From assembly GCA_027340875.1 (NCBI GenBank), contig DAIENX010000018.1:1-48980 (forward strand): a DNA stretch of 48,980 nt. The letters run 5' to 3'. Of this stretch, positions 1-48,980 are shown piece after piece. Each line of letters begins with the position of its first letter. The first letter of the stretch is position 1. The notes under the pieces are model-generated. The model was given only the letters and a program-made list of their open reading frames with translations. It was not told the DNA's origin and made no database searches. The position numbers and the translations under genes were made by a program. This stretch comes from Elusimicrobiota bacterium (GTDB taxonomy: Bacteria; Elusimicrobiota; Elusimicrobia; Elusimicrobiales; UBA9959).

Positions 1-1
1 A

Positions 2-340
<339 letters not shown>

Positions 341-344
341 TTAT

Positions 345-677
345 ATGGCTGAAAATAATACTGACGCGAAGGGCACTCAGCGGATCCGCATCCGCCTTAA
401 CGCCTACGACTACAGGCTGATAGACCAGTCCACCGCGAAGATCATCGACACGGCGAAGCGGACGGGCGCGCTGATAGCGGGCCCGGTGCTGCTGCCGACG
501 AGGATCCGGAAGTACACGGTGAACAGGTCGGTGCACGTGGACAAGAAGAGCCGCGAGCAGTTCGAGATGCGCATTCACAAGCGTCTTATCGAGCTGATCA
601 GTCCTACTCAGAAGACGGTGGACGAGCTGATGAAGCTCGATCTGCCCAGCGGCGTGGAAGTGGAGATAAAGCTCTAA
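345..677 (+). CDS. rpsJ: 30S ribosomal protein S10
   Basis: [17 protein letters not shown]...GPVLLPT...[19 protein letters not shown]...[13 protein letters not shown]; directly after tuf. Confidence 0.99.
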
Positions 678-719
678 CTTCGGCGCAGCTTTAACTAGTT
701 AGCTTGTTTCTTTTGCCAG

Positions 720-760
720 CCCTGGCTGGTCCTTAGGGACCAGCCAGGGTTTTCTTTTTC
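720..760 (+). terminator. Intrinsic terminator after rpsJ
   Basis: Perfect 13-bp stem CCCTGGCTGGTCC-ttag-GGACCAGCCAGGG followed by TTTTCTTTTT. Confidence 0.9.
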
Positions 761-790
761 TAAGGAAGACTGCAGTCGATAGTCGGGCCA

Positions 791-951
791 GGCGGGGTAT
801 GTGTCTTCAGGCACGCTATCGGCCACACCGTGGCCGCGCTCGCGCTCGGGCTCGGCGCTGGCCTATGGCCGTGCCGTATCAGGCGCTATGCGCATCAGAC
901 GGCCTACGCAAGCCTCGCCCTGCGCGACGGCCTTCAGCCCCATACCCCGCC
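791..951. repeat. MITE-like / structured non-coding element with imperfect terminal inverted repeats
   Basis: 791-811 vs 931-951 inverted (GGCGGGGTATG core, 17/21); internal hairpin CGGCCAC-acc-GTGGCCG; inverted fragments recur at 4491-4506, 10597-10620, 13556-13566. Confidence 0.5.
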
Positions 952-988
952 CGCCCCTATAGGTGCAATCCGGTCCCAACTAAAATAT

Positions 989-1019
989 GGGGCAAAGGGG
1001 TCAGGTCTTGACTTTTGAC
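989..1019 (+). repeat. Motif B (REP-like) GGGGCAAAGGGGTCAGGTCTTGA
   Basis: 23-nt identical direct copy at 1549-1571; variants at 4454, 7825, 13525, 14272. Confidence 0.85.
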
Positions 1020-1064
1020 CTTTAGGGCAGGCTGACGGGTAAAGGTGTAATGGGGGCGTATGCA

Positions 1065-1505
1065 ATGAAAACACTATTGTGTTGTGTGCTTTTGTTCTCT
1101 TCGTCGCTGGTTTTTGCGAATAGTTCTGAGTGGAAATTCCTTACCATAGATGCGGAATGGAATATCCATAAAGGCACAGCTGCTGTTATCTTAAAAAATG
1201 GGGATGAATTTGAATACCCCAAGCAATATTCTTTTTCGATTCAATTCGTCGCGAAGGATAGATCTAATCAATCTCAAAATTTTAATATACATGGGGTAAT
1301 GAAAGACAATTCCATCGCATATTTATTTTTGCATTCTAATCTTGAAGGTAAGGTGGCAATGGGTCCCTCTGGCGTTATGCAGGAGTGTAGTGGCAAATAC
1401 AGTAAAATTTCTCACGAAGATTCTGATGAAGTGCAAGAGAATATCAGCTTGTTGTGTGATAATTCATTGTTTTTTACATTTAGAAGAGACTCAAAGAGAA
1501 AATAG
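1065..1505 (+). CDS. Hypothetical secreted protein (AT-rich cassette)
   Basis: MKTLLCCVLLFSSSLVFA signal-peptide-like N-terminus; markedly AT-rich; bounded by direct copies of motif B; alternative start 1050. Confidence 0.7.
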   Translation: MKTLLCCVLLFSSSLVFANSSEWKFLTIDAEWNIHKGTAAVILKNGDEFEYPKQYSFSIQFVAKDRSNQSQNFNIHGVMKDNSIAYLFLHSNLEGKVAMGPSGVMQECSGKYSKISHEDSDEVQENISLLCDNSLFFTFRRDSKRK

Positions 1506-1557
1506 CTACCGTCGAGCAAAGGGTCTCGGGAGAGCAGCGGCAAACGGGGGGGCAAAG

Positions 1558-1669
1558 GGGTCAGGTCTTGATTGTTGACTGTTGAGACGGAGCCGCCGGG
1601 GAAGCCCGGCGGTTTTGCTTTTGGTAGAATGTTCGCATGGTAGGCAAGTCAAGAATCAAGACCTGACCC
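1558..1669. mobile_element. REPIN/MITE-like unit: inverted motif-B pair enclosing repeat A
   Basis: GGGTCAGGTCTTGATTGTTGAC (1558-1579) and GTCAAGAATCAAGACCTGACCC (1648-1669) are inverted, 21/22 identical. Confidence 0.55.
1590..1630 (+). repeat. Repeat A (terminator hairpin + extended -10)
   Basis: GAGCCGCCGGGGAAGCCCGGCGGTTTTGCTTTTGGTAGAAT. Confidence 0.9.
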
Positions 1670-1743
1670 TATTCGTACGTTATCATCGTCGCGGTTATAG
1701 TGATTGTTTGGAGGCAGGACGTTTGTCAGTTCTTTTTGAAGAG

Positions 1744-2151
1744 ATGAACGACCATAATTATTACAGTACTTTTCTCAGCGTAGCGGAAGATTCCAGGGCG
1801 CTGACCGGTGTAGTCCCGGAGGCCAAAGCCGGGAAAGACACCGTTGCTTCGCTCCAGTACAAACTTATTTCGAAAGCGCCGTACGAACTTACCCAGGAAG
1901 ATGTTTTATTCAAAGTATACGCTCTCCGAAACAATATCGCCGATAATGATCTGAAAAAAGAAAGAGAAAAATTCTTTTCCAAAAGGCAGCCTTGCTTGCG
2001 AACTTCGCCTCTTGGCAAGGCTTATGGCTGGGGTATTCATTTCCGCCGGGATGGGAAAATCGCTTTATATGCGGTCGATTCAGGGGAATACAGGCAGTAT
2101 TCCAGGGACAAGTCGCTGAAACAGATAAAAGCAATGCGGTCAGGAAAGTAA
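1744..2151 (+). CDS. DUF6157-like hypothetical protein
   Basis: NYYSTFLSVAEDS...TVASLQY...FFSKRQPCLRTSPLGKAYGWGIHF; the longer ORF from 1582 only reads through repeats. Confidence 0.75.
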   Translation: MNDHNYYSTFLSVAEDSRALTGVVPEAKAGKDTVASLQYKLISKAPYELTQEDVLFKVYALRNNIADNDLKKEREKFFSKRQPCLRTSPLGKAYGWGIHFRRDGKIALYAVDSGEYRQYSRDKSLKQIKAMRSGK

Positions 2152-2158
2152 AAAAAGC

Positions 2159-2180
2159 GGAATTCCGGGGACACAATATT
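2159..2180 (+). repeat. Motif D (REP-like) GGAATTCCGGGGACACAATA
   Basis: Related copies at 8985-9011, 9614-9638, 11195-11221 and 10071-10114, each directly 5' of repeat A. Confidence 0.8.
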
Positions 2181-2183
2181 GCG

Positions 2184-2226
2184 GAGCCGCCGGGGAAGCC
2201 CGGCGGTTCTGTTTTGGTAGGATAAT
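2184..2226 (+). repeat. Repeat A
   Basis: GAGCCGCCGGGGAAGCCCGGCGGTTCTGTTTTGGTAGGATAAT. Confidence 0.9.
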
Positions 2227-2254
2227 GCGGATGGGGGCTTCGCCCCGGCGCCTG

Positions 2255-3118
2255 CTACTTCGTAATGGGGGTAAGGACAAACAGTGGGTCTTTGTCGCAG
2301 ACTATAACGCCTGCTTCTTCCGGATATGACAGGCCGTAGATGTATAAAACCTTGTCCTTCCAGCTGTAACCCATCCTTTCGGGGAAGCCGTTCTTCATCC
2401 TGATCTGTCCGAAGCTGTCGTCCAGCACGTCGAAGGTCTGGCAGCCGCCGTCGGGCTAGTCTTCCGCGAAGTCCTGCTGCACCGCGTAATTGAACGCGCG
2501 GCCGGGCCAGACGGCTTTTTTGTCGGTGAAAACGAAGGAGCGCCCCTGGCTGTCCTTATACTTTCCGGCAAGTACGGTCCTGTTCACGTACCGCGTGATG
2601 TCCTCGCCGGTCTTTATGAACGCCGCTTTCCGCCATTCGATCTTCTTATTCTCGTCAAAATCCTTTTTGCTCCACTCAATTTCCTGAACGGAGTTGCCGG
2701 CTCTGGAGACTATCCGGACCATTTCCCCGGAGGTCATGGGGGTCAGTTTCACGGTCTTTTCCGGGCCTTCGGCCAATTCCTCCTTGCCGTAGACAAGGAT
2801 AAAGGAGTCGTCGCCTGCGGGCCGCAGGTCCAGTATGGCCGGGGCATCCCCACCCTCATGGAAGTTGTAGATGAACGTCCTGACATAGCGGCCATTGGCC
2901 GGGCCGCTGTCCGCCTTGAAGATGCGCAGGCTGCAGGCGTCCGGGACCTTCTCTACGGCTTGCTTGGGGTCTTTGGTGGCTTGCAGGGTCTCGGAGTACT
3001 CCTTGCTCAGCCAGGTCCCGGCCAGCTGTTCTATGGAGACGGCGGTCTTCTCCGCCGCGGCGGACGTAATGGCCGGGATGAAAAGGATCGCTGTTATGAT
3101 CGCGGATATTATTCGCAT
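2255..3118 (-). pseudogene. Secreted hypothetical protein with internal in-frame TAG at 2456-2458
   Basis: 220-aa ORF with signal peptide; the frame continues 66 sense codons after the TAG (PDGGCQTFDVLDDSFG...KDPLFVLTPITK) to TAG at 2255. Confidence 0.6.
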
Positions 3119-3185
3119 AATTCCCTTATGTAGCCGCCGTGCCTGGATAACGGGAATATAATAGCATTATTGCCGTTTTTGGGGG

Positions 3186-3215
3186 TTGACGGGCTTGCGG
3201 GGTTAGTGCTATACT
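3186..3215 (+). promoter_or_regulatory. Sigma70-like promoter of ArsR gene (probably leaderless)
   Basis: TTGACG-18-TATACT with TG extension; GTG start 6 nt after the -10. Confidence 0.55.
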
Positions 3216-3221
3216 ACTGTT

Positions 3222-3536
3222 GTGGAAATATCGAACTATTCAAGGGTATTCAAGGCGCTCTCCAATGAACAGCGGCTCAGGATATTCATGATGATATACG
3301 AGCGCTGGAAGAAGGAGCGGGACGCGGCCCTCATCCCGGCGGAGGAGGGATGCTGCGCGGTGGACAGGGCTTTCACCAAGATCTGCTCCTGCATGAAGCT
3401 GTCGCGCTCTACCATCTCGCACCATTTCAAGGAGCTCCAGGCCGCCGGCCTGATAACCTGCGAGCGGGACGGGCAATCGTATAAGTGCCGCATCAATGAG
3501 AAGTCGATAGAGTCCATAAAGCATTTCCTGAAGTGA
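3222..3536 (+). CDS. ArsR/SmtB family transcriptional regulator
   Basis: FKALSNEQRLRIF...LSRSTISHHFKELQAAGLITCERDG; Cys-rich insert GCCAV..ICSC. Confidence 0.9.
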   Translation: MEISNYSRVFKALSNEQRLRIFMMIYERWKKERDAALIPAEEGCCAVDRAFTKICSCMKLSRSTISHHFKELQAAGLITCERDGQSYKCRINEKSIESIKHFLK

Positions 3537-3555
3537 TTTTTTTTGCGGAGTATGT

Positions 3556-3571
3556 TCGATGTTCGTAGAAC
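3556..3571. promoter_or_regulatory. Putative ArsR operator (imperfect inverted repeat)
   Basis: GTTCGA-tgttcg-TAGAAC between arsR-like gene and small Cys-rich gene; TCGAACTA also overlaps the ArsR 5' end. Confidence 0.35.
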
Positions 3572-3595
3572 TATAAAACAAAAGGAGGTGATAAT

Positions 3596-3763
3596 ATGAA
3601 GAACTGCTGCGACAAGAACCTGGAGAAACTTTGCGGCGAGCTCGACTGCAAGACCACCGAGACAGCTGATGGCGTTAAGGTCGAGATAACCGCGAAAGAC
3701 CCGAAGAAGACCGGTTCCCTGAAGGCGCTCGTGAAGGCCTGCAAGGAATTCTGCTGCTGCTAG
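3596..3763 (+). CDS. Small Cys-rich putative metal-binding protein (55 aa; not in ORF track)
   Basis: Strong RBS AGGAGGTG; MKNCCDKNLEKLCGELDCKTTETADGVKVEITAKDPKKTGSLKALVKACKEFCCC; downstream of ArsR. Confidence 0.8.
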   Translation: MKNCCDKNLEKLCGELDCKTTETADGVKVEITAKDPKKTGSLKALVKACKEFCCC

Positions 3764-3817
3764 CTGACATGGCGTCGGGAGGTGGGCCCGCCTCCCGGCG
3801 CCGCTTCTGCTCTTTTT

Positions 3818-3851
3818 GAGCCGCCGGGGAAGCCCGGCGGTTTTGCTTTTT
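3818..3851 (+). repeat. Repeat A (no TAGAAT)
   Basis: GAGCCGCCGGGGAAGCCCGGCGGTTTTGCTTTTT. Confidence 0.9.
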
Positions 3852-3906
3852 CCGACAACCCCTTGTCGGGTTCGTCTGCTAGGATATAAGCGGGAAGGGA
3901 GGGTTT

Positions 3907-4446
3907 ATGTCCGAGGGGATCGTTCCGAGGGTCGATATTGAGTCGAAAATACTCTTGATCCGCGGATACAGGGTAATGCTGGACTCGGCGCTGGCGGATA
4001 TTTACGGTACCAGTACTAAGCGGCTTAACGAGCAGGTGTTCAGGAATCGGGCCCGGTTTCCCGGGGATTTCATGTTCCAGTTGACCCGGGCTGAATACGA
4101 TTCTTTGAGGTCGCAATTTGCGACCTCAAAAGGACGCGGGGGGCGGCGTTATCTACCTTATGTCTTTACCGAGTACGGCTGCATCCATGCCGCCAACGTG
4201 GTCAATACGGAGATCGCTATACAGGCGAGCATTGCCGTGGTGAGGGCGTTCGTGCGCTTGCGGCAGCTGGTCTTTGCTCACCGGGAACTGGCCGAAAAGC
4301 TTTCTGAACTGGAACGAAAGGTGGCCGGACAGGACGCGGAGATCCGCTCTATAGTGGGGATGATCCGTGAGCTGATGGAGGGGATGTCTCAGGATCGTCC
4401 AGGTAAAGAGTGCGGCCCAATGCGCAGGATAGGGTTTAGCCCATAA
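3907..4446 (+). CDS. ORF6N domain DNA-binding protein
   Basis: IRGYRVMLDSALADIYGTSTKRLNEQVFRNRARFPGDFMFQLT...GGRRYLPYVFTEYG...RRIGF. Confidence 0.9.
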   Translation: MSEGIVPRVDIESKILLIRGYRVMLDSALADIYGTSTKRLNEQVFRNRARFPGDFMFQLTRAEYDSLRSQFATSKGRGGRRYLPYVFTEYGCIHAANVVNTEIAIQASIAVVRAFVRLRQLVFAHRELAEKLSELERKVAGQDAEIRSIVGMIRELMEGMSQDRPGKECGPMRRIGFSP

Positions 4447-4529
4447 GGCGCAAGGGCAAAGTGGTCAGGTCTTGGCAGTCTGATGGTCGCCTGATGCGCA
4501 TAGCGCAGACTTTTGACTGTTGAGGCTTA

Positions 4530-4569
4530 AGCCGCCGGGAAAGCCCGGTGGTTTTGCTTTTGGTAGAAT
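4530..4569 (+). repeat. Repeat A, preceded by split motif B (4454-4524)
   Basis: AGCCGCCGGGAAAGCCCGGTGGTTTTGCTTTTGGTAGAAT. Confidence 0.88.
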
Positions 4570-4610
4570 GTGGGGACAATACTGCCGGGAAGATCGGTCC
4601 GAGCTACTGC

Positions 4611-5456
4611 ATGATACCACCTCTCCGAATGCTGATAGGAGCCTTCTTTCTGGCTTGGGCGGGAGCGTTGCCGTCTCTGGCGGAGGAGGCCTGTTCTCCT
4701 CCTATCCACACGGGGCCGCAGTCGCACGGGGCCCGGTCAAGCAACCCGAATATATCATCAGGCGACTGCGCGCGGTATCGGGAGGCCCAAGAGGTGGTGG
4801 ATAAACTCGCCAAGGCGGGTGGCTTGTCGCTGAATCCCGTGGCGATTTTCAAGATAGACGATTTCGGGGTCTCGTACAACCGGTATGATCGACGGGTGGC
4901 TATAAGTCTTGGCGCGCTGCGCCGTCCCGGGGGGGTCATGGCGCTGACGGGGATACTCGCGCACGAGATCGGGCATGCCTTGCAATGGGACGCCCACGCG
5001 CGGAAAGCGATTTTCAGCCAGCCCGCCTACAAGGGGACCGTGCAGTTTGAAGCGCATGCCGATGCTCTGGGCGCTTTGTTGCTTGAAAGATCGGGTGTGG
5101 GACAAAAGGCGCTGCGGCTCAGCCATGTGGTATCCTGGGGCTGTTCCGATATGCTGATCGACCATGGGAACGCATATAGGCCGGCTCACGGGGACAGATG
5201 GGTGAATGGCGTGCTCTTTCGAGAACGGGTGGTTTCGCTCGCCGCGATCAAGCCTGCCGGCGATCCAGTGGAGTTGATAGGGCTTGATGCTTTCGATGAG
5301 CGTGGCCGGGTAAGGGGCGTGTTTTTGAGCACTGAACCGGCGGTCGCGGCGGGGCTAGAGTCGGATGCCTTTCGCCGGGGACTTATTAAGGAGCGCTGCG
5401 GGGTCCCGGGGTGGCTGTTCCGGCTGGAAGACTGGCGGCGCCGTTGGATAAAGTGA
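4611..5456 (+). CDS. Putative secreted M48-like zinc metallopeptidase
   Basis: Signal-like N-terminus; GILAHEIGH (HExxH) and downstream EAHADALG. Confidence 0.6.
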   Translation: MIPPLRMLIGAFFLAWAGALPSLAEEACSPPIHTGPQSHGARSSNPNISSGDCARYREAQEVVDKLAKAGGLSLNPVAIFKIDDFGVSYNRYDRRVAISLGALRRPGGVMALTGILAHEIGHALQWDAHARKAIFSQPAYKGTVQFEAHADALGALLLERSGVGQKALRLSHVVSWGCSDMLIDHGNAYRPAHGDRWVNGVLFRERVVSLAAIKPAGDPVELIGLDAFDERGRVRGVFLSTEPAVAAGLESDAFRRGLIKERCGVPGWLFRLEDWRRRWIK

Positions 5457-5482
5457 CACTGAACTTAACTCGGTAAGTCTGG

Positions 5483-5513
5483 GCCGCCGGGGGCAAGCCG
5501 GCGGTTATTTTTT
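5483..5513 (+). repeat. Repeat A, degenerate (terminator-like)
   Basis: GCCGCCGGGGGCAAGCCGGCGGTTATTTTTT. Confidence 0.65.
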
Positions 5514-5535
5514 ATGCGGGGGCGGCGGGCTGGTC

Positions 5536-5565
5536 TTGACATGCTAGTCTAAATTAGACTACCAT
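5536..5565 (+). promoter_or_regulatory. Promoter with 8-1-8 palindromic operator (probable PadR site)
   Basis: TTGACA...TACCAT with TAGTCTAA-A-TTAGACTA (5545-5561) in the spacer, upstream of the VOC-HhH-PadR operon. Confidence 0.6.
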
Positions 5566-5607
5566 ATCACTTGTGCTCTTGGATGTTATAAACACGGGGA
5601 GGAAGCT

Positions 5608-6054
5608 ATGAAACTTAACAATATCCGGTTAATGACAAATAAGTTCGACGAAACGTTCTCTTTCTACTCTAAAACCCTCGGTTTCGAGGTCACCTGGGGC
5701 GCTCCCGGGGAGACCTATGCGCATTTCAAGGCGCCCGGCGGCGGAGAACTCTCGCTTTTCAGCCGTAAGGCCATGGCGGAGGCCCTGGGGACGGAACGGC
5801 TGCCGGCCGCGGCGGCCGCGCAGGACGGGTTCGCGCTCATACTGGAGGTGCCGTCGGTGGACGGCGTCTTTAACGAGCTTTCGGCTAAAGGTGTAAAGTT
5901 CCTTACGACGCCGGAGGACAGGAAGGACTGGGGTATCCGCACGGCGCATCTGCGGGACCCTGAAGGGAACCTGCTGGAGCTTATCTCGGACCTGCCCAGG
6001 GAACAATGGAGCAAGGAGCTTAACGAGGAAGCGAAAAGCTATGTCAAAGAATAG
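5608..6054 (+). CDS. VOC/glyoxalase family protein
   Basis: FYSKTLGFEV...WGIRTAHLRDPEGNLLEL; RBS GGAGG. Confidence 0.9.
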   Translation: MKLNNIRLMTNKFDETFSFYSKTLGFEVTWGAPGETYAHFKAPGGGELSLFSRKAMAEALGTERLPAAAAAQDGFALILEVPSVDGVFNELSAKGVKFLTTPEDRKDWGIRTAHLRDPEGNLLELISDLPREQWSKELNEEAKSYVKE

Positions 6055-6313
6055 GCGCCTGGAGGACCTGGTATCCGTGGGGCCGGCGACGTTGGAAGAC
6101 CTGCGCAGGCTGGGTGTGCGTAGCGTGGCGGAACTGGCGCGCCGCGAGCCACGGGAATTATACCGGGAACTGTGCCGCCAAAAGGGCCGGCACGTCGATA
6201 TCTGCTGCCTGGATACGTTTGCCGCGGCGGTAGCCCAGGCGAAGGATCCGGCGCTGCCGGCAGTGAAACGCTTCTGGTGGTATTGGAGCCGCCAGCGCAA
6301 GAAGAAAGTATGA
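6041..6313 (+). CDS. Helix-hairpin-helix domain protein (mitomycin-resistance/Cdd1-like)
   Basis: LEDLVSVGPATLEDLRRLGV...LYRELC...DICCLDTFAAAV...WWYWS; overlaps neighbours. Confidence 0.75.
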   Translation: MSKNRRLEDLVSVGPATLEDLRRLGVRSVAELARREPRELYRELCRQKGRHVDICCLDTFAAAVAQAKDPALPAVKRFWWYWSRQRKKKV

Positions 6314-6861
6314 GATCCCGCTCTCTTTCCACCTGCGATATCCTGATCTTAAGCCTGCTGTGCGAGCAGCCGATGCACGGCTATCAGATGAACCAGGAAC
6401 TTGAGAACAGGGATGTCAGGGACTGGGCTAATATCTCCAGGCCGCAGGTGTATTACTCCCTGAAAAAGCTGGAGCAGATGGGGATGGTCTCCCCTGCCGC
6501 CGACGCCCAGCCGCCTGTCGGCCCGGAACGCCGGCTGTGCCGTATAAATTCCTCCGGCCGCGCTGCATTGGTTAAAGCGCTGGGGCGGAAGAGCTGGGCC
6601 TCGCAGCGCACTATACCGCCTTTCCTCACCTGGCTGGCCCTTTCGCCGCATGCCGGGAAAGATGCCGTGCGTGCGCAGCTGAAAGCCAGGGCGGAATATC
6701 TCGGCCGGGAACTAGAGCGCGAGCGGAAGACGCTCGCGGCGCTGGCCAGTGAAACCGGTGTCATGGCCGTGCCGGCCCGCCTGATGGTGGAGCTGACGGT
6801 GAAGCACTTCGAAACGGAGCTGGAATGGCTGAAGAAAGCGAAAAAGGAGATATTGGAGTAG
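6310..6861 (+). CDS. PadR family transcriptional regulator
   Basis: ILSLLCEQPMHGYQM...ISRPQVYYSLKKLEQMG...PERR; ATGA coupling at 6310. Confidence 0.88.
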   Translation: MRSRSLSTCDILILSLLCEQPMHGYQMNQELENRDVRDWANISRPQVYYSLKKLEQMGMVSPAADAQPPVGPERRLCRINSSGRAALVKALGRKSWASQRTIPPFLTWLALSPHAGKDAVRAQLKARAEYLGRELERERKTLAALASETGVMAVPARLMVELTVKHFETELEWLKKAKKEILE

Positions 6862-6886
6862 GGGGTTGGGCCCATATCCTGATCGC

Positions 6887-6930
6887 AGCCGCCGGGGGAG
6901 AGGAACCCGGCGGTTTTGCTTTTGTAGAAT
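6887..6930 (+). repeat. Repeat A (expanded loop)
   Basis: AGCCGCCGGGGGAGAGGAACCCGGCGGTTTTGCTTTTGTAGAAT. Confidence 0.85.
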
Positions 6931-6977
6931 GTGGAGGGGGAGTTGATCACGGGAGAGGGGGAAGGAGCTGGATCTGA

Positions 6978-7766
6978 ATGGGTATTAAGATATTCCATAT
7001 TGACGCTTTTACGGATGAGCGGTTTGCGGGGAATCCGGCTGCGGTGTGCCTGCTCAAGAGGATGCCTGACAGGCGCTGGATGAGGGCCGTGGCGGCGGAG
7101 ATGAACCTGTCCGAGACGGCTTTCGTGGTACCGGCGAAAGGCGGGTTCCTGCTGAAGTGGTTCACGCCGGCTACCGAGGTGGAGCTGTGCGGGCACGCTA
7201 CGCTGGCCAGCGCGCACGCGCTCTGGTCGAGCGGGGCCGTTAAGAAGGACGTTATAAAGTTCCGCACGCTGAGCGGCACGCTTACGGCCGAGCGCGCGGG
7301 GAAGTGGATAAAGCTGGATTTCCCGGCGCGGGTGACGAAGCCTGCCGCCGCGCCGGCCGGGCTGGCGCGGGTGCTCGGAAAAAAGCCGCTTGCCCTGCAC
7401 CGCAGCGGGCCGTATTACATAGCCGAGTACCGGGACGAGAAAACTGTCAGAGCTATCGCCCCGGATTTCGAGGCGCTCAGGCGCCTGCCGATGCTGGATA
7501 TAGCGGTTACGGCGCCCGGGGGCGGAAAGCCTTACGATTTCGTCTCCCGCCTGTTCGCCCCGGCCGAGGGTGTCAACGAGGACCCTGTTACGGGATCCGC
7601 CCATTGCGGCCTGGCGCAGTACTGGGCGGCGAAGCTCGGAAAAAAAGAATTCCTGGCTAGGCAGGTCTCGAAGCGGGGCGGCACGCTGCGCCTGAGTCTT
7701 TGCGGGAACAGGGTGATCATACAGGGCCAGGCCGTGACCGTCTTCTCCGGGGATATGCGGGCGTAA
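6978..7766 (+). CDS. PhzF family isomerase/epimerase
   Basis: DAFTDERFAGNPAAV...EMNLSETAF...EVELCGHATLA...EDPVTGSAH. Confidence 0.95.
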   Translation: MGIKIFHIDAFTDERFAGNPAAVCLLKRMPDRRWMRAVAAEMNLSETAFVVPAKGGFLLKWFTPATEVELCGHATLASAHALWSSGAVKKDVIKFRTLSGTLTAERAGKWIKLDFPARVTKPAAAPAGLARVLGKKPLALHRSGPYYIAEYRDEKTVRAIAPDFEALRRLPMLDIAVTAPGGGKPYDFVSRLFAPAEGVNEDPVTGSAHCGLAQYWAAKLGKKEFLARQVSKRGGTLRLSLCGNRVIIQGQAVTVFSGDMRA

Positions 7767-7791
7767 AACAACAGGGCAAATGCGGCGCAAG

Positions 7792-7812
7792 AAAAGGTAC
7801 CTGGTACCTTTT
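7792..7812. repeat. Motif C perfect palindrome AAAAGGTACC-T-GGTACCTTTT
   Basis: Copies at 10647-10671, 11743-11765, 13585-13609; variant at 12904-12924. Confidence 0.88.
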
Positions 7813-7854
7813 GCACATCGACGTGGGCAAAGAGGTCAGGTCTTTAAAGAGGCG

Positions 7855-7878
7855 GAGCCGCCGGGGAAAAGCCCGGCG
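7855..7878 (+). repeat. Repeat A (hairpin only), preceded by motifs C and B
   Basis: GAGCCGCCGGGGAAAAGCCCGGCG; motif B GGGCAAAGAGGTCAGGTCTT at 7825-7844. Confidence 0.8.
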
Positions 7879-7925
7879 ACGGGGAAAGGGGACGTTCTCG
7901 ACCAGCGCCCCCCGGCTCACTTACA

Positions 7926-8420
7926 TCATTGTGCTTTCTGTTTTACACGCTTCAGGTATATGTCGTTGTTCTTTATTTCCATCCAGGAGCCTGGATTTGC
8001 GGTTATCTCAAACCCGAATTGTTTGTAAAGCGAATGAGCGTCCTTTGTCGCCAAGCAGATGCGTCTCAAGCCACGGCTAGACGGGTGCGCCATAACAGCG
8101 CTCATAAGAGTTTTCGCCAGTCCCAGGCCGCGGAACTCCGGTTCGATATAAACATCGCACAGCCAAGCGAATGTGCAGCCGTCGGTCACCAGTCTCGCGT
8201 AGCCTACCTGAACAGTATCCTTGCCGGCTTTATGGTAAACACCGAAACAGAGAGAAGCTTGTGCGGCCTTTTTCACGAGACTTCTTGGAATTCCCAAGCT
8301 CCAGTACGCTTGCGTGGAAAGAAACTTATGCATTCTTCCGATTTGAAGCAGTTTTCTGTCCGAACTGACGAAGAAATTCTCTTTTTTAAAACCTTGTCGA
8401 TTTTTTCCGTTGGTGGTCAT
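7926..8420 (-). CDS. GNAT family N-acetyltransferase (lower GC)
   Basis: SLCFGVY...QVGYARLVTDGCTFAWLCDVYIEPEFRGLGLAK...LATKDAHSLYKQFGF; alternative start 8432. Confidence 0.9.
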   Translation of the reverse strand: MTTNGKNRQGFKKENFFVSSDRKLLQIGRMHKFLSTQAYWSLGIPRSLVKKAAQASLCFGVYHKAGKDTVQVGYARLVTDGCTFAWLCDVYIEPEFRGLGLAKTLMSAVMAHPSSRGLRRICLATKDAHSLYKQFGFEITANPGSWMEIKNNDIYLKRVKQKAQ

Positions 8421-8510
8421 CTGGTCCTCCATGGGTTATTTTAACAACTTTTACCCAGGAAAATATGGACAGTGTCCTGTTTGAGATAAGGGGACGCGTT
8501 GCTTGATCGC

Positions 8511-8545
8511 GAGCCGCCGGGGAAAAGCCCGGCGGTTTGTTTTTG
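8511..8545 (+). repeat. Repeat A
   Basis: GAGCCGCCGGGGAAAAGCCCGGCGGTTTGTTTTTG. Confidence 0.88.
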
Positions 8546-8551
8546 CGGCGG

Positions 8552-8890
8552 CTATTTCTTGCCGGAGGGACGGAGGGTGACGGCTGTGCGCCTGATCTCT
8601 TTGCGGTAGCTGGCGCCGGTGGCGGCCCAGTCCACGGTCTCGACCCGGAAGGGCAGGCTGGCGGCGAGGAAATCGGAGGAGAGCTTGCTGAGCCGCGCTT
8701 CGCCGAGGGGCGTGTCGCTCATGATGGCCAGGTCCAGGTAGGAGTGCTGGTTGGCGGTGCCGGTCGCGCGCGCCCCGTAGGCCAGCACTTCGTACTCGGG
8801 CACATTGCCCGAGAGCACTTTTATGATCTTCCGCATGACCGCAGGTTTTAAGTCCAGCATGACGTCCGCCTTTAGTATATCATCACCCAT
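8552..8890 (-). CDS. Minimal nucleotidyltransferase (MNT)-like protein, degenerate active site
   Basis: EVLAYGARATGTANQHSYLDLAI...LPFRVETVDW resembles the MNT pattern FGSRA..SDLDL..LPFKVDVVDW; start uncertain. Confidence 0.7.
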   Translation of the reverse strand: MGDDILKADVMLDLKPAVMRKIIKVLSGNVPEYEVLAYGARATGTANQHSYLDLAIMSDTPLGEARLSKLSSDFLAASLPFRVETVDWAATGASYRKEIRRTAVTLRPSGKK

Positions 8891-8984
8891 TTGGACCGGC
8901 AAAGCAAGATAAATATGGGGGGCCGATCCTCAACTAGCGCCCGCAAAGGTCATGCTCGACAGGGACTCGGCGGAGTTCAAGAGG

Positions 8985-9051
8985 GGAATTCGGGGGACAC
9001 AATACTTAATTGCGCAAGCCGCCGGGGAAGCCCGGCGGTTCTGTTTTTGGT
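8985..9051 (+). repeat. Motif D + repeat A
   Basis: GGAATTCGGGGGACACAATACTTAATTGCG then AGCCGCCGGGGAAGCCCGGCGGTTCTGTTTTTGG. Confidence 0.88.
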
Positions 9052-9121
9052 GGGGTGCTGCCGCTTGACAGGTTGTCTGCGTGAGTAATAACATGAGAAG
9101 CGAAGGCAAAAAGGGGGGCGC

Positions 9122-9607
9122 ATGACAGGGATTATCTCGAAAAATCCGGACTGCATCTGCGAGCTTATTCGCCCGGAGGACTGGGACGAAAAGGAAATAA
9201 ATTGGACGGACAAGCTGTTCGTGGCCGACCACGTGACCAGCGTCTTCCATATTCCGCTGAACTTCGGCGCGAAGATGACTAAAAACATCGCGCTGATAGA
9301 GGCCGCCGGCGCGGCGCAGAAGCCCGTGCTCACGCTGACGGACGAGAAGTCGCTCTGGGGCGCGGATATCTATATAGCCAGCGCCAAGGAGGTTCCAGGT
9401 GCGCAAATGGCTAAGCTGTCGGGCAGCTTCATCACCAGGGTCTTCGAGGGACCGTACGGAAACGCCGGCCGTTGGGCGCAGGAGATGAAGCAATACCTGG
9501 CTTCCAAGGGGAAGACCCCGGCCAGGATATACTTCTTCTACACCGCCTGCCCGAAGTGCGCAAAGCGTTTTGGCAAGAACTACGTGGTGCTGTTCGCGCA
9601 AGTCTGA
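9122..9607 (+). CDS. Conserved hypothetical protein (GyrI-like fold, often labelled 'hydrolase')
   Basis: WDEKEINWTDKLFV...FEGPYG...YFFYTACPKCAKRFGKNYVVLFAQV; TTGACA at 9065. Confidence 0.7.
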   Translation: MTGIISKNPDCICELIRPEDWDEKEINWTDKLFVADHVTSVFHIPLNFGAKMTKNIALIEAAGAAQKPVLTLTDEKSLWGADIYIASAKEVPGAQMAKLSGSFITRVFEGPYGNAGRWAQEMKQYLASKGKTPARIYFFYTACPKCAKRFGKNYVVLFAQV

Positions 9608-9613
9608 AGATAC

Positions 9614-9681
9614 AATTCGGTGGACACAATACTTAATTGCGGAGCCGCGGGGAAAGGCTTATCGGTGGTTTGTTTTTAGAA
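9614..9681 (+). repeat. Motif D + degenerate repeat A
   Basis: AATTCGGTGGACACAATACTTAATTGCG-GAGCCGCGGGGAAAGG...GGTTTGTTTTTAGAA. Confidence 0.75.
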
Positions 9682-9721
9682 GATCTGGGTATACTGTCCA
9701 CAGATTCCGTACGGTTACGCT

Positions 9722-10105
9722 ATGGAGATAGGGAAAACCCTGTATGTGACAACCCGGAAGGCCTGGCGCGCCTGGTTGGCGAAGCATCACAAGAGCGCGC
9801 AGGAGATCTGGCTGATCTATTATAAAAAGGCCTCCGGCAAACCCAGCCTGGACTATGGTGCCGCGGTGGAAGAGGCGCTCTGCTACGGCTGGATAGACAG
9901 CGTTACAAAGGGCTTGGACAAGGAGCGCTTCGCCCAGCGCTTTACGCCGCGCCGGGCCAAGAGCGTCCTGTGCGCCTCCAATATCGAGAGGCTTAACAGG
10001 CTTGTCGCCCGGAAGAAAATGACCCGTGCCGGACTGGCCGCAGTTGCGCACGCCTGTAGGAGCCGCCGGGGAGTTCCGGGGGTGCCAGGGGACGTCGATC
10101 CCTAA
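9722..10105 (+). CDS. YdeI/OmpD-associated family protein, N-terminal part (apparently 3'-truncated)
   Basis: RKAWRAWLAKHH...EIWLIYYKK...AVEEALCYGWIDS...RFTPRR...MTRAGL; the last ~15 codons are repeat-derived. Confidence 0.75.
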   Translation: MEIGKTLYVTTRKAWRAWLAKHHKSAQEIWLIYYKKASGKPSLDYGAAVEEALCYGWIDSVTKGLDKERFAQRFTPRRAKSVLCASNIERLNRLVARKKMTRAGLAAVAHACRSRRGVPGVPGDVDP

Positions 10106-10150
10106 TCCCTGATTGAAGCCGCCGGGGAAGCCCGGCGGTTCTGTTTTTGG
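10061..10150 (+). repeat. Half repeat A + motif D-like + full repeat A
   Basis: AGCCGCCGGGGA at 10061-10072 and again at 10117-10128, flanking GAGTTCCGGGGG...GGGGACG. Confidence 0.8.
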
Positions 10151-10208
10151 GGAACGTTTCCGGTGAATTTTCCATGGGGAAATCCATCTGAGCGTGACGC
10201 TGGCGTAT

Positions 10209-10237
10209 TTGACAACCCAGGAAGTGTAGATTAGACT
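10209..10237 (+). promoter_or_regulatory. Sigma70-like promoter
   Basis: TTGACA-17-TAGACT. Confidence 0.5.
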
Positions 10238-10277
10238 ATTCGTGGTAATAGGCGGCGGGAGCTTTTCAGGGGGCATC

Positions 10278-10562
10278 ATGAATAATTTCGAGATATACAT
10301 CATAGCGGGGTTCGTGGGGGGTATCGCCAGGGGTATTTCGAGTTTCCTGAAGAAATTCAATAAGGATTCTAAGACCAGGTTCAATTATCCCTACTTCTTT
10401 ACCACGGTATTCTTCTCGGGCATACTTGGTTGCATAGCCGGGGCGTTGGCCGAAAACAGCTGGAAGACGGCATTCCTTGCCGGCTATGCCGGTATGGATT
10501 TCCTGGAAAATATGTACAAATCCAGTCCGCTATCGCGGATATTTAAGACCGAGGAGAAGTGA
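10278..10562 (+). CDS. Small membrane protein
   Basis: Gly-rich hydrophobic segments IIAGFVGGIARGI, FFSGILGCIAGAL, AFLAGYAGMDFLE. Confidence 0.7.
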   Translation: MNNFEIYIIAGFVGGIARGISSFLKKFNKDSKTRFNYPYFFTTVFFSGILGCIAGALAENSWKTAFLAGYAGMDFLENMYKSSPLSRIFKTEEK

Positions 10563-10646
10563 AGGCCGGGTCCTGCCGTTTTTTGGGCATGCCCATTGAT
10601 GCGGCACGGCCATAGGCTAGTTGCGGTGAGCGCGAAATCTGCGGAC

Positions 10647-10671
10647 TCAAAAGGTACCTAGTACCTTTTGA
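10647..10671. repeat. Motif C palindrome
   Basis: TCAAAAGGTACCTAGTACCTTTTGA, followed by TAGAAT 6 nt before ATG 10691. Confidence 0.85.
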
Positions 10672-10690
10672 AGTATTTTAGAATATTGAG

Positions 10691-11191
10691 ATGGGAATGC
10701 CGGAGATGGTGACGGTGGGCGGGAAGGGCAAGGCCGAGCTGCGCGAGCTGCTCAGGCGGAGCTGCGTGGAGCTGAACGCCTATGCCGAGGAGATATTCGC
10801 CAGCGACCTGTTCACGGTTTCCGATGCTCCCCGCCAGGTGCGGATAGCGGAGGTTTCAGTGGAAGCGCTGGGCTTTCCGGGCGGGGCGGTCATGCGGGAT
10901 GTGCTGGCCAAGGCTGGGGAGCTGGGCCTTGGTCCTTGTCCTCCTGAGCTGGGGCCGTACCTGCGGCTCGCGTACATGGACCAGCCGGGAGTTAGCGGGA
11001 GTCTCTCCGGAGGGGGGAAGGCGCCGGAGGGGGCCGTTACGGTGGTCTCGGCGCCGTTGAGCGCCGACGATGCGTTCCCCAAAGGGTTCTATCTGCGCAA
11101 GGTGAACGGGGTGCTGTGGCTGCGGGGATACCGCTGCGACGCGGAACATGTCCTGGCCCCGCCGGACCGCCTGGTATTCGCAAGGCTGTGA
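10691..11191 (+). CDS. Conserved hypothetical protein
   Basis: CPPELGPYLRLAYMDQP...APEGAVTVVS...FPKGFYLR...LWLRGYRC. Confidence 0.75.
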   Translation: MGMPEMVTVGGKGKAELRELLRRSCVELNAYAEEIFASDLFTVSDAPRQVRIAEVSVEALGFPGGAVMRDVLAKAGELGLGPCPPELGPYLRLAYMDQPGVSGSLSGGGKAPEGAVTVVSAPLSADDAFPKGFYLRKVNGVLWLRGYRCDAEHVLAPPDRLVFARL

Positions 11192-11194
11192 CGG

Positions 11195-11265
11195 GAAATT
11201 CGGGTGACGCAATGCATAATTAAAGCCGCCGGGGAAAAAGCCCGGCGGTTTCGTTTTGGTAGAAT
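11195..11265 (+). repeat. Motif D variant + repeat A
   Basis: GAAATTCGGGTGACGCAATGCATAATT-AAAGCCGCCGGGGAAAAAGCCCGGCGGTTTCGTTTTGGTAGAAT. Confidence 0.87.
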
Positions 11266-11303
11266 TGGGTGGAACGCGGAAAACGCCATAGGGAAGGGGA
11301 GGC

Positions 11304-11729
11304 ATGAGCGTGGAAGAGGAAATAAAGAAAGCGGCTTTGGAGTTGGTCAGTGGAACGCCCATAGTAATGCTGGGTAACAACGGGCCTGACGGTTATCCGG
11401 GCATCAAAGCCATGATCAAGATGGAGAACGAGGGACTTAGGACTTTTTGGTTCAGCACGAACACTTCATCTAAAAGGGTGGGGCAGCTGCGCAAGGACGG
11501 CAAAGCCTGTGTCTATTTGGTGGACATGAAGAGCTGGCGGGGCTTGATGCTGCTTGGCGAGGTCGAAGTGCTGGAGGACCCTGCCGCCAAAAGGCGTCTC
11601 TGGCGCGACGGGTTCGAGAAGTATTATCCCAAAGGCGTGACTGACCCTGATTATTGCGTGCTGCGGTTCACTGCGCTCAGGGGGAATTACTATCATAACC
11701 TGCACAATTCCGACTTCGCGATAGATTAA
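11304..11729 (+). CDS. Pyridoxamine 5'-phosphate oxidase-like FMN-binding / general stress protein
   Basis: DGYPGIKAM...FWFSTNTSSKRVGQL...YYPKGVTDPDYCVLRF. Confidence 0.85.
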   Translation: MSVEEEIKKAALELVSGTPIVMLGNNGPDGYPGIKAMIKMENEGLRTFWFSTNTSSKRVGQLRKDGKACVYLVDMKSWRGLMLLGEVEVLEDPAAKRRLWRDGFEKYYPKGVTDPDYCVLRFTALRGNYYHNLHNSDFAID

Positions 11730-11742
11730 CAGTCCGTTACGT

Positions 11743-11824
11743 CAAAAGGTACCTGGTACCTTTTGCAGGTATTGGGCGCGGAGCCAAAGGGCAGGGCGGG
11801 GCGGCGGTTCTGTTTTGGTAGAAT
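11743..11824 (+). repeat. Motif C + degenerate repeat A
   Basis: CAAAAGGTACCTGGTACCTTTTG ... GGCGGTTCTGTTTTGGTAGAAT. Confidence 0.8.
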
Positions 11825-11830
11825 TTGAAC

Positions 11831-12892
11831 ATGAGGGAGATCCGTAAGCTGCGCTCTTTCGCGGCGGCGCGCGCGCTTTCCGGCGCGGGCACGCTGCAGC
11901 AGGTGCTGGACCGTCTGGGTTTCGTCCAGGCGGACCCTATCCGTTCCCCGGCGCGGGCGCAGGACCTGATATTGCGGCACAGGGCGCGCGGATACCGCGC
12001 CGGGGATCTGGAGCGCATGTATCCGGCGCTGGAAGTCGAAGAGGACTATCTCTACGCCTATGGTTTCGTGTCGCGCCCGGTATGGCGGCTGCTGCATCCC
12101 CGCGGTAACGGAAAGCCTTCGGCCTTCGCGCGCAGGGTGCTCGAAGCCGTGTCGGATATGGGCGAGGCTCACCCGGCCGCGCTCGAGGCGCGGCTGGGCG
12201 GACGGCGCGTGACCAACGCCTGGGGCGGTCTCTCCAAGGCCACCACGCAGGCGCTGGACTGGCTGCATTACCGCGGCCTGCTGCGCGTGGCCCGCAGGGA
12301 AGGCGGCGTGCGGGTGTTCTCCCCGGCCAGGCGGCAGGCGGAGCCCCTGCCCCCGGCCCGGCGGATGCGCGAGCGCGTGCTGGTGCTGGTGAACATACTC
12401 GCTCCTGTGCCGATGCGCCAGCTGCGAGCCATGGCGGCGCGGCCCATGCGCAGGTATTTCCCGGGCCTGGGAACGGCGCCGCGCTTCCTCGCGGACATGA
12501 TAAAGGACGGCGCGCTGCTGGCCGTGAAAGCCGGTGGTGAGGATTATATCGTGCCGCCCGGCTGTGACCTGGGGGTAGAGGCGCCGCGCCGGGTGAGTTT
12601 TCTGGCCCCGTTCGATCCGCTGGTCTGGGACAGGCAGCGCTTCGGGCGCTTCTGGGGATGGGAGTACAGGTTCGAAGCTTATACCCCGGCCGCTAAGCGC
12701 GTGCGCGGCTATTACGCCATGCCGCTGCTGTGGGAGGACGATGTTGTCGGCTGGGCCAACGCCGCCGTGCGGGAGGGACGGCTCGTAGTGGAGACCGGCT
12801 TCGCGCGGAAGCGGCCGGGGGGCGCCGCCTTCAGGCGCGAGTTAGAAGCGGAGACGGCGCGCCTGGCCGCTTTCCTCGGGGTTGACCTATAG
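11831..12892 (+). CDS. YcaQ/AlkZ-like winged-helix DNA crosslink repair glycosylase family protein
   Basis: LGFVQADPIRSPARAQDL (QxD motif)...FLAPFDPLVWDR..FWGWEYRFEAYTPAAKRVRGYYAMPLL. Confidence 0.85.
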   Translation: MREIRKLRSFAAARALSGAGTLQQVLDRLGFVQADPIRSPARAQDLILRHRARGYRAGDLERMYPALEVEEDYLYAYGFVSRPVWRLLHPRGNGKPSAFARRVLEAVSDMGEAHPAALEARLGGRRVTNAWGGLSKATTQALDWLHYRGLLRVARREGGVRVFSPARRQAEPLPPARRMRERVLVLVNILAPVPMRQLRAMAARPMRRYFPGLGTAPRFLADMIKDGALLAVKAGGEDYIVPPGCDLGVEAPRRVSFLAPFDPLVWDRQRFGRFWGWEYRFEAYTPAAKRVRGYYAMPLLWEDDVVGWANAAVREGRLVVETGFARKRPGGAAFRRELEAETARLAAFLGVDL

Positions 12893-12903
12893 CCTGTAGG
12901 GGG

Positions 12904-12968
12904 AAAAGGCAGCAGGAGCCTTTTGAGGCGAAGCCGCCGGGCGGGCCGGCGGCAGCGTTTGTTAGAAT
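12904..12968 (+). repeat. Motif C variant + repeat A variant
   Basis: AAAAGGCAGCAGGAGCCTTTTG ... AGCCGCCGGGCGGGCCGGCGGCAGCGTTTGTTAGAAT. Confidence 0.7.
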
Positions 12969-13039
12969 ATCCTGACGGATGCGGGCTTTGTACGCTTGCT
13001 CCTTTTATTTTGGAATTCCTGATGCTTAAAGGCGGGGTA

Positions 13040-13504
13040 ATGCGAAACAACATCGGATCCGTTTGTCTGTTGCTCATCGGGGCTTCGGTCCTTCAAGGCT
13101 GCAGTACATGGGAGAATTGCGGGAATCCCGGGGCTCAGCATACCTGCTATTCAAAAAAGGTGGAGAAACAAAAGGCCCTGAACCTTTTCAACGCGGCTAT
13201 CGGCGGCGGAGCGGCAGCGACCCAACTGCCGGACGTGTCGCTGCTGTTCCCGTCCTGCACCAGAGCGAACGGCGACTATAAATGCGCGTTCAGGTTTCAT
13301 CAGCCTCCCGGCGGGGAGCTTTCTGCTCCGATAAACATACGGGGCGACAAGGCCAAGGTCCTGTACGAGGCGCTCAGCGAGGCCGGGGTCAATCCCGACT
13401 GCGCGCCGGGCTCCTGCACGGTCTCGGTCGTCAGCCTTGGCTGCCGGAACGCTCCTCCAGCCTGTTTCCTCTCCCGAGGTTCGGCGGTGGAAGTGGCCTG
13501 GTAG
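13040..13504 (+). CDS. Cys-rich putative lipoprotein
   Basis: MRNNIGSVCLLLIGASVLQGC lipobox-like; several Cys. Confidence 0.65.
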   Translation: MRNNIGSVCLLLIGASVLQGCSTWENCGNPGAQHTCYSKKVEKQKALNLFNAAIGGGAAATQLPDVSLLFPSCTRANGDYKCAFRFHQPPGGELSAPINIRGDKAKVLYEALSEAGVNPDCAPGSCTVSVVSLGCRNAPPACFLSRGSAVEVAW

Positions 13505-13584
13505 GGAGCGTCCCGAAGCCAAGCGCCAAGGGGGGGAGGTCTTGGCCGCTTGTTACGCATAGCGCCGCGGGTGCTCTTCCGGGC

Positions 13585-13650
13585 TCAAAAGGTACCTGGT
13601 ACCTTTTGAAGCAGCCGGGTGAAAGCCCGGCGGTTTTGTTTTGGTAGAAT
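13585..13650 (+). repeat. Motif C + repeat A
   Basis: TCAAAAGGTACCTGGTACCTTTTGA-AGCAGCCGGGTGAAAGCCCGGCGGTTTTGTTTTGGTAGAAT. Confidence 0.87.
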
Positions 13651-13697
13651 CTTCCTGATCTGAGCTAACCCGGTCGCAGTCTTGTTTAAGGGGGGGT

Positions 13698-14228
13698 ATG
13701 GCCTTTATCGCTTTCATATCAAGGTTCTTTTTGGTGTTCCTGCTGGTCGGCGGCGTACTCGCCGTCATACGTCATTTCCTCCCGTGGGAGGCGGTGAAGG
13801 GACGGAAAGCGGCTGCAGGCATACTGCTCGTCGCGGCGCTGCTGGGCTACTGGCAGGGTGTCGGTGCTGTGCTTGGCTGGGCGGACTCCGCCGCGCAGAG
13901 CCTGAAGGAGAGGGACTACCACGGGGTGGACGGCGTCTATCTGCTTTATGATTTCATGCCGGTGCTGAAATTCCTTCACGCTCCCCTCCCGGCCGGGGTT
14001 TGGGAAGCTGTGGACCGCCTTGGGGACGAAGGTGCGCCCTGCATGACCGTGCAGGCCAGGAAGCTACGCGGTTCGGTGATAAGCCCGGAACTGGCGGCCG
14101 CCTGCTCTGCCGAAAAGGAGCGGATCGCCGCCGGCGTGGCGGTTTCCACGGCGGGAACAGCGGGGACGGGTCCTGGCCGCCTGAGTGGCACGGCCCTTGA
14201 GCGGCCCGCGCATAGCGCAGGAAATTGA
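13698..14228 (+). CDS. Hypothetical membrane protein
   Basis: Two N-terminal hydrophobic helices; G-rich RBS. Confidence 0.6.
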   Translation: MAFIAFISRFFLVFLLVGGVLAVIRHFLPWEAVKGRKAAAGILLVAALLGYWQGVGAVLGWADSAAQSLKERDYHGVDGVYLLYDFMPVLKFLHAPLPAGVWEAVDRLGDEGAPCMTVQARKLRGSVISPELAAACSAEKERIAAGVAVSTAGTAGTGPGRLSGTALERPAHSAGN

Positions 14229-14335
14229 CGGAGGCGGGACGGGGAGTGCGATGTCGTGAGCGACACGCATGGAAAGGGTCAGGTCTTGGCCGCTCGATCT
14301 TATAGTCCCTGTCAGCCGGGAGAAAATGGACATTT

Positions 14336-14887
14336 ATGATGATACTGATAGTGGACGATGACAAGGACAGTCTTTACCTGACCAGCGCCATGGTGAAGCA
14401 GTGCGGCTACACCCCGGTGACGGCTTCTGACAGCGCCCAGGCGCTCACCTGTATAGCCGACATGGATATACGGGTGGTCATAAGCGACTGGGAGATGCCG
14501 GGTCTTACCGGCATAGACCTGGTGCGGGCCCTGCGCGCCGACAGGCTGAAGCCTTATGTGTATTTCATCCTGCTGACCGGCAAGAGGATAGGCAGCATCA
14601 ACTTCATGGAGGCCATGGACGCCGGAGCCGACGACTACATGGAGAAGCCGGCGCGCAGGGACATTCTGAAGGTCAGGCTGCGCGTAGCGGAGAGGATACT
14701 GAAGCTGGACATGCAGATGAAGGACCTGAGCAGGCTGGTCCCGGTATGCTCCAGCTGCCGCCGCGTGCGCCGCGACGACCAGGCGTACGAGAGCATCGAG
14801 GCGTACATCTCCAAGAACTCCGAATTCAAGTTCTCGCACGGCATCTGCCCGGAGTGCATGAAGAGGCTGTATCCGCATATCAAGTGA
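14336..14887 (+). CDS. Response regulator (receiver + C-terminal CxxC...HGICPEC domain)
   Basis: ILIVDDD...ISDWEMPGLTG...AGADDYMEKP; VPVCSSC...FSHGICPEC. Confidence 0.9.
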   Translation: MMILIVDDDKDSLYLTSAMVKQCGYTPVTASDSAQALTCIADMDIRVVISDWEMPGLTGIDLVRALRADRLKPYVYFILLTGKRIGSINFMEAMDAGADDYMEKPARRDILKVRLRVAERILKLDMQMKDLSRLVPVCSSCRRVRRDDQAYESIEAYISKNSEFKFSHGICPECMKRLYPHIK

Positions 14888-15068
14888 CGCGCCGGCGCGC
14901 CTGGCCGGGCCCGTACTTAATCAGGGCCGCCTGGTAAGTCCCGGCTGATCCGTTTCGGCCATCTGCGGCACAGGGAACGCTCGAGGCAGGCCCCGGTTCG
15001 CGGCTGGCGCAACCGGCGTGCCTTCCGCCGCGTATATAAAATGGCGCCCAGGCGCCCATGGAGGAAAA

Positions 15069-15842
15069 ATGAAAAAGACGCTGTTTTTTGCCGTGCTGCT
15101 CGCCGCCGCGCCAGCGGCTTATTGCGCGCAGAGCGAAGTTAAGACCTTCCCCGCGGCCGGCCTGAAGAAGATATACGTGGACACCGGCGCCGGCAGCATA
15201 ACCGTGGACGGAGGCGCCAAGGGCGAAGTGCGCGCCGAGGCGATAGGCGACGACCTGGGCAAGTGCGCCATCACCATGGAGGTCAAAGGCTCCGAGCTGG
15301 TGCTGAAGGCCGAGGACAGCGAGGCGGCCAAGGCCGCCAAAAAGGGTTTTTGGCGCAGCCTCTTTTCCGGGGGAAAGGCGGATCTCGGCAAAGGCTGCGG
15401 CGCCGGTTTCAAGGTCTCGGCGCCGGCCGCGCTTTCCGTGAAGGCCGATACCGGGGCAGGGAGCATCTCCGTTTCCGGCATGACCGGAGAGCTTGACGCC
15501 GACACCGGGGCCGGCAGCATAAGCGGCTCGGGTTGCCTGGCCGCGCTGAAGGCCGACACCGGGGCCGGTACCGTGAGGATGGACGGTCTCTGCGGCCCCG
15601 CCGAGGCCGACACCGGCGCCGGCAGCATAGAGCTGAGCTGGGCCAAGGCGCCCTCTTCCGGCCGGGTCAAGGCGGACGCGGGCACGGGCAGCATAACCCT
15701 GGTCTTCCCGGCGGACGCCTCGCTGGACGTGAAAGCGGACGCCGGCATTGGGAAAGCCGTGAACGAGTTCGGCTCCGGGGGCAGGCTCAAGGTTCTTGCC
15801 GACAGCGGCGTCGGGAGCATCTCGGTGCTCAAGGCGAAGTAG
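15069..15842 (+). CDS. DUF4097-like beta-strand repeat secreted protein
   Basis: Signal peptide; repeated ADTGAGSI motifs; RBS GGAGG. Confidence 0.8.
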   Translation: MKKTLFFAVLLAAAPAAYCAQSEVKTFPAAGLKKIYVDTGAGSITVDGGAKGEVRAEAIGDDLGKCAITMEVKGSELVLKAEDSEAAKAAKKGFWRSLFSGGKADLGKGCGAGFKVSAPAALSVKADTGAGSISVSGMTGELDADTGAGSISGSGCLAALKADTGAGTVRMDGLCGPAEADTGAGSIELSWAKAPSSGRVKADAGTGSITLVFPADASLDVKADAGIGKAVNEFGSGGRLKVLADSGVGSISVLKAK

Positions 15843-15876
15843 CGGCCGCGGGAGGAAGCAGCCTTTCGGGGCGCAG

Positions 15877-15913
15877 GCCGCCGGGGAAGCCCGGCGGCTT
15901 TGTTTTGTAGAAT
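15877..15913 (+). repeat. Repeat A
   Basis: GCCGCCGGGGAAGCCCGGCGGCTTTGTTTTGTAGAAT; ATG 7 nt downstream. Confidence 0.88.
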
Positions 15914-15920
15914 GGCTCTG

Positions 15921-16145
15921 ATGCCGGGCAGGATATTAAGATCGAAGCTGTTCAGGGCCGGAGCGGTCCTTTTTGCGATAGGCTGCTCGCCGCTGCTGCT
16001 GTACGCGCTCTTCGAGCTCGTTACCGGCAGGACGGGCGGGAACCCGATAGGCCTGGGCCTGCTGTTCTTCGTGACCTTCTGGCCCAGCGTGATACTCATG
16101 CTCGCCGGCGCGCTCCTGAGCCTCCGCAAGGAAGATGAAAAATGA
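15921..16145 (+). CDS. Small two-helix membrane protein
   Basis: LFAIGCSPLLLY...GGNPIGLGLLFFVTFWP. Confidence 0.65.
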   Translation: MPGRILRSKLFRAGAVLFAIGCSPLLLYALFELVTGRTGGNPIGLGLLFFVTFWPSVILMLAGALLSLRKEDEK

Positions 16146-16663
16146 GCGGGGATACTGGACACGGCGGCGGCGCTATGATGAAAGCGGCCAGGATATTCCT
16201 CCAGGCGGCGGTCGTGCTTCTCGGCGCCGGCGTGCTAGCCCTTATGCTCTGGGTGCCGCCGCACGAGGGAAGGAACGTGAACGCCGCGCTGTTCGCGGTG
16301 TACTTCAAAGACCCGTTCCTGGCGTGCGCGTATATAGGATCGATCCCTTTCTTTTCTGCGCTCTACCAGGCCTTCAGGGTGCTGGGGTACATCGGACGGA
16401 ACGAGCTGTTCCTGCCGCGCACGGTCAGGACTCTGCGGACGATAAGATACTGCGCGCTGGCTACCGCGGGGATAGTCGCTGCGGCGTCAGCTTACGTGAG
16501 AATCACCGCGGGCGGGAACGACGACCCCGCCGGTTTTGTGATGCCGGGGGTCATCGCCGTTTTCGCTTCCTTGGTAGCCGCCGCCGCCGCGGCGGTGTTC
16601 GAAGACGTCGTCCGGAATGCCATGCAGATCGGGTCCGGGAACGGCCCGGCTTCGGAAGGATAG
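16142..16663 (+). CDS. DUF2975-like membrane protein
   Basis: FLQAAVVLLGAGVLALMLWVPPHEGRNVNA...DPFLACAY..SIPFFSALYQAF; alternative start 16175. Confidence 0.75.
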   Translation: MSGDTGHGGGAMMKAARIFLQAAVVLLGAGVLALMLWVPPHEGRNVNAALFAVYFKDPFLACAYIGSIPFFSALYQAFRVLGYIGRNELFLPRTVRTLRTIRYCALATAGIVAAASAYVRITAGGNDDPAGFVMPGVIAVFASLVAAAAAAVFEDVVRNAMQIGSGNGPASEG

Positions 16664-16685
16664 ACGGCGCGTCGCTGAATTCCTT

Positions 16686-16724
16686 AGCCGCCGGGGAAGC
16701 CCGGCGGTCCTGTTTTGGTAGAAT
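16686..16724 (+). repeat. Repeat A
   Basis: AGCCGCCGGGGAAGCCCGGCGGTCCTGTTTTGGTAGAAT; ATG 7 nt downstream. Confidence 0.9.
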
Positions 16725-16731
16725 GGGAAAT

Positions 16732-17274
16732 ATGCGAGGACGGTTATCGTCAAGGTCCATAATGCTGGCCGCGGCGGCGCTGGTTTTCTGCGGGTGCAAG
16801 AAGGATTCTTACCGAGCGGACCGCTTCTACGAGGCCGGAGGGAAGCGGTATGCCTTTACGGTCGCGGTGGAGGACGGGACGCTCTACATATCCGGGATGG
16901 TGGACGGCAAGCGGATAGAAGGCAGCCATGGCGCCGCGGTCCCGGAGGGCAAGCTCGCCCGGCTGGAGGTTGCGGACCTGAACGGCGACGGGGAGCCGGA
17001 GGTCTACGCGTTCTCCCAGGGGGGACATTCCTGGTGGACCGGCCTTTACGCGGAATCCTGCGGCGAGAACGGCTGCGTGCCCATAGGCATGGAGGACGGG
17101 CCTGGCGGGCGGCCGCCTGCGGACTATTGCGGCGAGGACGCCTACAGCCTGGAAAATAACGCCCTTGTAAGGCAGTATACCGTCTGCCCCGGCCTTACTC
17201 GCGGCCCGAAAAAGATTGGCGCCATACGCTACAAGCTGAAGAGAACGTCCTTCGGGCTGGTCCTGAAAAGCTGA
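16732..17274 (+). CDS. Putative lipoprotein (PliI-like lysozyme-inhibitor resemblance)
   Basis: IMLAAAALVFCGC lipobox; LEVADLNGDGEPEVYAF; true start lies inside the longer ORF 16135. Confidence 0.6.
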   Translation: MRGRLSSRSIMLAAAALVFCGCKKDSYRADRFYEAGGKRYAFTVAVEDGTLYISGMVDGKRIEGSHGAAVPEGKLARLEVADLNGDGEPEVYAFSQGGHSWWTGLYAESCGENGCVPIGMEDGPGGRPPADYCGEDAYSLENNALVRQYTVCPGLTRGPKKIGAIRYKLKRTSFGLVLKS

Positions 17275-17301
17275 CGGACAGGCCGGAGGCGCGGGGGCTT
17301 C

Positions 17302-17700
17302 GTGTTGAACCGGATGAAGATACTTATCATAGACGACAATCTGGAGCTGGCCTGGGTGCTTGCCGACTGCCTGAAGAGGGAGGGCTACGAAACGCGGACC
17401 GCCGGCAGCGGGGCCGAAGGCATAAAGGGCGCCCTTTCTTTTCTTCCCGACCTGGTGCTCCTGGACTATAATCTCGGGGACATGAACGGGCATGACGTGG
17501 CCGTGGCGATAAGGAACATGCGTAAGACTTCCAGGATCCCTTTCCTGATCCTGTCCGCCCACGGCGCGGACCCTATGCTGGTGCGCGGGTTCTCAAGGCT
17601 CCCCAACTGCCGCGGCGCGATGTCGAAGCTGCTCTCCACCAGCAAGGTCCTGGCGGCGGTGCATAAGGCGCTCCACGACGGTAAGCCCGCGCAGGGATAG
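17302..17700 (+). CDS. Single-domain response regulator (copy 1)
   Basis: MKILIIDDN...PDLVLLDYNLGDMNG; near-identical to 19336-19734; alternative ATG 17314. Confidence 0.88.
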   Translation: MLNRMKILIIDDNLELAWVLADCLKREGYETRTAGSGAEGIKGALSFLPDLVLLDYNLGDMNGHDVAVAIRNMRKTSRIPFLILSAHGADPMLVRGFSRLPNCRGAMSKLLSTSKVLAAVHKALHDGKPAQG

Positions 17701-17739
17701 GGCCGCGGACCCGCGGTCCGGCAACGTTCCAGCGAACCC

Positions 17740-17785
17740 AAAAAGACCGGGCCCGCGCGGGATCGTCCTCCCGCGCGGGCCCGGT
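17740..17785 (-). terminator. Intrinsic terminator
   Basis: 17-bp stem ACCGGGCCCGCGCGGGA/TCCCGCGCGGGCCCGGT with A-run on the left. Confidence 0.7.
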
Positions 17786-17800
17786 TGCCTGCTATGTGGA

Positions 17801-18517
17801 TTATTTGCAGGCTTCCACGTAGGAGAGCGGGACCAGCCTGACCAGCACGTAGTTCAGGTTCCTGTCCTGGACGCGCATCCTGGCCAGGCCGCTGGGGAAA
17901 AGGGTCTCTATGGTCATGGGCGAGCCCTTCTTGGCGTAGTAGGGCCAGGGCTGGAACAACCCTGAAACGCCGGTCTCCGAGGTCTCCTCGTCGAAAACGC
18001 GGTCCTCGCCGGCGCATACCACCTGGCCTTTCTGGAACCCGCTGACAAGGACCCCGGGTTTCACTTCCAGCTCCACCCGGCCGAGGTCGGAAACGTACCA
18101 GGAGTCGTCCGTGATGTCCCACAGTACCGCCCGCCCGTTCTCGTAGAGGCTGTAGATCTCCACCAGGCGGCCCTTCAGAAGGACGTAGTCCCTTTCGGAG
18201 ACGCCGTCGAGGCTGGAAACCTTGAGAAGGAGCTGCTCGCGGGTGCGGGTATACTTTTTTGAGAACCAGCTGCCGCAGCCGGCGGAGACGGTGAGCGTGC
18301 CGTCCTGGTTCATAGAACATATCTGCACGTTGGTCCCCCTGGGATCGAGGGTGTCGAGGTAGAGCTCTTTTTGCGCGCGCTTAGGGAGGGGGAGGGTTTC
18401 GCCGCCGGGCGCCTCGACGCTCCTGATGTTCTCGAGAGAGACGTCGGAGAATTCCGCGGCCTTCAGGCCGGGGGCGAGGGAAGCGACAAGTATAAGGACG
18501 GTGGTCAATATTTTCAT
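17801..18517 (-). CDS. Hypothetical secreted protein
   Basis: MKILTTVLILVASLAPGLKA signal peptide; own terminator; CATACT 7 nt upstream of ATG. Confidence 0.7.
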   Translation of the reverse strand: MKILTTVLILVASLAPGLKAAEFSDVSLENIRSVEAPGGETLPLPKRAQKELYLDTLDPRGTNVQICSMNQDGTLTVSAGCGSWFSKKYTRTREQLLLKVSSLDGVSERDYVLLKGRLVEIYSLYENGRAVLWDITDDSWYVSDLGRVELEVKPGVLVSGFQKGQVVCAGEDRVFDEETSETGVSGLFQPWPYYAKKGSPMTIETLFPSGLARMRVQDRNLNYVLVRLVPLSYVEACK

Positions 18518-18662
18518 TACATATAGTATGGCAAAGGAGCGCCCTTCTCACCAGGGCCGGGGGGCCCGTTTAAGGACGGTTTTTGGACCTACGCGGATCT
18601 GCCCTTTGGCCCGTGGCTCGAAGAGGAAAGGAGGCTGCCCCTTGTTTTCGGTATTCAGCGCG

Positions 18663-18702
18663 GAGCCGCCGGGGAAGCCCGGCGGTCCTGTTCCGGTAAA
18701 GT
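18663..18702 (+). repeat. Repeat A
   Basis: GAGCCGCCGGGGAAGCCCGGCGGTCCTGTTCCGGTAAAGT. Confidence 0.82.
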
Positions 18703-18735
18703 GGAAAATATACTTACGACCCCTTCCGGGGCGAT

Positions 18736-18766
18736 AAAAAACCGCCGTCCGCGAGGACGGCGGTTT
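18736..18766 (-). terminator. Intrinsic terminator of RRM copy 1
   Basis: AAAAAACCGCCGTCC-gcga-GGACGGCGGTTT; duplicated at 19758-19788. Confidence 0.8.
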
Positions 18767-18786
18767 AAAACCGTTAGAGGGTTTTA

Positions 18787-19125
18787 TTACCAGCGCTTGT
18801 CGTAGCCGCCGCGCCCGCCGCCGCCGCCGCGGTTGCCGCGGTCGCCACGGCCGCCGTTGAAGCCGCCGGAGCGGGGCTCCATCGGGCGCGCCTCGTTGAC
18901 GGTCAGTTTGCGGCCGTCGAAGTCGGTGCCGTCGAGCTTCGAGATGGCCGCGGTGGCCTCCTCGTCGTTCGCCATTTCCACGAAGCCGAAGCCCCGGGAC
19001 TGGCCGCTGTACTTATCGGTGATCAGCTTGGCGCTGGTGACCGCGCCGTGGGTGGTGAACAGGGCGTTCAGCTCCTCCTCGGTGGTCTTGAAGGGCAGTC
19101 CGCCCACGTATATGCGCTTGCTCAT
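18787..19125 (-). CDS. RRM (RNP-1) RNA-binding protein, Gly-rich tail (copy 1)
   Basis: RIYVGGLPF...SGQSRGFGFVEM...DGRKLTVNEARP; RBS AGGAG. Confidence 0.93.
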   Translation of the reverse strand: MSKRIYVGGLPFKTTEEELNALFTTHGAVTSAKLITDKYSGQSRGFGFVEMANDEEATAAISKLDGTDFDGRKLTVNEARPMEPRSGGFNGGRGDRGNRGGGGGRGGYDKRW

Positions 19126-19335
19126 TGTGTTATTCTCCTGTGCAACTATGTTCCCTTCGCTCGATCTCTTCGGGCGAACTCTTCCGGAAAACACCAGGCA
19201 GAATAAGCTGAAAAAAGTGAGGTAAGGTTTGACTACCCCTATAGTATGACATATTTTGAGCGGCAGCGCACGGATATTCTGGTACTCCCGGCCCGGGTGC
19301 CGTGTGCTCATTTGGTAAAATAGTCCTGCCTTAAG

Positions 19336-19734
19336 ATGAAGATCCTTATCGTGGACGACAACCTGGAGCTGGCCTGGGTGCTGGCCGACTGCCTGAAAAG
19401 GGAAGGCTATGAAACCCTGACCGCCGCCACCGGCGCCGAAGGCATTAAGGCGGCCCTGTCCTTCCTGCCCGACCTGGTGCTGCTGGACTACAACCTCGGC
19501 GACATGAACGGGCACGACGTGGCCGTGGCGATAAGGAACATGCGCAAGACCTCCGGTATCCCGTTCCTGATACTGTCGGCCCACGGCGCGGACCCCATGC
19601 TGGTGCGCGGTTTCGCGCGGCTGCCGAACTGCCGCGGCTCGATGTCGAAGCTGCTCTCGACCAGCAAGGTCCTCGCGGCGGTCCGCAAGGCGCTGCACGA
19701 CGGCAAGCCCGCCGCGCCGGCGCACGGTTCCTGA
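19336..19734 (+). CDS. Single-domain response regulator (copy 2)
   Basis: MKILIVDDN...PDLVLLDYNLGDMNG. Confidence 0.9.
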   Translation: MKILIVDDNLELAWVLADCLKREGYETLTAATGAEGIKAALSFLPDLVLLDYNLGDMNGHDVAVAIRNMRKTSGIPFLILSAHGADPMLVRGFARLPNCRGSMSKLLSTSKVLAAVRKALHDGKPAAPAHGS

Positions 19735-19757
19735 CCTCCCGCCGCTTTCCCCGGGCG

Positions 19758-19788
19758 AAAAAAAACCGCCGTCCGCGAGGACGGCGGT
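19758..19788 (-). terminator. Intrinsic terminator of RRM copy 2
   Basis: AAAAAAAACCGCCGTCC-gcga-GGACGGCGGT. Confidence 0.8.
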
Positions 19789-19810
19789 CCAAAACCGTTA
19801 AAGGGTTTTA

Positions 19811-20143
19811 TTACCAGCGCTTGTCGTAGCCGCCGCGCCCGCCGCCGCGGCTGCCGCGGTCGCTGCGGCCGCCGTTGAAGCCGCCGGCCCTGGGCTCCAT
19901 CGGGCGAGCCTCGTTGACGGTCAGCTTGCGGCCGTCGAAGTCGGTGCCGTCGAGCTTGGAGATGGCCGCGGTGGCCTCCTCGTCGTTCGCCATCTCCACG
20001 AAGCCGAAGCCCCTGGACTGGCCGCTGTACTTGTCGGTGATCAGCTTGGCGCTGGTGACCGCGCCGTGGGTGGTGAACAGGGCGTTCAGCTCCTCCTCGG
20101 TGGTCTTGAAGGGCAGTCCGCCCACGTATATACGCTTGCTCAT
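19811..20143 (-). CDS. RRM (RNP-1) RNA-binding protein (copy 2)
   Basis: Identical RRM core to copy 1; differs in the Gly/Arg tail. Confidence 0.93.
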   Translation of the reverse strand: MSKRIYVGGLPFKTTEEELNALFTTHGAVTSAKLITDKYSGQSRGFGFVEMANDEEATAAISKLDGTDFDGRKLTVNEARPMEPRAGGFNGGRSDRGSRGGGRGGYDKRW

Positions 20144-20511
20144 TGTGTTGTTCTCCTAATGACTATCGCAACCTCTTCTCAGGTCTCTTTATCTATCTCT
20201 CTCTTCCGATCGTCAGTTGGGAGAATTAGGCAAAAAAGTGTGAGTTCAGGTCTGACTACTCTTATATTATGGCATTTGGAGTGCCGGCCGCGCATGAGCA
20301 CTTCGGCCCGGAGCTTATGGGCCCTGCCGGGCAATATATAGGAGACAGTTTATATATAAAGAGGAAAAAAAGTCCCGCCGGGGCCAAAGGGCCTATATTT
20401 TTAACGCCATTTTTTCACGTAAAACCGGGACTTTCTGCTCTATGTGTACATCCGGTGTTCCGCTAGAATTATGGTATCGGATCTCAAAAAATTCGGGATA
20501 GGGGTGTGTCA

Positions 20512-22467
20512 ATGAAAAAATCATTCTGCGCGGCGTCGTTGGTCCCTTCTCTTCTGATAGCCTCGAGCATGGTATTTGCTGCCGACGGGTCTATCCTGCG
20601 GTTGTCGGATGTAAGCGGCACCGTCAATAAGCTCATACAGGAGCAGAAAGATTTTAATGGCCAGCAGCCTGGCCACGGCTGGCAGCCTGGTCAGCCTGGC
20701 CAGCCTGGTTGGCACCCCGGCCTACCCGGCCAGCAGCCTGGCGGCGACCACGGCGACGATCATGATGGTCCCGGCGATGATCACGGTGGTCAGCCACATC
20801 CTCAGCCGCAACCGCAGCCTCAGCCCCAGCCTCAGCCGCAACCCCAGCCGCAGCCTCAGCCCCAGCCTCAGCCGCAGCCGGTGCCCGTGGATACTACCCA
20901 GGCATATAATGCCGGCCTGAGGGATGGCGCCGACAGAGGTATCTGGGAAGGGAGGCGTGAAGGCCACAGGGACGGTATCCGCGCCGGAGAGATAGAAGGC
21001 CGCAGGAACGGCACTGACGAAGGCGACAGAGCGGGTCGCTCCGCCGGCAGGCGCGATGGGTGGGGTGTAGACCAGGCCGCGGGAACCCTGAACGGGAGCC
21101 GCGAAGGCCAGAATACCGGCACCAATAACGGCATCCAGGCCGGCCAGAAGCGCTGCTATGACGAGGGTTATACGGATGGTTACAACGCCGCCTATGCGGC
21201 GGCTAAGGAGCTGGGGGAGCAGGACTCCTCTTCTTACAGCGCCGGGTACGCGAAAGGTCAGGCCGAAGCCTCGGCCATAGAGACCGGGAACGGGCAGAAG
21301 GCCGGCTACCAGGCCGGTTTCAGCCAGCGCGAGACCGAGCTGCAGAACTCCTTCACCGGCAACGGCGCGGCCGTGCGCGGCGTCTTCGCGAAGAACGTCC
21401 TGGCGCTGGACGGCAGGATAGAGCTCCCGATAGAGATGGCCCGCGGCGGCTATGCGACCCAGGAAGAGAAGCAGGCCTACGACAGGGGCTATAGAGAGGG
21501 CTATCAGAGGGCTTACAGGCGGGCGTATGAGGAAGGCAAGCGGGACGGATACAGGGAGAGCTACGACGTGACCTACAGGCGGGCCTACGACGAGCAGTAC
21601 TCCATCAGCTACCGGCTCGGTTATGCCGAAGGAAAAGAGCAGGGCTACCAGGAAGCCTATTCAGCGGCCTACAACTCCGCTTACGCCGCTTACTTCCAGG
21701 AATACAGCGGCAGGGAATACGCCGACCAGAGGGTCCAGGGCACGAGCGTAGGCCGGGCCACAGGCAAGAAGGAAGGTTTCGAGGACGGCTGCGCCGAGGC
21801 CACGAAGCGCGGCTACAAGGACGGTTACGAGAAGATGGCCGCCCAGGTGTACCCCGGAGCTTTCGAGGCCGGCAAGCAGGCCGGCATAGCCGCGGCCGAC
21901 AAGTATTACAACGAGAATGCCGTGCTCAAGCTCGGCGGCGTCTCCTTCTACGACGAGAACGGCAACGGCCAGTTCGAGGCCACCGAGAACGTGATGATGA
22001 AGGCCGAGATAAAGAACTTCGGCTTCCAGCCGTCCGACACCGTCTCCATAGTGGTCACTAGCGAGCGCGGCGAGATAGTGATAGCTCCCGACATGCGCGC
22101 CGAGGGCGTGGGCGCCCGCGCGAAGGGCGTGGTCACCCTCAACGTCGGCAAGCTGTACGACGTGGTCGCTCCGGACTCGGACGCCCTTTACGTGAAGTTC
22201 GTTGAGAAGGGGCGGACGGTGGGCGACTACCGCCAGATGTACACCAGGACCAACGCCAACAAGGTCGGCGTGATCGGCAAGGACGAAGTGGACGTGCTGA
22301 AGAAGGCCACCTGGTTCTTCCCCGGCAAGGTGACCACGCTGCACCGCGGCGACAAGGTCCTGATAACCGAGGAGAAGGGCGATTACTACAAGGTCCGCAG
22401 GTCCGCGTTCGCCGCCGGCGACTGGACCGAGGGCTACATCAACAAGGGCAAGCTGGGCCTGCAGTAA
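20512..22467 (+). CDS. Large secreted protein: PQ repeat, GYxxG(Y) helical repeats, Ig-like and SH3b-like C-terminus
   Basis: Signal peptide; (PQ)n; GYREGYQRAYRRAYEEG-type repeats; DENGNG..AEIKNFG; C-terminal TLHRGDKVLITEEKGDYYKV..EGYI. Confidence 0.8.
   Translation: MKKSFCAASLVPSLLIASSMVFAADGSILRLSDVSGTVNKLIQEQKDFNGQQPGHGWQPGQPGQPGWHPGLPGQQPGGDHGDDHDGPGDDHGGQPHPQPQPQPQPQPQPQPQPQPQPQPQPQPVPVDTTQAYNAGLRDGADRGIWEGRREGHRDGIRAGEIEGRRNGTDEGDRAGRSAGRRDGWGVDQAAGTLNGSREGQNTGTNNGIQAGQKRCYDEGYTDGYNAAYAAAKELGEQDSSSYSAGYAKGQAEASAIETGNGQKAGYQAGFSQRETELQNSFTGNGAAVRGVFAKNVLALDGRIELPIEMARGGYATQEEKQAYDRGYREGYQRAYRRAYEEGKRDGYRESYDVTYRRAYDEQYSISYRLGYAEGKEQGYQEAYSAAYNSAYAAYFQEYSGREYADQRVQGTSVGRATGKKEGFEDGCAEATKRGYKDGYEKMAAQVYPGAFEAGKQAGIAAADKYYNENAVLKLGGVSFYDENGNGQFEATENVMMKAEIKNFGFQPSDTVSIVVTSERGEIVIAPDMRAEGVGARAKGVVTLNVGKLYDVVAPDSDALYVKFVEKGRTVGDYRQMYTRTNANKVGVIGKDEVDVLKKATWFFPGKVTTLHRGDKVLITEEKGDYYKVRRSAFAAGDWTEGYINKGKLGLQ
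20800..20880 (+). repeat. Coding tandem repeat (CCNCAR)n encoding poly-PQ
   Basis: cctcagccgcaaccgcagcctcagccccag... Confidence 0.9.
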
Positions 22468-22490
22468 GCGGCTCCAGCGGGCAAAGCGAG

Positions 22491-22542
22491 GCCGCCGGGC
22501 GGAAAGCCCGGCGGTCTTGTTTCAGGGAAGGTTTAGTAGAAT
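22491..22542 (+). repeat. Repeat A variant
   Basis: GCCGCCGGGCGGAAAGCCCGGCGGTCTTGTTT...TAGAAT; ATG 6 nt downstream. Confidence 0.75.
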
Positions 22543-22548
22543 ATCAGC

Positions 22549-23268
22549 ATGGGAATCGTGGAATTCTTAAGCGACAAGGGAAGAGTTTCCGGGGCGGTAA
22601 TGGCCGCGGCGGCCGTGATCGTGCTGTGCTCGGGCGGCGCGTTCTGCGGCGATAGTCCTTACGAGCTGCGCGCCGGCAAGGAGACCGCCAGGACGCTGAG
22701 GGATTTCGACATAGACCGCGTCGTGGAAGCCGTCACTTCCGGGATGATAGAGGCCTCGCGGAATTATTATCTTCCGGAGAAGTCCGCGGACCGCAAGGCC
22801 GTTGCCCGCTACAGGAAGGACGCCAGGTTCATACTTAAGCATGACAGCGACTTCCGCCGCTCGCTGGCGGGGCTGAGCAGGGTGCTGGCCGAGACCGCGG
22901 TGGAAGCGCTGGACCAGGAAAAGAACGCGCTGCCCGGCAAGCCGCTGGCGCTGTCCCCTGCGCAGAGCTACGAGCCGTACGACGAGGGCCTCTCCTCCAT
23001 AACGGTCACGGACGACGGGGAGATGAAGACGATATTCACCAACACTATGCCGTGCATCAACGCCGCTGGTAAAGGACTGTTCGGTGGGGTCCGCCTGCAA
23101 TATCTGGCCGGTTTCCAGGAAGGTTCCCAAGAGGACATGTATTATCGCCGCGAAGCTTCGGCCTCCATGAGCAGCGACCGTTTCTATAACCACGTGCTGG
23201 CCGAGGCCTGCGCGCGCCTTGTCCGCGCGGCGCAGCTGCAGGCCGAAAGCGGCCGCGGCAAGCGCTAG
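22549..23268 (+). CDS. Hypothetical exported protein
   Basis: Hydrophobic N-terminal segment; 239-aa ORF with coding-like GC3 bias. Confidence 0.65.
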   Translation: MGIVEFLSDKGRVSGAVMAAAAVIVLCSGGAFCGDSPYELRAGKETARTLRDFDIDRVVEAVTSGMIEASRNYYLPEKSADRKAVARYRKDARFILKHDSDFRRSLAGLSRVLAETAVEALDQEKNALPGKPLALSPAQSYEPYDEGLSSITVTDDGEMKTIFTNTMPCINAAGKGLFGGVRLQYLAGFQEGSQEDMYYRREASASMSSDRFYNHVLAEACARLVRAAQLQAESGRGKR

Positions 23269-23314
23269 GCGCGGCTGTCCGTTTATAATTCCGGACAGGA
23301 AAGCTCCGGAAGTT

Positions 23315-23824
23315 TCAGCGTTTATCCGCGGAGGCCGGCTTGGCCGGGAGATAGTTCTCTATCCTCCAGACGAGATCGTCCCTGGTGGAGGGACCGAAGC
23401 CGGCCGCCGACCAGAGCAGTCCTCCGTCGGCGACGAACAGGGCCATGGCCGGTTGTCCGACAAGTAGCAGCGCGCGTTCGAGCGTGCCCGAGGGGTCCAG
23501 GGCGACGCTCAGCGTGGTCGGATGACTTTTCAGATACTTCATTACGGCGTCCGGTTTTTCTCCGGTATTCACGGATTGCACCGCGAAAGATCTGTCTCCG
23601 TATCGTTTTTGCAGTTCTTCTATGAAAGGCTTATGTATGCGGCAGGGGACGCAATTGGTCGTCCAGAAGTAGACCAGGACGACTTTTTCCTTCAGCGCCG
23701 AAAGACGGACAGGCGGGCCGCCCGCCGCGTTTATCAACGGAATGTCGCAGCTGGCGGGGATCCCGGAGTAGACGGGGGCTTGCAGCAGGAAGAGGCTCAG
23801 TACATGGAAGAGTATTCTTGTCAT
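23315..23824 (-). CDS. TlpA/ResA-like thiol-disulfide oxidoreductase
   Basis: LKEKVVLVYFWTTNCVPC (CxxC); RBS GGGAG before MTRILFH. Confidence 0.85.
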   Translation of the reverse strand: MTRILFHVLSLFLLQAPVYSGIPASCDIPLINAAGGPPVRLSALKEKVVLVYFWTTNCVPCRIHKPFIEELQKRYGDRSFAVQSVNTGEKPDAVMKYLKSHPTTLSVALDPSGTLERALLLVGQPAMALFVADGGLLWSAAGFGPSTRDDLVWRIENYLPAKPASADKR

Positions 23825-23985
23825 GGCGCGTCTCCCGTAGTCGGCCGCATTCGCGATGTCGCCCTGTGGGTGCGGCACATATATCATACAATATCGGCCT
23901 CGGTCGGGCACGGCTCCGGCCGCTTTGTTTGGTAGAATATTCCAGGTCAGGGTTTTTTCATGATGACTGCACGTAAGAGGATACA

Positions 23986-24372
23986 TTGAAAGCGGCGAGG
24001 ATCCTGCTGGTAGGCGGCGGCGCCGAGTTGGCCGAGCTGTGCGTCGGCACCCTGGAGAGGGAGAACTCCGAGCACGTGCTGATGGTGATAGACCACGAGC
24101 ACAGCGACCGTGTCGTCAGCATAGCCGAAGCTTTCAGGCCGGACGCGGTGCTGCTGCTGGCCAAGGACCACATGAAGCCGATCGACGGGGCGGAGGTGTG
24201 CCGCCAGCTCCGCGCTAACGCCGTTACCGGCGCTTCCAAGATAATACTGTTCTCGTCGGACAGCCTGAAGAAGGGGCTGCGCGCTGCCAAGGCCTGCGGC
24301 GCGGACGCCTTCATAAGGAAGCCGTTCGAGCCGGACCAGCTTATAGAGATGATGGAGCTGCTGCTGTCGTAG
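23986..24372 (+). CDS. Atypical receiver-domain protein
   Basis: PDAVLL..HMKPIDGAEVCRQLR...GADAFIRKPF; N-terminal acidic pair replaced by GGG; TTG start. Confidence 0.7.
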   Translation: MKAARILLVGGGAELAELCVGTLERENSEHVLMVIDHEHSDRVVSIAEAFRPDAVLLLAKDHMKPIDGAEVCRQLRANAVTGASKIILFSSDSLKKGLRAAKACGADAFIRKPFEPDQLIEMMELLLS

Positions 24373-24396
24373 CGCCGGACGGCCGGAGACCCGCAG

Positions 24397-24428
24397 AACC
24401 GTCGGGCGTCGCCCGGCGGTTCTCTTTT
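24397..24428 (+). terminator. Intrinsic terminator (repeat A-like hairpin)
   Basis: AACCGTCGGGCG-tc-GCCCGGCGGTT-CTCTTTT. Confidence 0.6.
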
Positions 24429-24450
24429 GCGGAGCCGCGCAGAAGGCGGG

Positions 24451-24603
24451 TCAGTCCGTTAGGGGGCGCAGCACCGGCGTCTCGCCGGCGCTTATGACCG
24501 GCGAGGGGGCCTTGGGCATGATTACGGCGGCCGCGAGGAAGGCGGCGCCGAGGAAGATAGCTAAAGCGGCGGCGAGATTCTTCATATTGTCGTTCTGCTG
24601 CAT
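24451..24603 (-). CDS. Small single-pass membrane protein (50 aa; not in ORF track)
   Basis: MQQNDNMKNLAAALAIFLGAAFLAAAVIMPKAPSPVISAGETPVLRPLTD; RBS GGAG and TAGAAT upstream on the minus strand. Confidence 0.55.
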   Translation of the reverse strand: MQQNDNMKNLAAALAIFLGAAFLAAAVIMPKAPSPVISAGETPVLRPLTD

Positions 24604-24789
24604 CGTTCTTCTCCGTTCAACTGCGGATCCCTATCGCTTATATTCTAGCCGGCGCGGGGAAAGCCCGTGTAAGCCGCGTGTAATATCCGTGTAAAGTCCG
24701 CCGCACGGGACCGCGTGTCATGGCGGGCGGATTTTGATATCATAGGTTCGCTGGAGAAAGGGGGCAGGAAAGACTTTTCAGGAGGGTAT

Positions 24790-25293
24790 ATGAAGAAACC
24801 GCTCATAGTCATCGCAGTCATAGCCGCGGCCGCCGCGCTGGGGGGGATAGCCGTGCTGAAAGGCGGCTATATGGAGTTCGGCGCGGACAGGGCGCCGTCC
24901 GCGCTGGAGACCAACCTGGCCATGGCCGCGCTGGACGCCTCGCTGGACCGCCATTCGGAAGGTCTCAAGAACCCGCTGCAGGCCGACGAGAAGACCCTGA
25001 AGGCCGGCGCGGAAGTTTACCTCAATCACTGCGCCGGCTGCCACGGCCTGCCGTACAATCCGAACTCGGAGTTCGGCCGGTCCTTCAACCCGCCGGTGCC
25101 GCAGTTCTTCACCGAGGCGCCGGACATGTCCGACGCGCAGAACTTCTACGTGACGCTGCACGGCATACGCTGGACCGGCATGCCGGCCTGGGGCAAAACG
25201 CTTAGCGAGACGGAGATCTGGCAGGTGGTGACCTTCCTCGCCAACACCGGGAAGCTGCCGCCGGCGGCGGCCAAGGTGCTGGCCAAGCCCTGA
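24790..25293 (+). CDS. c-type cytochrome (monoheme, membrane-anchored)
   Basis: YLNHCAGCHG heme motif; GIRWTGMPAWG axial Met. Confidence 0.9.
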   Translation: MKKPLIVIAVIAAAAALGGIAVLKGGYMEFGADRAPSALETNLAMAALDASLDRHSEGLKNPLQADEKTLKAGAEVYLNHCAGCHGLPYNPNSEFGRSFNPPVPQFFTEAPDMSDAQNFYVTLHGIRWTGMPAWGKTLSETEIWQVVTFLANTGKLPPAAAKVLAKP

Positions 25294-25319
25294 GCGCGGC
25301 GTGACCGTTCGGACCGCGT

Positions 25320-25358
25320 AGCCGCCGGGCAAGCCCCGGCGGCTTTGTTTTGTAGAAT
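25320..25358 (+). repeat. Repeat A
   Basis: AGCCGCCGGGCAAGCCCCGGCGGCTTTGTTTTGTAGAAT; ATG 7 nt downstream. Confidence 0.85.
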
Positions 25359-25365
25359 CTATGCG

Positions 25366-26031
25366 ATGACGAATGAAGCGACTCCGGAGCACCGGGAGCA
25401 CTGCTATGTCTGCCGCAGGGTGAAGAAACACTGCCTGTGCGGCAGCATCAGGCCGTTCGGCACGCGGACGCGCTTCGTCATACTGATGCATGTGGAGGAG
25501 GCCAGGAAGCAGAAGACCGGCACCGGCCGGCTGGCCAAGCTGTGCCTGACCAACTCGGAGCTGCTGGTGGGGACCAATTTCAGCGAGGACGCGCGGGTGA
25601 ACGCCCTGCTCCGGGACCCGGCCTACGTTCCTTTCGTGCTGTATCCGGGGCCGAAAGCGGTGAATTTCGGTGCCCTCGGGCCCGGGGCGCTGCCGGAGGG
25701 GAAGAGCTTCCTTATCTTCGTGATAGACGGGACCTGGCGCACGGCCAGGAGCCTGCTGAACAAGAGCGGGAACGTCCGCGCTCTGCCGCGCATCTCATTT
25801 TCCGGCGCCTACCGCTCCCGCTTCTCCATCAAGAGGCAGCCCATGGCGCATTGCGTCTCCACGATAGAGGCCGTCTATCATCTGTGCCGCGAGGCCGAGG
25901 CGGCGGGCTACGAGGAGCTGGGCCGGCGCTGCGAAGTGTTGATGACGCTGCTGGGAGAGCTGGTGGAAACGCAGGAGCGTTACGTCAGGGAGCGTCACAG
26001 GACTAGGGAAGCGAGCCGGCGCGCGCGCTGA
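25366..26031 (+). CDS. DTW-domain tRNA-uridine aminocarboxypropyltransferase (TapT/YfiP-like)
   Basis: CYVC..HCLC; ILMHVEE..KTGTGRL; VIDGTW; STIEA. Confidence 0.88.
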   Translation: MTNEATPEHREHCYVCRRVKKHCLCGSIRPFGTRTRFVILMHVEEARKQKTGTGRLAKLCLTNSELLVGTNFSEDARVNALLRDPAYVPFVLYPGPKAVNFGALGPGALPEGKSFLIFVIDGTWRTARSLLNKSGNVRALPRISFSGAYRSRFSIKRQPMAHCVSTIEAVYHLCREAEAAGYEELGRRCEVLMTLLGELVETQERYVRERHRTREASRRAR

Positions 26032-26131
26032 ACCCGGGGCCGGGAGTCCGCGACGTTTTTGTTTGGTAGAATAGAGACGGACGGGCCAGCGGGCCCGGCA
26101 TTGACCGCGAGGACCGTACAGGCTACACCAT

Positions 26132-26653
26132 ATGGCTAAATTCATCGGACGCGAGGGACAGACCCGGGGCATGCTGCTGGCGGGCATAGCGGTACTTACT
26201 GTGACGCTGTTGCTGGCAATGAAATACTTCATGAGCGACGACTCCGCTCAGACGCAGGAGCAGCCGACGGCCGCTCAGAAGCTCTTCAGCGAGCCGGCGG
26301 CGGCCAAGCCGCCGGACTTGAAAACGGTACAGACCTCCGTCGCCAGCGGCGGCGCGCTGGACATGTTCAGCAAGGCCAACGCCGGCTATTACGGGGACGA
26401 GGGTTCCACGGCCGCGGCCGCCGGCGCGGAGCCGGAGCCGGCGGTCAGGAAATCCACCGCGCCGGCCGCGCGCAAGGCGGCCGCCAAGACCAAGCCGCAG
26501 GCCACCGTTATCCCCAGGCTGAAGCCGGTCTCTTTCGGCGGCGTAAGGCCCACCAGCGTGGGCCCGGCCGGCGGCGGCCAGATGCCGGACATCTCCAACA
26601 TGATAAAGCAGGCCCAGCAAGAGGCCGGCAAGAACGGGGTTCCGGGCAAGTGA
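26132..26653 (+). CDS. Hypothetical membrane-anchored low-complexity protein
   Basis: One N-terminal TM helix, Ala/Pro/Lys-rich remainder. Confidence 0.65.
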   Translation: MAKFIGREGQTRGMLLAGIAVLTVTLLLAMKYFMSDDSAQTQEQPTAAQKLFSEPAAAKPPDLKTVQTSVASGGALDMFSKANAGYYGDEGSTAAAAGAEPEPAVRKSTAPAARKAAAKTKPQATVIPRLKPVSFGGVRPTSVGPAGGGQMPDISNMIKQAQQEAGKNGVPGK

Positions 26654-26692
26654 GCCTTCCCGGAGAAGGGGAGCGCGGGAGCGCGTAAGGTC

Positions 26693-27136
26693 ATGCGGAC
26701 CGCGGCGCATGTCCTGGCCTCCTCCACGGCCGCCGGCGCCGCCTACGCCCTGACCGGCTCCGCGGCGATGACGGCCTCCTGCCTGCTCAGCGGTATCTTC
26801 CTTGACGTGGACCACCTGCTCGATTTCTGGCTGCTGTCCGGCGAGAAGTTCACGCCGGGAGGCTTCCTTTCCTGGTGCCACGAGCTGCGGTGGAAGAAGA
26901 TATACCTGCTGCTGCACTCGTACGAGCTTTTCCTGCTGCTTTCGCTGTCGGCCTGGCTGTTCCCCGGGCGCGCCATAGAGGGCGCGCTGCTGGGCATGGG
27001 CCTGCACCTGCTGATGGACCAGGCGGGGAACCGGGGCCTGAGCAGGTGGTTCTACTTCATGACGTTCAGGTGGCTTTCAGGGTTTTCGCGCGGCGCGCTG
27101 GCCGCCGGGGAAGGCGGCCGCGGCTGCAAGTCCTAG
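26693..27136 (+). CDS. Putative membrane-bound metal-dependent hydrolase
   Basis: HVLAS...LDVDH...LLLHSYE...HLLMD pattern. Confidence 0.65.
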   Translation: MRTAAHVLASSTAAGAAYALTGSAAMTASCLLSGIFLDVDHLLDFWLLSGEKFTPGGFLSWCHELRWKKIYLLLHSYELFLLLSLSAWLFPGRAIEGALLGMGLHLLMDQAGNRGLSRWFYFMTFRWLSGFSRGALAAGEGGRGCKS

Positions 27137-27255
27137 AGGTTGGCCATTATTATCGGTGCGAACGTGGCGGAGCCTTGTGCAGTTTCACTCCGGGACCGTA
27201 TGCATGTGCCATAGCGTTATAGGACTTCCTGGCGGAAGGAGCTGAACCGCGGGCG

Positions 27256-28623
27256 CTACAGCGCCGGGGCCGGCGCCGCGCCGGACTCGAGCAGCCTGGA
27301 GGTGCCGTTCCCGCGGTGGAAGAGCCAGGCCAGCCAGGAGCCCTTGGCAAGCGTCGAGAGGCTGATGGCCCACCAGATTCCGGCGGTGCCCAGCCCTAAC
27401 GGGCCCGCCAGCAGCCACGCGGCGGGCCAGCGCGCCACCGTCAGCGGCACGGAGACCAGCATGTAGTCGCGCGTGTGCCCCAATCCGTTGAATACTCCCT
27501 GGAAGAGCAGTTCCCAGCCGAGGAAGACCTCGAAGTAGCCTATCGTGCGCAGGTAGCGGACGGCGTTGGCTATCACCTCCGGGTCGGAGCTTAGCGGCCG
27601 CACCAGCAGACCAGGGACGAGGATGAAGGCCAGCGCCACCGGCAGCAGCAGCGCGGTTATCAGCAGGCGGCCGCGGCCCACCAGCTGCCTGACGCGGGGC
27701 ATGTCGCCGCGGCCGTAGGCCTGGCCGACCAGCGCGGCCATCGCGGTTGAGAATCCCATGCCGAGGAAGTACGGCACCCCCTCCAGCCGGAAGCAGACGC
27801 TTAAGCCCGCCAGCGGCGCCTCTCCGAAGCGCGTGATGATGGACGTCAGCGCCGGATAGACCAGGGACCACACCACGTTCACCGAGGCCGCCGGCACGCC
27901 TATCTTCAGGATGCGCCAGGCGTGCGTGAAGGCCGGCAGCCGCGCCGCCTCGGCCAACGGCGGCAGGAAGCCTCGCCGGCGCAGGTAGACGACCTGCAGG
28001 ACCAGCGCGAAGGCCGTCGCTATCACCGAGGCCGAGGCCGCGCCGACCACGCCGAAAGGCCGGCCGGTCAGATAGCCGAGTATCAGCACCGGGTCGAGCA
28101 GCATGTTGACGGCCACGGAGCCGGACATTATCAGCACGTTGGTGCGGGTGTCGCCGTAAGCGTTGAAGATGCCGCCGGCCAGGTTGCAGAGATAGTAGAG
28201 CGGCAGCGCGCAGACAAAGATGGTCAGGTACTGGCTGGCGTAGACGGCGGTGCCCTGCTGCAGGCCCATGAAGCGGAATACGGCGCCTATCGACGGCAGC
28301 AGCAGCGCCGTCAGCAGCAGACCGGCGCCGATGCTCAGCCAGGCGGCCTGCACGGCGGCGTCCAGTGCCTGTTCCTTCTTCCCGGCGCCGAAGAACTGCG
28401 CTATCAGGCTGTTGGCCCCTACGATGGTGGAGTTCATGGCCGCGTAGACCGCCCAGGTGAGAAAGGCGGCGGAGGCCACGCCTGCTATGGCCGAGGTGCC
28501 GAGCCTGCCCACCCAGAAGATGTTGACTATGTCGAAAAGGATGAAGCCGAGAAAGCCCAGGAAGGCGGGCACGGCTATGCTGTATATCTCGCGGTCGAGC
28601 GGGTGGCGGTACCGGGGAGTCAT
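27256..28623 (-). CDS. MATE family efflux transporter
   Basis: 455 aa, many TM helices; VNIFWVGRLGTSAIAGV, GDTRT, NMLLDPVLI..GVVGAASAS. Confidence 0.93.
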   Translation of the reverse strand: MTPRYRHPLDREIYSIAVPAFLGFLGFILFDIVNIFWVGRLGTSAIAGVASAAFLTWAVYAAMNSTIVGANSLIAQFFGAGKKEQALDAAVQAAWLSIGAGLLLTALLLPSIGAVFRFMGLQQGTAVYASQYLTIFVCALPLYYLCNLAGGIFNAYGDTRTNVLIMSGSVAVNMLLDPVLILGYLTGRPFGVVGAASASVIATAFALVLQVVYLRRRGFLPPLAEAARLPAFTHAWRILKIGVPAASVNVVWSLVYPALTSIITRFGEAPLAGLSVCFRLEGVPYFLGMGFSTAMAALVGQAYGRGDMPRVRQLVGRGRLLITALLLPVALAFILVPGLLVRPLSSDPEVIANAVRYLRTIGYFEVFLGWELLFQGVFNGLGHTRDYMLVSVPLTVARWPAAWLLAGPLGLGTAGIWWAISLSTLAKGSWLAWLFHRGNGTSRLLESGAAPAPAL

Positions 28624-28693
28624 GCTACTAGTTTACCTTATAACCCGCCGGAGGCGGAACGCCGGGCCGCCGGTATTGTAGAATATCACGGGT

Positions 28694-29002
28694 ATGCATC
28701 CCGACCGCCTGCTTTACGAGGAGATGGCTCGCCGCGGCTCGCGCGGGCGCTGGTTCCTGAGGGCCGGCATCTGGCTTTCCAACGCCGGACTGCTGGGCAT
28801 AGCGCTGTTGCTGGTCCTGTGGCCGGTGAACCTGTATTTCAAGCTGGGCGACGCGGGCTTCCTGTTCTGGCTGGCGCTGATGCTGGCCGCGTCGTTGTTC
28901 GTGGCGGGCAACCTGCTTAAGCGGATCGCCTACAGGATGGCGCTGTCCGAAGGTATGAACCTCGCCGCGTTCTTCGCGCGGAAAGGGGACGGGACGGACT
29001 GA
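28694..29002 (+). CDS. Hypothetical membrane protein
   Basis: Two TM segments; TAGAAT upstream. Confidence 0.6.
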   Translation: MHPDRLLYEEMARRGSRGRWFLRAGIWLSNAGLLGIALLLVLWPVNLYFKLGDAGFLFWLALMLAASLFVAGNLLKRIAYRMALSEGMNLAAFFARKGDGTD

Positions 29003-29027
29003 GAGCGCGGCCCGGCGCGGCCGCGCT

Positions 29028-29663
29028 TCAGCGCTTGAGCCTGGCCAGCAGCCTGTAGCAGGCTCCGACCACCGCTTCTATGCAGGTCATCATCGGCGAG
29101 GGCATGGTGTTGTCCATGCCGAGCGGCATCCTTCCCACGGCGCAGAAGGCCGCGACGCGTTCCCTGGCTTTGTTCAGCAGGTCCTCCGCGGGCCTGCCGG
29201 CGGCGGACTCCTTCTCCAGGTCCTCGAAGCGCATCCTGGCGTAGGCGTCGGTGGTCAGCTTGTCCACGGACGGCTCCCTGAACTCGCCCGGCCGCTTCTT
29301 CTCCTCGGCGGCCGCCGATACCGGAGTTACGCGCGAGAGGCGCTCCGTCAGCAGCTCCTTAGTGCCGAGGCCTCCGCTGACGGCGTTGTAATCCTTGCCG
29401 CTGACCAGCTGGGAGAGGGATTCCTTGAAGCGCGAGGAATCCGCGTCGGACAGCGGACCTCTGGCCATCCTGGCCAGGGCCCAGTCGGAAAGCGCGGCCA
29501 GCTTTTCGCGCTTGAACTCCTCGAGGGTGTCTCCGATGATCTGCAGCTTGACGATGAAGAACTCTTTCTGCGTGAACTGGCCTTCCGGCACCGGGCCGGT
29601 GAACTCTTTAAGGGCCGCGATGAGCCGCAGCTGGCTGTTGAGCTTTTCCTTTCTCCTGTCCAT
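29028..29663 (-). CDS. Hypothetical protein, paralog of 37647-38291
   Basis: QLRLIAALKEF..QKEFFIVKL..IEAVVGACYRLLA; start MDRRKEK after RBS AGGGGGG. Confidence 0.75.
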   Translation of the reverse strand: MDRRKEKLNSQLRLIAALKEFTGPVPEGQFTQKEFFIVKLQIIGDTLEEFKREKLAALSDWALARMARGPLSDADSSRFKESLSQLVSGKDYNAVSGGLGTKELLTERLSRVTPVSAAAEEKKRPGEFREPSVDKLTTDAYARMRFEDLEKESAAGRPAEDLLNKARERVAAFCAVGRMPLGMDNTMPSPMMTCIEAVVGACYRLLARLKR

Positions 29664-29793
29664 GTGCCCCCCTTTCCTGCGGCCGCCGGCGCGGGCGACC
29701 TGCTCCTGTAATTTTACACATTTTACGCCGCCGCGCAAGGCGCCGTGCGTATTTTGTCCGCCGCTATTGTAGAATATGGGAGGAGGGGAACAT

Positions 29794-30030
29794 ATGCAGG
29801 AAGATAACGGACCGGCAGTGGTGTACACCACGGACAATTACGGGGAGGCGGCGCTGCTGCGCTCGCTGCTGGAATCCTCCGGCATCACCTGCCTGATGAT
29901 GGACGAAGCCAGCCATACCACGGCGAAGTTCGGGTTGCACGCCATAGTGCCGATACGCCTGGCCGTGCCGGCCTCGCAGGCCGCGCACGCCGCCGATGTG
30001 ATAAAAGAGGCCATGAAGGACAAGCGGTAG
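29794..30030 (+). CDS. DUF2007 (putative signal-transducing) protein
   Basis: VVYTTDNYGEAALLRSLLESSGITC...IRLAVP; RBS AGGAGG. Confidence 0.75.
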   Translation: MQEDNGPAVVYTTDNYGEAALLRSLLESSGITCLMMDEASHTTAKFGLHAIVPIRLAVPASQAAHAADVIKEAMKDKR

Positions 30031-30062
30031 CACGGCGGGAGCCAGAGGAGCACGGAGGCGCC

Positions 30063-31016
30063 ATGAAAGTACTGATCGTGGACGACAACGAGGATATCCG
30101 GGGGTTGATCAGGGCCATCCTGGAGAGCAAGGGCCACACCGTGGCCGGCGAGGCCGACGACGGGGACAAGGCCGTGAAGGCCTTCAGGGAGCTGAAGCCC
30201 GATGCGGTGCTGCTGGACATCATCATGCCCGGCAAGTCCGGAGTGGACGTGCTCGAAGAGCTGCGCGCTCTGGACCAGTCCGTGAAGATAATCATGGTGA
30301 CGGCCGTGGAGCAGGACGAGGTGAACCGGCGCCTGCTGCTGATAGGGGCCAGCGGCATCATCTACAAGCCTTTCTCCGCCGCGGATTTCGACCAGTACTT
30401 CGCGCCCCTCCCTAAGCCGGAGGCTGCCGCGCGCGGCGGCGCTATCAAGCGCCTGGCGGCCGGCGGGCTGAGCAAATGCATGCTGAAGGCCTCCGACGCC
30501 ACCGCCTCCTCCTGGGAGCTCTGCGAGGTCAGCGTGACTTCCGGAGGCGAGGCCGAGCTGGCGAAGCTGACCGACCTGGGCCGCGACACGGCCTCGGTGC
30601 ACGTCAACGTGCGCGGAGGGTCCACCTTCTCCGGGGCGCTGGTGTTCCGCGCGGACCACGCCGGCCTCATCGCCAACAGCTTCGTGAAGGGACCGGTCTA
30701 CGTCGCAGAGGAGATCCGGAGCCTGGAGGAGGGGCTGATGCTGGAGATGGGGAACATCATCGTCAACTCGCTGGCCAACGCGCTGTTCAACGCCCTTAAG
30801 CGGAGCGCGATACCTTCCGTGCCCATGCTGGTGAAGGGCGGGCCGGCCGCGGTGGCCGCCGCGCTGGTCTCCTGCCTGGAGCAGGGCAAGCCGGTGCGCA
30901 TAATCTCCGCCAGGCTCGCGATGCGGAGGGAAGGCCGCGTGGCCGGGGCCGGCGTGATAGGGGTACTGCCGGAGGAGATAGCCGGGGAGCTGGATAAGCT
31001 GGAGCCGGAGGGCTGA
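30063..31016 (+). CDS. CheY-like receiver fused to CheC-like phosphatase domain
   Basis: VLIVDDN..LLDIIMPGKSG..YKPF; C-terminal LLEMGNII (ExxN CheC motif)..PSVP. Confidence 0.8.
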   Translation: MKVLIVDDNEDIRGLIRAILESKGHTVAGEADDGDKAVKAFRELKPDAVLLDIIMPGKSGVDVLEELRALDQSVKIIMVTAVEQDEVNRRLLLIGASGIIYKPFSAADFDQYFAPLPKPEAAARGGAIKRLAAGGLSKCMLKASDATASSWELCEVSVTSGGEAELAKLTDLGRDTASVHVNVRGGSTFSGALVFRADHAGLIANSFVKGPVYVAEEIRSLEEGLMLEMGNIIVNSLANALFNALKRSAIPSVPMLVKGGPAAVAAALVSCLEQGKPVRIISARLAMRREGRVAGAGVIGVLPEEIAGELDKLEPEG

Positions 31017-31040
31017 ACCTGAAGCCCCTTCGTTCCGACA

Positions 31041-31069
31041 CCGCCGGGTCAGCCCGGCGGTTTTTTTTA
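31041..31069 (+). terminator. Intrinsic terminator (repeat A-like hairpin)
   Basis: CCGCCGGG-tcag-CCCGGCGG-TTTTTTTT. Confidence 0.8.
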
Positions 31070-31159
31070 TCCCGAAAGGTGATTTGATAATAATTTGACT
31101 TTTTCTTGGGGTATTCTTTACATGGCGCGAGGTAACATAATTTATATGCGGGAGGTGTC

Positions 31160-31984
31160 ATGAATAGGTCGTTCGCGCTGGCGTTGGTGCTGCTGCTGCC
31201 AGCCTCCCCTGCCCTGGCGGAGGTCCCTACCGGCAAGCTGCTCAGTTTCACCAACAGCGTCCTGCTCAGGCGTACCGGCTCTTCGGAGTGGGGGCGCGTG
31301 AAGGCCGGAGAGGACCTGTACAGGGACGACACCATCTACACGATGGCCGACTCCTACGCCGGCGTCCGCTTCGAGACCGGCGAGTCGCTCAATCTGACCC
31401 CCAACACGCTGGTGGTGCTCAGGCCCCCGTCAGGAGGCGCGCCCGGAGCGGAGATGCTCTCCGGAGAGCTGCGCAGCTGGCGGTCCAGGGTGGTGACGCG
31501 CACGGCCACCATACTTCCGAAGAGCGAGGACGCGGAGTTCACGACCAGGATGAAGAAGGACTTCACCACGGTGGTGCGGGTGACGCGCGGCGTGGCGGAA
31601 GTGCAGGCGCAGGGGAAGAAGGTTGAGGTGCGCCAGGGCTACGCCACCGAGGTGAGGCCGAACATGGCCCCCGCCGCGCCGGTGGCCGCGCCGGAGCCCG
31701 CGGAGCTCAGGGAGGCCCCCTCCGCGGCCGATGTGCCCGGGGCCGAGCTGCCGGAACACGCGCTGGCCGCTATCAAGGTGATGAGGGCCTACCGCCTGCA
31801 GGCCGCCGGGGATCCGGCTTTCTCCAAGGTGCTGCTGGACAGGACCTTCGAACCTGAAGTGAAGCCGGACCTGTCCGCCCTGCTGCCGGCCGGTACGTAT
31901 TTCATACGGCTGGCGGCCATAGACCTGCTCGGCTACCAGGGAAAGTTTAGCGCGCCGCGCAGGGTGAGGGTGGGCCCGAAGTAG
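31160..31984 (+). CDS. FecR-domain secreted protein
   Basis: Signal peptide; GEDLYRDDTIYTMADSYAGVRF..LNLTPNT..VRVTRGVAEV. Confidence 0.75.
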   Translation: MNRSFALALVLLLPASPALAEVPTGKLLSFTNSVLLRRTGSSEWGRVKAGEDLYRDDTIYTMADSYAGVRFETGESLNLTPNTLVVLRPPSGGAPGAEMLSGELRSWRSRVVTRTATILPKSEDAEFTTRMKKDFTTVVRVTRGVAEVQAQGKKVEVRQGYATEVRPNMAPAAPVAAPEPAELREAPSAADVPGAELPEHALAAIKVMRAYRLQAAGDPAFSKVLLDRTFEPEVKPDLSALLPAGTYFIRLAAIDLLGYQGKFSAPRRVRVGPK

Positions 31985-31993
31985 CGGGACAGG

Positions 31994-32956
31994 CTAGCAG
32001 ACCAGTACTATCTTCCCCGCCGCGCCGCCGCGCATCACCGCTTTGTGAGCGGCCGCCGCCTCCGCCAGCGGGAACTCCCTGCCTACCTGGGGCTTCAGCG
32101 TGCCGAGCGCGAGGCCCGCGCCGACGGCGGCGTGGATCTCCTTCTCCTCCTGCGGCGTGATGGCCCATAGCGTGAAGGCGCGTATGGAGCCTCTGCGGGC
32201 CATAAGGTCACGCGGCTCTATCGTGACCTCGCCGCGGCTGCCTATGACCACTACCCTGCCGTCCATGGCTAGGATCTTGAGGTCGGAGGCCAGGTTGACG
32301 TTGGCCAGCATTTCCAGCACTATGTCGGCTCCGCGGCCGCTGGTGGCCGCGAGCACTTCCGCCGCGTGGCCCGGGGAGGAATGGTCGAACGCCGCCTTCG
32401 CCCCCTGGCGAAGGACCAGGGCCCGCCCCTCGGGGGTGCCGGCCGTGCCGAGCACGGAGAGGCCCAGGGCCGCCGCGAGCTGCACGGCCGCCACGCCCAC
32501 GCCTCCGCTGGCGCCGTGCACCAGCACGGTCTCTCCCGGCCTGGCTACGGCCTGGTGTACCAGCGCGTGGAAGGCCGCGCCGTATGGCACCCAGACGCCC
32601 GCGCCCTGCGCGAAGCTCAGGTCTTTCGGCAGCGGATGAACCTGTCCCTCCAGCGCCAGCGCGTACTCGGCGTAGGTGCCGCTCAAGTTCTTCGTCACGT
32701 AGACGCGGTCGCCCGGTCTCACCGAGGTCACCCCGGGGCCGGCGGCTTCCACCGTGCCCGCCCCGTCGGAGCCGGGGGTGTACGGCAGCTCCGGCAGGGA
32801 GGCGTAGGTGCCGGCGCGTATATATGTCTCATAAGGGTTGACGCCCGCGGCGCGGACCCGCACCAGCACCTGCCCGGCCGCCGGTTCCGGCACCGGGACT
32901 TCCTCAAGCCCCAGCACTTCAGGTCCTCCGAACTTCTTTACGCGAATAGCTTTCAT
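31994..32956 (-). CDS. NADPH:quinone oxidoreductase (zeta-crystallin/Qor family)
   Basis: FGGPEVL..AAGVNP..PYTPGSDGAG..VLVHGASGGVG..GKIVL. Confidence 0.93.
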   Translation of the reverse strand: MKAIRVKKFGGPEVLGLEEVPVPEPAAGQVLVRVRAAGVNPYETYIRAGTYASLPELPYTPGSDGAGTVEAAGPGVTSVRPGDRVYVTKNLSGTYAEYALALEGQVHPLPKDLSFAQGAGVWVPYGAAFHALVHQAVARPGETVLVHGASGGVGVAAVQLAAALGLSVLGTAGTPEGRALVLRQGAKAAFDHSSPGHAAEVLAATSGRGADIVLEMLANVNLASDLKILAMDGRVVVIGSRGEVTIEPRDLMARRGSIRAFTLWAITPQEEKEIHAAVGAGLALGTLKPQVGREFPLAEAAAAHKAVMRGGAAGKIVLVC

Positions 32957-33075
32957 GCTCCCTCCGCCGGCGCGCGGCCGGCCATTAAGGGCATGATATA
33001 AAATGGGACCGGGACGCACCAGCGTCAACTTGCGCCGGCCGGGAGTTATGATAGAATGTCGGCAGGGGGGAAGTT

Positions 33076-33429
33076 ATGGAAAAGCTCAGGGAGATGAACC
33101 TCTTCGTGGAGTCCGAAGAGCTGTCGGACCGCGTCTGGCGCCACGTCGCGGATTGGGACGGCTTCTCCAAGGACACCATGGGCAGGGAACTGGTCAACAG
33201 CGTGGACTCGATAAGCACCAGCATCGCGGAGGGCCGCAGCCACAGGAGCCGCCACGGGAGGATGCATTACCTCTATACCGCGCGCGGCCATCTGTTCAAG
33301 GCCTTCATACTGCTGGAGCGTTCGGCGCGGCGCGGGCTTGGCCAGGGCAACGAGCTGGCCGGAGCGCTGGAGCGGCTGATGCCGCAGATCAACGACTACA
33401 TAGCGTCGGAAGAGCGCTCCGCGGAATAG
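33076..33429 (+). CDS. Four-helix bundle protein (23S rRNA IVP-like family)
   Basis: WDGFSKDTMGRELVNSVDSISTSIAEG...YLYTARGHL. Confidence 0.75.
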   Translation: MEKLREMNLFVESEELSDRVWRHVADWDGFSKDTMGRELVNSVDSISTSIAEGRSHRSRHGRMHYLYTARGHLFKAFILLERSARRGLGQGNELAGALERLMPQINDYIASEERSAE

Positions 33430-33522
33430 CGGGCGCCTCAAGGCGCTTCTCCGGGGCGGCCGACCGCCGTTCCCGGACGTTCCGTACTGGACTTCGGGGA
33501 TAGAATAGAAATAGGGGGGAAA

Positions 33523-34539
33523 ATGAAAAAGGCAATATATTGCTGTCTGGCCTCGGCCGGGCTGCTGGCGTCCGGCGCGCTGCGCGGGCCGCTTTCCGCC
33601 GGGGAGGGGTTCCTGTTCAACGGGCTCCTGCCCGCGGTGAGCGCGCCGACGGACAACGTGCAGACGGACGCGAAGATAAGGCTGGGCAGGCAGCTTTATT
33701 TCGACAAGCGGCTGTCGGTGGACAACACCGTCAGCTGCGCCACCTGTCATAAGCCGGATACCGGCTGGGCGCATCACGCGCCCACCGATACCGGCGTTAA
33801 GGGGCAGGTGGGCGGGCGCAACTCGGGCTCCATCATAGACGCGGCCTACCTGAAGTTCCAGTTCTGGGACGGCAGGGCCGGCTCGCTGGAGGAGCAGGCC
33901 GTCGGACCCATAGCCAACCCGATAGAGATGGGCGAGACGCTGGACAACGTGGTGCAGAAGCTCAACGCCATACCAGGCTACAGGAGCCAGTTCCAGCAGG
34001 TGTTCGGCACGGACGCCACGGCCGACGCCATAGGCAAGGCCATAGCCGCCTTCGAGCGCACCATAATCGCGGGCCCTTCGCCCTACGACCGCTATCTCCA
34101 GGGGGACAGGCGCGCGATGAGCGCTTCGGCCGTCAGGGGGATGGACATCTTCAAGGGCAAGGGGCACTGCAGCGCCTGTCACAGCGGGCCGGCTTTCTCG
34201 GACAACGGGTTCCATAACCTGGGCGTCGGCTACGCCGACGGCAAGCTGAAGGACCAGGGGCGCTACGCCGTGACGAAGGACGACCGGGACATGGGGGCCT
34301 TCAAGACGCCCGGGCTGCGCAACGTCGCGCAGACCTGGCCGTACCTGCACGACGGCTCTGAGAAGACGCTGGAGGACGTCATAGAGCTCTACGACCGGGG
34401 CGGCGTCCCGAACCCGCACATTGACAGGCTGATGCTGCCGCTGCGGCTGACCAGGGGAGAGAAGGCGGACCTGCTGGCTTTCCTCAACAGCCTGACCGGC
34501 CCGGTGCCTGCCGTGACGGAGCCGGAGCTGCCGAACTGA
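33523..34539 (+). CDS. Diheme cytochrome c peroxidase (CcpA/MauG family)
   Basis: LGRQLYFDKRLS..SCATCH..QFWDGRA..CSACH..FKTPGLRNV..PYLHDGS. Confidence 0.93.
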   Translation: MKKAIYCCLASAGLLASGALRGPLSAGEGFLFNGLLPAVSAPTDNVQTDAKIRLGRQLYFDKRLSVDNTVSCATCHKPDTGWAHHAPTDTGVKGQVGGRNSGSIIDAAYLKFQFWDGRAGSLEEQAVGPIANPIEMGETLDNVVQKLNAIPGYRSQFQQVFGTDATADAIGKAIAAFERTIIAGPSPYDRYLQGDRRAMSASAVRGMDIFKGKGHCSACHSGPAFSDNGFHNLGVGYADGKLKDQGRYAVTKDDRDMGAFKTPGLRNVAQTWPYLHDGSEKTLEDVIELYDRGGVPNPHIDRLMLPLRLTRGEKADLLAFLNSLTGPVPAVTEPELPN

Positions 34540-34555
34540 GCCCCAGGAGGAGACG

Positions 34556-35749
34556 ATGAAAAACATACTTTTTAAGTTCGTGTTCGCCGCAGGCTGTTTT
34601 GCGGCCGTACTGGCCGCCGGAGCGCCGGAAGCCGGAGCCGTGCCGGTGTTCGCGCGGAAATACGGCTTCAGCTGCAACATGTGCCATTCCGGCTTCCCGA
34701 GGCTCAACGACTTCGGCGTCCGCTACCGGCAGAACGGCTACCGGCTGCCCGGCCGGGAGGGAGAGGAGAGGACCGTGCTGCAGGGGCATTCGCCGGTGGC
34801 GCTGCGCACCAGCGCCGGCTACAACTACGACAGGTTCCACAACGCCGCCGGCGCCACGGTACGGCAGTTCCAGTTGAACGGGGTGGACCTGCTGTCCGGG
34901 GGGCTGCTCAGCCGGGACGCGGGGTACATCTTCGTGTACGTGCCGGAGGTCGCCGGTTCGGGGGGAGTGGCGGCGCAGACCGGGACGCTGGAGATGGCCA
35001 GCGTGGTCTTCCCGGAACTGGGCACTACGTGGCTGAACGTGAGGGTGGGCCGTTTCGAGCCGGCTTACGCCGCCTTCAGCGTGAAGAGGCATCTCTCGGT
35101 CTCGCCCTACGAAGCGTACGACTTCGGTTTCAAGGGAGGCGCGCCCTTCAGCGACACGAGGGAAGGGGTGGAGGTTACTGGGCACGGTGGCGGCTTCGGC
35201 TACGCGGCCGGGGCGATAAACGCCCCCAGCCCGGCGGGCTCCTCGCAGACTTCTACGGACCTCTACGCCAGGGCCGAGAAGGTGTTCGGAGAGGGCGAGG
35301 GGCAGACAGCCGGCTATAAGGTGGGGCTGACCGGCTATACCGGGCGCGCCAGGTCCGACGCTTCCCTGCCGCAGTACAGCCGGCGGGGCTACAGCAGGGC
35401 CGGGGTGGACGCGAGCCTCAACTACCTTAACCTGAACCTCGCGCTGCAGTACCTCAACGGCACCGACGACAAGACGCTGTGGGGAAGGACCAGGGACCTG
35501 ACCTATTCCGCCGGGTTCGCGGAGCTGAGCTATTTCCCGTCGGTCAGCCTGACCTGCTTCGCCCGCTACGACGAGGTGGGCGGGCCGCGTTCGGCGGGGG
35601 CGCAGATCAGCAGGTGGACCCTCGGAGGCAGGTACTACCCGGCCGACAACGTGGCCTTGCATCCGGAGTACTCGTTCCGGAAGCAGGGGCAGCCGGGCGG
35701 GGCCGCTACGGAGGCCTTCTTCACCGCCAGGGTGGATTTCGCGTTCTGA
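34556..35749 (+). CDS. Cyc2-like fused monoheme cytochrome c / outer-membrane porin
   Basis: Signal peptide then AVPVFARKYGFSCNMCHSGFPRLNDFGVRYRQNGY; beta-strand-rich body; terminal Phe (RVDFAF). Confidence 0.75.
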   Translation: MKNILFKFVFAAGCFAAVLAAGAPEAGAVPVFARKYGFSCNMCHSGFPRLNDFGVRYRQNGYRLPGREGEERTVLQGHSPVALRTSAGYNYDRFHNAAGATVRQFQLNGVDLLSGGLLSRDAGYIFVYVPEVAGSGGVAAQTGTLEMASVVFPELGTTWLNVRVGRFEPAYAAFSVKRHLSVSPYEAYDFGFKGGAPFSDTREGVEVTGHGGGFGYAAGAINAPSPAGSSQTSTDLYARAEKVFGEGEGQTAGYKVGLTGYTGRARSDASLPQYSRRGYSRAGVDASLNYLNLNLALQYLNGTDDKTLWGRTRDLTYSAGFAELSYFPSVSLTCFARYDEVGGPRSAGAQISRWTLGGRYYPADNVALHPEYSFRKQGQPGGAATEAFFTARVDFAF

Positions 35750-35795
35750 GAGCGGCGCCGGAATATCCGGGGCCGCGGCCGCAGCGCGCGATACA

Positions 35796-35830
35796 AAATA
35801 AAAGGCCCCGCGGAACGGGGCCTTTTATTT
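35796..35830. terminator. Bidirectional intrinsic terminator
   Basis: AAATAAAAGGCCCCG-cggaa-CGGGGCCTTTTATTT between convergent genes. Confidence 0.85.
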
Positions 35831-35845
35831 GTCGCGCTTCCGGTC

Positions 35846-36811
35846 CTACCAGTTGAAGCCGTCGCGCAGGGCCGAGAAGGCCGGGCCGGCGCGGAAAGCC
35901 GGGGCCTCGGCCGGGGCCGCGTCCGCCAGCTCGGAGGCCTTAGCCGGCTTGTACCAGCAGAGGGGCCTGAAGCCGAAGCTGAAGCCGCCGGAGCGGGTGC
36001 AGGTGCCGGCGGCCGGGTCGGTGTTGCTGAGCGCCGCCGAGACCGGCTGCGGGCAGATGGAGCCCTGCAGGTAGGTGTCCAGGCGGCACTGAGTGGCGGG
36101 ATGGGACTCGAACATCGTGCTCACGACGTTCTGGTCTGGGGTGGCGAACAGCGGCGGGGTGGTCTCGTGGTGCAGGTCCATGAAGAGGGCGGCCACTGAC
36201 TTGCCGGCCTTGGTACCCCTGATGCAGATGTCCCGGTCCAGGGAAGAGGCGAAAGCGGTCTCGCAGGCCTCTACCGCCACCTGGTCGTCGTCCTTATCGG
36301 CGGTGAAGGCCGCGGCGCCGGGGTCGGCGAAGACCTTCCTGAGGCACTTGAGGTTGGCGTAGTAGTCGCTCTGGCCCTCTATCGAGGCCCAGCTGTTGAA
36401 CCAGCCGCCGCTCTTGGGGGCGCCGCCGAGATGATGGCCGAGCTCGTGGCAGACCACCAGCGCGAAGCCGTCCATCGTGATGGCGTCGTGGCGGGCCAGG
36501 CCGCCGTACATGTTGAGGATGAACTTGTTGCCGCTCTGTTGGGCGGAGGCGTTGACGGTGGCGTCGGTCCAGCGGCGGTTGATCTGCAGCACGCCGCCCT
36601 GCTGGGCCACTATAGGTCCGTAAAGGCGCTGTATCGTGTCGAGGACGCCGTTGAACTGCGCCTCGGTTATGCCCCTGGCCTCCGGCGAGTCGACGGGGAT
36701 CCTCATGTCGTTGGGCGGCAGGAAGCCCGGGCAGTCGGACGCGCGGGCGGGAACTACGGCGGCCGCGAGAAGCAGGGCGGAAGCCGCGGAGATCAGGATG
36801 TTCTTTTTCAT
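35846..36811 (-). CDS. Secreted zinc metalloprotease-like protein
   Basis: Signal peptide; VVCHELGHHLGG (HExxH), EGQSDYYA, HPATQCRLDT. Confidence 0.8.
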   Translation of the reverse strand: MKKNILISAASALLLAAAVVPARASDCPGFLPPNDMRIPVDSPEARGITEAQFNGVLDTIQRLYGPIVAQQGGVLQINRRWTDATVNASAQQSGNKFILNMYGGLARHDAITMDGFALVVCHELGHHLGGAPKSGGWFNSWASIEGQSDYYANLKCLRKVFADPGAAAFTADKDDDQVAVEACETAFASSLDRDICIRGTKAGKSVAALFMDLHHETTPPLFATPDQNVVSTMFESHPATQCRLDTYLQGSICPQPVSAALSNTDPAAGTCTRSGGFSFGFRPLCWYKPAKASELADAAPAEAPAFRAGPAFSALRDGFNW

Positions 36812-36962
36812 GTTCCTTCCTTGTGTGCGGAGTATGACGAATATCAATACCCGGCTATTATACAGAAAAGAGGCCCGGATTGGAACATGCGCGCAGGGAA
36901 AGGCCGTTTCGGCCCGGGTTTTGCTAGAATATGCGCTGGCGGGACGGAACGCAGGGGGTTAT

Positions 36963-37334
36963 ATGCCTACTATACTGATGATGGACGACGACAAGGACTT
37001 CAGCAGCCTTGTGCACGCGAATTTCACCGGGCAGGGCTATAACGTCGTCCTGGCGCACAGCGGCAGGGAAGGCCTGGCGAAGGCCGCCGCGGCGAAGCCG
37101 GACATCATCTTCCTGGACATCATGATGCCGGACATGAACGGCATAGAGGTGCTGCGCGAGCTGCAGGCCGCCGACGAGACCTCGGACATCCCGGTCATCA
37201 TCATGAGCGGCAAGTACGTGGACCGGGGCATGACCGAACTTTTCGCGCAGGAGAGGAATTTCAAGGATTTCATGCCCAAGCCGGTCTCCTTCGCCAACCT
37301 GCAGCGCAGGGTCAAGGAGCTGCTCAAGAAGTGA
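36963..37334 (+). CDS. Single-domain response regulator
   Basis: MPTILMMDDD..PDIIFLDIMMPDMNG..PKP. Confidence 0.9.
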   Translation: MPTILMMDDDKDFSSLVHANFTGQGYNVVLAHSGREGLAKAAAAKPDIIFLDIMMPDMNGIEVLRELQAADETSDIPVIIMSGKYVDRGMTELFAQERNFKDFMPKPVSFANLQRRVKELLKK

Positions 37335-37351
37335 GCGGCGCTGGAGCGGGC

Positions 37352-37612
37352 ATGATCATCACCGTCAGGAAACCGACCGAACAGGAGAGGAAGGAAGCCG
37401 CCGCGTGGCCGGTCTGGAAGAAGGGACCCTCCTCCTTCCCGTGGAGCTACGGCGAGAAGGAGACCTGCCTGATACTGGAAGGCGAGGTCACCGTGGAGGC
37501 CGGCGGCGAGAAGGTCTCCTTCGGCCCCGGCGATTACGTGGTTTTTCCGGAAGGACTGGCCTGCACCTGGCATATCAGGAAGGCCGTCCGGAAGCATTAC
37601 AGGTTCGGCTAG
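37352..37612 (+). CDS. Cupin_3 (EutQ-like) small cupin
   Basis: WPVW..FPWSYGEKETCLILEGEVTV..GPGDYVVFPEGLACTW..VRKHY. Confidence 0.85.
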   Translation: MIITVRKPTEQERKEAAAWPVWKKGPSSFPWSYGEKETCLILEGEVTVEAGGEKVSFGPGDYVVFPEGLACTWHIRKAVRKHYRFG

Positions 37613-37646
37613 CCGCCTGCCGGCGAGGCTGGCTGCCCCTACGCGC

Positions 37647-38291
37647 ATGGACTCCGACAAGGCCAGGTTCGACTGCCAGGTGCGGCTGATAGCCGGGCTG
37701 CGCGAATTCTCCTCCCCGGTACCCGCGGTCTTCGCCGGCCAGAAGGAGTTCTTCCTCGTCACGCTGAACCGCGTGGCTTCCGACCTTAAAGAGTTCAAGC
37801 TGGAAAGCTTCCGCGCCCTCTCGGAATGGGTGCTGGGCCGCCGCCGCCGCGGACCGCTGGAGGAAAGGGACATTACCGCGTTCAAGGAGACGGCGGACAA
37901 GCTGCTGTCCGCCAGGGACTACCAGTTCGTCTGCGCCGCCCTGCCCGGCAGCGCCGAATTCCTGGCCGCGCGGCTCGCGGAGGCGGCGCCTGTCTCCATA
38001 GCCGAAGAAGAGAGGAAAAAGGAAGGCGAGCCGCGGGACCCGGCGGCCGACAGGCTGGTCGGGGACGCCTACCGCCGTCTCGGTTTCGACAGGCTGCAGC
38101 AGCTGGCCGGACGCCAGCCGGAGGGCGTGCTGCTGCAGCACGCCCGGGAGCTGGTGGCGGAATACTGCGCCGTCTACCGCCTGCCGCTGAGCGCCGACGA
38201 TACTTTACCGCCTTTCTCGCTTACCAGGATAGACGCCGTGGCGGGAGCCTGCTTCCGCCTGCTGGCGGTGCTCGGCCGCGGCGGGCGCTGA
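37647..38291 (+). CDS. Hypothetical protein, paralog of 29028-29663
   Basis: QVRLIAGLREF..QKEFFLVTL..IDAVAGACFRLLA. Confidence 0.75.
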   Translation: MDSDKARFDCQVRLIAGLREFSSPVPAVFAGQKEFFLVTLNRVASDLKEFKLESFRALSEWVLGRRRRGPLEERDITAFKETADKLLSARDYQFVCAALPGSAEFLAARLAEAAPVSIAEEERKKEGEPRDPAADRLVGDAYRRLGFDRLQQLAGRQPEGVLLQHARELVAEYCAVYRLPLSADDTLPPFSLTRIDAVAGACFRLLAVLGRGGR

Positions 38292-38294
38292 ACG

Positions 38295-39593
38295 CTAGCG
38301 CCCGCCGGTATCGGTGGGCGAGATGCCGGCGGGGCCGGAGCCGCCGAAGCTTACGCTCTTGATCGGGACCACGGGGGCCAGCTTCTTTTTCCGGTCCTTC
38401 CCCGCTTTCCCGTCCCCGGGCCCGCTCTCTCCGGAAGCCGTCCGGCCGCCGGACATCATGCCGGCCACCCTTTTTCCCTGCACTGAATTGAAAGCCGCGG
38501 TGTTCTCCTCTTCGGGAGTGAGCGCGCGCTGCGAGGCGGCGGGCGCCGGCTCGGGGCGGAGCGCCTTGAGAGGGTCCTTCGCGCCGCCCAGCGCGGAGAC
38601 CGCGGGCCAGATCACGGTGAGGATCAGGCCGAAGCAGACCGCGGCTATGGCCGCCAGCGTGGACAGGTTGAAGGCCTTCAGAAGCATATCCATGCGGTGC
38701 AGGTGGCGGTCGTAATGCAGCCTGGCGCGGCTGAGCAGGGTGTCGTCGAGCCTTCCCGCCTTTTCCGCCAGCTCGGCCGCCGTCCTGTCGTCCTTCTGCA
38801 TCACCGCAGCCACGCTGCGCGCGAACCCGGTCCCGCCGGCCAGCTCGGCCGCCGCCAGCTTAAGGCGGCCCTTGGTCACCAGGTCGTCTTCGGAGAACTG
38901 CAGCAGCACGTCCATCAGCGCGCCCGGCCTCAGGCCCGCCTTCATCAGCAGGGCTATCGTGGTGTAGAGGTAGTAGAGCCGCAACTCGGCGGTGGCGTAG
39001 CGGCAGACCGGAAGCCAGTGCCCGGCCAGGCCCCTCGCCTTCCTGCCGGCGGAGGAGATGAAGAAGGCCCTCAGCGCCAGCAGGGCAAGAGCGCCTATGC
39101 CGAGCAGCTTCGGCCAGGACTCGGCCAGCCATTCGGCCAGCGAGGCGAACAGGAAGGCCTGCGGGGGCAGCTCCGCGCCGGACTTCAGCAGCGGCTCCAT
39201 TACCAGCGGCATGACCTTGAACGAGACCAGCAGGAACAGGCCGGCGGCCAGCACGGTCGCGGCCAGCGGGTAGACCAGCATGCGCTCGAGCTGCCTGCGG
39301 AACTTGAGCCGCGCCTCCAGGCAGTCTGCGTAGAGTTCCAGGAATTCCTCCGTCTTGCCGCCCTCCTCGCCGGCCCGGAGCAGCGCTATGAAGAGAGGGG
39401 GGAAGGCGCGCCGGGCGGCGAAAGCCTCGTGCAGCGAGGTCCCGCCGGCGGTCAGCTCCGCCGCGCCGGCCAGCAGCCGGCCGTGCCTGCGCGAGGAGGC
39501 CAAAGTCTTGAACGCGTCGGAGAGCGGCAGGCCGCTGCGCACGGCGGAGACCAGCGCGCGGGAAAGGTCCAGCAGGGCTTCGTCGGATACCAT
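38295..39593 (-). CDS. Type II secretion/type IV pilus platform protein (GspF/PilC family)
   Basis: VRSGLPLSDAF..FPPLFIALLRAGEEGG..MLVYP..AEKAGRLD. Confidence 0.8.
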   Translation of the reverse strand: MVSDEALLDLSRALVSAVRSGLPLSDAFKTLASSRRHGRLLAGAAELTAGGTSLHEAFAARRAFPPLFIALLRAGEEGGKTEEFLELYADCLEARLKFRRQLERMLVYPLAATVLAAGLFLLVSFKVMPLVMEPLLKSGAELPPQAFLFASLAEWLAESWPKLLGIGALALLALRAFFISSAGRKARGLAGHWLPVCRYATAELRLYYLYTTIALLMKAGLRPGALMDVLLQFSEDDLVTKGRLKLAAAELAGGTGFARSVAAVMQKDDRTAAELAEKAGRLDDTLLSRARLHYDRHLHRMDMLLKAFNLSTLAAIAAVCFGLILTVIWPAVSALGGAKDPLKALRPEPAPAASQRALTPEEENTAAFNSVQGKRVAGMMSGGRTASGESGPGDGKAGKDRKKKLAPVVPIKSVSFGGSGPAGISPTDTGGR

Positions 39594-39626
39594 CGTCAGG
39601 TTATGATAACAAAAAAAGCCGCGCGC

Positions 39627-40064
39627 TCAGGCGCGCAGCAGCCGCAGGAAGAAGCGGAAATACCTGACGCTCGAGAGGGCCAGCGCCAGGCCTATGCCGT
39701 TGTAGAGCAGCGAGAGGTACTGTTTGGGCAGCGCGGAGTGGCGCAGCGTGACGCCGAGCATCACCATGAAGCCGACCAGCAGGTAGCTCTTCCAGGTGAT
39801 GAACGAGAAGACGCAGCGCTTCTCCTCCAGCGGGAGCAGTCTGGCGAGGTTCTTGTCCGCGACCCTGAGAAAGCCGAAATGGTGTATGGGGAGTGCGGCC
39901 AGCAGGCCGGCCGCGTAGAAGAAGGGGCGGCCGGGGCCTTCGTAGGCCGAAAGCCAGCCGAAAGCCAGCCGCATGAGCCCGCTCCCGGCGCCCAGCCACA
40001 CCGCGCCGGCCAGGAAGACCAGCGCTTTTTTGTCCACTGCGGGCTTGATGGCGTCGAGGCTCAT
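39627..40064 (-). CDS. Hypothetical membrane protein
   Basis: LVFLAGAVWLGAG..CVFSFITWKSYLLVGFMVMLGVTLRHS; alternative start 40109. Confidence 0.7.
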   Translation of the reverse strand: MSLDAIKPAVDKKALVFLAGAVWLGAGSGLMRLAFGWLSAYEGPGRPFFYAAGLLAALPIHHFGFLRVADKNLARLLPLEEKRCVFSFITWKSYLLVGFMVMLGVTLRHSALPKQYLSLLYNGIGLALALSSVRYFRFFLRLLRA

Positions 40065-40110
40065 GAGGTAAGCGCGGGCCGGGAAGCCCGTCAGCTTGAA
40101 GTTTAGCATT

Positions 40111-40995
40111 TTAACGGGAGCCGCACTCGTTGTAGACCGCGTCCTCCTCGGCCAGCAGGCCCGTCAGCTCCTGCCGAAGGGCGGGGGAGGGCTCTGGAAC
40201 GGCGTCCTGACGGTAATAGGAGCTGAGCAGGCCGTAGAACCTGGCCCTGTCGGCGGTGTCCGCTATCTCGGAGCCCGGGTTGCGGGTCAGGCCGCCGATG
40301 CTGAAGCCGGGCTCGCGCATTTTGGCCGCCCAGTAGCGGGCCTTCTCGTCCGTGAGCTTAGCGTTGAGCTCCCTGAGCTTCTTCTTGCGGGCCTCGCAGG
40401 AGGGGCCGGAGAACGAGGCAGGGGCGTCCCTGAAGGCGGTGGCCGAGGGGGCGTCCTTAAGGCCCGGCATGGCCGCCGGCCACGGTATGGGGTCCCAGGT
40501 CAGGTCCTCCAGCGGGGCTTCCGGCAGACGCGGCCAGTCCCTGTCCTCTTCCGCCATCCCGGCGGCGAGGACCTGGCCGGTCTTCACGCTGACCAGCTTG
40601 GCCAGCACCTTGATCTTGTCGCCGCTGGCGAAGACGGAACCGGTCACCACGCCGTCCACGGAGAAGATCCCGTCCAGGTCTCCGGGGGCCTCCGCGGCGG
40701 AACGGGCCTCCTTCAGGACGGCGTCCAGCTGGGAGCGCTCTATCAGGGCCGGCTCCCCCCGGCGGGCGAGCTCGGCGGCTATGCGCTCCGAGACGAAATC
40801 ACCCTCCTCCCTGCCGGCCCCCGCCTTGACGGCGAAGCCGAGAACGGCTATGCGCTTCATGCCGGAATCCACGGCGGCGTCCCCCAGCTCCCCGGCCAGG
40901 GACGCGTAACTGCCGCCCGCCATGACAGGAGCCGGAAACAGCGCAGCGAAAAACGGGGCCATCGCCGCAACAAGGAAGAAGCTGACGAGCTTCAT
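40111..40995 (-). CDS. Exported FlgO/CsgG-like (TolB-N fold) protein
   Basis: Signal peptide; RIAVLGF..LIERSQLDAVLKE..VDGVVTGS..KLVSVKTGQVLAA. Confidence 0.7.
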   Translation of the reverse strand: MKLVSFFLVAAMAPFFAALFPAPVMAGGSYASLAGELGDAAVDSGMKRIAVLGFAVKAGAGREEGDFVSERIAAELARRGEPALIERSQLDAVLKEARSAAEAPGDLDGIFSVDGVVTGSVFASGDKIKVLAKLVSVKTGQVLAAGMAEEDRDWPRLPEAPLEDLTWDPIPWPAAMPGLKDAPSATAFRDAPASFSGPSCEARKKKLRELNAKLTDEKARYWAAKMREPGFSIGGLTRNPGSEIADTADRARFYGLLSSYYRQDAVPEPSPALRQELTGLLAEEDAVYNECGSR

Positions 40996-41106
40996 AACCC
41001 ACCCCCTTTTTAAAGTATACAGCGGCCGCCGCGGGTTCTCAATTGCCGGGTTCCGTATTTTGCTGACTTTTATCCTCTTTGGCCGGCGTTTGCTAGAATA
41101 TCCGGG

Positions 41107-41547
41107 ATGGAAAGGGAGAGTCTGCTCGTCAGCGCCTGCCTGCTGGGCGTGAAATGCCGCTACGACGGCGGCGACCAGTACTGCGCCTCCGCGGTGAAGC
41201 TGCTGGAGCGCTACGACCTGGTACCGGTCTGCCCGGAGCTGCTCGGCGGCATGGGCGTGCCGAGGACCCCGGCGGAGCTGCGCGGCGGCCGCGTCATCTC
41301 CGCCGACGGCGAGGACAGGACGGACAAGTTCCGTCTGGGCGCGGAGCTGGCGCTGAAGCTGGCCCGGCGTACCGGGGCGCGCAGGGCGCTGCTGAAGTCC
41401 GGCAGTCCTTCGTGCGGACCCGACTTCGTTCATGACGGCACTTTCGGCGGCGGTACCGTGCCGGGCCGCGGGGTAGCCGCGGCCTTGCTGGCCGAGGGCG
41501 GCCTGCGGATATTTTCGGAGAAGGACCTGTCTGGTCTGGGAGTCTAA
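41107..41547 (+). CDS. DUF523 family (2-thiouracil desulfurase-like) protein
   Basis: LVSACLLGVKCRYDG..VCPELLGGMGVPR..LKSGSPSCG. Confidence 0.9.
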   Translation: MERESLLVSACLLGVKCRYDGGDQYCASAVKLLERYDLVPVCPELLGGMGVPRTPAELRGGRVISADGEDRTDKFRLGAELALKLARRTGARRALLKSGSPSCGPDFVHDGTFGGGTVPGRGVAAALLAEGGLRIFSEKDLSGLGV

Positions 41548-41556
41548 GGGGGGCTT

Positions 41557-42033
41557 GTGCGCATATCGAGGACCACTAAGCCGGCCGACCTGCGGGTCTG
41601 CGCCGGGTACATGGCCGCCGCGGACCCGTGGCTGAGGCTGGGCCGCGGCTACCGGGCCTGCCTGGCCGCGCTGCGCGCGCCGCGCGAGGTGTACGCGGCC
41701 CGCGAGAAGGGCGCCATCGCCGGCTTCATAGCCCTGCAGACCTACGGCGTGCTGAACGGCTACATCCAGACCGTCTGCGTGGCGCCCGGCTGGCGGGGAC
41801 GCGGCGTGGGAACGGCCCTGGTCCGCTTCGCGGAGAAGCGCATCCTCTCGAAAGGGCCGAACGTCTTCATGTGCGTTTCCTCTTTCAACCGGGGAGCGCG
41901 CAGGCTGTACGGGCGCCTGGGCTACGAGAAGGCCGGCCTGCTGAAGGATTTCATCATCCGCGGCGAGGACGAGCTGCTGCTGCGCAAGACCACCGGCCCC
42001 CGGTCGGAGTTCGCGGCCCGCCGCCGAAATTGA
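41557..42033 (+). CDS. GNAT family N-acetyltransferase
   Basis: YIQTVCVAPGWRGRGVGTAL..VSSFNRGARRLYGRLGY. Confidence 0.88.
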   Translation: MRISRTTKPADLRVCAGYMAAADPWLRLGRGYRACLAALRAPREVYAAREKGAIAGFIALQTYGVLNGYIQTVCVAPGWRGRGVGTALVRFAEKRILSKGPNVFMCVSSFNRGARRLYGRLGYEKAGLLKDFIIRGEDELLLRKTTGPRSEFAARRRN

Positions 42034-42086
42034 CAGGCGCCGCGCAAAACCGATAGATTTTATACGTAAGCTTTCAGGAGAACAGA

Positions 42087-42806
42087 ATGAAAAAAGCGCT
42101 TTTCGCAGCCGTACTCGCGGCCTTCCCGGCCGCTGTTAACGCCCAGACCTCCGCGTTCCTGCAGCTGGCCCCGGCCTTGGAGCGGACGGCCGAGGCCCCG
42201 AAAGTCCCGGCCCCCGAGGCCGTCCGGGCCGGGGAGGCCAGGTCCGTACTGCTGCTGCTGGACCCGCGGACCGGTAAAACGATCACCGTCATACCGACGG
42301 GCGGCGGCTTCGTCTACGCGGCCACCGGGAAGTTCCAGCCGGCCGTATATAACGGCTCCGGCTACGTCCTGCCCGGCGGGCAGTTCCTGCCGGCGGTCGG
42401 AGGGAGCCGTGCGCCAAAGCCCGACGGCCTGACCGGCAAATGGCTGGGCTGGGGCGAATGGACCTACCAGGGTTCCGGAGCGCGCTGCGACATGAAGCTG
42501 GAGTTCGAAGATACCCCCGAGTACCTGTTCCGCAAGGGCGGCTATTTCGACTGCGGCTTCGTGGCTCTGGCCAGCGAGCCGGCGCGTTTCGCGAAGAAAG
42601 GGACCCAGCTGCTCGACGAGGCCGGCAATCCCGCCGGCTCCTACGAGGGCGGCGTCATAACCCTGCGCGAGGCCTACAGCGCGGAAGTTTCCATAACCAC
42701 CACGATCAAGGCTGACGGGCTGCACTTCGACTACTCGGAGATCTGGACCGAGAAGGACGGCTCCGAGCTGTACGTCATTACCGGCAGGCTGTTCACCGGC
42801 GGCTGA
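42087..42806 (+). CDS. Hypothetical secreted protein
   Basis: MKKALFAAVLAAFPAAVNA signal peptide; RBS AGGAG. Confidence 0.75.
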   Translation: MKKALFAAVLAAFPAAVNAQTSAFLQLAPALERTAEAPKVPAPEAVRAGEARSVLLLLDPRTGKTITVIPTGGGFVYAATGKFQPAVYNGSGYVLPGGQFLPAVGGSRAPKPDGLTGKWLGWGEWTYQGSGARCDMKLEFEDTPEYLFRKGGYFDCGFVALASEPARFAKKGTQLLDEAGNPAGSYEGGVITLREAYSAEVSITTTIKADGLHFDYSEIWTEKDGSELYVITGRLFTGG

Positions 42807-42840
42807 GCGCCGGCGGGCCTGAGACGAGGGATATCATCGT

Positions 42841-43362
42841 ATGAACAAGAACATCTTCGCTTCCGTTCTGGTCCCGCTGCTGCTGGCCGCCTGCGCCGGA
42901 GGCAAGCCGCCCGCTCCGCCGGTGAAGGAATACCTTAAGGCGCTGCTGCGCGCGCAGTACGGCGGCGGCGTTGAGCTGACCGCGCTGAAAGTGACCGGGG
43001 AGAAGGGCGGGGACGTCTTCGGCGTGCCGTTCCACGACGTATATTATTCCTACGATATCCTCTGCAACGTGCCCGTGCAGGGGGAGGGCTTCAAGACCTT
43101 CTCCACCGAGAACGTGATACTCCTGGACGAGTTCCTGAAGGCTCAGAAGGGGCCCTGGGAGAAGATAGACTTCACGCCCGTCATGAGGCTGAAGATGAGG
43201 ATGTCGGCGGAGGAGCTCAAGTCGCTTTCGGACGCCTATGCCGTGAAGAAGTCGCTGCTGCTTTGCAAGCCGGGGGAGAACGCGTCCCTCAGCGGCGCGG
43301 TGCGGTTCATGCTGAAGGACGGCGGCTGGGAGGCCTCTCCGGACCAGCCGCCCGCCAGGTAG
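42841..43362 (+). CDS. Putative lipoprotein
   Basis: Lipobox LLAAC. Confidence 0.75.
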   Translation: MNKNIFASVLVPLLLAACAGGKPPAPPVKEYLKALLRAQYGGGVELTALKVTGEKGGDVFGVPFHDVYYSYDILCNVPVQGEGFKTFSTENVILLDEFLKAQKGPWEKIDFTPVMRLKMRMSAEELKSLSDAYAVKKSLLLCKPGENASLSGAVRFMLKDGGWEASPDQPPAR

Positions 43363-43376
43363 GGGCCGTCAGCGCG

Positions 43377-43407
43377 AAAAAAACCGCCGGGAGACCGGCG
43401 GTTTTTT
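43377..43407. terminator. Bidirectional intrinsic terminator
   Basis: AAAAAAACCGCCGG-gaga-CCGGCGGTTTTTT between convergent genes. Confidence 0.85.
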
Positions 43408-43424
43408 CATGCCCTCGCGGCCGC

Positions 43425-44681
43425 TCAGCCGTGGATAGGGTCCTCGATCTGCGCGGAGTTGGGCGGCACCACCTGGTAGGGGCAGGCGAAACCGCTGGGG
43501 GTCTTGCCGCCGCGCGGGTAGCGCAGCTGGTCGACTTTGCGCAGGAAAAGGTCCGCCCATTCCTCGGCGGTGTGCTGCGGCTTGCGCAGCGGCGCGCGGG
43601 CCGCTGTGAACAGGTCTATAAGCTGGGAGCGCGACAGCAGGGAAAGGCGGCGCACCAGCATCTGGCGGGCCTCCTCGCCGATCTGGTGCAGGTCCCTGCC
43701 TATCGGGTCCGCGCCGTTGAGGGAGCTGGTCCAGACGGAGTTCAGGTGCATGATGCACTCGCGCGGGTAGTCCCACATCCGCTCGCGGGCCCACTTGTCG
43801 AAGTTCATGCGGCTGTTGTGATAGAGGCCGCGTCCCCCGAAGCTGATGCCCATGTCCTGCAGGTAGATGACCGGCCTGGCGCAGGTCGCCCTGCCGTCGG
43901 GCCCGGCCACCACGTCCTTCTTCCGGCAGGCTATGGCCTGGTTCGGGGCCTTGTTGTCCGAGTTGGAGAGGAACTGCTCCATGCCGGCCAGGGCCTCCGC
44001 GCCGACCTTGTCCTCTATCCGGTAGAACTCGTCGAAGCCGACGCCGGAGTTGGGTTTATCCTCTATCCGCTCGCCTATCTTGTCCTCTATGGCCACCATC
44101 TGGCCCTGGCGCCACGCGCCGCGGTCGGCCTCGTTCTTGAACGGGTCGGAGGGGCAGTCCGGGCAGTTGAGCCTCACCGGGTACATGCGGTCGGCGTAGG
44201 CGCCTATAGCGGTGAGCAGCCAGCTGGAGGCCACCTCGGCCATCACGTCGCCGGTCTCGCCGTACTTCACCTTGAAGGTCTTGCCGTCGGCGCCGCGGCA
44301 CTTGAACTTGGGGGACATGCCGTTGGGGCGGCCGGTCTCGTAGGCTTCCTTCATCGGGACGTAGCTGCAGGTCACCACTTCTTCCGGGGCGTACTTCATC
44401 TTCTCGTACGGGCCGGTCTTGAAGTCTATGGCCGCCACGTTCAGCTCGTTCTCCGGGACCCACAGCGAAGATCGCCTGATATAGTCGAGGCGCTCGGCCT
44501 TGCCGACATAGCCTATCTTAAGTTTTTCCCCGTCGACGCGCAGCGGCAGCGGGACCTCCGGCTGGGTAACGTCCGCCTGCGCGGCCCTGAAGTCGGCTAG
44601 GCTCATGTCCTGCAGAGCGAACTGCGCGCTCGCGGGGGCGGCCGCGGCGGCTATGAGCGCTATAATGGCTATCTTTTTCAT
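43425..44681 (-). CDS. Secreted protein-kinase-like (HipA/PI4K-type fold) protein
   Basis: Signal peptide; GMSPKF..FKVKY..AEVASSWLL..NSDNKAPN..YLQDMGISFG. Confidence 0.6.
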   Translation of the reverse strand: MKKIAIIALIAAAAAPASAQFALQDMSLADFRAAQADVTQPEVPLPLRVDGEKLKIGYVGKAERLDYIRRSSLWVPENELNVAAIDFKTGPYEKMKYAPEEVVTCSYVPMKEAYETGRPNGMSPKFKCRGADGKTFKVKYGETGDVMAEVASSWLLTAIGAYADRMYPVRLNCPDCPSDPFKNEADRGAWRQGQMVAIEDKIGERIEDKPNSGVGFDEFYRIEDKVGAEALAGMEQFLSNSDNKAPNQAIACRKKDVVAGPDGRATCARPVIYLQDMGISFGGRGLYHNSRMNFDKWARERMWDYPRECIMHLNSVWTSSLNGADPIGRDLHQIGEEARQMLVRRLSLLSRSQLIDLFTAARAPLRKPQHTAEEWADLFLRKVDQLRYPRGGKTPSGFACPYQVVPPNSAQIEDPIHG

Positions 44682-44692
44682 CTGTTCTCCCT

Positions 44693-45286
44693 TTATTTCG
44701 TGCTGTCCCCCGGCAGGAGGTTCTGCGGTATGTCCCTGAAAGCGGCGACCCTGCCGTAGTGGAAATCCAGTATCCAGACCCTGTCGAAAGCCCCGTCCGG
44801 CCATGCGGTAGGCAGGGTGTCCAATACGGCCTGGGCCGTATTGGAGTAGGCGGCCAGCTCGTGGACTATGTCGACCAGGTTGGTATGCTGCCAGCAGACG
44901 AGCACCATGCGGCCGCGGTAGGCCGGGTTCTCCATGATGTCGGCGGCGATCTTATGCGTCTGGCCGCGCGTGAATCCGGTGTTTATCTCCATCTTCAGCG
45001 CGTTCGCCAGGGGGGTAACTGTCTGGATGGAGCGCAGGGAGCTGTCCTCGTGCTTAGGGGCGGCGGCGTAGATGGCGGCAGGCGTGCCGTAGCGGGTCAC
45101 GCTGGTGTTGGTCTGGAAGAACCAGACGAGGGCCTCGGCCCGTTTGCGTCCTTCCGGGCTCAGCTCTGAGCCGTACTCCGGCTTCTCGGCGTGGCGTATG
45201 AGTATGACCTGCGCGGGAGCGGCGAAAGCCGCGGCGGAAAAGAAGAGCGCGAGCAGGGAGGCCAGCAGGGTCTTCGGCTTCATCAT
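44693..45286 (-). CDS. Secreted histidine phosphatase superfamily protein
   Basis: Signal peptide; VILIRHAEKP..LSPEGRKRA..RSIQTVTPLA..VLVCWQH. Confidence 0.85.
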   Translation of the reverse strand: MMKPKTLLASLLALFFSAAAFAAPAQVILIRHAEKPEYGSELSPEGRKRAEALVWFFQTNTSVTRYGTPAAIYAAAPKHEDSSLRSIQTVTPLANALKMEINTGFTRGQTHKIAADIMENPAYRGRMVLVCWQHTNLVDIVHELAAYSNTAQAVLDTLPTAWPDGAFDRVWILDFHYGRVAAFRDIPQNLLPGDSTK

Positions 45287-45416
45287 TACTATAATTCTAG
45301 CAGTGACCGCGGGCGGATCTAAGAGGCGTACGGCCCAGACGGCCAGGATTTTTTAGCCTACGCTCATATAGGACTTTCATCCCCGCGGGCCGCTGTTCGG
45401 GTATAATAGGTTAAGG

Positions 45417-45846
45417 ATGAAGGAATACTCAGAGCCGCGCATGCATACGGCCGAGCACCTGCTGAACCAGACCATGGTCCGCATGTTCGGGCGCGGCCGG
45501 GCTTTCAGCTCGCATATAGAGCGTAAGAGATCGAAGTGCGATTATCGCTTCGACCGGGACCTCTCCCCTGAGGAGAAGGCGGAGCTGGAGCTACGGGTGA
45601 ACGAGGCCGTGCGCGCGGACCTGCCGGTAACGGAGGAGTTCATGTCCCCGGCCGAGGCCTGCAAAACCCTGGACCTTGGCCGTCTGCCTCCCGGCGCGGC
45701 CGCGGACACGGTGCGCGTCATAAAGATAGGCGATTATGACTCCTGTGCCTGTATAGGTCCGCACGTGACCTCCACCGCGGAGATAGGGGTTTTCCGTATA
45801 ATCTCGAGCAGCTTCGCCGAAGGCGTGCTGCGTATAAGGTTCAGGC

Positions 45847-45869
<23 letters not shown>
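45417..45869 (+). CDS. Stand-alone AlaX-like tRNA editing (tRNA_SAD) protein
   Basis: MHTAEHLL (HxxxH) and ACIGPHV (CxxxH). Confidence 0.82.
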
Positions 45870-46829
<960 letters not shown>

Positions 46830-46833
<4 letters not shown>

Positions 46834-47663
46834 GGATATTCATAGCGGGCGGCCTCGGCTTCGTGGGAAAGGCGGTGGCCGGAAGGCTGGCCGCGCACGA
46901 ACTTATCATACCCACCCGGGACCCGGGCAAGCTGAAGGCTTCCGGCCTTAAGGGGGAGTTCCCGGTTTTTTCCGAAGACCTGGCGGCGCTGGCGCGGTCC
47001 GCCTCCCCGGACGTCGTAGTCAACCTGCTGGGCATAATAAGGGAGACGCCCGGCTCCGCTTTCGGCCTGGTGCACGTGGAGTACACGCGGCGCCTGCTGG
47101 CGGGCGCCAAGGCCGCCGGGGTTAAGAAGTTCGTGCAGATGTCGGCGCTGGGTGCCGCCCCGGACGCGGCGTCCGCCTACCACCGCACCAAGTTCGAGGG
47201 CGAGGAGCTGGTGCGCGCTTCCGGCCTTCCTTACATCATCTTCAGGCCTTCCTATATTACGGGTCCCGGCCAGGGGCTGAGGGCCGAGCTCAGGAAGCTG
47301 GCGCGGCTGGCGCCCGTCTTCGCGGCGCCCTCGGACGCCCTGCTGGCGCCCTTAGCCGCGGGGACCGTGGCTGATTGCTTCGGCAGGGCCGCGGAGGACC
47401 CGGCGCTGAAGGACGAGACCTTCGAGCTGGGCGGGGAGGAGGTCATCAGCTTCAGGGAGCTGCTGGCCCGGGAGCTGGCGGCCGAAGGCGTCAGGCGCCC
47501 GGTCATCGGCCTGCCGCGCCGCCTGTTCTACCCGCTGCTGCCGCTCTTCTCCCTGTTCGACCCGCCGCCCATGACGCGCGAGCAGTACCTGATGACCTCC
47601 CGGCCCAACGTCCCCTCCGGCCGCCTGCGCGGCGTCCGCGACCTGCTCGGCCGCCCCTCTTAG
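46830..47663 (+). CDS. NAD(P)-dependent epimerase/dehydratase (NDUFA9-like atypical SDR)
   Basis: MRIFIAGGLGFVG..VNLLGII..MSALGA..YHRTKFEGE..RPS; ATGA coupling. Confidence 0.88.
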
Positions 47664-47738
47664 CGCCGCCGCTTCGTCCCCGCGCCTCCGCCCCAAGCCC
47701 GCGGGGGTTTCTCTACGATTTAGATAAAGGGTAGTGTT

Positions 47739-48206
47739 TCAATGGGATGCAAACTGGGGAGATTCCCTATATATCTGTGAAGTGTTCCCGAAAGAATTGC
47801 CTTTATTGCAAACCGGGTCCGTGCAAGTCGAATAATACTCATCCACCTTAGATTGATCAGAACATTCATAATCATCACATAGGGATGTTTTAGGGCTTGT
47901 TTTAATACAGATACTCCTATGACAAGTAAAACTGCCTGCCCGGCCATGACCGGTCCAATGTTCGCATGTCCCAGGCTCACAATCCTCAACACAGTCCGTC
48001 CACTCCGATTCATCTTCCTGCCAATTCCCGCAGCAGTTTCTAAGCCACCAGTCTTCAGGATCAGGCTTGGGATCGTCGTCACAAGCATAATAGTCTTCGC
48101 AATACTCCCGTGTCTTAACGTTCCTTACCTGATCTATACACGTCGCAAATGCAACCGTGACAATCCCAAATAAAATCAATATTCCCGAGATTTGTTTAAG
48201 CCACAT
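47739..48206 (-). CDS. Cys-rich secreted hypothetical protein (low GC)
   Basis: Signal-like N-terminus; 14 Cys in 155 aa; starts 1 nt after the upstream TPR gene stop. Confidence 0.65.
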   Translation of the reverse strand: MWLKQISGILILFGIVTVAFATCIDQVRNVKTREYCEDYYACDDDPKPDPEDWWLRNCCGNWQEDESEWTDCVEDCEPGTCEHWTGHGRAGSFTCHRSICIKTSPKTSLCDDYECSDQSKVDEYYSTCTDPVCNKGNSFGNTSQIYRESPQFASH

Positions 48207-48207
48207 A

Positions 48208-48978
48208 TTACTTCCCTCCGTTCTTAAGAGTCTTCCGTGAAGGCTTGGTTTTATTTAAAAACTTCTGTTCCCACTCCTTAAAATACGCCAAATCCTTACA
48301 GCCATCAACATAGATTCCAGCCTCCGCAAGGTCTTGACATTGCCCGCTTTTTGAGAAGTTTTCTTTATCCCTTTTTGAGATTCTTGGTGATTGAAAAAAT
48401 GCTTCCGCATCTTTTGCGGCTTCCTTAATCTGCCCCATTTTTAAGTAAATATCACATCTATCTCCATATGAATACCCCACATCGCGCGGATTTAATTCGA
48501 TTGCGGCATTTACGTCCGCCAGGGCTTTCGGGTAATCTTTTTCCATTTTATATGTCATTCCCCGTAACCGATAGGCTTCTGCCTTAGAATATTCATAAGG
48601 ATATTTCGCCGTCTGATCTTTAAACTGTATAGCAGCGGTAAAATCCTTTATTGCGTTATCATACTGACGGAGCTCCTGATAAGTTACCCCCCGCAAATGA
48701 TAAGCTTGAGGATTTGGATTAAGCTCGATTTCTTTTGTAAAAAAAACAATGGCTTTTTCCTTTGAGGACATCAGTTTGGAAAGCTTATTAATCTGTTTGC
48801 TGTCCCGAAGGGAAAGGGTCTTTTTTGCTTCTTCCCGATAGAGAGAGGCTTTTTGCTCATTCGACAACCTGTTTTGGCGAGCTAGTTCATTAATCCGCTT
48901 TTCTGCTTCCGCTATATCAGATTCAAATTTTGCATCCCGAGAATCAACTTCCATTGGAACAACTACGGAAGTTGACAC
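48208..48978 (-). CDS. Tetratricopeptide repeat protein (5' truncated by window, low GC)
   Basis: AYHLRGVTYQELRQYDNAIKDFTAAI; AYRLRGMTYKMEKDYPKALADVNAAIELNP. Confidence 0.85.
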   Translation of the reverse strand: MSTSVVVPMEVDSRDAKFESDIAEAEKRINELARQNRLSNEQKASLYREEAKKTLSLRDSKQINKLSKLMSSKEKAIVFFTKEIELNPNPQAYHLRGVTYQELRQYDNAIKDFTAAIQFKDQTAKYPYEYSKAEAYRLRGMTYKMEKDYPKALADVNAAIELNPRDVGYSYGDRCDIYLKMGQIKEAAKDAEAFFQSPRISKRDKENFSKSGQCQDLAEAGIYVDGCKDLAYFKEWEQKFLNKTKPSRKTLKNGGK

Positions 48979-48980
48979 GG

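What the first reader, a model, noticed from the sequence alone, without database searches (positions are those of the whole stretch)
989..26072. Integron-like gene-cassette array punctuated by a co-oriented terminator-promoter repeat, with no attC or integrase
Seen: about 20 copies of repeat A (GAGCCGCCGGGGAAGCCCGGCGGTT(T/C)TG(C/T)TTTTGGTAGAAT), all on the + strand, at 1590, 2184, 3818, 4530, 5483, 6887, 7855, 8511, 9017, 9642, 10117, 11224, 11781, 12932, 13610, 15877, 16686, 18663, 22491, 23897, 25320 and 26037. They separate gene-sized units of one gene or a short operon, mostly co-oriented. Cargo is heterogeneous in GC. Copies are denser and more conserved near rpsJ and become sparser and more degenerate after ~19 kb. 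Established: VOC, GNAT, PhzF, ArsR, MNT and small secreted proteins are typical integron-cassette cargo, but repeat A lacks the attC RYYYAAC/GTTRRRY cores. Inference: a possibly undescribed gene-capture array in which each unit carries its own insulator/promoter junction and is added with polarity, mobilised in trans.
Basis: partly seen in the sequence, partly recalled or inferred. Interest (0 to 1): 0.88.

Follow-up and report, generated by a model that had tools for sequence, protein, structure and literature searches.

The report
Polar gene-cassette array with transposase ends
In one genus of Elusimicrobia, the DNA behind a ribosomal-protein gene is a fast-changing row of foreign genes, each separated by the same stop-and-start signal joined to the end sequence of a little-studied DNA-cutting enzyme, which looks like a way of collecting genes that resembles an integron but has no integron integrase.

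Summary
All 22 copies of repeat A exist and face one way; 42 of 49 genome-wide copies lie in two arrays, behind rpsJ and behind an AddA-like helicase. The rpsJ array recurs across the genus and is polar. Relatives 97-99% identical through rpsJ diverge right after its terminator, GC3 rises from 0.60 to 0.81 with distance, and shared genes are reordered but keep their strand (201 of 202).

These TIRs fade with distance and favour transposase types of the same genome. No integron integrase, attC or dif site was found.

Best reading (0.5): TIRYT acting in trans joins foreign genes to TIR ends, and exchange between A copies then adds, drops and shuffles units, like phage PeSL cassettes. Main rival (0.3): TIRs are passengers. 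No circle or enzyme activity is shown. The scan noted similar TIR-junction arrays on other DNA (e.g. e1-6550920); my searches found no paper on this system.

The parts
29..340 (+). 3' part of tuf (EF-Tu), cut by the contig start
   Evidence: PF03143
345..677 (+). rpsJ (S10), conserved anchor of the array
   Evidence: PF00338; relatives
718..760 (+). rpsJ intrinsic terminator; homology between close relatives ends within a few bases of its T-tract (array head)
786..965 (.). Element B, a nested palindromic MITE/REP-like element; often found at array heads but dispersed genome-wide on both strands, so not array-specific
997..1020 (+). TIRYT-type TIR (GGGGTCAG class), no repeat A behind it
1065..1505 (+). 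First cargo gene, no Pfam family, N-terminus looks like a signal peptide, GC 0.36 (genome about 0.63)
1557..1670 (+). Complete mini-element: TIR forward (1557), repeat A with -10 box (1590-1632), TIR reversed (ends 1670)
1744..2151 (+). DUF6157 cargo gene
2167..2230 (+). TIR (GGGGACAC class) + repeat A (2184)
2456..3763 (.). Unit: unknown protein (-), ArsR regulator (+, 3222-3536), small Cys-rich protein (+, 3596-3763)
3818..3851 (+). Repeat A, no TIR
3907..4446 (+). ORF6N-domain gene (PADLOC PDC-S05 match)
4461..4570 (+). TIR (GGGGTCAG class, interrupted by a small palindrome) + repeat A (4529)
4608..5456 (+). Peptidase M48-like cargo gene (weak match; start uncertain)
5483..5515 (+). Repeat A (weak)
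5608..6861 (+). Unit: glyoxalase/VOC, Cdd1/TfoX-C-like, PadR regulator
6886..6934 (+). Repeat A with -10 box
6978..7766 (+). PhzF-family gene
7792..7878 (+). Palindromic TIR identical to that of this genome's own TIRYT gene, a GGGGTCAG-class TIR remnant, and a truncated repeat A (7855)
7926..8432 (-). GNAT acetyltransferase
8490..8544 (+). TIR (GGGGACG class) + repeat A (8511)
8552..8860 (-). Minimal nucleotidyltransferase-like gene (below Pfam cut-off)
8993..9052 (+). TIR (GGGGACAC class) + repeat A (9016)
9122..9607 (+). Bact_hydrolase (PF20603) gene
9620..9687 (+). TIR (GGGGACAC class) + degenerate repeat A (9642)
9722..10105 (+). Cargo gene, no Pfam family
10088..10161 (+). TIR (GGGGACG class, overlapping the end of the upstream ORF) + repeat A (10116)
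10278..10562 (+). Small membrane protein (weak holin-like match)
10649..10669 (.). Palindromic TIR (one change from the resident TIRYT TIR), no repeat A
10691..11191 (+). Unknown gene; first window gene shared with a relative's array (0.66 kb from the head in G024)
11203..11270 (+). TIR (GGGGACAC-like) + repeat A with -10 box (11223)
11304..11729 (+). Pyridoxamine-phosphate-oxidase-like gene
11744..11829 (+). Palindromic TIR of the resident TIRYT + degenerate repeat A with -10 box; ATG 6 nt behind it
11831..12892 (+). AlkZ-like glycosylase; same unit at 22 kb in G010 and 17 kb in G024, homology starting in the 3' arm of A
12904..12972 (+). Palindromic TIR variant + repeat A (12931)
13040..13504 (+). 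Unknown gene, lipoprotein-like N-terminus
13587..13657 (+). Palindromic TIR of the resident TIRYT + repeat A with -10 box (13609); last TIR-bearing copy
13698..14887 (+). Membrane protein, TIR remnant (14275), response regulator (14336-14887; 90-91% identical copies at 4.8 and 6.2 kb in G010 and G020, each followed by a TIR variant that is absent here)
15069..15842 (+). DUF4097 gene; skipped by a contig of a related strain in two runs
15876..15920 (+). Repeat A with -10 box, ATG 7 nt behind
15912..16663 (+). Small membrane protein + DUF2975 gene
16686..16729 (+). Repeat A with -10 box
16723..18517 (.). Unknown gene (+), response regulator (+, 17314-17700), unknown gene (-)
18663..18707 (+). 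Repeat A
18787..20143 (.). Two RRM RNA-binding genes (-) with a second response regulator (+) between them; an RRM gene follows rpsJ almost directly in the near-empty genome G011
20513..22467 (+). Large protein with a Q/P-rich repeat, shared by 7 of 9 relatives at different ranks (start uncertain)
22490..22532 (+). Repeat A; in 5 relatives the match to the upstream gene runs through this copy
22549..23824 (.). Unknown gene (+) and redoxin (-)
23902..23945 (+). Degenerate repeat A with -10 box
23986..25293 (+). Response regulator, weak A copy (24399), cytochrome c
25320..25363 (+). Repeat A with -10 box
25366..26031 (+). DTW-domain gene, shared by 7 of 9 relatives
26039..26078 (+). Degenerate repeat A with -10 box
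26132..38300 (.). Old distal part: native-like GC, genes (MATE, response regulators and others) still reordered among relatives; one A-like terminator at 31041. The end of the array is not sharp

Best explanation
A chromosomal gene-collecting array that grows at the end next to the rpsJ terminator (and at a second, weaker site after an AddA-like helicase gene). The junction reads: upstream stop codon, TIR of a TIRYT-type HUH tyrosine transposase, repeat A (G+C hairpin and T-tract, a likely terminator), then often the host-type -10 box with the next start codon 6-7 nt behind. SHOWN by sequence comparison: clustering, one orientation, fixed anchors, an age gradient, reordering without inversion, identity of the junction motifs with TIRs of TIRYT genes, and two kinds of breakpoint (within or at the edges of A, and at the outer G-run of the TIR). 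INFERRED: (1) TIRYT proteins encoded elsewhere cut single-stranded DNA at TIR outer ends and join it to foreign DNA, making new gene-TIR-A units and sometimes truncating genes. (2) Crossovers between co-oriented A copies excise, add and reorder units through circles or incoming DNA. (3) New material enters at the head because crossover in the conserved 3' end of the anchor gene supplies one side of the exchange. (4) A insulates each unit and, in about half the copies, supplies its promoter.
For: Clustering: 42 of 49 hits at 18 bits or more lie in two arrays, 41 of them on one strand; element B, by contrast, is dispersed on both strands. The strict A pattern occurs in 21 of 25 genus genomes and 0 of 16 from other families. 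A copies after rpsJ (+/-): G000 22/0, G010 23/0, G017 25/1, G020 19/1, G024 15/0, G022 12/1, G014 10/0, G003 8/0, G008 7/0, G011 1/0, G002 0/0 (5 kb only), three other-family genomes 0; none upstream of rpsJ in 5 loci with 7.6-10 kb upstream. Polarity: pairs 97-99% identical through rpsJ share nothing right after the terminator; GC3 rises 0.60 to 0.81 (rho 0.52); genes shared with another genome are 11 of 64 in the first 5 kb against 49 of 73 at 20-30 kb; G008 and G011 keep 19 of 19 adjacencies but G008 has about 13 kb more at the head. Shuffling: 201 of 202 reciprocal pairs keep strand while order changes (G000/G024 0 of 6 adjacencies kept), whereas two core regions stay largely in order. A 1.2-kb unit 97.6% identical in L092 and L093 starts at A and ends at the next A's -10 box. 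TIR link: same-strand TIR upstream in 95 of 197 A copies (29/52, 43/68, 20/43, 3/34 by distance), opposite strand 5 of 197, other terminators 6 of 159, random windows 79 of 5000. Array TIRs match inverted repeats flanking TIRYT genes and favour the same genome's variants (11 vs mean 4.4; 0.9% of 5040 permutations). The TIR starts within -4 to +16 nt of the upstream stop in 33 of 55 cases, the same gene is followed by different TIRs in different genomes, and ORF6N and ThiF genes break off at a TIR. Head addition: partial duplicates of the anchor's 3' end bracket a first unit in L085 and G002 (rpsJ) and G008 (helicase). Related HUH enzymes cut and rejoin ssDNA 5' or 3' of their site (PMC8266576, passages).
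Against: No circle, cleavage or transfer was observed; read joints that go back lie at repeat ends and are ambiguous. 102 of 197 A copies have no recognisable TIR. A is absent from 30 of 30 Y1-transposase loci examined, so it is not part of the transposase's own ends. G021 has an array but no TIRYT was found (91% complete), and G011 has three TIRYT matches but an almost empty array. This genome encodes one full TIRYT plus two fragments, while its arrays carry four TIR classes. In several TIRYT loci the left TIR also sits just after a stop codon (seen, not counted), so stop-codon abutment may reflect target choice of solo TIRs. TIR dimers and TIR-A-TIR minis exist, which fits independent MITE-like movement. 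The GC3 gradient is not significant in 5 of 10 genomes taken singly. TIR patterns were chosen after seeing both data sets, and the genomes are kin. An internal unit also varies, so change is not confined to the head.
Confidence: 0.5

Rival explanations
1. PeSL-like shuffling only. Repeat A is a terminator-promoter cassette border that host homologous recombination uses to add, delete and reorder genes (fed by DNA from relatives and anchored in tuf-rpsJ). The TIRs are passenger mini-elements that TIRYT drops into the gap between stop codon and terminator in a tolerant region.
For: Breakpoints at A with the TIR swapped or absent; half of the A copies lack a TIR; TIR dimers occur inside and outside arrays; a ComEC-type gene is present; partial anchor duplicates need only homology; PeSL exchange is published with no integrase identified (PMC2839356 passages); an array without a detected TIRYT (G021).
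Against: It does not explain why TIRs are mostly single and face A (96 direct vs 13 reversed in head loci; 123 of 168 direct TIRs have an A arm within 110 nt), why they rarely precede other terminators (6 of 159), or why genes break off at TIR outer ends. It also leaves open how a foreign gene first gains its A borders.
Confidence: 0.3
2. An unidentified site-specific recombinase or transposase (IS110-type, large serine recombinase, or one carried by a passing element) targets repeat A, which would then be a true att-like site.
For: A is far more conserved across the genus than a terminator needs to be, including a fixed G inside the T-tract (83% of 197 copies). Three large serine recombinases lie elsewhere in the genome.
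Against: No recombinase gene was found at the array head in this genome; no integron integrase over cut-off; the two tyrosine recombinases score best as XerD and XerC (catalytic domains only); IS110 gives one broken sub-threshold hit; no reverse transcriptase found (genome 92% complete). The loop of A varies in length and sequence.
Confidence: 0.12
3. A is an ordinary lineage-typical terminator or REP, the region is a generic insertion hotspot, and the one-way pattern only reflects replication or transcription direction or mis-assembly at repeats.
For: 7 of 49 A-like hits lie outside the arrays. The + strand is the G-rich, leading-type strand in 8 of 9 scored rpsJ regions, so strand lock may follow replication. 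The -10 box with a nearby ATG is the genome's usual promoter (27 of 72 sites).
Against: 86% of copies fall in about 2.4% of the genome; the same layout recurs in independent assemblies; exact contigs from sequencing runs span several A copies (e.g. 10121-15912 in X1; these runs may be the source of the window); unit borders coincide with A and TIR. A replication-strand bias is also what a single-strand HUH enzyme would give.
Confidence: 0.05

Closest known systems
PeSL (promoter-early stem-loop) cassettes of T4-type phages (Arbiol et al. 2010, PMC2839356, passages; Comeau et al. 2014, PMC4122927, first third)
   Same: A repeated composite terminator-promoter between small accessory genes in a hypervariable region; gain, loss and replacement of genes at the repeats; no integrase identified.
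   Different: Here it is a bacterial chromosome with fixed anchors behind core genes, an age gradient from one end, a -10 box in only about half the copies (often leaderless), and HUH-transposase TIRs fused 5' of the hairpin. Mini-circles and promoter/terminator activity are shown for PeSLs and untested here.
TIRtrons / TIRYT (Di Nocera et al. 2013, PMC3733652, passages) = TnpA-Y1 subclass 2.1 (Quentin et al. 2018, PMC6006769, passages) = RAYT group 1 (Bertels et al. 2017, PMC5581495, passages)
   Same: The junction motifs fit the GGGGWSAS consensus or are self-complementary TIRs and match inverted repeats around Y1 genes with NH(V/F/Y)H and Y-x-x-NP motifs in this genus; TIR singles and dimers occur.
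   Different: Published TIRs flank the transposase gene or form dispersed singles, dimers and clusters. Here they are single, co-oriented, fused to a terminator-promoter and lined up between cargo genes. The passages read describe no cassette array and no biochemistry for this subclass.
Sedentary chromosomal integrons and CALINs (defining features from my own knowledge, not from a call)
   Same: A polar array of one-gene units with the newest at one end, a repeat right after the stop codon, one orientation, similar cargo (GNAT, VOC, PhzF, nucleotidyltransferase).
   Different: No IntI, no attI/attC cores; units carry their own terminator and often a promoter; the anchor is a core gene.
REPtrons / REP-BIME with TnpA-REP (Corneloup et al. 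2021, PMC8266576, passages)
   Same: An HUH Y1 enzyme acting in trans on short repeats, able to cut and rejoin single-stranded DNA on either side of its site.
   Different: A has no GTAG at the 5' foot of the hairpin, is not dispersed and does not flank the transposase gene; the enzymes belong to another subclass.

Membership tests
Integron / CALIN | IntI tyrosine recombinase | tested here: not met
   TIGR02249 best 72.7 bits against cut-off 265; only XerC/XerD-like hits; genome 92% complete
Integron / CALIN | attC sites with RYYYAAC...GTTRRRY cores | tested here: not met
   0 of 22 copies and 0 in 0.7-27 kb by a strict pattern; IntegronFinder's attC covariance model was not available
Integron / CALIN | Polar array of co-oriented one-gene units that are gained, lost and reordered | tested here: met
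PeSL cassettes | Conserved composite of terminator stem-loop and promoter between accessory genes | tested here: met
   Hairpin plus T-tract; -10 box in 96 of 197 copies; by sequence only
PeSL cassettes | Indels and replacements with breakpoints at the repeat | tested here: met
   L092/L093, L096/L102, G008/L091, G017/L085
PeSL cassettes | Mini-circles from exchange between neighbouring repeats | tested here: inconclusive
   Only assembled contigs were available; backward joints lie at repeat ends
PeSL cassettes | Measured promoter and terminator activity | not testable with these tools
PeSL cassettes | Located in hyperplastic regions of T4-type phage genomes | tested here: not met
   Chromosomal, behind tuf-rpsJ; no match in the phage collection; one isolated, unrelated match in viral contigs
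TIRtron / TIRYT TIR family (junction motifs only) | Repeat matches the inverted repeats flanking a Y1 HUH transposase gene (GGGGWSAS or self-complementary type) | tested here: met
TIRtron / TIRYT TIR family (junction motifs only) | Transposase with subclass 2.1 motifs | tested here: met
   NHVH and YIHLNP in the gene at C111:16320-16961; PF01797 over cut-off; NF047646 60 bits, below its cut-off of 80
TIRtron / TIRYT TIR family (junction motifs only) | Transposase gene between a TIR pair at this locus | tested here: not met
   No TIRYT gene in the window; one 64-residue fragment across all arrays searched
REP / REPIN | GTAG tag 5' of the hairpin, genome-wide dispersal, flanking of the RAYT gene | tested here: not met
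   Consensus 5' of the stem has no GTAG; 42 of 49 copies clustered; 0 of 30 Y1 loci carry A
pdif modules | XerC/XerD 11-6-11 sites between modules | tested here: not met
   No dif-like site within 5 mismatches of a recalled E. coli/Acinetobacter-type consensus in 1-32000; this lineage's own dif is unknown

The most novel reading that the evidence does not exclude
An integron analogue run by HUH (Y1) tyrosine transposases. TIRYT enzymes of several specificities, acting in trans on the single-stranded lagging-strand template, capture foreign genes at their TIR ends into self-insulated, self-promoted cassettes that pile up in order of age behind a core gene. This would give RAYT group 1 / subclass 2.1 transposases, the largest and least studied group, a host function.
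Probability: 0.4. Interest if true: 0.9.

Novelty: new variant of a known kind. Interest (0 to 1): 0.76.

Why it matters
Integrons are the standard example of ordered gene capture in bacteria. This array shows the same outcome across a whole genus (a fixed entry point, an age-ordered record, turnover between close relatives) without IntI or attC, so integron finders would miss it. It moves the PeSL principle from phages to a chromosome and ties it to TIRYT transposases, whose substrates and role the papers I read leave untested. It supplies exact enzyme-TIR pairs, predicted cut positions, and filled and empty alleles, which makes the function of these domesticated transposases directly testable.

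Tried and rejected
Integron integrase, IS110 and reverse transcriptase searches in this genome: nothing over cut-off; three serine recombinases lie on other contigs and were not followed. attC, dif and Rfam: none. Phage and viral collections: no match, and one isolated unrelated match. Sequencing runs: 4 DNA runs of 1 study, 3 flagged as a possible source of the window; no RNA holder listed. They are contigs only, so no circle junction could be told from repeat ambiguity; short-sided and backward joints were not used. Element B as a special head site: rejected, it is dispersed on both strands. Repeat A as part of the transposase's own ends: rejected, 0 of 30 loci. Repeat A as a decayed rpsJ terminator: only two true rpsJ fragments were found downstream; not pursued. 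Retro-copying of leaderless mRNAs: no reverse transcriptase found, and it would not regenerate the promoter. Replication strand: the + strand is leading-type in 8 of 9 scored regions but ambiguous on C110 and the first 21 kb of C69; it cannot separate replication from transcription direction. My pattern for the operator-like palindrome was mis-specified and returned 3 irrelevant sites. PADLOC: of 14 proteins scanned, ORF6N matched PDC-S05 and the nucleotidyltransferase matched two models weakly. Literature searches found no paper on this array or on TIRYT-linked cassette arrays; the library lacks most subscription papers and no supplements were opened.

Full report
Setting. The window is contig C80 of a 2.8-Mb genome, 92% complete. 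It opens with the end of tuf and with rpsJ. A strict pattern for repeat A with its -10 box gave 96 stretches in the genome collection. Of the 80 listed, 78 are titled Elusimicrobia/Elusimicrobiales or unnamed 'bacterium', and 2 lie on one contig labelled Actinobacteria. The organism is therefore placed among Elusimicrobia by inference.

Observation. All 22 copies exist on the + strand, far above chance (17 matches against a mean of 0.32 in 100 resamples). A is an 8-11 bp G+C stem with a variable loop and a T-tract; a -10 box follows in 14 of 22. Genome-wide, 49 hits reach 18 bits: 22 in this array, 20 in a second array on C69 that runs into C3 through an overlap of the contig ends, and 7 elsewhere. 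A different small palindromic element (B, 786-965) is dispersed on both strands and serves as an internal contrast.

The locus in relatives. The strict A pattern is found in 21 of 25 genus genomes and 0 of 16 genomes of other families. Behind rpsJ, 9 of 11 genus genomes examined carry 7-25 co-oriented copies in 12-49 kb; G011 has one and G002 none in 5 kb. A scan for the rpsJ terminator gave 36 metagenome loci. Pairs that are 97-99% identical through rpsJ (G020/L104 98.9%, L088/L113 98.5%, G020/L085 97.7%) stop matching within a few bases of the terminator's T-tract, and no A lies upstream of rpsJ in five loci with 7.6-10 kb upstream. In nine genomes pooled, GC3 rises from 0.60 in the first 5 kb to 0.81 at 30-40 kb (rho 0.52; significant in 5 of 10 genomes singly), and genes shared with another genome rise from 11 of 64 to 49 of 73 at 20-30 kb, then fall to 27 of 66 at 30-40 kb (genes called with a rough script of my own). 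None of the 15 window genes before 10.6 kb has a match of 50% or more in the nine relatives' rpsJ regions. G008 and G011 keep 19 of 19 adjacencies, but G008 has about 13 kb more at the head. Shared genes change order but not strand (201 of 202 reciprocal pairs), while two core regions stay largely in order.

Second site. The C69 array starts behind a UvrD/PD-(D/E)XK (AddA-like) gene. In 18 relatives the DNA after this gene differs from genome to genome; 7 of 18 have 1-4 A copies, G005 has 5, and G001 goes straight into the conserved genes. Genes of this genome's C69 array occur among rpsJ-type genes in other genomes, so the two sites share a pool.

The DNA just 5' of A is often a terminal inverted repeat of a TIRYT-type HUH transposase. 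This genome's only full Y1 gene (C111:16320-16961) is flanked by the same 21-bp palindrome that precedes A at 7792, 11744 and 13587. Y1 genes occur in 37 of 43 genus genomes, and their inverted repeats are the GGGGTCAG, GGGGACG and GGGGACAC motifs of the arrays. These fit the GGGGWSAS consensus of Di Nocera et al. (PMC3733652, passages) and subclass 2.1 of Quentin et al. (PMC6006769, passages). I counted 197 A copies in 26 head loci; I left out duplicate loci, the other-family controls, and G011, G002 and nine short loci with no or almost no A. A same-strand TIR lies within 75 nt upstream in 95 copies: 29 of 52, 43 of 68, 20 of 43 and 3 of 34 with rising distance. Controls were 5 of 197 on the opposite strand, 22 of 197 downstream, 6 of 159 other terminators and 79 of 5000 random windows. 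The patterns were chosen after seeing both data sets. Array TIRs match the same genome's TIRYT repeats 11 times against a permutation mean of 4.4 (0.9% of 5040 permutations; 7 genomes, kin). A itself is absent from 30 of 30 Y1 loci.

Breakpoints. Shared units show two kinds of border. One is at A: a 1.2-kb unit 97.6% identical in L092 and L093 starts at A and ends at the next A's -10 box, and L096/L102, G008/L091 and G017/L085 share A and the gene but differ in the TIR in front. The other is at the outer G-run of the TIR: L090/L102 and a partial second copy in L093 start there. The TIR starts within -4 to +16 nt of the upstream stop codon in 33 of 55 cases, and the same gene is followed by different TIRs in different genomes. 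On C69 an ORF6N gene breaks off after 26 codons and a ThiF domain at position 90 of 238, each at a TIR. A reversed TIR follows A at 76-98 nt in 8 places, including window 1557-1670, giving TIR-A-TIR minis. In L085 and G002 the first unit is followed by a second, partial copy of the rpsJ 3' end and terminator, and G008 shows the same for the helicase; this is the trace expected of additive crossover in the anchor gene. In two of four sequencing runs, a 300-nt contig about 92-93% identical joins 14884 to 15930 with 63 other letters between, so a related strain lacks the DUF4097 unit (one study, possibly the source; the 63 letters were not shown).

Enzymes excluded or not found. No integron integrase over cut-off; the two tyrosine recombinases score best as XerD and XerC; IS110 gives one broken weak hit; no reverse transcriptase; three large serine recombinases lie elsewhere; a ComEC-type gene is present. 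No attC or dif pattern, no Rfam match.

Mechanism. I favour two layers (0.5). TIRYT proteins acting in trans make new gene-TIR-A junctions by single-strand cut-and-join at TIR outer ends. Crossovers between co-oriented A copies, helped by the conserved anchor gene, then add, drop and reorder units. HUH relatives are shown to cut and rejoin single-stranded DNA on either side of their site (PMC8266576, passages). The array strand is the leading-type strand, hence the lagging-strand template, in 8 of 9 scored regions. Against this: half the copies lack a TIR, G021 has an array but no TIRYT found, G011 has three TIRYT matches but almost no array, this genome's arrays hold TIR classes whose enzymes were not found in it, and no circle or activity is shown. 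The main rival (0.3) keeps the A-mediated shuffling and treats TIRs as passengers. An unknown A-specific recombinase (0.12) and an ordinary terminator or artefact (0.05) are less likely.

Comparison. It works like an integron and like the PeSL cassettes of T4-type phages (PMC2839356, passages; PMC4122927, first third). It is a member of neither: IntI and attC were tested and not met, and it is chromosomal. The junction motifs are members of the TIRtron TIR families. A bioRxiv note links subclass 2.1 genes to lanthipeptide clusters but, in its own post-submission note, finds no strong evidence for or against cause (10.1101/2020.03.09.984088, first of two parts). Eight literature searches found no description of this array; supplements were not opened and subscription papers are mostly absent. 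Earlier notes of this scan report TIR-marked junctions in other phyla and PeSL-like arrays in viruses and one bacterium; they are unchecked leads. This case adds fixed anchors, an age gradient, filled and empty alleles, and the enrichment for the genome's own TIR types.

Verdict. A real, genus-wide, polar cassette array without an integrase. I file it as a new variant of a known kind (PeSL-like junction plus TIRtron ends), interest 0.76. If TIRYT-driven capture is confirmed (probability 0.4), it would be an HUH-based integron analogue worth 0.9.

Noticed in passing
window:3851-3870; C69 ORF6N units; upstream of the transposase gene in many of L055-L080: A palindrome of the form CCGACA-N5-TGTCGG overlaps the promoter of ORF6N genes and of most TIRYT genes in the genus; possibly a shared repressor site (SOS-like is a guess). 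My genome-wide pattern for it was mis-specified.
   Followed up: partly
G000:C69:21575-54712 and C3:1-2340: Second polar array behind an AddA-like helicase, with near-identical young TIR-A junctions, five ORF6N-like genes, an empty unit and truncated genes.
   Followed up: yes
window:786-965: Element B, a nested palindromic mini-element with no Rfam match; dozens of partial copies genome-wide and at many array heads in relatives.
   Followed up: partly
window:4490-4510, 10598-10620, 13545-13570: A further short repeat (the inner part of element B) sits in several junctions and interrupts a TIR at 4461.
   Followed up: no
window:17314-20143: Local tandem duplication: two response-regulator genes (87% identical over 300 nt) and two RRM genes (95% over 300 nt), the RRM genes ending in Gly/Arg-rich tails.
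   Followed up: no
L089, L098, L107 versus L093, L097: rpsJ follows a tuf copy preceded by an EF-G-like gene in some loci and by a different gene block in others, suggesting exchange between two tuf copies or assembly ambiguity. In this genus rpsJ is followed by the array, whereas in G026 an ORF that reads like rplC (recalled, not searched) follows.
   Followed up: no
whole genome: 27 of 72 T-rich TAGAAT sites have an ATG 5-8 nt downstream, pointing to common leaderless mRNAs in this organism.
   Followed up: partly
L085:551-2141; G002:C85:291-3800; G008:C4: Partial duplicates of the 3' end of the anchor gene bracket a first unit (in L085 a Fic-like gene, in G002 an ORF6N gene interrupted by an IS21-like element; both names from reading the sequence, not from a family search).
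   Followed up: partly
window:20779-20885: Q/P-rich tandem repeat near the start of a large protein shared by 7 of 9 relatives' arrays; no informative Pfam family.
   Followed up: no
G000:C14:90040-90900 and C110:48900-51679: Small TIR-A islands at two other contig ends, one with an IS3-like element (read from sequence); possible third and fourth entry sites.
   Followed up: no
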